Origin: Chiloscyllium plagiosum
Lineage: Eukaryota
Assembly (NCBI RefSeq): GCF_004010195.1
Contig: NC_057718.1
Coordinates: forward strand, 77,878,318 to 77,942,317
Length of the DNA stretch: 64,000 bases
Direction: 5' to 3'
Position 1 is the stretch's first letter. Each line of letters begins with the position of its first letter. The notes beneath the pieces are model-generated. The model was not told where the DNA came from. It searched no databases and saw nothing but the letters and a program-made list of their open reading frames with translations. Shown piece by piece: positions 1 through 64,000 of the stretch. The position numbers and the translations under genes are program-made.

Positions 1-270
1 GGAAAGATATAAAAGAGACCTCAGGGGCAACTTTTTCACACAGAGGGTGGTACGTGTATGGAATGAGCTGCCAGAGAATGTGGTGGAGGCTGGTACAATT
101 GCAACATTTAAGAGGCATTTGGATGGGTATATGAATAGGAAAGGTTTGGAGGGATATGGGCCGGGTGCTGGCAGGTGGGACTAGATTGGGTTGGGATATC
201 TGATCTGGACGGGTTGGACCAAAGGGTCTGTTTCCATGCTGTACATCTCTATGACTCTATGACTCTATAA
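1..270 (+). mobile_element. 3' end of CR1-type LINE with (CTATGACT)n tail
   Basis: Encodes the ORF2 C-terminus (RDLRGNFFTQRVVRVWNELP), then a 3'UTR ending ctctatgactctatgactctat. The same end recurs at 7600, 13436, 25712 and 59277. Confidence 0.85.
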
Positions 271-2950
271 CAGTGGGGTAGAAACTGTTTTGAAATCAGC
301 TGGTGCATGTGTTCAGGCTTCTGTACCTTCTCCCTGATGGTAGAGGTTGTAGAAAAGCATTGGGATGGATCTATGAGAATGCTGGCAACCTTTCCTTGAC
401 AGCGGGCCTGGTAGATGGATTCTATAGATGGGAGGTTGGCCTTTGTGATTATCCAGGCCGAGTTCATTACTCTCTGCAACCGTCTCCGATCTTGAATGGT
501 TTAGTTGCCATGCCAGGTAGTGATACATCCAGACAGAATGCTCTCGATGGAGCACCTATAAAAGTTGGCAAAGGTATTCGCCTTCACGCCAAATTTTCTC
601 AGCTGCCTGACGAAGAAGAAACGTTGTTGGGCCTTTGTAACCAATGCATCCACATGAAGAGTCCAAGAAAGCTTGTTGCTGATGACCACTCCGAAAAGCT
701 TGACACTCTTCACTCATTCCACCTCTGTGCTGTTAATGTGTAGGGGGGCATGAGTAACATCTCACTGAAAGGCAATAATGAGTTCCTCGGTTTTGCTGGC
801 ATTGAAAGCCAGGTTGTTCTCAGTATATCATTTTTGCAGGTCTGCCACCTCCCATCTGTAGTCTCTTTTGTCACCATCTGATATTCGACCAACTATGGTG
901 GTGTCATCAGTGAACTTGTAAATGGCATTAGTCTGGTATTTGGCAAGACAGTCATAGGTATACAGTGAGTATAATAGGGAGCTGAATACACACCCCTCGG
1001 GGGCTCCAATGTTGAGTGTTAGCGAGGATGAAATATTGTCCCCAGTCTTCACTGATTGTGGCCTGTGGGTCAGGAAACTGAGGATCCAGTTGCAGAAAGT
1101 GGGGCTTAGTCCGAGATCACTAAATTTAGTAATCGGTCTCGTGGAGATAGTAGTGTTGAAGGCTGAATGAGTCAGTGAGTAAGATAATTACATAGCTGTT
1201 CAAGATGTTCTAAAGATGAGTGAAGGGCAAGTGATATGGCATCTGACATGGATCTGTTGGTCTGATAGGCAAATTAGAGTGGGTCAAGAGTCGTGGGGAG
1301 GCTAATGCCATGATTCTTTCATAGCACTTCATGACCACCGAGATTAGGGCCACTGGGCGATAGTCATTGAGACATGTGTATGAGCCTTCTTAGGCACAGG
1401 GATGGTGTTGGCCCTCTTGAAACAGACAGGGACAGTGGCCTGCTGCAGGGAGAGGTTGAAGATGTCCAAGAAGACCTCTGCCAGTTGATCTATGCATGCT
1501 CTGAGTGCAAGGCCTGGTACTCCGTCTGGTCCCATCGCTTTCCTTGGATTCCCACGAAGGAAAACTGATCTGACCTCTGATGCAGCGACTGTTGGAATAG
1601 GTTCATCAGGGCTTGTCAGAATAGGTGTTACCTCTCTGCTGAAATTTGACTCAAAGCAATCATAGAAGGCGTTGAGATGATCTGGGAGGGATGTGTCATC
1701 ATCTGCTATCTTGCACTGTCTCTTTTTAGAACCTGTGGTGTAATTCAGTCCTTGCCATAGTCACCAGGCGTCTGTCTGGGTCTCTAGTTTGGATCGGTAT
1801 TGGTCCTTGGCTGTCTTAATGGCTCTGCGAATATCATACTTGGATTCCTTATATTTGAGTGGGTCTCCTGGTCTGAAGGACTCACACCTGGTTTTTAGCA
1901 GGTTCTGTATGTACTGATTCATCCAGGATTTCCTGTTGGGGAACATCCGGAATTACTTCCTCAATATGCACTCCTCCACACACTTGCTGATAAAGTCTGT
2001 GACAGTGGTGGCGTACTTGTCCAACGTACCTGCGGCCTGTTTGAACATGGCCCAATCAGCCGATTCCAGACAGCACCGGAGTTGATCCTCTGCCTCCTCC
2101 GACCAGCACTGGAACTGTATCCATGAGGGGGTCACCTGCTTGAGCTTTTGCCTGTAAGCCCGGAGAAGAAACATGACATTGTGGTTGGAGTTCCCGAAAT
2201 GAGGGCGGAGGACAGAGCTGTAGGCATCCTTCACAGTGATGTAGCAATGATCTAAAATGTTCAGGCCCCATAGTGAGGCAAGTAATGTAATCGTGGTACT
2301 TGGGTAACACCTTCCTTAGATTGGCTTGATTGAAGTCGCCAGTTACAATAAACAGGGTCTCGGAGTGTTCCATCTCCAGGGTGTAAGTGGTGGAGTACAG
2401 CACATCTAGAGCTTCCTCAACCTTTGCTTGTGGCGATATGTACACAGCAGTTAGTATAGCAGCGGTAAATTCCCGAGGTAGATAAAAGGGGTGGCATTTG
2501 ATGGTGAGGAATTCAAGGTTTAGGGAGTAATGGCTGACCAGGGTTGTAATGTCCATGCACTGCAAGTTGTTGATTTAAAAGCATCCCCTCCACCCTTTGT
2601 TTTACCCGAGCATGTTGTACAGTCCATACGAACGATAGAAAAACCATCAGCCTGAATTGCGCAGTCAGAAATGGATGGTTTGAACAAGGTTTCTATGAAG
2701 CAGAGTGTGCAACAGTCCCACAGTTCATGCTGGAAGCTGAGCCATGATCTGAGTTTGTCCATCTTGTTCTCCATAGATTGTACATTTGCGAGGACTAAGC
2801 TAGGAAGGGGGGTCTTGAAACCCGGAAATCTCAGTCTTACTAGCAGGCCAGCATGCTTACCCTGCTTCCTTGCAGGTTTCTTATGTTTGAGTGGTCAGGT
2901 GGTCTGGTGGAGTGGATTGCAACTGCTTCTAGCTAAATGATCCCTTCTTA
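271..2950 (-). mobile_element. Decayed Rex1/Babar-clade LINE (APE endonuclease + RT)
   Basis: Collinear minus-strand fragments LEFLTIKCHPFYLPREF..TAVYI, GDFNQANL, GPDGVPGLALRACIDQLAEVFLDIFNLSLQQATVPVCFK, GAPEGCVFSSLLYSLYTYDC..KFTDDTTIVG and KAQQRFFFVRQLRKF are typical of Rex1/Babar ORFs. Many frameshifts. Confidence 0.85.
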
Positions 2951-5245
2951 GGCCCTGTAGAGTAGATAGAATACATACAGAAAAATTAGTTGGGTGGAAC
3001 TGAGAAATAATAAAGGGATGATCACCTTAACGGGATTGAATTCTCAACCCTCTATTACTCAGCGGAAAGTTGAGAAACAAATTTGTAAGGAGATTTCAAT
3101 TATCCGTAAGAATAATAGGATGGTTATGGTAGGTGATTTTAACTTTCCAAACATAGACTGAGACTGCCATAGTGTTAAGGGTTTAGATGGAGCGGAATTT
3201 GATAATGTGTACAAGAACATTTTCTGATTCAGTATGTGGATGTACCTACTAAAGAAAGTGCAAAACTTGACCTACTCTTGGGAAATAAGGCAGGGCAGGT
3301 GACTAAGGTATCAGTGGGGGAACACTTTGGAGCAAACAACCATAATTCTATTAGTTTTAAAATAGTGATGGAAAAGGATAGGCTGGATCTAAAAATTGAA
3401 GTTCTAAATTGGAGGAAGGCTCATTTTGATGGTATTAGGCAAGAACTTTCAAAAGCTGATCGGGGACACATCTTCACAGGTAAAAGGATGGCTGGAAAAT
3501 GGGAAGCCTTCAAAAATGAGATAACTAGAGTCCAAAAACAGTCTGTTCCTTTTAGGGTAAAAGGCAAGTTTGGTAGATGCAGGGAATGCTGGATGACTCG
3601 AGAAATTGAGGTTTTGGTCAAGAAAAAGGAAGTATATGTCAAGTATAGACAGCAGAGATCAAATGAATCCTTATGAGTGTAAAGGCTGTAGGACTATAGT
3701 TAAGAAGAAAATCAGGAAGGCAAAAAGGGGACATGAGATCACTTTGACAAACAGGGTTAAAGAGAATCCAAAGGGATTTTATACTTACTTTAAGGGCGAA
3801 AGGGTAACTCGGGAGAGAATAGAGCCCTTCAAAGATCAGCAAGACAGCCTACAAGTAGAACCGTAGGAGATGAGGGAGATACTAAATGGGTATTTTACAT
3901 CAGTTTTTCCTGTGGAGAAAGACATGGGAGATATAGAATATGGGAAAATAGATGGTGACATCTTGAAAAATGTCAATATTATAGAGGTGGTGGTGCTGGA
4001 TGTCTTGAAATGCATAAAAGTGGATAAATTCCCAGGATTAAAGGGTAACTAGGGAGAGAATAGGGCTCTTCAAAGTTCAGCAAGGCAGCCTTTGTGTGGA
4101 GCTTCAGGAGATGGGGGAGATACTAAACGAGTGTTTTGCATCAGTATTTAATGTGGAAAAGGACATGGAAGATATAGAATGTAGGGAAATAGATGGTGCC
4201 ATCTTGAAAAATGTCCATATTACAGAGGAAGAAGTGCTGGATGTCTTGAAATGCATAAAAGTGGATAAGTCCCCAGTACCCTAGAACTCTGTGGGAAGCT
4301 AGGGAAGTGATAGCCGGGCCTCTTGCTGAGATATTTGTATCATTGATAGTCACAGGCGAGGTACTGGAAGACTGGAGGTTGGCTAACATGGTGCCATTGT
4401 TTTAGAAAGGTGATAAGGACAAGCCAGGGAACTATAAACCGGTGAGCCCGACATCGGTGGTGGGCAAGTTGTTGGAGGGAATCCTGAGGGACAGGATGTA
4501 CAAGTATTGGAAAGGCAAGGACTGATTAGGGATAATCAACATGGCTTTGGGCGTGGAAAATCATGTCTCACAAACTTGATTACGTTTTTTGAAGAAGTAG
4601 CAAAGAGGATTGATGAGAGCAGAGCAGTAAATGTGATCTATATGGACCTCAGTAAGGCGTTCGACAAGGTTCCACATGGGAGACTGGTTAGCAAGGTTAG
4701 AATACAGGGATATCTAGCCATTTGGATACAGAACTGGCTCGAAGGTAGAAGACAGAGGGTGGTGGTGGAGGGTTGTTTTTCAGACTGGAGGCCTGTGATC
4801 AGTGGAGTGCCACAAGGATCCGTGCTGGGTCCACAACTTTTCAAAATTTATATAAATGATTTGGATGTGAGCATAAGAGTTACTAAGTTTGCAGATGACA
4901 CCAAACTTGCACGTGTAGTGGACAGTGAAGAAGGTTAACTCAGATTACAACGGGATCTTAATCAGATGGGTCAATGGGTGGAGCAATGACAGATGGAGTT
5001 TAGTTTAGGTAAATGCGAGGTGCTGCATTTTGGGAAAGCAACTCCTAGCAGGACTTACACATTTAATGGTAAGGTCCTAGGGAGTGTTGCTGAACAAAGA
5101 GACCTTGGAGTGCAGGTTCATAGCTCCTTGAAAGTCGCAGGTAGATAGGACAGTAAAGAATGCGTTTGGTATGCTTTCCTTTATCAGTCAGAATATTGAG
5201 TACAGGAGTTGGGAGGTCATGTTACGGCTGTACAGGACATTGGTT
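2951..5245 (+). mobile_element. Decayed CR1 LINE ORF2 (APE to RT) with internal ~241-bp tandem duplication
   Basis: [44 protein letters not shown] and KFADDTK motifs. The segment starting aagggtaact occurs at both 3800 and 4041. Confidence 0.9.
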
Positions 5246-7599
5246 CCAGGATTTGGAGTTCATAAGTGAAAATCGCCCTTGCCTCCTCAAGATCTACTGG
5301 ACTCTGCCAGACGTAGGCTAGGAATCCCGAGTAGAACTTAGATTCTTCTTAAAGCGCTGTTATTTTTTTAATCTTCCTCAGCCTTAGTGTCTTTACACTG
5401 TTACTCCTGTTTCCTTTTTCACCTCGCATCTACCCATTCACACTCAGCTTCTAACATCTCCTAACTTTTGGGAGTTCCAATTGCTATACATGTCTCTATC
5501 CCCCATTACATGCATTATTCCTCTGACTGGACAGTAAGGTATCTTTCCATTCTTTAATTAATAACTTATACTTTTCTCACAAGTCTTCTTTCAAATTAGG
5601 TTTACTGCCTGTTCACAAGAGGCCACATCCCAGGTCCTTAGTTTCTTGACCTATACAGAGGGTACAGAATCAAGACCTAAATCTCATATAAATAGTAAAA
5701 TAAAATGTTTCAATAATACTAAAAGTCATTAATAACATTTCTAGCACATCCGATTTAAATTTCATATGTTTTAAAAAATAAGTTGGTTAACTACTGTTCT
5801 GTCCCAAAATTGTCAATGTGCCCACTGCATCTGCCAGTTGGCTGCTGATCTGTTTGTTCATGCCTAATGTTGCAATTTCCCCAAGATTGACCTTTCTTTT
5901 GCAACTTTAGCTTTCAATTCTTTAAATATTATTTTTTGCCCTGTCAGTAATACGTTCAATTCGAACATCCAAGAAAATTCATGCCTCCATACTATCCAGA
6001 AATGGCTAAGAATTACTGAAAAAAACCTCCAACAATTAGATTTTTCAGACTCTTAAGCAAGCTCATCATATAACACAAAATCAAAATGGTTACAGCACAG
6101 AAAGCTATTCAACCTATTGTTTCAGTGCCAGTTCTTTGCATGAGGAACATAGCAAGTTCCACTGTCCCTTAATGTTTCTTCTCTTGTTTTGCTTCCTACG
6201 CTTTCCCTCATATAACTTTTACTTCTATTGCCAATTGCATGTACAATGCACAATTTGTTTTAAGGGATGGTCCAGGTGAAAATTAATCATTACAGCCATG
6301 CTTCAAATTAACTATGAGGCAATGTCACAGATCACTGACAATGTATAAAGGTATTAAAAACCAACTGAACTTGCCAATTAATTATGATTTTGTAATCCAA
6401 GCTAGTAAATATGGTTTAAAATATATTGACTAATATAACCATATTCTCTAATTGAGAGATGGAAACTGAACAAGTGGCTGAGACACTTCACTGTTAATTA
6501 GAAATCCATTTTATACCACATCCACAATTTCCTTTTCTACTGCCTTCAAAGAAAAATTAAATGCAATTTAAAGCATTCAAAATGGTAGTAGGTCTGATTT
6601 ACACTACTGGCACTCCAATTTAACCCCCATTAATTCCACACATTTTAAAAACCACCAAAACCAGAAATACAAAATAATATGGAAATGAATATTTTCATGT
6701 CAGTGAGCACAAACATGCTAAATTATAAACTTAGAGATAATTGATTTATCATGCCTGTTCTTACATTAGAAAACATGACAAACTCAAAACTGAATCAAGT
6801 GTCATTTACAGCATAAATATTATCTCCAATTAATCAAGTGACTAAACAAATTATGATTAGAAATATTATGTCAATCTGTCCATTCCAGTAATTCTATTGT
6901 ACCAACAAAATGGAAATGACTGCTTCTTTGGCTACCATAATCATCTTCATTAAATATTCTGAGTAAATGTTATATTCGTATGTGAACCCATCTGAAAGGG
7001 TCAAGAAGTAATAACTCTCCAAGACTATGTATGCTGGTTGAAAGTCCTACATCTTAATCCCACAGCAGCAGACTACATTTTCTTTCCAGGGAAGGGAGAG
7101 TTTATTTTTTTAATAGCTTAGAGAGATTTTTATTATGCTAGCATCACTGATTATAGATCTACAATAGCACTTACAAGGGCAGGTGTCCCTGCATCGCCTT
7201 CAAAGCCCAAAAATCGGTCAATATCACCCCCACATCTTCATCAGTTTTTCAGATTTTAGAAAAGTTTACCAAAATTTAGTAAAACAGGATTGCATTTCAA
7301 AAATTCCAATTTTCAAATTTACAATGAGAAAATTGTATCATCCGGAATTAAAGATTAGCTTACCCATTAAAACAGTATTTGGAAATACATGATGATTTTA
7401 AAATGTATTCTGTGCCTGTATCAGTTTGGGTCATGCATGGTTAATGTTATATCCTTTTGAGATATTATCAGTACATGCGTAAATCAAAATCTGCCTGGAA
7501 ATGTTGATTTTAAAAATTGGGTTGTAAAAATTGGTATGAAATATCTCTTGGAATTTCATTTTCTGGCCAGAGTTTGTTTCTTTTGGGTTTTTTTTGAAC

Positions 7600-7878
7600 T
7601 AGAAAGCATAGGTTTAGGGTGAGAGGAGAAAAATTTAAAAGCAACGTTTTCACATAGAAGATGGTGCATGTATGGAATGAGCTGCCAGAGGAAGTGGAGG
7701 AGGCTGGTACAATTACAGCATTTAAATGGAATCTGGATGAGTATATGAATTGGAAGGATTTAAAGTGATGTGGGCCAAGTGCTGCCAAATGGGATTAGAT
7801 TAGGTTAGGGTATCTGGTCAGCATGGACGAGTTGTACCGAAGGGTCTGTTTCTGTGCTGTACATCTCTATGACTCTAT
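7600..7878 (+). mobile_element. CR1 3' end fragment
   Basis: Matches the 1-270 3'UTR and ends ctctatgactctat. Confidence 0.8.
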
Positions 7879-7879
7879 T

Positions 7880-9110
7880 TACTGTGTACTTTTCTCCTGC
7901 ATTTGACTTCAAAAAATGCATCATCTCATACCTGTCCAGAGTGAAACTCCATCTGCCATTTCTCCATTCAACTTTCCAACTGATCTATATCCAACTGTAG
8001 TCTTTGACAACCCTCTTTACTATCCATTATTGCATCGATTTTTATGTCATCTGCATACTTTCTAATTAGGCCACCAAAACAACAGGTCACAGATCTCCAG
8101 TCAGAAAAACACCCCTCCAAACTACCTTTTGTCATCTATGGCCAATCCAATTTTGTATCCAACTTGCCAACTCATCATAGATTCAATGAGATTTATCCTC
8201 TGGACCATGACGGACCTTGTCAAATGTTTCAATAAATTCAATGTAGACAACATCCTCTGCCCCTCCTCGTCAATCATCTTTGTCATTTCCTCAAAAAACT
8301 CACTAAGTTTGTGAGACAAGACCTCCACTGCATAAAGCCATGCTGACTACCCCTAATAAGTCCATTCTTCTCCAAATGCAAGTAAATCACATGCCTAAGA
8401 ATCTTCTCCAATAATTTCCCTACCATATATGAAGGCTCACTGGATAATCCCTGTTTTCCTTCTCAAATAAAGGAACAGCATTGGCTATTCTCCAGTCTTC
8501 TGGGGCCTTGCCCATGGCTAAAGAGGATATAAAGATCTCACTCAAGGCCCCAGAAAACACCTCTCTTGCCTTTTTCAGTAAGCTGGGATAGATCTCATCA
8601 GGCCTTCAGGGCTTATCAACCTTAATACTTTTCAAGACACCAACACCTCCTCCTTTTTAATGTTGGTATGCCTTAGAGTATCAACAAACCTCTCTCTAAA
8701 CTTGCCATCATCCATTTCTTTCTCCTAGGTGAATATCAATGCAAAGTACTCATTAAGAATCTCACCCACTTCCTCTGGCTCCATACAAATTCCCTCCTTT
8801 ATCCTTGAGTGGAGCTTTCTCTCATTAGCTTCTTGCTCCTAATATTTGCTTTTTAACTAAACATTCAACATCTCTCCAAGGTTCCTGAATCTTTCCATCC
8901 TTACAGGAACATGCTGGTCCTGAACTCTTGTCAACTGACTTTAAAAAGACTCCCATATGTCAGATGTAGATTTATCTTCAAACAGCTGCCCAATCCAATT
9001 TTTCCAGTTTCTGCCTCACACTTTTATAACTGGCCTTTCCCCAATTTAGCACTTTGACCTGAGGACCAGTCTTACCCTTTTCCATAACGATCTTAAAACT
9101 TATGGAATTA
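7880..9110 (-). mobile_element. Old degenerate CR1 ORF2 fragment
   Basis: Residual RT motifs on the minus strand (EFFEEMTKMIDE; KFADD-like gtcatctgcatactt). Confidence 0.7.
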
Positions 9111-9113
9111 TAC

Positions 9114-9452
9114 AGTCATAGAATCCCTACAGTGTGGAAGCAGGCCGTTCAGACCATAGAGCAAACACTGACCCTGTGAGGATCATTCAAACCAGACCCC
9201 CAACCCTCATTCCTGTAACCTTGCAGTTCGCATGGTTATTCCACCTAGCCCGCACATCCCTGGATACCACGAGGAATTTAGCATGGCCAATCCATCTAAC
9301 CTGCACATCTTTGAACAATGGGAGGAAACCAGAGCACCCGGAACGGAACTCAGGGAGGATGTGCAAACTCTACACAGACAGTTGCCTGAGGGTGAAATGG
9401 AACCCAGGTCCCTGGTGCTGTGAGGCAGTGCTAACACTGAGCCACTATGCAC
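9114..9452 (-). mobile_element. HE1-like tRNA-derived SINE (V-SINE type)
   Basis: Minus strand has a tRNA-like head (gtggctcagtg..agcactgcctcacagc..gggttc), the central gagtttgcacat core and a CR1-like 3' tail. Homologous to the copies at 28107 and 36435. Confidence 0.8.
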
Positions 9453-9459
9453 ACTATAG

Positions 9460-9837
9460 GTTCATGGTCATCATTAGACTCTTAGTTCCAGATTTTTGTT
9501 GAATTAAAATTCCAGCATCTGCCATAGCAAGACTTGAACCTAGGTCGCCAGAACATTACCTGGGTCTCTGGTTTAATAGTCGAGAGTGTGGTGCTGGAAA
9601 AGCACAGCAGGTCAGGCAGCATCCAAGGAGCAGAAGACACGATGTTTCGGGCATAAGTTCTTCATCAGGAATGCCCTTTCCTAATGAAAGGCTTATGACC
9701 GAAACACCGATTCTCCTGCTCCTCGGATGCTGCCTGACCTGCTGTGCTTTTCCAGCACCACACTCTCTACTCTGATCTCCAGCATATTCAGTCCTCACTT
9801 TCTCCTCTTTGTTTTAAAAGTCTAGCAATATTACCAC
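9460..9837 (-). mobile_element. 5' part of a second tRNA-derived SINE family (SacSINE1/Deu-like), interrupted by a palindrome
   Basis: Aligns to the longer copy at 49505-50020 (catctgccat..ttgaacc..ccagaacattacctgggtctctgg..taatagtctag). Family name is from recall. Confidence 0.55.
9582..9806. mobile_element. Hammerhead-centred fold-back palindrome (PLE terminus derived), copy 1
   Basis: Arms gtgctggaaaagcacagcaggtcaggcagcatcc / ggatgctgcctgacctgctgtgcttttccagcac. Minus strand has CTGATGA..GAAAC at the centre. Degenerate 16-bp TSD at 9566-9581 / 9807-9822. Confidence 0.8.
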
Positions 9838-10275
9838 CTGGTCAGGCTCATTTCCCAATACAAGATCAAATACAGCCACTTCTCTATTTGGAGTATCAAC
9901 ATATTTTTGAATAATCCCTCCTGGATGCACCGAACAACTTCTGTCCCATTTATGCCCCTAGCACTAAGAGAATCCCAGTGAATATTGGAGAAATTAAAAT
10001 CACCAACTTTCACAACCCTTTATTTTTAAATCTTTCCACGATCTGCTAATATATCTCTTTCCTCTAATTGCCACTGGCTATTGAGAGGCCTATAATATAC
10101 TCCCATCATAGCAAATGTAGCTTTCTCATTCCTAAATTCTACCCAAATTGCCTCACTGATGACTTCTCCAAAATGTCCTCTCTTAGTACAGGTGTGACAT
10201 TCTCCTTAATTAGTAATGCAATTTCCTAACCCCTTCTACACCCTTTATATCATGCCTGAAACATCTTAACCCTAA
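9838..10275 (-). mobile_element. CR1 APE-domain fragment
   Basis: VGDFNFSNIHWDS motif on the minus strand. Confidence 0.65.
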
Positions 10276-11392
10276 CCTGGTAGGCTATTGCACAAAATTC
10301 GGAGGCATGGGATTGAGGGTGTTTTAGTGGTTTGGATCAGAAATTGGCTAGCCGAAAGAAGACAGAGGGTAGTGGTTGATGGGAAATGTTCATCCTGGAG
10401 TTCAGTTACTAGTGGTGTACCACAAGGATCTGTTTTGGGACCACTTCTGTTTGACATTTTTAAAAATGACCGAGATGAGGGCATAGAAGGATGGGTTAGT
10501 AAATTTGCGGATGACGCTAATGTAGATGGAGCTGTGAATAGTGCAGAAGGATGTTGCAGGTTACAGAGGGACATAGATAGGCTGCAGGGCTGGGTTGACA
10601 GGTTGCAAATGGAGTCTAATGCAGAAAAGTGTGAGGTGATTCACTCTGGAATGAGCAACAGGAATAAAGAATACTAGGCTAATGGTAAGATTTGTGATAG
10701 TGAAGATGAGCAGAAAGATCTCAGTATCAATCTACATAGATCCCTGAAAGTTGCCAACCAGGTTGATAGTGTCGTTAAGAAGGCATACGATGTGTTAGCT
10801 TTTATTGGTGGAGGAATTGAGTTTCGGAGTCATGAGGTCATGCTGCAGCTGTACAAAACTCTAGTGTGGTCGCACTTGGAATATTGCGCACAGTTCTGGT
10901 CACCGCATTATAGGAAGGATGTGGAAGCTTTAGAAAGGGTTCAGAAGAGATTCACTAGGATGTTGCCTGGTAGGGAGGGGAGGCCTTATGAAGAAAAGCT
11001 GAGGAACTTGAGGCTGTTTTCGTTAGAGAGAAGGTTGAGAGGTGACTTAATTGAGACATATAAGATAATCAAATGGTTAGATAGGGTAGACAGTAAGAAC
11101 CTTTTTCCTCAGATGTGATGACTAGCATGAGGGGACATAGCTTTAAATTGAGGGATGATAGATATAGGACAGATGTCCGAGGTAGTTTCTTTACTTTAGT
11201 AGGGGCGTGGAACGCACTGTCTGCAACAGTAGTAGACTCGCCAACTTTAAGGGCATTTAAATGGTCATTGGGTAAACATGTGGATGAAAATGAAATAGTG
11301 TAGGATAGATAGGCTTCAGATTGGTTCCACATGTTGGTGCAACATTGGGGGCCAAATGGCCTGTACTCCGCTGCAATGTTCTATGTTCTATA
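10276..11392 (+). mobile_element. 5'-truncated CR1 LINE (RT to 3' end)
   Basis: [31 protein letters not shown] and LEYCAQFWSP; tail tgttctatgttcta. Confidence 0.9.
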
Positions 11393-12669
11393 AAGCTGTA
11401 CGCTATACTCCAGATGTGGTACAACTATAGCAAGACTCATTTGTTCTTGTACTTCAATCCCATTTTGTCTCATATGCTCATGTGGTTGACACTGACACTC
11501 AAGGAACCATCACCATCCTCATAACCCTTATAACTTTATTTGTGTCCATGGCACCTGGCTCTCTCACTCCAACCCCACTTTGCTCACCGCTCTACTCAAT
11601 GTCCTTTGTGTCCTGCTCTTGTGCTTCACTTTGCGTTCCCACACTCAATTCACTTGGTGTGCCCCTTCCTTACTTGGTGACCCATGTATTACCTCCTGGT
11701 CTCTTTACTCCTGCTCAGACTCCCACTCTCCACCTTACTCTTGAGGACTGTGAATTGAGAGACAGGAACGGGAGAGAGATGGTGAGAGGTTAGGTGCAGG
11801 TGCACAAGTGTTTGGAGTGGGGCAGTGAACAAAGTGCGATCCCAGGGTTTGAATATTTTTAAAAAACATTTAATATTCATATTATTGCATCTCTTCTTTG
11901 ATGCAAGCACCTTACTGTAGCATCACTGGCATGATGTCACATGTGCTGTGACTGTGTGGAAAGTGAGTACACACCCTGCAGTTGCACTGGCATAGATATA
12001 CACTAAGACTGCATTTTTGTGTCCTCTTCACAGTTTACATGACCAACTTTATGTCATCAGCAAAGCTAAGATACATTATTCTTGGTTTCTTTGTTAAATG
12101 TATTCACATAAATTGTAAATAATGGGGTACCCAGCACTAATTCCTACAACAATACGTTCATTACAGCATAGGCTGACTTGAAAATATCCTACTGGTGCCT
12201 TTTCTCAGTATTCTGTTACAAATCCTCTATTCATGCTAATATTTTATTTCCAATTCTACAAGCCCTTATCTTGCATTTTAACCTTTTGTGTGGCACCTGA
12301 TCAAATTACTTTTGGAAATCTATGCATATAATATCGACTCAAAGCCCAAATAACTGCGGATACTGGAAATCTGAAACTTAAACAGAAATTGCTAGAGAAA
12401 TACAGGTCTGGCAGTATCTGTGGAGAGAAAGCAGAATTAACGTTTTGATACCTTCTTCAGATCAATCTGAGTGACTTGCTCACAGGCTCCACAAATCACT
12501 GGTTTGAGTCTTCCACATTAATACATCTACTAGCAGCAAATGCAGGGGAAAACCAGTCTATCGTTGGAGGAGCACAAGACACAAAGAATCTCCAATGACA
12601 GCAGCAGCTCCTCACCAAATCTGTCTCTCTCACATAGAGGGTGACCTTGTTCTGATTATTATTTGCAGG

Positions 12670-12900
12670 AGCAGGTGTTGGACTGGGGTGGACAAAGTTA
12701 AAAATCACACAACACCAGATTATAGTCCAACAGGTTTATTTTGTATTGTGTCATTGTCTCACTGTAATCTTTTGCTATAAATTCTGTGTCCTATGGTCCT
12801 GCTTCACAACCACCTGATGAAGAAGCAGCGCTTCAAAAGCTAGTGCTTCCAAATAAACCTGTTGGACTATAACCTGGTGTTGTGTGATTTTTAACTTTGT
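12670..12900. mobile_element. Short inverted-repeat element from a second PLE family, with a degenerate hammerhead
   Basis: ~50-bp inverted repeats at 12692-12741 and 12851-12900. ctgatgaagaagcagcgcttcaaaagct at ~12814. The same terminus occurs on the PLE at 32410-34410 and at ~53110. Confidence 0.7.
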
Positions 12901-13435
12901 TCTGATTAGGCAGTGCTACCCAACCCTCAATGGCACAGGTAATTTAGCACAATGCTGTCCATCCACTACCAAGGTCTGTTTACATCAGCACTGGAACCTT
13001 ATTTGTAACAGCTGCCTCTCAAACTCGGAAATCCTGAGCTGGAATTCAAGCATCTGAAAACATTTCCTTTCTATGATGTGCTTAAGATATATACAGTGTA
13101 CTTGAGTTCCCACATGCTACAGGAATTGCAAACAACAGGTCTCAGCTGCTCATCCATAATCAAAAAATATTCTATACTTTCTTTAGAATTTAGTTAGCAA
13201 TCTGACAAAAAAATTTATTTCATTTTTATGCCTGTCTTCCTGTCTGTGAACATCCTTACTTTTAACACATTTAGTGTTATACCAACCCTGATGATACTTT
13301 TTTTTAAAGCGGATGTTAGAAATCTGAAATGAAAACAGAAATGTTCGAAATATTCTGGCCTGGCAGCATCAGTTGAGGGAAAAGCAGTTAATGTAAATAT
13401 TAAATTTGTTTCTCTTCCCATAGACACTGTCACAC

Positions 13436-14715
13436 ATAGAGTCACAGAGATGTATAGCACGGAAACAGAACCTTTGGGTCCAACTTGTCCATGCCTACTA
13501 GACATCCTAACCTAATCTCTTCCCATTTGCCAGCACTTGGCCCATATCCCTCTAAATTCTCCCTATCCATATACCCATCCAGACGCCTCCTAAGTGTTCT
13601 AATTGTACTAGCCTCCACCACTTCCTCTGGCAGCTTATTCCATACACGCACTCCCCTCTGCATGAAAAAGTTGCCCCTAAGGTCCCTTTTATATCCTTCC
13701 CCACTCACCATAAACTTATGCCCTCTAGTTCAGGATTCACCCACTCCTAGGAAAAGATCTTGACTATTTACCCTATACATGCCCCTCATGATTTTATAGA
13801 CCCCTATAAGATCATCCCTCAGCCTCCGATGATCCAGGGAATACAGCCCCAGCCTATTCAGCATCTCCCTACAGCTCAAATCCTCCGAACCTGGCAACAT
13901 CCTTATAAATCTTTTCTGAACCCTTTCAAGTTTCACAACATCCTTCTGAAAGGAGGGAGACAAGAATTGCACACAATATTCCAAAAGTGGACTAACCAAT
14001 GTCCTATACAGCCACAACATGACGTCCCAACTCTTATACTCAATGTTCTGACCAACAAAGGAAAGTATAACAGATGCCTTCTTCACTATCCTATCTACCT
14101 GTGACTCCACTTTCAAGGAACTATGAACCTGCACTCCAAGGTCTCTTTGTTCAGCAACACTCCCCAGGACCTCAATTAAACTCCATCTGGCACTCCTGAG
14201 CCCATTGGCTGATTAACATTCCATTGTAATCTGAGGTAACCTTCTTCGCTGTCCACTACATCTCCAACTTTGGTGTCATCTGCAAACTTACTGACTATAC
14301 CTCCTATGTTCACATCCAAATCATTTATATAAATTACGAAAAGCAGTGGACCAAACATTGATCCTTGTGGCACACCAGTGGTCACAGGCCTCCAGTCTGA
14401 AAGGCAACCCTCCACCACCCTCTGTCTTCTCCCTTCGAGCCAGTTCTGTATTTGAATGGCTATTTCTCCCTGTATTCCATGAGATCTAATCTTGCTAACC
14501 AATCTACCATGGGGAACCTTGTTGAATGCCTTACTGAGTGAGGTCCATATGAATCACATCCACAGCTCTACCCTCATCAATCCTCACCATTACTTCTTCA
14601 AAAATTTCAATCAGTTCATGAGGCATAATTTCCCACGCACAAAGCCATGCTGACTATCCCTAATCAGTCCTTGCCTTTCCAAATACATGTAAATCCTGTC
14701 CTGCAGGATTCCCTA
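13436..14715 (-). mobile_element. 5'-truncated CR1 LINE
   Basis: [27 protein letters not shown] and RDLRGNFF..WNKLP on the minus strand, plus the 3'UTR. Confidence 0.9.
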
Positions 14716-14944
14716 GGAGAAAATGAGGATTGCACATGCTGGAGATCAGAGACAAGAGTGTAATGCTGGAAAAGCACAGCAGGTCAGGTAGCATCCCAAG
14801 AGCAGGAGAATCGACAGTCCTGATGAAAGGCTAATGCAGAAACATTGATTTTCCTGCTCCTCGGATGCTGCCTGACCTGCTGTGCTTTTCCAGCACCACT
14901 CTAATCTAGACTGATTTCCAGCATCTGCAGTCCTCACTTTCTCC
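14716..14944. mobile_element. Hammerhead-centred fold-back palindrome, copy 2
   Basis: Outer ends ggagaaaatgagga..tcctcactttctcc; central cctgatgaaaggctaatgcagaaac. Confidence 0.8.
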
Positions 14945-14984
14945 ACAACATGACACATGCCTGGGGCATTTGGAAATTGAACTC

Positions 14985-16145
14985 AGACAAAACTGAAATG
15001 AATGTAGATGCTGTAAATCAGAAACAAAAGCAAAATTGCTAGAAAATCTCAGCAGGTATGGCAGCATATGTGGAGAGAATCAGAGTTAATATATCAGGTC
15101 CAACGACCCTTCTTCAGAATTGATGAGAGCTAGGAAAAAGTTGTTTTTTTAATGCAGAAGATAGGGGCGGGGGAGGGGCTAAAGAATAAACAATAGCTGG
15201 AAATTGAGCCCAAAGAGAGAGAACACTTTGACAGACCAAGAAGTGGATAACACTCAGTCTCGAAGAATGAATGGCACTACTGGGGACTACTAATGGCTCA
15301 CAATGGGTAGTGTGTAATAGCAGACCATGTGATAACAAGGCCTAAAGGGTTGGGATAAGGGTGTCTCAAGCCGTAAAATTGTTGAACTCAATATTGAATC
15401 GAGAAGGCTGTAGAGTTCCCAAGCAGAAAATGAGGCATTGTTCTTCCAGCTTGCACTGAGCTTCACTGGATGACTGCAGCAAGGGTGAGACAGAGATATT
15501 GGCCAAGGAATAATGTGGTGTATTGAAGTGGCAAGCAGCTGGAAACTCAGGGGTTTTTCCAGACAGAACGTACGTGTTCTGCGAAACGGTCACCCACTCC
15601 ATACTTTGTTTTCCCAACGTAGAGGAGACCACATTTTGAGCAGCGAAGTCAGTACACAAGGTTGCGTGAAGTGTAGATAAAGCATTGCTTCAGCTGGAAG
15701 GTGTGCTTTGACCCTTGGACCCGAGGAAGGAGGAAGTAAACGAGTAGGTATTACGCCTTCTGTGGTTGCAGGGGAAGGTGCCATGGGACTGTGAGAGGTG
15801 GAGTGAAGGAGAAGTGGACTAGGTGTCCTGGAAGGAACAGTCCTTGTGGAAGGCTGACAAGGGAGGAGAGGGGAATATGTGTCTGGTGGTGGCATCTCAA
15901 TGGAGGTGGTAGAAATGGTGAGAAATGGGTCAGACCCAGCTGACGGCCCTGTCAACTACAGTGCTAGGGAATCCTCAGTTGAAGAAGGTGGGCATTTCAG
16001 AGACCTCCTTGTCGAAGTTGGCATCATCAGAACAGATGTGACAGAGACACAGGAACTGGTAGAATGAAAGAGTATTTACAGAAAGCCGGGTGTAAGGACG
16101 TATAATCAAGGTAACTATGGGAGTCAGTGACTTGTAGTGGACCAT
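14985..16145 (-). mobile_element. Decayed Penelope-like element (GIY-YIG region and terminus)
   Basis: ACHFNTPHYS..SEAQCKLEEQCLIFCLGTLQPSRFNIEFNNF is a PLE endonuclease C-terminus. Homologous to 45586-46982. Degenerate hammerhead at ~15083-15120. Confidence 0.8.
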
Positions 16146-16204
16146 AACAAATCCTAACTGACTTGCTCCATCTTGGAAACCTTGCCAATTACTTCTTATC
16201 ACCT

Positions 16205-16800
16205 ACTCCTTCGCCTGGTTCGAGTGCGCATGCGGTAGGTGGTTTCGAGTCACACCTCTCGAAACGGGGAGGGGACGTCATTGTGGGTCGCGAGAGCGGC
16301 GGTTGGGTGGCGCTCGAGACTGAGGCGACGGTCGAGCGAGCGTGCGCTTTGCCGCGAAGACGCAGCCGGAATCCGGCGGCGGCGGCGGTTTTCCGGTCGC
16401 GGTTCCTCATTCCTGCCTCCTTATTCACCTTTTTCCTTCACGGAAATTCACCTGACTGATTCGACGCAATCACTTTTTTTTTGTCGATTTGATTGCGGTG
16501 TTTAATTCGCACCGTGTTCCCCACTCTCGAAGGATGTCGAGTCGCGAGGAGGAACGCACGAAACTGGCGGAGATCATTAACCACTGGAATGCCAACCGGC
16601 TGGACCTGTTCGAAATCAGCCAACCGACCGAGGTGAGTACCGCGGCCTGAAGCGCCGGTACAGGCCGCGGTTGCCCATTCCCCCAGGAGGGACCAGCCAG
16701 GCGATTCAATGGCCCGGACCACGCAGCCTGATTCGGCAATTGAGAGTGGAGAAACTGGTGAATTCTGATGTTTTGTGCAGCACTTTTGCTGTCCGCCCTT
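16205..16800 (+). promoter_or_regulatory. AFDN: CpG-island promoter / 5'UTR of AFDN
   Basis: The strongest non-repeat CpG-dense stretch in the window. NRF1-type TGCGCATGCG (16225-16234), CRE-like GACGTCA (16274-16280), TCGCGAGA (16288-16295) and ETS-type CCGGAA (16366-16371, and 16391-16396 on the minus strand). The TSS cannot be placed from sequence. Confidence 0.8.
16534..16632 (+). CDS. AFDN: Afadin (AF-6/MLLT4) first coding exon
   Basis: Translates MSSREEERTKLAEIINHWNANRLDLFEISQPTE, matching the afadin N-terminus (..RDEERRKLADIIHHWNANRLDLFEISQPTE). ATG has A at -3, and the exon ends at a consensus donor GAG|GTGAGT (phase 0). Too short for the ORF track. Confidence 0.96.
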
Positions 16801-19704
16801 TCCACAACAAAGGGCATCCCAGCCTGAGTACTGGCTGGTCGACTCGGCAGCAGGTTGGGGGTTGGGTGTTTGGTGTTTGTTCTGGGGCGGGGAGGAGAGA
16901 AGTGGGTAGTGGTGGGAATGAGATAATAAAATGCCGAATTCTTGCCATGTGTTCTATTTGTGACTTCATTTTTTTTTTAATTTGGAAAGCCACCCTGAAT
17001 TAAGAATTAAAGGGCGTGCCGTGAACGCTGAGACCATTATGTTGGAAGTTAATTTCCCCGGCTCTCAAGCTAAGGGTAGCGCCAGAGATTGCACCTTCCT
17101 GGGACAGGAGACTATTTCTTGTAACTTTTAACAAGCGTTTCAGATTAAGTTAGTTACTGTGATTTGTTTAGCTTTAAGAAGAACCCTTTGTAAAACAATG
17201 AGTTTGATCCCCATATTTTCCTTAGCTATTTTCGAGGTTTTTAAAAATTTTCATCTCACCCTCTCGTGTGTTCACATCACATAGGTTTGAGATTCAAACC
17301 CAATAGTTTCATGTCATTTTTCCTTAAGTTATTTGTGCTGATGTCCAAATGAGCTAGTGCAAATCAAAGATGTCAGTGGTTGCTCGCATATCTTAATGTT
17401 TCAGACATTTCATTTTGCATGTTTTTGACGACTGCAACTTCAGTAAACAAAATGGAAAGAACAAATTTGGCTGGGAATGTTTGAGTCGATTTGGACGTGA
17501 ATATTAATCAGGATTTTGACATGGTCTATTCAATTAGACCTCCAAGTAATGTAGAAATTCATAGCTTGAAATCAAAAAATATACATTTAATATATTGCAA
17601 CACCACTAAACTTTTTTCCCAAATGGCATAGCCAGAAATTAGAGTTGTAAGATTGTTGGATTAGGGTGACACTTCCTCTAAGATATCTTCCATAAAATTC
17701 AGGAACACTTATTTGGTTTGTCACTACAGTGATTTTCCAACATTTAAAGGGAGCAGTTTTTTGTAAGGCAACATAGTTTTCAGGCGTCTGAATGGGAGAA
17801 TCTGTCTGGGAAAAGGAAAACTATTTACTAACATGCAGCAACAAAAATAACATGCTGGTAAATATAGGAAAATACATTTGATAATTTTAGGCTGTTGTAC
17901 TATTCTGGTTATCAGTTTGAAATGTTTAACCTTTCTGCATGGTGTGTCATAAATGTTACTTGTCTTAGAAGTCATGTGTTCATTTCTATTTCTGTTCTTT
18001 GTGTTTCTAGCTTAATTTGTTAATTGAACTTGCCTTTTCAAGTTATTAGTTCTGGTATAATGGGCTAAAGCATACCTTTTTGACTGTGCATTGCATGTTT
18101 AGAAAATGGATGTCAAAATTCAGGCAAACTGGAATGTCTGCAGCAGTGGCTCTGTCTCTCAATATTGAAAATAACAGTTCTCGTAGAATGAAAAATGTCC
18201 TTAACTTTTCATTTGTGAGTAAAATCATCTAATTTGATATTCGTGCAGTAAAATATTAGGAATGCTGAATGTTTACAGCAAACTAGAGTTGTATCAATTG
18301 CTTAAATGTTTGATACATGTAGAACCCCCAAATAAAATTAGTTTTAAAAAATGCTTGCCTCGATCACGGTTCTAATCTTAAGCTGCCATTGATCATCTTA
18401 TTGTATATTATTTGTTTTGCATACAGTTGTTCTTGTATTGCTTAATAAATATAAATGTAAAAGCACTGCACCGGGTGATTAGACGTGAATTTTCACACCG
18501 CTGACCCTAGCTGTTGAGAGTAACTAATTTGGTTCACCTTTTTATTGAGCAAGTGTTCTGTAAGAATACAGTACAATATCTTGTCTGAAGCATGTTTTAA
18601 GAGGCATGGCTACAGGGAGGGAGGCATCAAGGGAAAGTGGTTTGAAAACGGTCAGCTGAAATAATAGTTTCAAGTGAAAGAGCTGGGGAGGAAGAGGAAT
18701 TTGTCATCGGAGCAGAATAAACGTGTTGGAATGTCCAGCTGAAGTAGACTTCCGGATGTTTATAACCTGTTTTCTTGTATGTGTGTATATCGTAATGGTT
18801 CTTGCTGTGTGAATATAATTTTTTCTATAGTATTTTGCTTGCGGGTATGCCAAACATGTTTGAGTGGTATGGGATGAGGAATCTCCTTTGGTACCTTGTG
18901 CATACCCCTTGTGAGAAAGTGTGCTGTAAATATTGTTAGTTTGGTTCTCAGTCCCTTCCGTTGTTCCGTTTGAGGAAATTAAACACAAACACATGTAATA
19001 GAAATGACATGGTACTATGGATTCCATGTAGCCGGTGTTTCCTTTTTAATTGTGAGTAACACTGTTGGTGGGACGTCTTTAGGACTTGAAACAGCACTCT
19101 GCAGTATACTGTTCCCTTTTTTAAATTGAACACCTTGCACTTAATTTTTATAAAATGATGTTTGTGTTAATGAAGTTCTTGATTCTGTGCAGTTTTTTAT
19201 GGCATGGTTTTTATTTGAATCTGAGATGGGACTGTTAGAAATCTAACGCGAAGTTAGAAATGCAACTGCCACCTAGCTATTGGTTTTCTTGATTTGTATT
19301 AAGGAGCCAAAACCATTAGTGGGGTTTTTGTTTGATCTGAGAGTTTTACCATTTCCTTGTATATGGCTAAATATTTCAAATTATTACGTTTTTAAGAAAG
19401 TACATTCTGACGTGTGAAAGAAACTTGAAGGCAGATTAGGTTACCTCCGGGGTCAAGCATTTATTTAGTAGAGCAACCTGGAATTCCGTGAAGTGAAATT
19501 CTGAATCGAGGTAGCTTTTCCTAGTTAATGGTCAAAAGGTGTTGCAGCAGATTGTGCACTTGTTCCTAGAAAATAGTAAATGGCATATTGAAACTGTTTA
19601 ATTCCTGTTTAATAAGAAGCCCAGCAAAAGCTAATGTGCACTTACGATAATTAGAGTAATGTGTTAATTGAATATGCTTGAGGAATAGCATTGTGCATAT
19701 GAAT

Positions 19705-20428
19705 ATATTGATGGTGGTCTGTTTAGCGCAATTGGCTGGATGATTTGTGAGGTAGTGTGATGCAAACAGTGGGTTCACTTCCCACACCGGCTAAGATTAT
19801 CACTGTCCTTAATCTCTCCCCTTATTGCCGTCCTGTTTCCCACTCGCCCGCCTCAGTCAAAGCAAAATGCTCAGAGACATAGTGTAGTTTTACCTCCTTC
19901 ATCTTTAATCCGGGCCCTGGAGGGAGAGAACGATCACCCATGTGCACAGGCATATGAGTTCACTGTCTCCTCTGGAATGGTAGTTTCTCAATGAACTATA
20001 GTCATTTTACAAGGAGGAGCATCCAGATAAGGCAACATACATATTCATTGGGTGACTTGCAATCAAAGAGTTTCAATAGTAAAGATTTAACCATCTGCTG
20101 TTATGCAATAACTGACTTCACAATACTTTTCACCTTGTTAACTGACTTTACATACTGAATACTACCTCATCTTGTTAAATGGCTCTACATAATGCTTTTC
20201 CACCTTGTTAACCGATTACCCTTGTCTCCAGCACCCTATTGTTAACTATGTGCTTTTCTGGTCTGAGTCATGCTCAGCCGAACCTCTTATTTCACAAAAC
20301 TCAAAACCTAACTCTTTTCCTACCTGCTAATACCCGATACACATTCTCACCCTTGCCAGAGGTCTGGTGGCCTCTGATTAAATCACTGCCAGTTGTGTGT
20401 CTTTCAAGGAGAGAGTCTGGTAAGACTT
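19705..20428 (+). mobile_element. tRNA-headed SINE split by a solo LTR
   Basis: A-box-like tagcgcaattgg and B-box-like gggttcacttccc. The sequence resumes after the LTR at 20350. Confidence 0.45.
19823..20349 (-). mobile_element. Solo LTR with 4-5 bp TSD (ccct/ccctt)
   Basis: Homologous to the LTRs at ~20430-21830 and 29699-30250. Minus strand begins TGAGAA. ccct(t) flanks both sides (19819 and 20350). Confidence 0.75.
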
Positions 20429-20484
20429 GACTTGTCTCCCCCTTTTCCCCCCCCCCCAAAAAAAAATACTCATACGGTATAGTT

Positions 20485-21361
20485 GACAGTATACTGACAG
20501 TTGGCTGTTGTAGGCTGCAGCGGGACATTGACAGGATGCAGAGATGGGCTGAGAGGTGGCAGATGGAGTTCAACCTGGATAAATGCGAGCTGATGCATTT
20601 TGGAAGGTCGAATTTGAAAGCTGAGTCCAGGATTAAGGATAGGACTCTTGGTAGTGTGGAGAAACAGAGGGATCTTGGGGTGCAGGTACATAGATCCCTT
20701 AAAATGGCCACCCAAGTGGACAGGGTTGTTAAGATTAGATTAGATTACTTACACTGTGAAACATGGTGTTTTGGCTTTCATTAACAGGGGTATTGAGTTT
20801 AAGAGTCATGAGATCTTGTTGCAGCTCTATAAAACTTTGGTTAGACCGCACTTGGAATACTGAGTCCAGTTCTGGTCGCCCTATTATAAGAAAGATGTGG
20901 ATGCTTTGGAGCAGGTTCAGAGGAGGTTTACCAGGATGCTGCCCGGACTGGAGGGCTTATCTTATAAGGAGAGGTTGACTGAGCTCAGAATTTTTTCATT
21001 GGAGAAAAGGAGGAGAACAGGGGACCTAATTCAGGTATACAAGGTAATGAGAGGCATAGATAGAGTCGATAGCCAGAGACTATTTCCCAGGGCAGAAATG
21101 ACTAACACGAGGGGTCATAGTTTTAAGCTGATTGGAGGAAAGTATAGAGGGGATGTCAGAGGCTGGTTCTTTACACAGAGAGTTGAGAGAGCATGGAATG
21201 CGTTGCCAGCAGCAGTTGTGGAGGCAGGGTCATTGGGACATTTAAGAGACTCCTCGACATACATATGGTCACAGAAATTTGAAGGTGCATACATGAGGAT
21301 CAGTGGTCGGCACAACATCGTGGGCTGAAGGGCCTGTTCTGTGCTGTACTGTTCTATGTTC
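20485..21361 (+). mobile_element. 5'-truncated CR1 inserted in the 3'LTR, 7-bp TSD tatagtt
   Basis: WAERWQMEFNLDKC and QRRFTRMLPG; tail ctgttctatgttcta; tatagtt at 20478-20484 and 21362-21368. Confidence 0.85.
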
Positions 21362-23300
21362 TATAGTTTTACCTCCATCTTTTATTCTGGATCCAGGAGG
21401 GAAAGAATGATCGCGCATGTACACTGAGACATGAGTTCTCGGTCTTCTCTGGAATAACAGTTTATTCATGAATTATATACTCATTTTACAGGGAGGAGCA
21501 TTCAGATAAGGCAACATATTGATTGGGTGACCGTTATGATTGAGCCATCTGGTGTTACACAATGAATGTTCTTAACCTTAACTGGCTTCACATAATGAAT
21601 ACTTTTCATCTTGTTAAACTGACCTTACAAGCTGAATACTTCCAATATTGTTAAATGGTTCTACATAATTAATGCTTTTCCACTTTGTTAACCCATTACC
21701 CTTGACTCCTGCATCCCATTGTTAATTGCAAGCTCTTGTCTGATCTGAGTCATGTTCAGCTGAACCTCTTGTTTCACAAAACTAAAACTTAACTCTTTCC
21801 CTACCTGCTTATAACTTAGACACTTAATCATTCCGTCCTTTACCTAGATGGCACTACCAGCTTTCTTAAGACTCATACAGCCAGTATGTAAGCAAGTTAT
21901 TGACACAAAGCATACAATGATTATAACAACAAAAGTTACTAGTCTGTTTCAGTAAATAGAACTTGAAGAATCCTCCAATGTGGAAAAGAAATTCACCAGT
22001 AAAGTTCTTAAATTCACAGTTCTTAGTGACCATTTCGTCCCTTCCAAGTCGAGGGGAAACAAGCCAGTTCTCTAAATATCTCCTTCAGTAAAGTTCAACC
22101 TGAAAACAAAATCCAGTCTGTCCTTCTGCCTCACTCCTCAGAAATCTGAATTCTTGGATAAGGGCTGTTAAATGCTTCACAAGACTGATGAGACTTCATC
22201 CTTGCAGAGATGCTTCAGATCGAGGAAACCAGCACATCTGCGTGTGCAGTGCAGTAGCTGCAACTGCAGGCTAGGTGAATGCAGCATTCTTTGCTTCTGC
22301 TCTGCTGTTTAAATGTAACAGAGCCAACTGACTGTTGTGATGTTATCTTGATCAATGAACTGCCATAGCCCTTAAATGATTAAAAGACAAGGTAAAGCTT
22401 GCGTGGTTTAATGTCACTAGGAAGGCCACTGACAAAACTTCACTGTTAGCTTCAATTTCGTGCTTGTGACTGGGGAGCTGATTGAATCTATTTGATCAGG
22501 TTGTGGATGGCGGGCAGTAGTTTGAAGGCATGCTTTACCTGTGAATGTTCTCTAGAGAAGATGTAAGCTGCTTAAAGTATCTTTGCATTTCCTTTCTTCC
22601 TTCCTTGCCAAGTTGGTTATCAGTGTAAAGACAGTCACACATTTAACTACACTAAATTATCTGCCTATTTCAACATTCTGTCATCTTGAAGTCTGTTACT
22701 CTGTACACTATTTATGACATTATCAAGTTTTATGCAATCCGTAAACTTCTAAAAGTTGTAATGCCTAAACAATTCAGTCAATTATGAACAACAATCAGTG
22801 ATTCTAAAATGGAACCCTTTGGTACCTTCTTCAGATTATTAAAAAATTATTTTCCTTTAACAAATTTTAAGTTGGCTAATATGAAGGCTGTCAGGATAAG
22901 TATTTCAAAAGTCTGGAACAGCAAGAAAGCAACAAAAGTTCTGATTTAAATCTGAACTATTCGTGGGAAACAAATGCTGAGTGCTTTGAAATATGTTCTG
23001 CAAATGAAACTTCCCAAATAAAAGTCAGAATTGCAGCGGCAACTTTGGTAGAGATCAATATTCTTTGAATTTGCAATATGAAGGGGACCAATGAAGTCTC
23101 AACAATAATTAACAGAACTGAAATGCTTAGCCTCAAGTTCTAGAAATCTTTAACAAAACATCAAACTAAAAATATGCTCTTTTTGTGAAGACTCTGTATT
23201 AAAAACACAGCAGCAAAGATACTTTAATACAATGTTCTCATCTGGCTAAAGCATGACCATTGACCCAGCTGTTTTTTTAACAGGCATTGTAGAATTTCAA

Positions 23301-26300
23301 ACACATAGAACATAGAACAATACAGTGCAAAACAGGCCCTTCGGCCCTTGATGTTGCGCTGACCTGTGAGCGATTCTCAGCTCGTCCCCCTATACTATCC
23401 TAAAATCATCCATGTGCTTATCTAAGAATTGTTTAAATCTCCCTAATGTGGCTGAGTTGACGACATTAGCAGGTGGGGCATTCCACGCCCTTACCACTCT
23501 CTGCATAAAGAACCTGCCTCTGACATCTGTCTTAAATCGATCACGTCTCAATTTGTAGTTATGCCCGCTCATACACGTTGAAGTAATCATTCTAGGAAAA
23601 AGTATTTCACTGTCTACCCTATCTAATCCTCTGATCATCTTGTATGTCTCTATCAAATCCCCCCCCCTTAGTCGCCTTCTTTCCAATGAGAATAGACCCA
23701 AGTCTCTCAATCTTTCCTCATAAGACCTTCCCTCCGGACCAGGCAACATCCTGGTAAATCTCCTCTGCACCTTTTCCAATACTTCCACAACCTATCTGTA
23801 ATGGGACAACCAGAACTGTACACAATATTCCAAGTGTGGCCACTCCAGCGTTTTGTATAGTTGCAGCATGATATTGCGGTTCCAGAACTCAATCCCTCTA
23901 CGAATGAAACCTAACACACCGTATGCCGCCTTAACAGCACTATCCACTGGGTGGCAACTTTCAGGGATCTATGTACATGGACTCCAAGATCCCTCTGCAC
24001 ATCCACACTACCAAGAATCTTTCCATTGACCCAGTACTGTGTCATCCTGTTATTCTTCCCAAAGTGCATCACCTCACATTTAGCGGCATTGAACTCCATT
24101 TGCCTCCTCTCAGCCCAATTCTGCAGTTTGTCAAAGTCCCTCTGCAACCTGTAACATTCTTCCAAACTGTCCAGTACACCACCGACTTTAGTGTCGTCTG
24201 CAAATTTACTAATCCATCTACCTATGCCTGCGTCTAAGTCATTTACAAAAATGACCAACAGCAGTGGTCCGAAAACAGATCCTTGTGGCATACCAGACTG
24301 AATATTTTCCATCAACCACCACTCGCTGCCTTCTTTCAGAAAGCCAGTTTCTAATCCAAACTGCTAAATCGCCCTCAATTCCAGCCTCTACATTTTCTCC
24401 ATCAGCCTACCATGTGGAACCTTTATCAAAGGCTTTACTGAAGTCCATGTATACCACGTCAACTGCCCTGTCCTCACCTACATGTTTGGTCACCTTCTCA
24501 AAAAACTGAGGTTTGTGAAACACTACCTGCCCTTAATGAAACCAGGTTGAGATCTGAAATCAAAGTGTTGCTTGCTCGATGATTATAAATCTTAGCTCTT
24601 ATAATCCTTTCCAAAACCTTTTCTACAACAGAAGTAAGACTCACTGATCTGTAATTACCTGGGTCATCTCTGCTGCCCTTCTTGAACATTTGCAATCCTC
24701 CAGTCCTCAGGTACTAAACCTGTAGGCAATGACGACTCAAATATCAAAGCCAAAGGCTCTGCTATCTCCTCCCTAGCTTTCCAGAGAATCTTCGGATAAA
24801 TCCCATCCAGCCCAAGGGACTTGTCTACTTTCACTCCTTCTAGAATTGATAACACCTGTGCGTAACTAACCTTGGTCGTTTCTAGTCTAATATCTCGTAC
24901 TTCATTCTTCTCCTCTACACTATTTTCTTTTTCCTGAGTGAACACCGATGAGAAATGTTCATTTATCACCTCTCCGATCTCTACAGGGTCCACACTCAAC
25001 TTCCCTCTTCTGTCTTTGACTGGCCCTATTCCTACCCTAATCATCCTTTTATTCCTCACATACCTATCTATAGAAAGCTTTAGGGTTCTCCTTTATTCAA
25101 TTTGCTAAAGACTGCTCGTGTCCTCTCTTTGCTCTTAACACTCTCTTTAAATCCTTCCTAGCTGATCTGTAACTCTCCATCGCCTCATCTGTACCATCTT
25201 GCCTCATCAACACATAAGCCACCTCCTCCTCCTTAACAAGTGATACAACTTCTGTAGTAACCCACAGTTCCCTTACCTTATCAGTTCCTCCCTGCCTGAC
25301 AGGGACATACCTATCAAGGGCACGCAATATCTATTCCTTAAACCAGCTCCACATTTTGATTGTCTGTCTGCATCCCCTGCATTTTGCTGCCCCATTCTAT
25401 GCATTCTAATTCTTGCCTAATCGCATTATAATTGCCCTTGCCCCATCGATAACTCTTGACCTGTGGCATGAACCTATCCCTTTCCATCACTAAACTAAAC
25501 ATAACTGAATTATGGTCACTCTCTCCAAAGTGCTCACCTACAATTAAATCAAACACCTGGCTTGGTTCATTATCAAGCACCAGATCCAGTGTGCCCTCCC
25601 CTGTTGTCGGCCCTTTAACATACCTTGTCAGGAAACCCTCCTGTACATATTGGACAAAAACTGATCCATCTGATGTACTAGAGCTTTAACATTTCCAGTC
25701 AATGTTGGGGAATGTACAGCATGGAAACAGACCCTTCGGTTCAATCCATCCATGCTGATCAGATATCCCAACCCAATCTAGTCCCACCTGCCAGCACCCG
25801 GCCCATATCCCTCCAAACCCTTCCTATTCATATACCCATCCAAATGCCTCTTAAATGTTGCAATTGTACCAGCCTCCACCACATCTTCTGGCAGCTCAAA
25901 GTTGCCCCTTAGGTCTCTTTAATATCTTTCCCTTCTCACCCTAAACCTATGCCCTTTAGTTCTGGACTCCCCTACCCCAGGGAAAAGAGTTTGCCTATTT
26001 ATCCTATCCATGCCCCTCATAATTTTGTAAACCTCTATAAGGTCACCCCTCATGACTCTATGACTCTAAGTTAAAGTCCCCCATAATGACCAACATCTTC
26101 CTTTCACTCCTACTCAGAATTATTTTGCTAATCCTCTCTTCCACCTCCCTGGGACTCTGCAGAGGTCTATAAAAAATTGCAAGCAGTGTGACCTTTCCTC
26201 TCCTGTTTCTAACCTCAGCCCACACTACCTCATTAGACGAGTCCTCATCAAAAATTCTCTCCGCCACTGTTATACTATCTTTGACTAACAAGGCCACGCC

Positions 26301-27252
26301 TCCCCCTCTTTTACCGCCTTGCCTGTTTTTAATGAAAGATCTAAACCCTGGAACCTGCAACATCCATTCCTCACCCTGCTCTATCCATGTTTCCGAAATG
26401 ACCACATCATCAAAGTCCCAGGTACCTATCCATGCTGGAAGCTTAACTTCCTTATTTCATCTACTTCTGGCATTGAAGTAGATACTCTTCAAACCAGTTT
26501 GCTATCTGCCAGCACATTCCTGTGACCCTGAAATCCTGTCCCTGTCCTTCCTACTCTCATCCTCCTGTGCACTGCAACTACACCTCCGGTTCCCATTCCC
26601 CCTGTTGAGCTAGTTTAAACCCACCCAAATAGCACCAGCAAATTTCCCACCCAGGATATTAGTACCCCTCTGGTTCAAGTGAAGACCGTCCTGTTTGTAC
26701 AAGTCGCATCTTCCCCAATTATCTAAAAACCTGAAACCCTCTCTCCTGCACTGTCCTTGCAGCCACGTGTTCAGCTGATATCTCTCCCTATTCCTTGCCT
26801 CGCTGTCACGTGGCACAGGTAACAAACCAGAGATAACAACTGTTTGTTCTAGCTCTAAGCTTCCACCCTAGCGCCCTGAAATCCTGCCTTACATCACTAT
26901 CCCTCTTTCTACCTATGTTGTTGGTACCTACATGGACAACGACTTGAGGCTGGTCACCCACTCCCTTCAGGGCCCCAAAGAAACTATCCGAGACATCACG
27001 GACCCTGGCACTTGGGAGGCAACACACCAACCGCAAGTCTGTTCGTTCCCAACAAATCTTCAATCTGCGCCTCTAACTATTGAGTCCCCAATGACTAACA
27101 CACTCCTCCTTTCCCTCCTTCCCTTCTGTGCAACAGGGACAGGCTTTGTGCCAGAGACCTGGGCCCCACTGCTTGCCGCTGGTAAGTCGTCGTCCTCAAC
27201 AAAATGGTATACATGTTTTCAGGGGAACGACCACAGGGGATCCCTCCACTGA
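23301..27252 (-). mobile_element. Near full-length CR1 LINE (ORF1 SGNH esterase + ORF2 APE/RT)
   Basis: ORF1 VVVHVGTNNIG and DLYKQDGLHLNQRG; ORF2 ISETW, GGGVALLVK, GDFN, PQGSVFGP and KFADDTK; (catagaa)n tail at ~23304. Confidence 0.92.
25712..26068. mobile_element. Short CR1 3' insertion whose body is inverted relative to its tail
   Basis: Splits the host GDFN|FPNIDW motif. The body is on the minus strand and the atgactctatgactcta tail is on the plus strand. Confidence 0.75.
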
Positions 27253-27638
27253 CTTTTTTTTTCCCCTTTTCGAACAGTCGCATCAGGGGCTCAAGGCACT
27301 CAATCAATTTGCTTTAAGGTTACAAGTTTGTAATGCAAGGTCAGAGAAGGTTTGTAGCTCAGGTTGAGGTTTAGGGTGTAGGTTTGCTCGCTGAGCTGTA
27401 GGTTTGATATCCAGACGTTTCATTACCTGGCTAGGTAACATCAGTGGCGACCTACAAGTGAAGCGAAGCTGTTGTCTCCTGCTTTCTATTTATATCTTTG
27501 TCCTGGATGGGGTTCCTGAGGTTTCTGGTGATGTCACGTGTCCTGTTCGTTTTCTGAGAGGTTGATAGATGGTATCTAGATCTATGTGTTTGTTTATGGC
27601 GTTGTGATTGGAGTGCCAGGCCTCTAGGAATTCTCTAG

Positions 27639-27883
27639 GAGAAAGTGAGGTCTGCAGATGCTGGAGATCAAAGTTGAAACTTTATTGCTGGAACAGCACA
27701 GCAGGTCAGGCAGCATCCAGGGAACAGGAGATTCGACGTTTCGGGCACAGGCCCTTCTTCAGGAATCCGACGTTTCGGGCACAGGCCCTTCTTCAGGAAG
27801 AAGGGCCTGTGCCCGAAACGTCGAATCTCCTGTTCCCTGGATGCTGCCTGACCTGCTGTGCTGTTCCAGCAATAAAGTTTCAA
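27639..27883. mobile_element. Hammerhead-centred fold-back palindrome, copy 3 (young, with tandem hammerheads)
   Basis: Essentially identical arms; 34-bp tandem unit at 27734 and 27768; TSD ctctaggaattctctag at 27622-27638 / 27884-27900. Confidence 0.88.
27728..27768 (-). ncRNA. Minimal type I hammerhead ribozyme motif
   Basis: Minus strand GAUUC CUGAAGA A GGGC-CUGU-GCCC GAAAC GUC|GAAUC: intact core, 4-bp stem II and 5-bp stem I. Confidence 0.75.
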
Positions 27884-28106
27884 CTCTAGGAATTCTCTAG
27901 CCTGTCCCAGGATAGATGTGTTGTCCCAGTCGAAATGGTTGTTTTTTTCTTCTCCATGTATAGGGCTACGAGGGAGAGAGGGTCGTGTCTTTTTGTGGCC
28001 AGCTGATCGTGTATCCTGGATGCACGATGCCAGGATACACGAAAAGACACGACCCTGTAATTTTAAAAAGGACATGATGTTGCACAATTTGAATGTTTAA
28101 AAAAAA

Positions 28107-28420
28107 AGGGTGGCACGGTGGCTCAATGGTTAGCACTGCTACCTCACAGCACCAGGGTTCCAGGTTCGATTCTAGCCTCAGGCGTCTGTCTGTGTGGAGT
28201 TTGCACATTCTCCCCGTGTCTGCATGGGTTTCCTCCGGGTGCTGCGGTTTCCTCCCCCAATCCAAAGGTGTGCAGGTTAAGTGAATTGGGCCATGCTAAA
28301 TTGCCCGTAGTGTTAGGTGCATTAGTCAGAAGGAAATGGGTCTGGGTGGGTTACTCTTTGGAAGGTCGATGTGGACTTGTTGGGCTGAAGGGCCTATTTC
28401 CACACTGTAGGAATCTAAAC
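28107..28420 (+). mobile_element. HE1-like SINE, full length
   Basis: ggtggcacggtggctcaatggttagc (A box), ggttcgattc (B box), central gtggagtttgcacattctccccgtgtctgc, CR1-like tail. Confidence 0.88.
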
Positions 28421-29679
28421 AAAAATTAAATCAAAACTGCTGCATTACATAGCCCACAAAACACATTGAATTGAGATCCTGATTCAAACAAAGCCAAACA
28501 GTTACTTAAAAGGATTTTTGTGAACCAGTATTTTAACAAACCAAAATTTTAAACATCAAACACTCAGCATGGCACAATTTACATTTAAACTTTCCTTTTT
28601 CAACCCAAGTATTAGTACAGCCTTAATTTTACTGTTTCTCATTTTTTCATTCTCTCGATTAAATTCTTTTATAAAAAGAGAAAACACTCGCAGCGGATCA
28701 TGTCACACTCTTCCTCAAGAACAAAGACTCGCAGAGCCTCAAATTTTGCCATTTAGGGGGCTTTAATCCCTTTCTTAATTTACTGATGGGGGCTTGAACC
28801 CCAATTAAACACAAACTTGAATCCTGCTTAAACACAGAAAACTGGAACCCCGCTTAAACACAGAGCTCTAACATCGAGGACTTGAATTTCGAATTAACCC
28901 ACCCAGGGGACTGTGGTGTAAAATTCCAAGCAGTGGAATGTGGTGAAACGGTTAAAAATTATGTCCCAATACATGTGTGAATCTAACCGGAATGGAGGTG
29001 TTGCTTAGTCCCGTGTGAATCTTATTACACACCTCCCCGTGTGAATCTTCTTATCTGTATGTAACCAGAATGGAATGTGTTTTTTAGCCTTGCTCTGCTG
29101 TTCACATGAATGTTTATATCTGGAAAAGAGTATATCAGCTGGAAAAGTCTCCAGTTCGGTGAGTCTGCTCCGGGGTTACGTTTAACCGCCGAGCGTGGGT
29201 TGTTGGCAACCGCTCTGCGAGAACTGACGGCTCCCAGTTCCGGTAACATGTAGAGTGAGTATAAGCCAGACCCGTTGTGGCGACGCTGCGGGGAATAAAA
29301 TGCCCATATTCTAGCAGACTCGCCTCTTGGTCGTTTGTTCTGTGTCAGACTACTCTCCTACGAACCTGACCTTGAGAATTTTTTTAAAACAGGGACCCGA
29401 ACCCCAGTACCACTCAATTACCCCCCCCCCTCAATACGGCGTAGAGGACTGGAACCTCTGCCTGCCAGCATGCTTGCAAAACTGTGTTTCAACTGATCTA
29501 TTTATCGTTCAATGAATCCGTAGAATAGAGAGCAATTGAGTGAGGGGACAGATTCCAGCACACAGGAATATCGAGAGGGATGAAGGTTTGAAATCTTAAA
29601 ATCTTACCTCGTGGGCCCTTCCGTCTCGAGATATTCCGGGTGACCGCTGATACCATCTGATGGTGACTATTCGTTTTGG

Positions 29680-29697
29680 ATCCTGCCAACTACACCA
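29680..29697 (-). promoter_or_regulatory. Primer-binding site complementary to the tRNA-Ser 3' end
   Basis: Minus strand TGGTGTAGTTGGCAGGAT versus TGGCGTAGTCGGCAGGAT expected for vertebrate tRNA-Ser. Both differences are CpG>TpG. It lies directly beside the LTR end. Confidence 0.8.
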
Positions 29698-30534
29698 ATA
29701 TTGTCATCCTGTTTCTTCTTCTCCTCTTCTCCCCCCTGCAACCCCAGTCAAAGCAAAATGCTTAAAGAGACACAGCATAGTTTTACCTCCTTCATCTTTA
29801 TTCTGGGCCCTGGAGAGGGAGGGAGAACGATCACCCATGTACACAGAGACATGAGTTCTCTGTCTTCTCTGGAATAGCTGTTTATTCATGAATTATATAG
29901 TCACTTTACAGGGAGGAGCATCCAGATAAGGCAACATACATATTGATTGGGTGACCGTTATGATCAAGCCATCTGGTGTTACACAGTGAATGTTCTTAAC
30001 TTTAATTGGCTTCACGTAATGAATGCTTCTCACCTTGTTAACTGACCTTACATATGGAATGCTTCCAATATTGTTAAATGGTTCTACATAAAGCGTTTCC
30101 ACCTTGTTAACCCATTATCCTTGCCTCCAGCATCTCATTGTTAACTGGAAGTTCTTATCTGATCTGAGTCATGCTCAGCTGAACCTCTTGTTTCACAAAA
30201 CTCAAGGCTTAGCTCTTTCCCTACCTGCTTATACCTTATACGTTTTCTCAACCTCAAATGTTGAGTATTTTGCCTTATGTCAAATAAGAGCTATCAAAAA
30301 AATTGCCTTGTCAAGTTTTTATTTTTGGATTTATCAAGAACTTTTATATGAAAGTTGGTGCCTTGTGTCATGCATATTGGCTTTGGAAAGGAAGTTTTTC
30401 GTTTCTAAGTTTGATCTGTTTATGCTGTTCTCTTGCCTGAATAGCTAACCCACCCAAAAGTAAAACCTACACGAAGCACAGCAGCATTGTGAGCTTGCTT
30501 AAGCAGAAATGTTTTTGCAGTGTTATTTTGTAGA

Positions 30535-30790
30535 AATATTTGTTCATGGGATGTGACCATACTGGCTGTGGTGACAATTGCCTATCCTTAGTTTCCCTAG
30601 GCAGCTTAGAGTCTATCACATTGCTGTTGCTCTGGACTCGCATATAAGCCAGACAGAGTAGGATGATAGATTTCTTTCCCTAAAGGACATTAGTGAACCT
30701 GATGGGTTTTTACAATAATTGACAGTAGCTATGTGGTCAACGGTGACTAGATGTTTTTTAACACCAGCTTTTTAAATTGAATTTAAATTT
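30535..30790 (-). mobile_element. SacSINE1/Deu-like SINE fragment
   Basis: cacattgctg..ctggactc..ttccctaaaggacattagtgaacc is shared with 49505-50020. Confidence 0.55.
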
Positions 30791-32409
30791 GTCTGTGGAG
30801 GATGGAGGAAGAGGAGAGATTTTGAAATGTTCAGCAGGCTTGGATGAATTTGCAGAATTGTGAAGAAAAATTAATATACTGAGTCACACATGACTTTTTG
30901 CAGCTTCCACAGGTGCTGCTACATCTGAGTATTTCTAGCGCTTTGTTTTAAATTCATAATTCCATTTTTCACCTTTTTTGCTTTTTCCAAAATAGTTACA
31001 TGTCATTTCTTAGGTGAGATCCATATTAAACTATTGTGCCTGCAGTTACCAGTGCGTTTGATATCCAGTTCATTATCCATTAAAGGTATTTATGTATAGT
31101 GCATAACTGTTACACTCACTATCATACTTTTAGATGGAAGGCAGATTTTGGTGAGTCAGGAAATGACATGCTGTTGCATTCCCCTCCTCTGGACTGACTT
31201 GGAACCACATTATTTATAGTTAGCATCCTTGAATGGGTTAATTAGAAATTATGACATACCTCTGGAACAAGTGGAATTTGAAGCCAGGCCATCTGGCTCA
31301 GAAGTAAGGACACTGTCACTGCGACACAAGCACCCCCTGCTCGATGTTTATGGTTAGCAGAGTTCAGTTTCTGGTAAATGGTAATCCACAGGATGTTGAT
31401 AGTGGGAGAGTCTGCAACCTTGAGGAACTCTGTCAGAGAGATCCAAGGACTGAAATGATTGATCCCCAATGTCCATGGCCATCTTCCTTTAAGGTATATG
31501 AAACTTCAAACAGCAGAGTTTCCCACAATTCCCATTAACATCAATGTTACTAGGACACCTTGCTGCCATACTGTCAAAAGTTGTATCATTGTCCTTGCTC
31601 TTACCTTAACTACTGAGTTCAACCCTTTATAGAGGTGTAATGAGGTCAGTAACTGAGTCACCCTGATAACACTAGAATTGAGCATCATGAATTCTTCATT
31701 GTTGTTTTGTGTGTTGTTTGATTGCACTGGCGATGATGCCTTCCATTAGTAAGTTGACAATTGAGTAGATTGGCTGGCTGTATTTATCCTGTTCTTTGTT
31801 GTGAGCAAATGTGCAATCCACTTTCAGGTAGATGCCAGTGTTGTAGCTATTTGGAACAGCTTGCTTAGGGTTGTGGCTGGTTTTGCAGCACAGGTCTTTC
31901 ATTGCTTTGTCAGAATGCTGACTTGCAATATCCAATGCCTTCATTCATTTCTTTTATCATGTAGAGGAGATCAGATAGGTGTCATACTTGAGCCGATGAT
32001 TTTGGAAGCCATTGGTGAAGGTGATAAATCGTCTGATCTGACGATTTAGCATTGAAGATGATTTGTCAGTGCTTCAACCTGTTTTGCACAGATATGCCCC
32101 TCTTTTCTCCCTACCTTCCTAAAAAAAGCATTGACATTTAGAATATTTGCTAACCATCTTCCCTGGGTTATGTGCAGTGCAGAGGTTGTGAATGAGGTCT
32201 GTTCCTAAGAACATGTTTATGCCAGTCGTAACGCTGTATAGTACAATATAAAGTTGCAAGTCATATGTATGAACAAACGTTCGCATATCGGATCGTTAAA
32301 ATTAAGATCCCACATGGGGGGTGCTAAAATTGTTTATAAGTATGAGTAGTTGTAAGTCAGATGTTTGAAAGTTGTGGACTGCTTGTGTTTGTTTAATTGT
32401 CATGATGTG

Positions 32410-34410
32410 GAGATGCCAGTGTTGGACTTGGGTGGACAAAGTCAGAAGTTAATGATACCAGGCTATAGTCTAGCAGGTTTATTTAAAATTTCCAAACTTT
32501 TGGAATGCTACATCTTCTTTATGGCTACTATCGAAACCATGAACTACTGATGCGGTGGAGAGGATCACCAAGTAAGTCATGCATATCGAAACAGACATCT
32601 AGATTCTACAGAGACGCAAGAAAGCAGTCAAGATCCTGCAAGGACTACAGATCACGAATCCACTCAAGTCGACCTACAACACAAACTGAGAGATTCTGCC
32701 GTCGTATCCCCCTCTCATTCCTCAACCATCTTGTACACCAGCTCTATAGCAGATGTCACAACCTTGAAACTGTGATAGAGTCCATACTCTCAACTTGCAC
32801 TCAGGACACAGTGGACCAACTGCGAGACACTGCCAAGCAGATAGAGCTATGCAACCTATGTGCACACCAAGGACAGGAAATGTGAGAAACTCTGCATCAC
32901 CACCCCAAACCTTCCCCAGTACTGTGTTTGAAACCGGTACCACTGCAGAGAAGTCACACCTATTAACCAGACAAAATGAGAGTTCTTAGCTGAGGGCCCA
33001 ATTTCTGTCCCACTGCCAAAATGGATCCCATCGCCCTCGTGACAGACACAGGAATTCATCAAGCATGTTAGACTCTGGGGAATTTTTCAACAAACCCCAA
33101 AATGTTAGCAGTGAGCCTAATGAGACAACCAAAAAACTGTAACAATCAACAGAGATCCACAGTGCAGCAACCAAGGAAGATAGAGTCGAATTGGATCCGT
33201 GTGCATGGCCGCTGCCCTAGACTCGACGTGTATGCTCTCAAGGCCAGCTGCAACATTGTCATCAAACTAACAGCCAAAGGAGGAGCCATCGTCATACAGA
33301 ACAGAATGGACTACAGCAAAGAGATATTACTGACAACTGAACAACTAGAAATACTATAGACCATTAGCTGCCAATCCAGCCAGAGAACATACTTGTCAAC
33401 TCAACAGACTGATCAAGATGTTTGATCCAGACTTTGAGTATCCTATGCACTCTAATCCCATGTACTTCTCATGTAGGAGACTTGTACTGCCTTCTGAAGA
33501 TAGACAAAGCCAACAAACCTGGACATCCCATTATTATCAGGCAATGGGACTGTGTGAGGACTCTGACTACATCAAGTGCATCTTGAAACCCATTTGAACG
33601 AGGAGCCCCCAGCTTCTGTCATGACACTACATACTTACAGAAGCTTGACACTCACTGACCAATTGAACCAGGAATATTCCTTGTCACAATGAATATTTTG
33701 GCACTCTACATCAGCATGCCCCATGACAATGACATCTATGCAACAGCCTCCATACTGAACACTGATAACTGCCAGACAATTTCCAGACGCCATCCAACAA
33801 CTCATCTACTTCATCCTCAACCACAGTACCTTCACCTGCGACAACCAGCTATTCATCCAGGCACTGAGCAATCAGGGGTACTAAATTTGCACTCCATATA
33901 CCAACATTTTCATGCACCAATTTGAGCAAGACTTCTTCACAGGACCTCCAATCGATGCTATACACCAGATACATTAGCATTTTCTTCCTTTGGACTCATG
34001 GCATAAAAACACTGAAATGATTACACAACAATACCAGCAAGTTTCCTTCCCCAATAGATTTACCATGGACTGCTCTTCAGAATCAGTTTTATTCTTGGAC
34101 ACTCATCTCCAAGCACGGACATCTTTATACTTCACTGAACTGCAAATCCATGGACAATCTCATGATGCTCCTCTTCTCTAGCTTCCATCCTAAACACGTT
34201 AAAGAAGTCATCCACTATAGACAAGTCACCTGCTTACACATGGGATCTGCTCTGACGAGAAGGAATATGACACACCTACAGGAGCTGAAAGACACCCACG
34301 TAAGAATGGAATATCGTGCTGAACACATCGATTGACAGTTCTGATGTGCTACAGTGAAAAACGGCCACACTTCATCTGATGAAGCAGTAGTGCTCAGAAA
34401 GCTTGTGAAA
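32410..34410 (+). mobile_element. Old Penelope-like element with inverted 5' terminal copy
   Basis: Degenerate PLE RT motifs (KGGAIVIQNRMDY; LVTMNILALYISMPH; FLDT; SFHPKHVK). Ends in ctgatgaagc..gaaagctt. The 5' end is an inverted terminus like that at 12670. Confidence 0.7.
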
Positions 34411-34999
34411 GTAGCCCAGGTTTATTATCTTTTTCAATCTATTTAAACATTTTCACAGTGACTCGCATGATTTCTCCACACAGTTTACTGTAATTTTTTG
34501 TAGGAGCAAATTGCTGCAAATGCTGGAATCTGAACTGAAAACAAAAAATGTTGGCGATCTCAGCGGGTCAGGCAGCATCCATGGAGAGAAAGCAAGCTAA
34601 TGTTTCATGATGACTGTTCAGGGCTGAAGTGAAGTGTGGAGGGGACAGCATTTATGCAATAGTGGGGTGGTTGGAGTGTAAAGTACTGGGGGAGAAAGGA
34701 TGTTGATAGTTCAAATTAAGTGATCAGTGAATCACTCTGCAAACTGGAGGAGCACATCACATCTTCAGACTAGACAATTTGCAACCTTCTGGCTCAATAT
34801 TGAGTTCAACACCTGGAAATTATGAACCTGTTCCTTCCCTTTTCTTTAGCTTTTGCTTATTACATTCTCTGTTACGCTTCCCCCACCTCTTGGGACTGTC
34901 TTTCCACTCTAGCAGTTACACTATTGTTCTACCATTCTCTCATTCTGATCACCCTAAGCCAGATTCCCCAATTTGTTCATCTGAGAGCATTGGTTTTAC

Positions 35000-35750
35000 G
35001 TTTGGAAAAAAGCTAATATAACGCTTTCATTCAAACCGGGAAGGAGGCAGAAAGCAAGAAACTACAGCCCAGTTAGCTTATCTGTTAAAGGGAAAGATGT
35101 TACAGCAAAGAAATTGGATAACTTCAAGTTAATCAGACAGAACCAAAGTGGTTTTGTAAAATGGGAATCATGTTTAACTTATTGGAGTTCTTTGTTTACA
35201 GCACAAAATCCTTTCCTTTAAAGATGGATGTATTGTATTTCGATTTCCAGAAGGCATTTGATATGGTGCCATGGGAAAGGTTATCCCAGAAAATAAACTC
35301 TCATGGTTTTGGGGGTAACATATTGGTATGGATTGAAGACTGGCTTCCTAACAGGAAGCGGAGAGTAGCAATAAATAGGTCTTTTTCAGGCTGGCAGAAT
35401 GTCATGGATGGTATGCTGCGAGGGTCGATGCTGGGCCTCAACTCTTGACAATTTACATAAGATTTGGATGAGACCGAAGGCATAGTAGCTAAATTTGTGG
35501 ATGACAGTGAGTTGTGAAGTGGATATAAGGAGCCTACAAAATAGGGTAAGTGAGTGGGCAAAGATCTGGCAAATGGAGAAGAATTTGGGAAAGTATGAAA
35601 TTGCCCATTTGACAGGAATAATCATGTTATCTGAGTTCAGATACAGAAAGATGAAGGTTTTCTAGTGTATGAATCACCAAGTTAGTATACAATACAGCAC
35701 GTAAATAGAAATGTTGTGTGTGTTGTGAGGGGACTTGAATGCAAGACATT
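35000..35750 (+). mobile_element. Degenerate CR1 RT fragment
   Basis: YFDFQKAFD..WIEDWL..RRVAIN. Confidence 0.7.
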
Positions 35751-36179
35751 AATGTAACATATCAGAAGTAAGAGGCAAATCCAAAAATTAAAATACTGAT
35801 ACATGGATCAGTGTGAGTTATTTTCAAATATTACAGTTTTTGCAATACAAGTAACTAGTATTGTTGACCTGTTAGTTAAACATCATATTTTTGAGATTCT
35901 TGGATTTGTAGACTAATTTGAAGTTCCAATCTCCTGATCCCTTTTTTTAAACTGGTTTGCAGCACTGTGAGAAAGTGGTCTTTGCCTGTAACACAGAAGT
36001 AATTAGGTTGTTATTTAGCTGCGATCTTCACACACACAACAACCCAAAACCTGCGTAAGAGCATTCTGTCTCATTAGTCCACTCCAAAAGAGTTTAAAAT
36101 GGCTTTTTGACACTTCATCAAAGGGCAAAGCACAATGTGTATGCAGTTTTGGGTATAATCTACAGACTGTGGCTTGCTA

Positions 36180-36353
36180 CTGAATGCTACCTCATGTTAA
36201 ATGGCTCTACATAATGACTTCCACATTAACCTATTACCCTTGCCTCCCGCACCCCACTAAGTTCATATCTGATCTGAATCATGCTCAGCTGAACCTCTCA
36301 AAAATCAGAACGTAACTCTTTCCCTGACTGCTTATACCCAATACATATTCTCA
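36180..36353 (-). mobile_element. Partial LTR (U3 end) of the same family as 19823/29699
   Basis: gttaaatggctctacataatg..catgctcagctgaacctct..atacatattctca. Confidence 0.7.
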
Positions 36354-36354
36354 G

Positions 36355-37215
36355 GTCAATTGGCTGAAAAATAGCAAATTGAGTTCAATCTGGACAAATA
36401 CAAGGCATTGCATTTTGCTACAGCAACAAGGGTAGATTAGATTAGATTACTTAGTGTGGAAACAAGCCCTTCGGGCCAACAAGTCCACACCGACCCGCCG
36501 AAGCGCAACCCACCCAGACCCATTCCCCTACATTTACCCCTGCACCTAACACTACGGACAATTTAGCATGGCCAATTCACCTGACCTGCACATTTTTGGA
36601 CTGTGGGAGGAAACCGGAGCACCCAGAGGAAACCCACGCAGACACAGGGAGAATGTGCAAACTCCACACAGTCAGTCGCCTGAGGCGGGAATTGAACCCG
36701 GGTCTCTGGCGCTGTGAGGCAACAGTGCTAACCACTGTGCCACCGTGCCGTCCACTAGGGCTATTACAATTAATGGTAGACCCTTGTGTAGTGTTGTAGA
36801 ACAGAGGGACCTAGGGGTGCAGGTACATAATTCTTTGAAATTTGCATCACTAATGGACAGGGTAGTTAAAAAGGTATTTGGCATGCTTCATTGCTCAGTC
36901 CTTTGAGTATAGGAATTAGGAAGTCATGTTGAGGCTGTGCAGGATGTTAATGAGACATCTTCTGGACTAATGTGTCCAGTTCTGGTCACTCAGTTATGGG
37001 AAGGAAATTATTAAACTGGAGAAGATTCAGAAGTGATTTACATGGATGTTGCTGGGTTTGGAAGGTTTGAGTTCTAAAGATAGACTGGGACTTTTTTTCC
37101 ACTGGAGCATAGGAGGTTGATAGGCGACCTTACAAAAGTTTATAAAATTATGAGGTGTACAGATAGAGTTAATGGTAGTTGTCTTTTTCCTAGGATGGGA
37201 TTTCAAGTGGGGAAC
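36355..37215 (+). mobile_element. CR1 3' fragment interrupted by an HE1-like SINE
   Basis: gagttcaatctggacaaat, gacctaggggtgcaggtac and cagttctggtca correspond to CR1 ORF2 C-terminal motifs. Confidence 0.7.
36435..36751 (-). mobile_element. HE1-like SINE, young CpG-rich copy
   Basis: Minus strand ggcacggtggcacagtggttagc..gggttcaattccc; (attag)n tail. Confidence 0.88.
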
Positions 37216-38453
37216 ATTCATTATGGACAGTCTGTTTCTGTGCTGTATGACTGAGAAACAGTCTGTGAGCGCAGGAGCAGTGAGAAGATGGGGTGGTGAG
37301 CAAGCTTTTGCTACTGCCATACGTGTGAGAGATGCCAGACTGGGGCTGCACTGCGGAAGCTCGGATTGACATTGCCAAGGTGTGGAGAAAAGACTTGGCA
37401 AAGGGAAGGGGTGGAAGAAGACTGCATTGTGGGGCATGTGGAAGTGGGGATAACAGTTTAAACCTGTTAACAAAGAAATACTCAGCCAACTGGGAATGAG
37501 GAAAATATCAGAGATAATGAATTCTTTGAAAATGAAAAGGAAGTCTTTTAGGCTGTTAATGTTCAAGAATTACTTTACGAGGAAAAGATGTTGTGGATGC
37601 ATACTGTAAACTAAGTTGAGTTTAAAATCAGAATTTGAGGTTTAAGATTTAGTTAACAGTAGTAACTAATCTGGTTCGTGTCTTTTTACTCATGAAATTA
37701 TTGGTTGTATAAAAAAAATGCAAATTTATGCTTGTGCCAAAGTGTCTGTTGAATTGATACTTGTTTTGTGACTTTCAAGTATAATGGTGTATTGCTAATT
37801 GAAGATATTGATGAATTCTTATTCACCTACTGAGAGGAACAAATATGCTAAGTGTTGATCAGTATTCCCTCTAACTTGCTTTTTGGTGCCTCCAAGGTCT
37901 GTTTGCGCCAGTGGCTTCAGGAGCCAGATGTCAGTGCCCTGCTTTGCATACTGATCCCCTTGCACAAAATCCGGCAGTGGCTGCGCATGCAGTCACTCAT
38001 CTTAGGGTGGGATGTTGATGATAACACAATGGATCCTGCTGTTCAGCTTTTCTTTGCCAAAATCATCGACAGTAAGCTTTCAACTTTCTGAAACTGAAGT
38101 TGTGAACATTGGCATGAATGTGACCCATTCAAGGAACTCCCATTACACTAAGACATATCTATTTAAATGTAGAAAATGCTGGAAATACAGGTAAATAGAT
38201 TTTTTAAGGTGAAATGGTTAATGTTTCAGGTCAATAACCTTTCATTAGAACTGGAAGAAGATAGCAATGTAGTTCGCCTTAAGTAATGTGATTTGGGTCT
38301 GAGAACAAAAAGAAAGGTAAGATTGAATGGCAAGAGTATGTGGGGCTAGGAGTGTGATAATGAGACAAGTAAAGCAAGGAATGATGGATCTTGACAAGAT
38401 ATGGATGATATTCGTATTGCCAACCAAAAGCAAAAATGAGGGGGGAAATTCTC

Positions 38454-39627
38454 AATTCTCCGTTCGGTGTTCTCTGTACCATCACGTCTAGGAATGCAAA
38501 GATTAGAACAAACAGTCTTACCGCAAATTCAACCCAAACTCTGGGTCAGATATGTGGATGGCAGCTTTTTAATCATTAAAAACACAGAAATAGAGAACAC
38601 ACACCGGATCATCAACGCCACACTCGCAGGAATCCGATTCACTAGAGAGGAAGAAAAGGACAACCAACTTCCATTCCTAGACGTAATGGTACAAAGAACA
38701 CCGAACGGAGAATTCACCACAAAGGTATACAGGAAAGCCACACACACAGACCAAGTCCTGAACTACGAAAGCAACCACCCCAACCCACACAAAAGAAGTT
38801 GCATCAAGACACTATTCAAAAGGGCCACAACACACTGCAGTACACCAGAACTGCAAAAAGAGGAAAAAGGACACCTATACAATGTATTTGCCAAAAACTG
38901 ATACCCGTGCAACTTCATCAACAGATGCCTAAGGGAAAGACAACGCAACAAGGACATGCCGCAACCCAAAGGACTAGCCACACTACCATACATCAAGAGC
39001 ATTTCCGAACTGACAGCCAGACTACTGCGACCACTAGGACTCATAACAGCACACAAACCAACAGCCACTCTCAGACAAGAACTCACCAGAACGAAGGACC
39101 CGATACCCAGCATGAGCAAAACCAATGTAGTGTACAAAATCCCATGCAAGGACTGCACAAAGCACTACATAGGACAAACAGGAAGACAGCTAACGATCCG
39201 CATCCATGAACACCAACTAGCCACGAAATGACACGACCAGCTATCCTTAGTATTAACACACGCAGATGACAAGCAAGATGAATTCGACTGGGACAACACT
39301 ACTATTATAGGACAAGCCAAACAGAGAACAGCCAGGGAATTCTAACAGGCATGGCACTCATCCACAGATTCAATCAATAAGCACATCGACCTGGACCCAA
39401 TATACCGACCACTGCTGCGGACAGCTGGAACTGACACCCGGAAGCGGCAGATTCAAACCAGTATAAATGCCAGAGGAAACATCACAGAAGCGCTTCACAG
39501 GAGGCTCCCAAGCACTGAGGATGTCACCTAGACAGGGGACGAAACGTCTGCAACACAAATTCCCAGCTCAGTGAACAGAACCACAACCACAAGCACCCGA
39601 GCTACAAATCTTCTCCCAAAGTTTGAA
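38454..39627 (+). mobile_element. 5'-truncated Penelope-like element (RT C-terminus + GIY-YIG)
   Basis: WVRYVDG, LPFLDV, VYRKATHT, NVVYKIPCKDCTKHYIGQTGRQLTIRIHEH; terminal hammerhead. Confidence 0.92.
39512..39551 (+). ncRNA. Minimal type I hammerhead ribozyme motif
   Basis: GCA CUGAGGA U GUCACCU-AGAC-AGGGGAC GAAAC GUC|UGC. Confidence 0.75.
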
Positions 39628-40894
39628 CATAATTGTGTCTTGAATAAGTTGGTTGTGATTGAAGATTAAAGAAATTGGCCTGAACAATTACTAATGGGAC
39701 GATGAAATTAGCTTGTATGCAGTTTTTGTATGCATCATACGTGAGAAAAGTGACTTTATGATGCACTGCTGCAAGAAGCACAATACTATTGAGCTCAGTT
39801 CATTTTTTAAACCTAGTATTCTATAGAACAGATGTCACACATTCAGTGATATGTTGTCTGCATGGAAGTATTAGTACATTAGTGTTCCATGGTATTGTTT
39901 ACAGTGAAACAGGTGCCGGCAAGAACCCTCAGCAACCACAACTTTAGTTGTAGCACAACTCTTAATTCTGAGCGGTTGTGAAAAGCCTGAATTGAGAAAT
40001 TAGGCTAATTTGATGCGAAGTTTGTCTAATCCTCTGGATTATGCATTAACGAATCAAAAACTGATATAATTGATGCTTTCATTGAGTTGCACTCTGTGTT
40101 TGGCAAATTTTTCAAGGAGCAAGCTAATTCCATTCTGTCTTGAAACATTCTAGAAACTAGTGTCTGCTAGTAGTGATTAAATAGAGTGGTGAGAGCAGGC
40201 TATGTTCTTGTTTGTAGACCTAAACTTGTTTTCACTTGCATGAGTTAGAAGGATAGTGGCCCAGATTTCATGGTCAGCGGCAAAGTGTTGGCATTCCTTG
40301 CTGATCTTGAGAGAAGTTGCTTACAAAGATCTCAGTCACTGTGGCAAGGATTTCCCCATTCCCAGGTCAGTTTGAATCTGACGTCGAGTCGAGAGGATTT
40401 CCAACATCTAGCAGCAGTGGTGCATTAAACAGCAAACCAGGAAATAAGATGCACTATTACTACTTGAAGTACAGATTGAAGCCATTTTTTCAGAATGTAT
40501 ATGTGGAAGAAGCTGAAATATCATTTGAAATGTATTTATTAATCCTAATAGAGAAGTTTAACATGCAAGAGTTTCTATAGACTGAGTTGTTTTTCAATAA
40601 TAATTATAAACTTGATGCCAATTTTCAAAAATAAACAGAAAATGCCAGAAATACTCCGTAACATCAGGCTGCGTCAGTGGAAAGAGGAATACTAATGTGA
40701 TTCAGATCTTTGACATCCATCTCAACTGACAGAAGTGAAGGTGTAATATGTTTTGGGCAAGGAATGAAAAGATCAGGGAGAAAGAGTATGACCGGGCGGA
40801 TGATAGAAATTGAATGAAGTGAGGTAGTTTTCAAGGCTCAGGAATTTAGTGAGGCAAGGAGAGAAACAAAAGATGTGCCTCCAATAGATTTTTG

Positions 40895-41240
40895 TATTCC
40901 TTCATGTGATGTGGGCATCACTGGTTGGCCAGCATTTATTGCCCATCCCTAAATGCCATTGAGAATGTCATGGTGAACTGCTTTCTTGAGCTTTTTACAG
41001 TTGCAGTAGATTGACCTACAATGCTGTTAGGGAGGGAATTCCAGGATTTGGACCCAGTGACAGTGAAGGAATGGTGATATATTATCAAATCAGGGTGGTA
41101 AGTGTCTTGGAAGGGAACTTGTCGGTGATGGTGTTCCAAGGTATGTGCTGCCCTGTTCTTCTAGGTGAAAGCGATTGTGGGTTTGAAAGATGTTGTCTAG
41201 GGATCTTTGAATTTCTGCAGTGATCTTGGAGATGTTGCAG
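40895..41240 (-). mobile_element. 3' end of an L2/CR1-group LINE sharing its tail with the Deu-like SINE
   Basis: TVTGSKSWNSLPNSIV..; tail gggatgggcaataaatgctggcc is also seen at ~49505, ~52620 and ~53370. Confidence 0.6.
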
Positions 41241-41295
41241 ACCATTCAAGCATTGTGTGCACGATACAGCTTTCCCATATTGGCACTAACCACCT

Positions 41296-41335
41296 GAGTT
41301 CTGAGGAAGGGTCACTTGACCTGAAATGTTAACTC
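41296..41335 (+). ncRNA. Hammerhead ribozyme motif in an isolated PLE terminus
   Basis: GAGUU CUGAGGA A GGGUC-ACUU-GACCU GAAAU GUU|AACUC, with a perfect 5-bp stem I. It is followed by the PLE tail cagatgctgccaggcctgctgag. Confidence 0.65.
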
Positions 41336-42289
41336 TGGTTTCTCTCCACAGATGCTGCCAGGCCTGCTGAGCTTTTCCAGCAATTTTTGATTCTGATTCA
41401 CAACATCTTTTTGGTTTTTATTCCCCAGAACCTCAGCTGAGTTTCTGGATTAATAATCTAGTGATAATATTACTGGGCCCACTGTCTTCCCATATGCTGC
41501 TGGATGAGCACCAAAATAAGAGAAACTAAAATAAATGGGAAAAAAAATGTGAGTAGAAACTATGGTCTGAAATTGTTCAACTCCAAAGTTGAGCCCAAGG
41601 TTGTCAAGTGCATAATGGAAGGATGAAGTGCTTGTGTTGAACTATATGGGAACATTGCACTAGGCTGAAGACAGAAGTATGCGAGCAAGGCGCTGAAATA
41701 AAACAGGCTGCTGAAATGTTGGGGTCATGCTTGTGAATTGAATGGAGCTGTTCCAGAAAACACTGTTTGGTGCCTCCAGTATCAAGGAGGACCATTATGA
41801 GCTGTGAATACAGTGGGCCAGATTGAAAGAATTATACACTGCTGTTTTAGTATTTGACATCTAAGATGCTGAGATGAAAGGAACTAAAAGGGGGGCAGTA
41901 TTACATCTTGTATTTGCAGAGATAGGAAGGGAACAGGATGTTCAGTGTGATTGAGGAGTCAGTACCCACAATGTGGTCCCTTCAGAATGCTGAGGGGGCA
42001 AAGGGAAGAAGTTTGGTGGTATCACATTGGAGGCAGCAGAAATGGTGGGGTTGGGGTTTGGGGGGGGGGGGAGCGGGGAGAGAATGATTCTGACTCAAGT
42101 TATGCCTAACACAAAGAAACATGGTTGTGACTGTTGGCTATCAATTACCTCAATACAGGGTATCACTGCTGGAGTTACTCGGTGTAGTGCCCGAGGCTGA
42201 ATCAACTTCAGCATTTTTAAATGAGCTTTCCTTTGGCATGACGTCAGAAGTTGACAGATGATTACCGTTTATTGCAGCATGTTCACCAT

Positions 42290-44300
42290 TCATTCAACTA
42301 TGAATTTAGGAGCAAGAGTAGACCATTACGCTCCTTGAGCCTGTTCTGGCATTCAATAAATTCATGTCTGATCTATTGTATCCTCCAATTCACATTCCCA
42401 CTTACTCCTGTTAATGTTTTACCTTGCTTAGCAAGGATATATTTATTAATGCCTGAAAAATATTGAAGGATTCTGTTTTTGCCACCTTTTCAGGAAGAGA
42501 GTTTCAAAGACACTCGACCCTGAGCGAAAAATGTTGTTTAATGTGTGCTTTAAGTGGGTGTTCCCTGATATTTAGATAATCCGTAGTTCTTGATTCTCCC
42601 ATGATCGGAAACATCCTCTTCAAATCTACACTGCAAAAATCGCTTAGGATCTAGTATAATCAGTCTTAATTATCTCTTAATCTTTGAAAAGCTAAAGGAA
42701 ACAAGCCTAGTCTGTTCAACGCTTCCTCAAGACACATTACCCAATACAGCAATTAGTCTAGTAAACCTCTGAAATGCTTCTATATATCTGTAAATAAGGT
42801 GGCCAATATTGTATACCATACTCCAGGTGCAGTCTTGATTCAGATTCATATGCCCTGTTTGACTGAAGTATAACCTCCTTCCTTTTGAATTCAATTTTCC
42901 TTTGTGATATAAGACATTGTATTAGCTTTTCTAATTACTTCCTGTACCTGCATACCCAATCTCCTGTTTTTCATTCTCCTTTAGCCCTCTGCATCTTAAA
43001 GCTCTGCAATCTGTCAATGTTTTTAGTTCTCCTGCCAAAATGGTGGATTTCTCATTTTCCCAAGTTATATTCAATTTGCCACATTTTTGCTCACTCACTT
43101 TATTTTTTTGTAGCCTCCTTGCGTCCTCTTCACAATTTAATTTCCTATCTTTGTTTCATCAGCTAATTTGGCAACCATGCCTACCCATTCCTTCATCTAG
43201 GTTATTTCTAAAAGTTGTAAACAGTCAAAATATTCAATACTGATTCCTGTGGCTCAGCACTCTTTCCAACCTAATTTATATCTACCCTCCTTTCCATTGA
43301 CCAGCCATTTTTCTCCAACCAAGTCTTCTGTCCATCATGTTGTGGTGTCTCATGTCTTCTGGAAATCAAATTACAGTATATCCATTCATCTACAGTACCT
43401 GTTGCCACCTCAAAGTGCTCCAATAGATTGGCTAGACATAGTTTCGAGGACAGGAAACCATGTTCACTCTACCAGATTGCCTTGGTCTTACCGAAGTATC
43501 CTGCTACAATCTTTTCAATAATAGCTTCTAATAGTTTTCATGATACTGTAAGCTAAGTAGCCTTTACCTTCCTGATTTCTGCCTTCCTCTCTTTATTGAA
43601 AGAAAGGATTTATATTTTCCATCTTCTAGACCAGTGTTACCGTACCTGACTCCTCATGAAGCCTTAGATACTGAGGCAACTTGGGTCTATAATCAGCATA
43701 AGTCTAAATGGAGTACAGGAATAGAGGAACATAAGTTGTTGAAATTGGCTGTTTGATTGTATATAATTTCCTAGACTTGTTAGAGAGGTAAATAGTACAA
43801 GAATAAGGATGTTGTGTCGAAACTTGTATAAAGCACTGGTCCAGCATAAACCAGAGTATTGCATCCACTTCTGGGGAACTGCAATTTGGAAAGGATGTGA
43901 AGGCACTCGAGTACAGAAAAAATCACTAGAATAATTCTGTAGATGAGGAACTTCTTTGGAATGAGGAGAGATTTTATTAGGGTCTATAACTTTAAATGGT
44001 GCCTGTGCAGAGTAGGAAGGGATAAACCCTCTCTGCTCATAAGGGGAACCAGAATGAGAGGGCACATAAAAACAGTAAATGTGATGAGATAAAACTTATT
44101 CACACAAGTTGTAAAGGTAAGCAGTGCAATGCCTGAGTGTGTGGTGGAGACAGTTTCAATTGAAACATTCCAAAGAAAGTTAAACCCTTATTTAAAAAAG
44201 ACGAATGTGCATGGTTGCTGGAAAAATATACCAAGTGAATTGCTAATTTGAGAGCTGATGCACAATGGGTCAAAAAACCACTTGCGCTGTTACAATTGTG
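42290..44300. mobile_element. Old degenerate CR1-type fragments (minus ~42290-43650, plus ~43750-44300)
   Basis: Residual ORF2 C-terminal and 3'UTR similarity (e.g. gagtattgcatccacttctgg). Confidence 0.5.
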
Positions 44301-44518
44301 AAATTATTTCAGTGAGATAGGAACAGACTGAATTGAGGGATCCGCCAATGCACTCTTGTTTATAGATTTTTTTGGAGGTGGTATTAACAAAGTATTCAGG
44401 GTTGGTAGGAAACTGACGTGGGCAGTGGCAGGACGGGTTTAGTGAAAATCACCAGAGGAGATGAGGACAGTGAGCTGGAATTAATAACTTGATAATGATC
44501 TCCTCATGTTCACCTTTG

Positions 44519-44760
44519 AGGAGAAAGTGAGGGCTGCAGATGCTGGAGATCAGAGCTGAAAATGTGTTGCTGGAAAAGCGCAGCAGGTCAGGCAGCATCC
44601 AAGGAGCAGGAGAATAGACGTTTCGGGCATGAGCCCTTCTTCAGGCTCATGCCCGAAATGTCTATTCTCCTGCTCCTTGGATGCTGCCTGACCTGCTGCG
44701 CTTTTCCAGCAACACATTTTCAGCTCTAATCTCCAGCATCTGCAGTCCTCACTTTCTCCT
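44519..44760. mobile_element. Hammerhead-centred fold-back palindrome, copy 4 (both arms complete)
   Basis: ~115-bp near-perfect arms aggagaaagtgag..ctcactttctcct. Minus strand CUGAAGA A GGGC-UCAU-GCCC GAAAC GUC at 44617-44644. Confidence 0.88.
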
Positions 44761-45585
44761 ATCATTTGGAAAACCCCAGTTCAATTCATTCAAAAAGCTG
44801 CAAAGGTTTTGAGAGTTTCTACAGTGGTTTCCACTTGTCTGCATTCCAATGACATAGTCTACAGAAAAGAAGTACTGAGAACAATGTTTGGATTTCCAAA
44901 TTTGTGTACATGTGAACTCCAGAAGTTGGTATCTGTTTCAGGTGAATAATGATGACTGCTGACAGTTTTGCAGTAACTACTACTGAAAAATACAGACAAT
45001 TAAAACATAGTTTTTGAATTGAAACCAAATGTGTACTGAGTCCTCAATGTGCTGCCAGTTTGAAGCTGTTGGAAGTTAATTGGTAGTACACAGTTAATAG
45101 ACCAGAATTCATTAATTCCACAACTGCTTGTCCTCTGATAGTTACTACTTAGGTGAGGCAAAAACTGAAATATTGAATCGTACATCACTGTGAATGTTGC
45201 AACACGACTCAGACTGCAGGAGTTCAAGGTGTTGCTTTATTATCTTTGCCAGGGCAGTTGGGTATTAGCAATTAATGTTGGCCTTTCTGATGATGGCTAT
45301 GTCCCTTGAATTTAAAAATCCACAAACCCTTCCCAGCTGTGTATAGATATTGAACAAGAGACTTTGAACATTGGATCCTGACAAAGAAAGTTTACAGTTC
45401 CAGATGACGACCACTCCTTTTAGCAGTGATCTGATGACATGAACTGAAGAACTTACATTTAATGTTATTGAGCATGGTTGAAGAAAAACATAGGCTGTTA
45501 AGGGCTTGTGCTAAAAAGAAATGGTCTTGGGATTGAGATTGGGATTATGATCAGACTCCTCTCCAGCTCATATCTGTTGTTTTAA

Positions 45586-46982
45586 ACCAAAAGAGAAAAT
45601 GCTAGAAAATCTCAGCAGGTCTGGCAGCATCTGTAAGGAGAGAAAAGGGCTGACGCTTCGATTCTAACTGACCCTTTGTCAAAGCTGAAAATAGGGAGGT
45701 ATTTATACTAGGCTGAGAGAAGGCGAGTCATGGCTCCAGAAGCAAAGGTAGCAGTAAAGAGGTGATAATAATGCGTGGAGAGCTTATGGGGAGATTAGGA
45801 GCTGTGAATGACCAAGGCTGAAGCCAGTGCTACGTGACAAAATATGTGGGGGATGGGTGAAGCAGAGGCAAAATGGAAAACCGAGGAGAACGGTAGCATA
45901 GGGGGAAGAGGAGCGGAAAAAGTGATAGAGTGGGGAGCGAGAGAAAGAAAGACAATCAAGAAATAAGAGGTACAGAACAGTGAACAAAATATATTAAAAA
46001 AAAATAAAATAAATGAAATAAAATTACAGAGCAGAATGAAAACAGGTGTCGAGATGGGATAATCATCTGAAGTTGTTGAATTCAATGTTGAGGCCGGCAG
46101 GCTGTAACGGAAGATGAGATGCTGTTCCTCCAGTTTGCGTTGAGCTTCACTGGAACATTCCAGTTTGCGTTGAGCTTCACTGGAACATTGCAGCAGGCCA
46201 AGAACAGACATGTGGGCATGGGAGCAAGATTGTGTGTTGAAGTGGCAAGCCACGGGAAGGTCCGGGACCTGATTGCGGACAGATCGAAGGCGCTCAGCAA
46301 AGCGATCACCCAGTCGTCGTTTTGTCTCTCCGATATAGAGGCGACCACATTGGGAGCAACGAATGTAATAGACCAAATTGAAAGAGGTACAAGTGAAACG
46401 CTGCTTAATCTGAAATGAGTGTTTTGGGCCTTGGATGGTGAGCATGGAAGAGGTAAAGGGGCAGGTGTTGCACCTTCTGCGATTGCATGGGAAGGTGTCA
46501 TGTGTGATGGGAGAGGTGTTAGGTGTGATAAGAATTGGACTAGGTTGTCCTGGAGGGAACGATATCTGCGGAATACAGACGGGGAGGGAAGGGAAGATAA
46601 GATATGTTTAGTGGTGGCGTCGTGTTGGAGTTGGGGAAAATGGCGGAGGATTATTCTTTGCATGTGAAGGTTGATGGGGTGAAAGGTGAGAACAAGAGGG
46701 GCCCTATCCTTGTTCTGGGAGGGGAGGCAGGGGGTGAGGGTTGTGGCGCGGGAGATGGGCCGCACGCTGTCGAGAGCCCTGTCAACCACTGTAGGTGGGA
46801 AGCCACTGTTGGAGAAGGAGCACATGTTAAGAGCACCACTTTGGAAAGTGGCCTCATCGGAACAAATGCGGCGGAGGCAAAGGAGCCGAGAGAAAGGAAT
46901 AGAGTCCTTACAGGAGAAGAGCTGTAGTCCAGATAGCTGTGGGAGTCAGTGGGCATGTAATGGATATTAGTGGATAGACTAT
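45586..46982 (-). mobile_element. 5'-truncated Penelope-like element with 11-bp TSD
   Basis: PTDSHSYLDY; NLVYYIRCSQCGRLYIGETKRRLGDRFAE (GIY-YIG); tgttgttttaa at 45575-45585 and 46983-46993. Confidence 0.9.
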
Positions 46983-49504
46983 TGTTGTTTTAATATTGGG
47001 ATTGAAAGAAGCAGAAGTCACACGGAACACAAGCTGTTGAGGCAAAGAAGCTGAACTGTTTTCTTGTTGTGATACTATGAAAGATCAGTGAATAATAGAT
47101 TAAAATTCAATGTCGCGTTTCTATTATATATTCCTATCTAGATTTATTGTTGTGAATTTTCCAAAGCAATTGTAACTTTAATTAGTCTGTCTTCACCCTG
47201 GCAGTAGATGAGTACAATCTTACATTTGCAGGAGTGTATGACTACAATGTAATGAGTTTACATGGTAGTTTATCATTTTTTTATATATATAAATAAAGTA
47301 TATGATTGGATAATAATATTGAAGAAAAGAATGAAGATATGATTTTAAAATGAAAGTTGAATTAGATTTCACTGGACCAACATATCCCAGACCCTCTGAC
47401 TCTGTTTAACTGGAATGTTATACTCCATTTGCAATGTTCCAGGAAAAAACTATTATATAGAAAAGTTTCATGTACCACTGCTCAACTTCAGTTTTAACCC
47501 CCCCCCCCCCAAATTTTTACGATTCCACTTACGGATCCCTTGCATTGCATGATAACTGAATGTCAGGATACTACAAATCTGATGAAGATGCGATATTAGC
47601 TGTATGGGAATTTGGGATTGCCCTTGAGCAGTTAGTGTCAAGTGAATGCGATTTTATTTTTGTATTTGCTGCCTTTAGCACAGAATTAAAATGCATCTTG
47701 TTTATTCATTTATACTACACTTCTAGTTTTGTTAAAGACTTGGTATAGCTTAGGTGGCACAGGTGCCTTGAATCAGTAAATACCAAAACTTAATTCCTTG
47801 CCAGAAGTATGGCAAACAAAATTTGTGGCTGTTAACTGCACTTGTTGCATTTCCTTTGTTTTCTCTCGAATAAATATCTAGTTTTGGTTTAGAACGCTTC
47901 AAAGTTCTGTCATAAGCACTTCCTGTGGTCCTAAGTTCTACTTTCTGACCACGAATCAAGAAGCTTCTCCTTATTTCCCTGGATTTGACTTGAGTGAATT
48001 GTTTATGGCTTGTTTTGAATTCTCCTATAAGTAGGAGCATTTTCACTTGATGGTCTCCTTCAACCAGAGCTATGATAGAGTACTATTTGTTTTTAATTCA
48101 GTCAATATAATTGTTTTGTAGCATACTGCTAGTTGTATGGATTTTTCTTTCATATTATCATTGTTAGGTTTAATAAGATAATTCTCCTCTTTCGTCCCTT
48201 CCCTCCTTAAATGCGATATTTAATCATTTCTATGTCTGGATTTTCTAAATTATTGCCTCAAGTTTTGTTTTGAATAGTGCATGTATTGCTAGACCAAAAC
48301 TTAATTCATTTTATTGTTCTTTGTTTTTAGGAGAAGGTTTATCTTGGTCTGTGACTTTATATGATTTCTAGTAATTTGTCCTTCTTTCCTTTTTAGTTTA
48401 ACCTTGATTCTTCTGAAATTTCTGTAAATTCCAGTAATATTGCTTCCCATGATAGCTTAAAATCTCATTTATGGATCTAGTTATCCTGTATTAGAACTTC
48501 GGCTTCAACCTAATTTGGGAGCAGCCTGCCCTAACAGTTAATGTCCCATGAAATAGAGTGCCTTCTTTCTGCACCAGTCCTTTAGCCACATGGTTTTATT
48601 TTAATTGGTTTAGGGGAAAACATTAGTAATATGACTTTTGTGATAATTTCTAGGTATCCTTTTTATGTGGCACCTGAAACTGTCCAAATATGGACTTTAC
48701 ATTGCTGAAGAAAAACATACGTTTTGTTATTGTGCAGCCCTCTAGATAGGTTATCATTGTTAGCCTTGTTGATGTGGTGTTTTTTCAAAAAACACCTTAC
48801 CCTTATTTTTAGTTATATTAATTTGTTCCCTCTTAGGACTTTGCTACTTCCAATTTTTTACTTTTTTTTATAAGACTGATTTGGTTCTGTTTTGGTTCAA
48901 AATAGATAAACTCTAATTTTCCTGTGTTCTTAACGATGAACATGCAATAATGGTACATTGAATGTGGCTTGGATTCCTAATGTGTACAATTTACATCTAG
49001 AATTATGATCCAGAAAATAAAAGATTATTCAGTAAATTGTTTGCTGGCTCCAAGGATACTTGCTATCGATTTCAAAAAATAAATTCTTATCTTGTCATTC
49101 CCCCGATCTTGCTGAATAATTCCCAACTTAACTGATTTTCATCAGGCCAATAAAATGGTGTGTGGTTTCCTCCCCATTTCTGACACTGAATCACATTGTT
49201 GTGTTTCTGTACTGTAGTTTTTAACTAAGTACTATTGGAAAGCAGTTTTTAATGTGGTACTGAATGAGGCATTTTTAAAATATTTTCATCAAGTAACTGA
49301 AAAGCTCCACACAGCATGGTCCTGTAATACTAGGTTGTGTTATTGTCTATACAGATTGTATAGTACTGTAAGGATTGGTAGGTATCATGAAATTGTGGAG
49401 GTAAATAGCTGATAACTATGCTTTACCTCCTGATTTCAAATGAAACCAAAACACTATCTTATTCAAATCCTGGTTAAGTGGTGTATCTACACTGTCATTA
49501 TAGA

Positions 49505-50020
49505 TATTGCCCATCCCTAATTTCCCAGAGAGCAGTTAAGAGTCAACCACATTGCTGAGAGTCTGGAGTCACACATAGGCCAGACCAGGTAAGGATGGCA
49601 GTTTCCTTCCCTAAAGGGCATTAGTCAACCAGATGGACTTTTCCTGACAATCGAGAATGATTTTATGATTATTTCCAGATAATTATTGAATTCCAATTCC
49701 ACCATCTGCCATGGTAGGATTTGAACCTTGAGTAGAGTGGTGCTGGAAAAGCACAGCAGGCCAGGCAGCATCCGAGGAGCAGGAAAATCGACGTTTCAGG
49801 CAGAGGCCCTAACTCCTGATGAAGGGCCTTTGCCCGAAACGTTGATTTTCCTGCTCCTCAAATGCTGCCTGACCTGCTGTGCTTTTCTAGCACCACTCTG
49901 ATCTTGACTGTAATCTCCAGCATCTGCAGTACCCATTTTCGCTTAGGACTTGAACCTTGTCTCCAGAACGTTACTTGGGTCTCTTGGATTAATAGTCTAG
50001 TGATAATACCACTAGGCCAT
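49505..50020 (-). mobile_element. SacSINE1/Deu-like tRNA SINE interrupted by a palindrome
   Basis: Minus head atggcctagtggtattatc..ggttcaaatcc; core ccatctggttgactaatgccctttagggaagg..gactccagac; L2-like tail. Family name is from recall. Confidence 0.65.
49731..49943. mobile_element. Hammerhead-centred fold-back palindrome, copy 5
   Basis: Plus strand CUGAUGA A GGGC-CUUU-GCCC GAAAC GUU at 49816-49843. TSD tagga(t/c)ttgaaccttg at 49715-49730 / 49944-49959. Confidence 0.85.
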
Positions 50021-50802
50021 TTTGCTGAAGCCTGTATCATACTTCACTGATACAGAGCTAGAGCTACATATTAGTGTCACAGTATGTTATTGATCTATTC
50101 TACTAGATCACAAATACAGTAACTCTTAATATAAGACATCTCATAATTGCGTTATCGTGAAACAATTTGAAAGACTGCGCTTGGCATTTGTGAGTTTTCA
50201 TTGTTACAGATCTCTTGTAAGTTTCCCTGTAATTTTCATATTGCTGGCTTTGCTGTAACCTGAATGCACATGAAACAGGCCTTTTTTCTGTCTTTGATTC
50301 TGATTTGTTAAAACATGGCCTGCCAGATTGGGATTTGAAATGTCTAGCTATTAAAAGTAACAGTGACATTATGAATATCAGTAAGCACTTGTTATGTACA
50401 GAAGGTCATATCTAATCTGCTTTGCCCAGTTTCACCACTAAATGTTGATTCGTTGATATGTATGCATAACTGGAACTTAACTGACTTTATACTGTTCCCA
50501 AAACAAAAAGTTGCAGTGAGTTCTAGGTTACTTTTTCTGTTCCAGTGTAAAATAGAGAATATAGTCTGTCCCTGATCCTAACCTTTCTGCAGAAACTGAA
50601 CATGATTTGACACGCATGACACATCAACATTTTCATTCCAATCCATTGGGAAGATTTCCAACTTAACAGTGCTGTAGCAAACAAAGTTATATGGAATAAA
50701 GTTCAGATATGAATGAAGTATTACTACTTGGTGCTGGTAGGTGGGACTAGTTTGGGTCGGGATATCTGGTTGGCATGGACATGTTGGACCGAAGGGTCTG
50801 TT

Positions 50803-52130
50803 CAACGTTTGGGACAAGATTTGTAGCTCGGGTGCTTGTCGTTGTGGTTCTGTTTGCCGAGCTGGGAATTTGTGTTGCAGATATCTCGTCCTCTGTCGAG
50901 GTGACATCCTCAGTGCTTGGGAGCCTCCTGTGAAGCGTTTCTGTGATGTTTCCTCCGGCATTTATAGTGATTTGTACCTGCCGCTTCCGACTCAGTTCCA
51001 GCTGTCCGCTGCACTGGCCGGTATATTGGGTCCAGGTCGATGTGCTTATTGATTGAATCTGTGGATGAGTGCCATGCCTCTAGGAATTCCCTGGCTGTTC
51101 TCTGTTTGGCTTGTCCTATAATAGTAGTGCTGTCCCAGTCAAACTCAAACTACTGGACCTGTGCCTCACAACACACTTCACATTCAACAAATATATGAAC
51201 AGATCAGCAGCACATCCATGGGCACACCCATCTCTGGACTCATAGCAGGTGCGGTAATGCAAAGGTTAGAGCAAACCGTCTTACCGCAAATTCAAACCAA
51301 ACTCTGGGTCAGATATGTAGATACCTTTGTAGTCATTAAAAACATAGAAATAGAGAACACACACCGGATCATCATGCCACACTCTCAGGAATCCGATTCA
51401 CTTGAGAGGAAGAAAAGGACAACCAACTCCCATTCCTCGACGTAATGGTACAAAGAACACCGAATGGAGATTTCGTCACAAAGGTATACAGGAAAGCCAC
51501 ACACACAGACCAAGTCCTGAACGACGAAAGCAACCACCCCAACATACACAAAAGAAGTTGCATCAAGACAATGTTCAAAATGGCCACAACACACTGCAAT
51601 TCATCAGGACTGCAAAAAGAGGAAAAAGAACACCTCTACAATGTATTCGCCAAAAACGGTTACCCCCGCAATTTCATCAACAGATGCCTAAGGGAAAGAA
51701 GGGAAAGAGAGGACATGCCACAACCCAAAGGACTAGCCACACTGTCATACATCAAAAACATTTTTGAACTGACAAAATGACACGACCAGCTATCCTTAGC
51801 AACACACGCAGATGACAAGCAACATGAATTCGACTGGGACAACACTACTATTATAGGACAAGCCAAACAGAGAACAGCCAGGGAATTCCTAGAGGCATGG
51901 CACTCATCCACAGATTCAATCAATAAGCACATCGACCTGGACCCAATATACTGGCCACTGCTGCGGACAGCTGAAACTGACAACCGGAAGCGGCAGATTC
52001 AAACCAGTATAAATGCCGGAGGAAACATCACAGAAGCGCTTCTAAGGAGGCTCCCAAGCGCTGAGGATGTCACCTAGACAGGGGACGAAACGTCTGCAAC
52101 ACAAATTCCCAGCTCGGCGAACAACCACAA
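50803..52130 (+). mobile_element. Penelope-like element with inverted 3'-terminal copy (50803-51145) and 13-bp TSD, inserted in a CR1 tail
   Basis: SMGTPISG..WVRYVD; cgaagggtctgtt at 50790-50802 and 52131-52143; hammerhead at 52058-52097; same family as 38454. Confidence 0.9.
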
Positions 52131-53429
52131 CGAAGGGTCTGTTTCCGTGCTGTACATCTCTATGACTTAGATGAAGTATGCCTAAATGATCTTAAGATTG
52201 ACATCTAGTGGTTGAATATAAGCTGCTCTGCAAGAACTTAACTCTCGCATTTCTCGATTTTTGTTACTTTTTCACATACCAAGGAATGCTGATAAATATA
52301 ATGACTAAAGATGTCAATTAGAATATAAGAATGTTTCCATTCTTTAAACAGAGCCAAACTTTATATGCCAGATCTCCACCTTCCACTTTTATCAGTCATT
52401 GCTTGACTGGGTATCATTTTATATTAAGGTTGAGTGACACTATTGCTCTCGTGTCACTACTCCCCAGGATACAATAAATGAAAATAAATTTTCTTGCGAC
52501 CAAGATGGCCAATTAAATACTTTGTCTACGTCTGGTTTCAGACAACAAGATCTATTGATTAGGTTTCTAAATAAAACAACTATTCATTTCTTAATTTATG
52601 GGAAGTGGTTATTGCTGGTTAGGCCAGTATTTATTGCCCATTGAGTTGCCCCTTGATATAGTAGTAGTGAGATGCCACCTTGAACGGCTGCAGCCCATTT
52701 GGTTTAGGTAGACCCACAATGTCGTCAGGGAAGGACTTCCAGGGATTTGACCCAGTGACAGCAAATATCAAAAGATGCTGAAATTGATTATCATTTTACA
52801 TGAATTATTATAGAAATGTAAGTGTTTAGCTTTCTAAATATTCCAGAACGCATGCAAACATGCATTCTTTGGAAAAAGGCTGAAGGATTTTGCCAGCAAA
52901 GGTGGGCAAGGAACACACTTGGGCCAATTGGTTATTCTTAAATGCAACAGCATAAAGTGTAGAATGTTCCTCAGTCAATTGCTGTGATGTTCTCTCAGTT
53001 GTGGTCAAATCACTAATCACTGAAGTCTTGTGGACATGTTCTACTCAGTAGATTCAGTCATGAGATGGTTGTTCAATTGCCCTTTCAAACAATACCACAT
53101 TAAAACTTCACCTGACGAAGGAAGAGCGCTCTGAAAAATTGTGATTTAAAATGAACCTGTTGGAATATACCCTGGTGACATGTGACTTCTGTTTCAAAAG
53201 AATAGGTTTCATCAAGAGCTCAATAAGAGGGTTTTATTTTGAGAATTGAGGAATATCAGCTTGGCTCGTGAGCAAGCTCCCCCCAAACTCTGCTCCTTTT
53301 TAAAAGGCTTCTGTCCAACTGAACCAGATATTAGAACCCGATAAAGTAAACCCTCTGGGGAAATTGGGTATTAGCAATAAATGCTGGCCTAGGCAGCAGC
53401 ACTCCCATCCCATGAATGAATAAAAACAA

Positions 53430-56273
53430 AGCATCCCTCAGAAGAATATTATATATGAATGCACACAGCATAAGAAATAACGTGGATGAGCTTGAGGCTC
53501 AGTTGGAAATTGGTAGGTATGATGTTATGGGGATAACTGAGGCATGGCTTCAAGTGAACAGGGCCTGGGAAATGAATATTCAAGTCTTATACGTGCTATC
53601 GAAAGGACACACTGACTGGCAGAGGTGGTGGGGTGGTCCTGTTGTGAAGGAATGATATTTAGTCCCTTGTGAGGGGAGACATAGAATCAGGAGATGTAGA
53701 GTCAGTATGGATAGAGCTGAGAAATTCTAAGGGTAGAAGGACCCTAATGGGAGTTATCTACAGGCTCCCAAACAGTAGTCTGGATGTAGGGTGTAAGTTG
53801 AATAAGGAGTTGAAATTGGCCTGTCGCAAAGGTATTACTACCATTGTTATGGGAGATTTCAACATGCAGGTAGACTGGGAGACTCAGGATGGTATTGAAC
53901 CCCAAGAAAGAGAGTTTGCGGAGTGCCTTCGAAATAGACTATTAGGCTCCAGTATAACCTGTTGTAACACGGAGAAGGCAATTCAGGATCTCGTGTTATG
54001 CAACCAACCGGATTTGATCAGGGACCTCTAAGTAAAGGAGCCATTAGGAGGTAGCGACTATAATTTTTAATCTACAATTTGAGAGGGAGAAGGGAGAATC
54101 GGGAGTGTCAGTATTGCAGTTGAACAAACGGAACTATGGAGCTATGAGGGAGAAGCTGGCCAAAGTTCAATCGTTCACAACCTCAGCAGGGATGGTAGTG
54201 GAACAACAATGGCAGGTATTTCTGGATATAATGCAGATGATCGGTACATGATCGGTTCATTCCAAAGAGGAAGAAAGATCCTAAGGGGAGGCAGGGGCAG
54301 CTGTGGCTGACGAGGGAAGTTAAGGACTGTATAAAGATGAGAGAAGTAGTATAACATAGCAAAGATGAGCAAGAAGCTGGAGGACTGGGAAACTTTTAAA
54401 GAGCAACAGAGGATAACTAAAAAGGCAATACGTGGAGAAAAAAAGGTATGAAGGCAAACTGGCCAAAAATATAAAGGAGCTTAGTAAAAGCTTTTTTAGG
54501 TATCTGAAAAGTAAAAAAAAAAGTTAAGACTAAAATTGGGCCCTTGAAGACAGAAGTGGTTGAATTTATAATGAGGTACAAGGAAATGACATGAGTTGAA
54601 TCGGTACTTTGGTTCTGTCTTCACTGGGGAAGATACCAGCAATCTCCCAGATGTAATAGTGGCTGAAGGACCCAGGGTAGTGGATGACCTGAAGGGAATT
54701 TATATTAGGCAGGAAATGGTGTTGTATAGACTGTTATGTCTGAAGGCTGATAAGTCCCCGGGACCTGATGGTCTACATCCCAGGGTACTTAAGGATGTGG
54801 ATCTATAAATCATGGACACATTGATAGAACATTGGAAAATGATTATTGTTTCAGGATCAGTTCCTGCGAATTGGAGGGTGGTTAATGTTGTCCCACCTTT
54901 CAAGAAGGGAGGGAGAGAGAAAACAGGGAATTATAGATCGGTTAGCCTGGCGTGAGTGTTGAATAAGATACTGGAATCAATTATAAAAGATGAAATTACG
55001 ACTCATTTGAATAGCAGTAACAGGATAGGTCCGAGTCAGCATGGATTTTGAAGGGGAAATAGTGCATGACCGTTCTTCTGGAATCTTTTGAGGATGTAAC
55101 TATGAAGATGGACATGGGATGTAGTGTGCCTGGACTTTCAGAAAGCCTTTGATTGGAGATTAGTGAGCAAAATTAGGGCACATGGTATTGGGTGCAAGGT
55201 ACTGACTTGGATTGAAAATTGGCTGACTGACAGGAAGCAAAGTGTTGTGATAAACAGGTCCTTTTCGGAATGGCAGGTAGTGACCAGTGGGGTACCACAA
55301 AGTTCGGTGCTGGGACCACAGCTGTTTACAATATACATCAATGATATAGATGAAGGCATTAATTTGCTGATGACAAAGCTGGGTGGCAGGGCGAAATGTG
55401 AGGAGGATGTTATGAAAATACAGGGTGACTTGGACAGGCTCGGTGAGTGGATGGATGCACGGCAGATGCAGTTTAATGTGGATAAATGTGTGGTTATCTA
55501 CTTTGATGGCAAGAAAAGGAAGGCACTTTATCTAAATGGAGTCAAATTAGGAAAGGGGAAGTACAACGAGATCTAGGTGTTTTTGTACATCAGTCAAGGA
55601 AAGCAAGCATGCATGTACAGCAGGCAGTGAAGAATGCTAATGGCATGCTGGCCTTCATAACGAGGACTTGAGTATAGGAACTATAGCTTCTGCACCTTAG
55701 CAGAGCCCTGGTGAGACCGTACCTGGAGTATTGTGTGCAATTTTGGTCTCCACATTTGAGGAAGGACATTCTGGCTATTGAGGGACTGCAGCATAGGTAC
55801 ACGAGGACAATTCCTGGAATGGCGGGACTATCACGTTGAAAGATTAGAGCGACTGGGTTTGTATACACTTGAGGTTAGAAGGATGAGAGGAGGATCTGAT
55901 TGAGACGTATAAAATTATTAAAGAATTGGACACTCTGGAGGCAGGAAGCGTGTTTCCGCTGATGGGTGAGTCCATAACCAGAGGACACAGTTTGAAAATA
56001 AGGGGTAGGCCATTTAGAACAGAATTGAGGAGAAACTTCTTCACCCAGAGAGTGGTGGATATATGGAATGCTCTGCTCCAGAAGGCAGTGGAGGCCAAGT
56101 CTCTGGATACTTTCCAGAAAGAGATGGACAGAGCTCTTAAAGATAGTAGAATAAACTGTTATGGGAATAAGGCAGGAACCGGATATTGATTGTGGATGAT
56201 CAGCAATCATCATAATGAATGGTGGTGCTGGCTCGAAGGGCTGAATGGCCTACTCCTGCACCTATTGTCTATT
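53430..56273 (+). mobile_element. CR1 LINE, nearly complete decayed ORF2 and 3'UTR
   Basis: YMNAHSIRN..GITEAW, GDFN, KSPGPDGLHPRVLK, DFQKAFD, SGVPQSSVLGP; tail ctattgtctattg. Confidence 0.9.
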
Positions 56274-56334
56274 GACTCAGTTCCTAATCAAAAACAGCCT
56301 CAGCAGGATTGTAGAGTAAGCAGTTATCACCATT

Positions 56335-59270
56335 CAAGGTTTGAGCTATAAGGAGAGGCTAAAGAGACTGGAGCTATTTTCCCTGGAGCATTGGAGGCTG
56401 AGGGGTGACCTTGAAGGTTCATAAAATCATGGGCATGTAGAAGGTGAATAGCCATGGTCTTTTCCCCAGGGTTGGGGAATCCAAAACTAGATGATCTAGC
56501 TTTAGGATGAAAGGGGAAAGATTTAAAAGGGACCTAAGGGGCAACGTTTTCCACACAGGGTAGTGTGTGTTTGGAATGAGCTGCCCGGGGAAATGATGGA
56601 GACTACTACAATTATGGCATTTGAAAGGTATGTGGAAAGGTATATGAATAGGAGGGGTTTGAAGGAATATGGGCCAAATTCTGGCAAATGGGACCATACG
56701 TTATTTCGGATATCTGGTCGGCATGGACAGTTTGACCATAGGGTCTGTTTCTGTATTGTACAACTCTATGATTGTGATTTTCAGGAACCTTGTCTTTTTT
56801 TTTAAAAGGTCTGCAGCAGTCACTGAATTTACAATTGCCGGTTTGAAAGAAACCCTTCAGGTGTTTCGACAAAATTTGAAATAATTTTTTCCTCAATCTT
56901 TCAAAACTTTAGCACTCCAGGAAAAATTAAATGTGAAACAATATACCATTTCTCCTTATCTATTTAGCCTATCCATGCCCCTCATTATTTTATAAAACCT
57001 TTATAAGTTTACCCCTCAGCCTCTGACTTTCCAGGGAAAACAGCCCCAGCCCTCTCCAGTTCAAACCCTCCAACCCTGGTAACATCCTTGTAAATCTTTT
57101 CTGAACTCTGGCAAGTTTCACAACATTCTTCCTAGAGCAGGGAACCAGAATTGCACATCATATTCCAATGTCCTGTACAATGTTCTGACCAATAAAGGGA
57201 AGCATACCAAATACCATCTTCACTATCCTATCTATCTCGACTCCATTTCCATGTAACTAGAAACCTGCATTCCAAACTTTGTTCAGCAACACTTCCCAAG
57301 ACCTTATCATTAATGTATAAATCCTGACCTGATTTGAAATGCAGCACCTCACATTTATCTAAATTAAACTCCATTTGCCACTTCACGGCTCATTGGCCTA
57401 TCTGATCAAGATCCTGTTGTAATTTGAGGTAACTTTATTCACTGTCCACTACACATCCAATTTTGGTGTCATCTGCAAACTTATGACTATACATCCTATG
57501 TTCACATCCAAATCATGTATTTAAATGACAAAAAGCAGTCGACCCAGCACAGATCCTTGTAGCCCATCACTGGATAACAGGCCTGCAATCTGAAAAGCAA
57601 CCTTCAGGCCAGTTCTGTATCCATTGGCTAGCTCTCCTTGTATTCCATGTGATCTAACCTTGCTAACCAATCTCCCATGAGGAACCTTGTCGAACACCCA
57701 ATAAAGTTATCATCCCTTTCTTATTTTTCAGTTTCACCCAAATAACTTCCCGAAACCTATTCCAAGAATATCCTCCCTAAGTATAGTTATAATGTTATCC
57801 CTTATCAAAAATGCCCCCTTCTCCCCCCCCTTCCTTCAACACTTGCATCCTGGAACATTAAGCTCCCAGTCCTGTCCATTTTGGGATTAAGGATCACCCA
57901 CAAGAGTTGCTGGATGGGAGTTTCATGATTTTGGTACAGCAACAGGGAATGTACAGCTGCACTGTTCCAAGTCATAATGACGTCTGACTTAAAAGGGCAT
58001 TTGCAGGTAGTGGTGCACATACACATCTGTCCTTGTACTTCCAGATGATAGGTGCCACATGTTTGGTAGTTACTGTTGGAGATTTGAATTAGGTCCTGTA
58101 GGTGGCAAAGACTGTTGCCACTGAGTCAGTGGTGAAAGAATGTTGAAGGCTTTAGTTGCTTTGCCAATCCAGCAGACTGCTGTTTCCTGGCTGGTCCAGG
58201 CATATAGATGCAAGCTGCTTTAGTATCTGAGGATCCACAACTGGTGCCTAATATTGCACAGTCTTTAGTGAGTATCCCCACTTCTAACCTCCCAATGAAG
58301 GGAAAGTCATTTAAGTAGCTGAAGATGGTTGGGCCTAGGACACTAACCCGAAGATTCTGGCTTTTGTGGCACAGTGGAAGTGACCCTGCCTCTGAACAAG
58401 GAGATCCAGGTTCAAGTCTCTCAAATTGTAGAAACACCACTGAACAGGTAGACAGAAAATACTTATCCTGCCGATTTCTTGCAGTGATGTACTGTGGCTG
58501 AGATGGTCTCCATCATCCACAACAATGTCTTTCTTTGTTAGACATGACAAGCAAAAAGGTTTCCCCTTGATTCCCATTGATGTCAATTTTGCTAGGCTCC
58601 CTTGCTGCCATAATCATTCAAGTGCTACCTTGATATCATGAGCAGTTGCTTTCACCACACCACTGGAGTTTAGACATTTCCTCCACGTTTGGTCAAAAGT
58701 TGTAATGAGGTCAGCAGCTGAGTTCCCATGACAGGACTTAAGCCAAGCATTAATAGGCAGGTTATACACTCATACAGCACAAACGGATCTTTTAGCCCAA
58801 CTCATCCATTTTGACCAATTATCCTAAACTGAGCTAGGCCCATATGTGCCTGCATTTGGCCCATATCCCTGTAAACCTTTCCTATTCATGTACTTGTCCA
58901 AATCTCTTAGGTTGTATTTGTACCCACCTCTCCCTTATAACTGGTGGCTCATTCCATGTATACACCACCCTCTATGTTTTGGACTAGTTTTCTGTAAGCT
59001 TTCTGGTTTAACAACATCCTTCCTATAGCAAGATGATTAGAATTGCAAGCAGTATTTTAAAAGTGGTCTCACCAATATCTTGTACAGCCACAACATGATT
59101 TTCCAACTCCTATACTCAGTGCTCTGACTGAAGGCAAGCATGCCAAATGCTGCCTTTACCCTGTCAACTTGAGACACCACTTTCAACGAGCGATGAACCT
59201 GCACCCCAGGTCTCCTTATTCAACTGCACTCCCCAGAGCTCTACTATTAACTCCGTCCTGCCCTGGTTTC
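56335..59270. mobile_element. Patchwork of CR1/L2 fragments in both orientations
   Basis: CR1 3' end on plus (56335-56775), CR1 RT on minus (56965-57700, 58770-59270), L2-like on minus (57890-58760, SVLGPTIFS). Confidence 0.65.
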
Positions 59271-59276
59271 TCTTGG

Positions 59277-62200
59277 AGTCATAGAGATGTACTGCATGGA
59301 AATAGACCCTTTGGTCCAACTTGTCCATGCCGACCACATATCCCAACTCAATCTAGTCCCACCTGCCAGCACCCGGCCCGTATCCCTCCAAACCCTTCCT
59401 ATTCATATACCCATCCAAATGCCTTTTAAATGTTGCAATTGTACCAGCCTCCACCACATCCTCTGGCANNNNNNNNNNNNNNNNNNNNNNNNNNNNNNNN
59501 NNNNNNNNNNNNNNNNNNNNNNNNNNNNNNNNNNNNNNNNNNNNNNNNNNNNNNNNNNNNNNNNNNNNNNNNNNNNNNNNNNNNNNNNNNNNNNNNNNNN
59601 NNNNNNNNNNNNNNNNNNNNNNNNNNNNNNNNNNNNNNNNNNNNNNNNNNNNNNNNNNNNNNNNNNNNNNNNNNNNNNNNNNNNNNNNNNNNNNNNNNNN
59701 NNNNNNNNNNNNNNNNNNNNNNNNNNNNNNNNNNNNNNNNNNNNNNNNNNNNNNNNNNNNNNNNNNNNNNNNNNNNNNNNNNNNNNNNNNNNNNNNNNNN
59801 NAAGATTTCTTTCCCAAAATGCAGCACCTCACATTTATCTGAATTAAACTCCATCTGCCACTTCTCAACCCATTGGCCCATCTGGTCCAGATCCTGTTGT
59901 AATCTGAGGTAACCTTCTTCGCTGCCTACTACACCTCCAATTTTGGTGTCATCTGCAAACTTAGTAACTGTACCTCTTATGCTCGCATCCAAATCATTTA
60001 CGTAAATGACAAAAAGTAGAGGACCCAGCACTGATCCTTGTGGCACTCGACTGGTCACAGGCCTCCAGTCTGAAAAACAACCCTCCACCACCACCACCCT
60101 CTGTCTTCTACCTTTGAGCCAGTTCTTTGTCCAAATGGCTAGTTCTTCCTTTATTCCGTGAGATCTAACCTTGCTAATCAGTCTCTCATGGGGAAACTTG
60201 TTGAATGCCTTACTGAAGTCCATAAAGATCACATCTACCGCTCTACCGACATCAATCCTCTTTGTTACTTCCTCAAAAAACTCAATCAAGTTTGTGAGAC
60301 ATAATCTCCCATGCACAAAACCATGCTGACTATTCCTAATCAGTCCTTGCCTTTCTAAATACATGTACATCCTGTCCCTCAGGATTCCCTCCAACAACTT
60401 GCCCACCACCAACGTCAGGCTCACTGGTCTATAGTTCCCTGCCTTCTCCTTACTACCACCTTAAAGAGTGGCACCACGTTAGCCAACTTCCAGTCTTCCG
60501 GCATCTCACCTGTGACTATCGATGATACTAATATCTCAGCAAGAGGCCAGCAATCACTTCTCAGGTCTTGGGGATTTATCCGTCTTTATGCATTTCAAGA
60601 CATCCAGCACTTCCTCTTCTGTAATATAGACATTTTACAAGATGTCACCATCGATTTCGCTACTTTCTATATCTTCCATATCCTTTTCCACAGTAAATAC
60701 TGATGTAAAATACTTGTTTAGTATCTGCCCCACCTCCTATGGCTCCACACCTCCATGCCTTGTTGATCTTTGAGGGGCCCTTTTCTCTCCCTAGTTATCC
60801 TTTTGTCCTTAATGCATTTGTAAAAATCCTTAGAATTAAGGAAAATTCCATTTGTCAAAGCTATCTCATGTTCCCTTTTTGCCCTCCTGATTTCCCTCTT
60901 AAGTATACTCCTACTTCCTTTATACTCTTCTAAGGATTCACTCGATCTATCCTGTCTATACCTTACATATGCTTCCTTCTTTTCCTTCACCAAACCCTCA
61001 ATTTCTTTAGTCATCCAGCATTCCCTATACCTACCAACCTTTCCTTTCACCGTAACAGGAATATACTTTCTTTGGATTCTCGTTATCTTATTTCTGAAGG
61101 CTTCCTGTTTTCCAGCCATCCCTTTACCTGCGAACATCTGCCCCCAATCAGCTTTTGAAAGTTCTTGCCTAATACCGTCAAAATTGGCCTTTCTCCAATT
61201 TAGAACTTCAACTTTTAGATCTGGTCTGACCTTTTCCATTACTATTTTAAATTTAATAGGATTATGGTCGCTGGCCCCAAAGTGCTCCCCCAACTGATAC
61301 CTCAGTCACCTGCCCTGCCTTATTTCCCAAGAGTAGGTCAAGTTTTGCACCTCCTCTAGTAAGTATAGCCACATACTGATCAGAAAATTAGGGGGTCTAT
61401 AATACAATCCCAATAAGATGATCATCCATTTCTTATTTCTCAGTTACATCCAGGGAAGCTATTTGGATGGTTTTCCAGGAATATCCTCCCTCAGTACAGC
61501 TGTAATGCTATCCTTTATTAAAAACACCACTCCCCCCTCCTCTCTTGCCTCCCTTTCTGTCATTCCTGTAGCATTTGTATCCGGAACATTAAGCTGCCAG
61601 TCCTGCCCATTCCTGAGCCACTTTCTGTAATTGCTATGATATCCCAATCCCATGTTCCTAACCATGTCCTGAGTTCATCTGCCTTTCCTGTTAGGCCCCT
61701 TGCATTGAAATAAATGCAGTTTAATTTATTAGTCCCACCTTGTCCCTGTCTGCCCTGACTGTTTGACTTGCTTCTGTTCTCAACTGTACTCATCTCAAAT
61801 TGATCTCTTTCCTCACTATCTCTCTGGGTCACGCCCCCCCTTTCCTATAACTGCCATCCATTACATACTGTTGCTGTTGCAAATTCCTCATTGCTTCTAA
61901 CTGTCTCTCCAACTGATCCATTCAATCTGATAAGATTCTCAATCAACAGCATTTATGGCAGATATAATCCGCAGTAACCCTTAAACTCTCTTTAAACTCC
62001 CACATCCGACAAGCGCATTTCACTCTACCAAAGGCCATTTTTGCTCCTTCACAATCTACAGACCCAGAAAATAACACCGTCTTATTCATCTGCAAAACAC
62101 TGTCCTAAGTTAAATTAATAGTTATGGCTTATATTTTAAGTTTAATCAAGAGACATATCTGAAAAAACATATAATCAAGAAAAAACTCACTAATGTAGAC

Positions 62201-62645
62201 TTTCTGTAGGTCACACTTAAAAACAATACAATACACTTATCTGCTTCTGTGCAGTGAACTTCGCCCAAACAGTTCCTCCAAGATCAGTTGTGAATTTCAC
62301 TGCTAATTTTCCCAGGTGCACTCCGATGTCCAATGATGCGTGAATTCAAACAGCAAAGGCAGTAACTGTGCAGGTTCACTGCTCTGTCATCTCTCTCTCT
62401 CTCTCTGTCTCTCCTGCACTGACCTCACCATGTGCTTCCTTTGTCTGTTCTTCTCTCTTTTAAAACTGCCGTTGTTTCGACTTTTGTTTTTCCAAAGTTC
62501 CAAAACAATGCAACAGCATATGAAACAGTAATTGCTGCTCCTGGAATTCGAGAAATCACCTCCAGCACCTAAAATACCTCAAGAAAGGAGCAGCTGTTAG
62601 AGCCAGAAATATTTCCCATCCTCCATCTTGTGGATTACCCAGAAT
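59277..62645 (-). mobile_element. CR1 LINE with probable 5'UTR, ORF1 zinc-finger start and ORF2
   Basis: ORF1 from 62038: [60 protein letters not shown]; 3'UTR at 59277. Confidence 0.88.
59469..59801. other. Assembly gap (333 N) inside a CR1 copy
   Basis: Run of N. Confidence 1.
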
Positions 62646-63279
62646 CCTCAATCTTAGCAAAATGCAACACTTTGCATTTATCTACATTAAGCTCCAAGCG
62701 CCACTTCACTTTTAGTAAGTAACACTGTTTGGGGGAATAAAGTGTCAAATGCAGGGAGAATGCCTGTAACTGAAAAATAATAGAAATGCATTATTTTAAC
62801 AGTTAATAAACAACTGCAAAAAAAAATGCATTGATTTTTGTTCAACGGATGTTGTATGCTGTTGAAGTACTCCAGGTTCTGCACAGGCCCCAGAAAAATT
62901 AAACTGGATATTATGGTGAAAGTCACTTTTGGCTAAAGATTAATGCGATACTTCTGTTTGGCTTTCTGAGCCAAGGTTGTTCAACCAGCTTGATGTCTAC
63001 CACTATAATGTTCCCTTTTAATTTTTCTCGAACCTGTGCAGAACCAGGAGTCATCTAGCTGCATGCTGCATCTATTGAGCGGAAGTCGTAATGCAAATTT
63101 TTTGTAGTTTGTTCATTAACTACTAGAAGTGTGCATTTATATTTCAGTTACAAGCATCCTACCTGCATATGCCATTTCTTCTCCCATCCTCTTTCTCTTC
63201 CCACTCCACATAATGTTAAGTATTAAAAGTGTGCAATCATATTTTATAATTGCAGGTATTCTACCTACAAAAATAAACG

Positions 63280-64000
63280 AAACTGTTTGCTTGGCTCAGA
63301 AGTCTGGGGACACCTTTAGTGGTGATGCTGTGATCAAATGCATGCCACTCTTGTGATTCCTCTTGAAATTTGTATTTCAGGTTTTCATGTCGCAGTTGAA
63401 TAAATTGAAGGACTGTTGGGAGCAGCCTGAATCTCCTTAACTACTTCACTCTGATAAACACATTCACCCAAATACTGAGCCTGATTGACCTTGGCCTTTG
63501 CAAATTGCATAGCTTCACTTGTCAAATAGCTTCTCTGCAAGAAGAATTTGCAAAGAGATGCCAGTTTACTGAGAACCCCATTCAGATCTGTCAATACAAT
63601 GCAGTATTGTGGCTTTCTGAGCATCTACAGGTAGTATTTGTTTATTGGGTCATTGCACATAAATTGCTCTCTGCAATACATAGTTTTGCATTAGTATACT
63701 GTGTATGTCAAAATGGCACTGTCACACTGAGACTTTGGAAAGATCTTCAAATTGTCCTTTTTCACGGTTGATCTGCTGAACATTATGCAAAGTCTTAGTT
63801 GTCAATTATGCAAGATATTGAAATACTATGTCCAAATACCATATTCTCAGATTTTCTCAGTAAGCAGCACAGTGCTGTTCCTGAAAATGTTTGATTTGAA
63901 TCATAATATTGTGGCTATTCCATCTGATGTGAATATCACTAACTTCTGTAAATCAAGGTCGTTGTTAACATAAAGTTGCTTGATTGTTATCAGAGTGGAG
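63280..64000 (-). pseudogene. Decayed hAT-superfamily (ZNF862-like) transposase remnant
   Basis: Minus-strand fragments RSTVKK, NDPINKY, LRKPQYCIVLTDLNGVLSKLASLCKFFLQ and ENLKYKF..EWHAFD resemble the helical region of hAT/ZNF862-like transposases. Frameshifted; no TIR seen. Confidence 0.5.

Follow-up and report, generated by a model that had tools for sequence, protein, structure and literature searches.

The five fold-back palindromes of the window, that is, of the whole stretch of 64,000 nucleotides of the Chiloscyllium plagiosum genome that was analysed, are most likely insertion stubs of Penelope-like elements (PLEs) and not MITEs, and their layout has already been published for PLEs, of which this family is a further example. 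They are head-to-head pairs of PLE 3′ ends, each most likely made at insertion by nicking of both target strands and double copying of the RNA end. A preliminary description of this DNA had proposed PLE products that bear a minimal hammerhead motif and differ from cut-and-paste MITEs, which is supported by related termini, asymmetric ends and variable target-site duplications (TSDs). The distinct new family of mini-retroelements that it also proposed was not retained: a coding Poseidon-type PLE and a third family share this layout, many relatives in public runs extend upstream of the ribozyme, the centres differ, and the features are published.

Anatomy and target sites of the palindromes

At the five loci, the lengths (213-245 bp) agreed with the 210-250 bp first announced. 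Each arm is a PLE 3′ end, composed of a minimal type I hammerhead motif and a tail, and the arms point outward in an inverted layout in 5/5 copies. A BLAST search with one arm within the 64-kb window recovered exactly the ten arms, plus four short matches to other termini. Copy A (9582..9805) joins a short-ended arm (9582-9673) head-to-head to a tailed arm (9677-9805), both with damaged hammerheads. Copy B (14716..14944), hosted by a CR1-like LINE, has two tailed arms, the left one ending near the cleavage triplet. Copy C (27639..27883), the youngest of the five, is inserted where a decayed Poseidon-type PLE has its endonuclease region; its left arm is tailed and carries two tandem hammerheads with a period of 34 nt, and its right arm is short at both ends. 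Copy D (44519..44760) has two tailed arms that are 97% complementary. In copy E (49731..49943), the left arm is short at both ends and the right arm is tailed, with an intact core.

The centres differed in all five copies, as first described. One arm of each copy had been thought to be variably truncated; instead, the outer ends fall in two classes past a fixed anchor, at 10-12 nt (3 arms) and 47-51 nt (7 arms), i.e., about 37 nt apart. A, C and E have one tail, B and D two. The longer arm starts within a few nucleotides of the 5′ strand of stem I in every window copy, and all five copies end at or inside the hammerhead. The two arms of a copy were said to share variants. This was the case in C (100% identity) and D (97%), less so in E (89%) and A (88%), and it failed in B, whose arms are 79% alike, have a single non-majority letter in common and are nearest to different subfamilies.

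The TSDs of about 16 bp were found again in three copies (16-17 bp): on the plus strand, 9565..9581 is repeated at 9806-9822 in A (14/17 match), 27622..27638 at 27884-27900 in C (17/17), and 49715..49730 at 49944-49959 in E (15/16). B and D have no TSD. The weakest TSD score was equalled by 4 of 2000 random window pairs. Also, the duplicated stretch is present only once in homologous host repeats elsewhere in the window, and empty-site homologues exist for A, B, C and E. At the short end of copy C (and of A), target and element overlap by 4 nt, which hints at base-paired priming.

Two other units of the window served as controls. A coding Poseidon-type PLE insertion (50803..52130, hammerhead at 52061) has an inverted 3′ copy, a tail on its left arm only and an exact 13-bp TSD (50790-50802 / 52131-52143). 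A stub of a third hammerhead-bearing family (12659..12896, 238 bp) is likewise arranged head-to-head, with a 33-nt tail on one arm, a TSD matching at 15/17 positions and, upstream of the ribozyme, some 90 nt of body. Both families show the palindrome layout in the same window. Among all units, the five with one tail (A, C, E and both controls) have TSDs of 13-17 bp, and the two with two tails (B and D) have none.

MITEs are non-autonomous class II elements, which the palindromes resemble by their size, long inverted arms and high copy number. That they are cut-and-paste MITEs containing a hammerhead-like motif by chance is nevertheless hardly credible, and already contradicted by the ends, asymmetric in 3/5 copies, and by TSDs that are 16-17 bp long or absent; symmetric fixed ends, a fixed short TSD and a constant core are all lacking. 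Their termini are, moreover, related to PLE ends, with hammerhead helix pairs that change on both sides when families are compared.

Hammerhead motifs and related PLE termini

Eight motifs of the window fit a strict hammerhead descriptor; 30 Markov copies gave 0.03 on average (maximum 1). The family has a single minimal type I hammerhead in the window that is fully intact, and the only one with a full stem I: the motif at 27762 on the minus strand of copy C (27729..27768). It has a 6-bp stem I, a 4-bp stem II and a palindromic ACGU at helix III, and its predicted cut lies between 27735 and 27734; the minimum-energy structure consists of stems I and II, with a folding energy not beyond that of shuffles. 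The second, upstream hammerhead of copy C (27762..27801, minus strand, CUGA at 27796) has a 3-bp stem I and a predicted cut after 27769. In copy D, the minus-strand core and stem II are intact (CUGA at 44644) and stem I is not formed; in the right arm of copy E, the intact core is on the plus strand (CUGA at 49816).

Every arm had been read as CUGAnGA-stem II-GAAAC-GUH followed by a tail. The outward PLE end was confirmed, and the intact motif was not: only 6/10 arms reach the CUGAnGA box, and core and stem II are intact in only 3/10 (C left with two motifs, D left and E right, i.e., four motifs), the others being damaged or cut. Stem II, described as keeping GGGC/GCCC while its loop changes, is conserved within the family, and its 7 motifs show no compensatory change. 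Over 12 motifs, 9/9 pairs changed on both sides, a covariation score reached by 0/500 shuffles, with all two-sided stem II changes coming from 5 motifs of other families. The folding energies of arms and tails did not exceed those of shuffles, and therefore no claim is built on stability. An Rfam scan of the window gave 5 weak matches, all below the gathering score and none a hammerhead.

Two Neptune-type PLE 3′ fragments lie on the minus strand, one decayed (14985..16134), with remnants of linker and GIY-YIG and a related terminus, the other (45586..46983) with a CX4CxxC linker and a GIY-YIG-type endonuclease, its terminus stopping at the short end. The arm tails had been said to resemble both termini; they are indeed related, but with only 47-60% identity the fragments belong to different families, and both were rejected as direct parents. 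Compared with four other termini of the window, the arms reach 47-64% identity, and two of these four stand downstream of GIY-YIG-type coding remnants with a Neptune/Nematis linker. From these related termini, the parent of the palindromes is likely a Neptune-type PLE. No coding element with the exact arm terminus occurs within the window, and a Pfam scan of 4 PLE fragments returned no family. A protein search with the 40-residue open frame of the arm, a weak test, gave 2 candidates, none significant; the register of this frame is not kept across related termini, and it was thus dropped as the start of a parent ORF.

Relatives in public runs and proposed origin

Public sequencing runs of two species each yielded more than 20,000 matching contigs, whose summed depth was not taken as a copy number. 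Fold-back centres varied in these runs and differed in 7/7 opposite-strand joints among the joints listed (15 of 17); in 5/7 of them, one side lies at 27762-27768, the 5′ strand of stem I. A few head-to-tail joints, of about 119-128 nt, occurred in three runs. In all four runs, loose ends behind 27766 (221, 233 and 66 contigs; 429 reads) had a common consensus start, with an agreement of only 0.36-0.5, which indicates that the ribozyme is preceded by a further body in many relatives. As the reference sequence leaves the family sequence at this point, the end pile at 27766 is partly a reference artefact. A 12-letter motif upstream of the ribozyme, taken from the public runs, was absent from the window, and no viral or metagenome contig matched in scans for exact patterns. 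The 3,021 matching RNA reads are likely intronic or read-through and not element expression.

It is very unlikely that the whole palindrome propagates itself, as a hairpin RNA or as DNA mobilised intact by PLE proteins. All five window copies are palindromic and similar in size, with nearly identical arms in C and D, as such a unit would have it; against this stand five different centres, three arm layouts, the nearness of the B arms to different subfamilies and the seven listed opposite-strand joints, which all differ.

We propose instead that a GIY-YIG/RT dimer would make staggered nicks in both target strands, by analogy with the anole Poseidon enzyme in vitro. Each nicked 3′ end would then prime reverse transcription, and the RNA would offer two start sites for it, so that one arm alone could receive a tail. 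The two cDNAs would halt early, the longer of them on reaching the 5′ strand of stem I. Their junction may use 2-3 shared nucleotides or a few extra bases, and repair of the stagger would give the TSD. The stubs would likely be dead ends. The hammerhead, presumably inherited from the parent terminus, is predicted to be active only in dimeric form or when a protein assists, and is broken in most arms. For this family, the dual-priming step is inferred by analogy with a Poseidon-clade enzyme studied in vitro. Matching arms could also come from a single cDNA that folds back, or from self-priming with an antisense template, as proposed in PMC3846280.

The 5/5 stops at or inside the hammerhead are tighter than random 5′ truncation suggests, and a short dedicated RNA would be compatible with this. 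Such a non-coding RNA, about 125-130 nt long and starting at stem I of the hammerhead, would exploit a Neptune-type PLE as a SINE-like or retrozyme-like parasite, and the palindrome would still be made at insertion. We regard this as improbable. The constant start of the longer arm near stem I, the opposite-strand joints with one side there and the head-to-tail joints speak for it, and non-autonomous PLE derivatives have been published (PMC8557442; bioRxiv 10.64898/2026.07.22.740005). However, many relatives share sequence upstream of the ribozyme, the end pile is in part that of the reference, and stalling of the reverse transcriptase at the ribozyme structure would give the same cluster of ends. 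No RNA start or end pile was listed, a weak result for a poly(A) single-cell library of which 2% was read.

A joint reading is, at best, tentative. One RNA copied from both start sites would give one tail, matching arms and a TSD of 13-17 bp; two RNAs, each copied from the far site, would leave both arms tailed and no TSD, the arms sometimes belonging to different subfamilies, as in copy B; the template would be the short RNA that begins at stem I, and sharks would harbour this SINE-like parasite in very many copies.

Comparison with known systems

For annotators, an abundant shark palindrome appears here as a retroelement product, which MITE finders would likely mislabel, and intronic copies are predicted to form long RNA hairpins. 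The formation of PLE inverted ends is called unresolved in the portions of the PLE literature consulted, and natural copies bear on this question. Two-start-site, both-strand priming has so far been demonstrated for one PLE in vitro; because natural copies are so numerous, it could be tested in vivo at low cost from their tail numbers, TSD lengths and arm ancestries.

According to the sections consulted of Arkhipova et al. (2013, PMC3846280) and Craig et al. (2021, PMC8557442), endonuclease-positive (EN+) PLE insertions carry an inverted, 5′-truncated adjacent copy, a 30-40 bp tail at one end and TSDs. The palindromes share with this insertion unit (pLTR) the head-to-head termini, the variable junction and a TSD that is present or absent, and in 3/5 copies one end bears about 37 nt of tail, which matches the optional tail. 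They differ by halves reduced to the last 80-130 nt, without coding part, the parent ORF not having been found, and by TSDs of 16-17 bp, whereas those of the rotifer PLEs treated there measure 8-10 bp.

In the part consulted of Frangieh et al. (2024, PMC11167929), PAc, the Poseidon of Anolis carolinensis, nicks and extends both strands in vitro, two RT start sites define the tail, the hammerhead is protein-assisted and dispensable for insertion, and base-paired priming was not seen. Two end classes and a hammerhead upstream of the tail are found in both systems, whereas the termini related to the palindromes are on Neptune-type elements. Neither stubs that are purely palindromic nor a relation of tail number to TSD is treated in that part.

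Opposite-strand hammerhead pairs 100-700 bp apart are described in Schistosoma in the sections consulted of Cervera and De la Pena (2014, PMC4209133), whose account of minimal hammerheads does not name sharks there. The palindromes share with these metazoan PLE motifs the absence of a true helix III, the palindromic 15.2/16.2, the extra nucleotide before stem II, the G10.1-C11.1 pair and the short stem I; their stem II has 4 bp, compared with 7-8 bp in Schistosoma.

Finally, animal non-LTR retrozymes (Cervera and De la Pena, 2020, PMC7229834; Li et al., bioRxiv 10.64898/2026.07.22.740005, a 2026 survey that includes one chondrichthyan) are also short and non-coding, with a type I hammerhead and an origin in PLE termini. 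Retrozymes are head-to-tail tandems with one hammerhead per unit, whereas the palindromes are head-to-head pairs with mostly broken motifs, in which the only tandem is the 34-nt doublet of copy C.

Copies and arms of the palindrome family

The five palindromes claimed in the preliminary description exist, at 9582-9805 (copy A), 14716-14944 (B), 27639-27883 (C), 44519-44760 (D) and 49731-49943 (E). Each arm is the 3' end of a Penelope-like element (PLE) pointing outward, with a hammerhead motif and then, towards the outside, a tail. A single-arm query of the window returned only the ten arms of A-E and four short matches to other termini (15036, 34561, 41351, 45600); thus, within the window the family occurs only as these five short palindromes. 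Copies A and E share one short host repeat family (9500-9860, 49680-50020), in which their insertion sites are ~40 nt apart. Also, a GC-rich stretch at about 16270-16635 resembles the beginning of a gene, in which a splice donor closes the first coding exon; introns of this putative gene may contain copies C, D and E.

Between copies, arm identity is 71-88%. The likeness claimed for the two arms of a copy is strong in C (100%) and D (97%) and weaker in E (89%) and A (88%), but fails in B (79%), whose arms group apart: the right one clusters with the E arms (bootstrap 70), and the left one is nearest to the right arm of A. By sequence, the arms of B look like different subfamilies, which weakly suggests two template RNAs; D, the other copy with two tails, has matching arms and adds nothing to this idea.

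The arm tails had been likened to the termini of coding PLEs. At 14985-16134 and 45586-46983, the two fragments concerned carry GIY-YIG-type remnants with a CX4CxxC linker, which the available text of PMC8557442 gives as a mark of the Neptune and Nematis clades. Their termini are related to the arms at only 47-60% identity, and they were therefore rejected as parents and retained as relatives. The named best matches of the endonuclease fragment 46140-46523 were skate and shark proteins (59-69% identity; 4 named vertebrate rows of 9), which places the window in a cartilaginous fish or a close relative.

One arm (27639-27771) was searched at an 80% likeness threshold against 4 of the 24 public sequencing runs listed. 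Matches numbered 25,236 among 19.4 million contigs for X1 (organism A), 22,812 among 25.4 million for X12 (organism B) and 5,090 among 1.06 million for X18 (organism C), and 3,021 among 13.0 million raw RNA reads for X21. The contig matches indicate that the family is abundant and common to the three species labels. Among the joints listed (15 of 17), seven switch strand, all at different places; five of them have one side at 27762-27768, and two come from RNA reads, where library artefacts are possible. Four others go back, among them a head-to-tail joint, shared by three runs, to the long end. In each of the four runs, the loose ends behind 27766 begin with a shared consensus (agreement 0.36-0.5), indicating that a sizeable fraction of the relatives extends upstream of the ribozyme into a common body.

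Hammerhead motifs and stem II

A strict minimal-hammerhead descriptor picked out 8 motifs in the window, where 0.03 were expected (at most 1 among 30 Markov copies of the window). Four belong to the palindrome family, spread over three of its ten arms; of the other seven arms, four are truncated within or below the motif and three have changes that damage it. A hammerhead had been described in each arm, and is thus intact in a minority. A complete stem I is present in the motif at 27762 alone; the minimum-energy fold of this motif contains stems I and II, with a stability not above that of shuffles. No pile of molecule ends at the predicted cut was seen among those listed for the RNA reads, weak evidence given the library type.

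Copy C carries two motifs in tandem (27729-27801, minus strand, 34-nt period), a ready-made natural dimer construct, and a similar joint (27767 to 27733) occurs in a public run of a second species. The family motif has a palindromic ACGU in place of a real helix III; for hammerheads of this form the text available reports weak cleavage, and cleavage as dimers (PMC4209133; review PMC6765202). Opposite-strand motifs of one palindrome could form no dimer in a single transcript and would be trapped in a long hairpin, so these stubs (short head-to-head arm pairs) are likely inert.

Stem II was said to be kept while its loop changes. Among the family variants listed in the public runs the loop indeed varies often, and the sole stem II variant is a C-to-U change retaining a G-U pair. 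When 12 motifs were aligned (7 family members, 5 from other termini; two Poseidon motifs with a longer stem II excluded), with structure and limits set from these same sequences, 9/9 pairs showed two-sided changes and 0/500 shuffles reached the covariation score, but all two-sided changes in stem II were contributed by the other families.

Outer ends, target-site duplications and other PLE units

Measured from a fixed anchor, three arms (A left, C right, E left) extend for another 10-12 nt and the remaining seven for 47-51 nt. The variable truncation of one arm described earlier is thus a difference between two classes, ~37 nt apart, in A, C and E. These copies also have the claimed target-site duplications (TSDs), 16-17 bp long (A 14/17, C 17/17, E 15/16), true duplications since other window copies of the host repeats hold the stretch once; 4 of 2000 random flank pairs scored at least 11, the weakest TSD score. 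Copy B lies inside a CR1-like LINE that is continuous across the site without duplication, and no TSD was seen in the flanks of D.

At 50803-52130, a coding Poseidon-type PLE includes an inverted copy of its 3' end, with the tail restricted to one arm and an exact 13-bp TSD; it also has an internal deletion, and its inversion centre (about 51148-51255) holds unrelated sequence. The 238-bp head-to-head stub at 12659-12896 represents a third hammerhead-bearing family, with AGCU and not ACGU as its helix III palindrome; one arm of the stub has a 33-nt tail, and its TSD matches at 15 of 17 positions. Thus, three unrelated termini have made the same structure. TSDs accompany 5/5 one-tail units against 0/2 two-tail units (seven in all; Fisher p = 0.048; p = 0.10 in the palindrome family alone), an association noticed post hoc in a small sample, which is a lead and not a result.

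Other-family PLE-like termini with hammerhead motifs occur at 38248, 41301, 53112, 34376, 34503-34630 and 39515. The 5' end of a Poseidon-type fragment has a 46-bp inverted copy (38454-38499 / 38669-38714), an inversion that is internal, not terminal. At 62740-63177 lies an old element in which the descriptor found no hammerhead; its inverted arms are long and decayed (72-83%), and it may be a genuine DNA-type MITE.

Proposed insertion and comparison with known PLEs

The anatomy, the two end classes, the variable centres and the TSDs were directly observed. We propose that both target nicks would prime cDNA on the terminus RNA, that one or both cDNAs would halt at or inside the hammerhead, and that the two would be joined via 2-3 shared bases or a few added bases. 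Palindromes could also be produced by cDNA fold-back or by antisense self-priming (the latter in the available text of PMC3846280). Of these, fold-back copying fits less well, as it gives no reason for a fixed short end, seen in 3/3 short arms. A second start on the RNA is favoured for this reason.

We found no published account of this shark palindrome family, or of a link between tail number and TSD, in the mostly non-subscription literature, taken without supplements; those of a 2026 preprint (bioRxiv 10.64898/2026.07.22.740005) may list chondrichthyan families. In the parts available, the whale shark genome paper merely lists Penelope among repeats, and PMC7229834 deals with tandem retrozymes.

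A second start on the RNA has a precedent. As far as the text available describes it, the anole Poseidon protein, a predicted dimer, nicks and extends both target strands, and the distance between its two internal start sites on the RNA corresponds to the tail; insertion requires no hammerhead cleavage (PMC11167929). According to the portions seen of PMC8557442 and PMC3846280, a 5'-truncated copy in inverted orientation is common in PLE insertions, as is a tail of 30-40 bp on one end. The palindromes are real and PLE-derived, as first proposed; they are not a new kind of element, and belong to an already known kind of structure.
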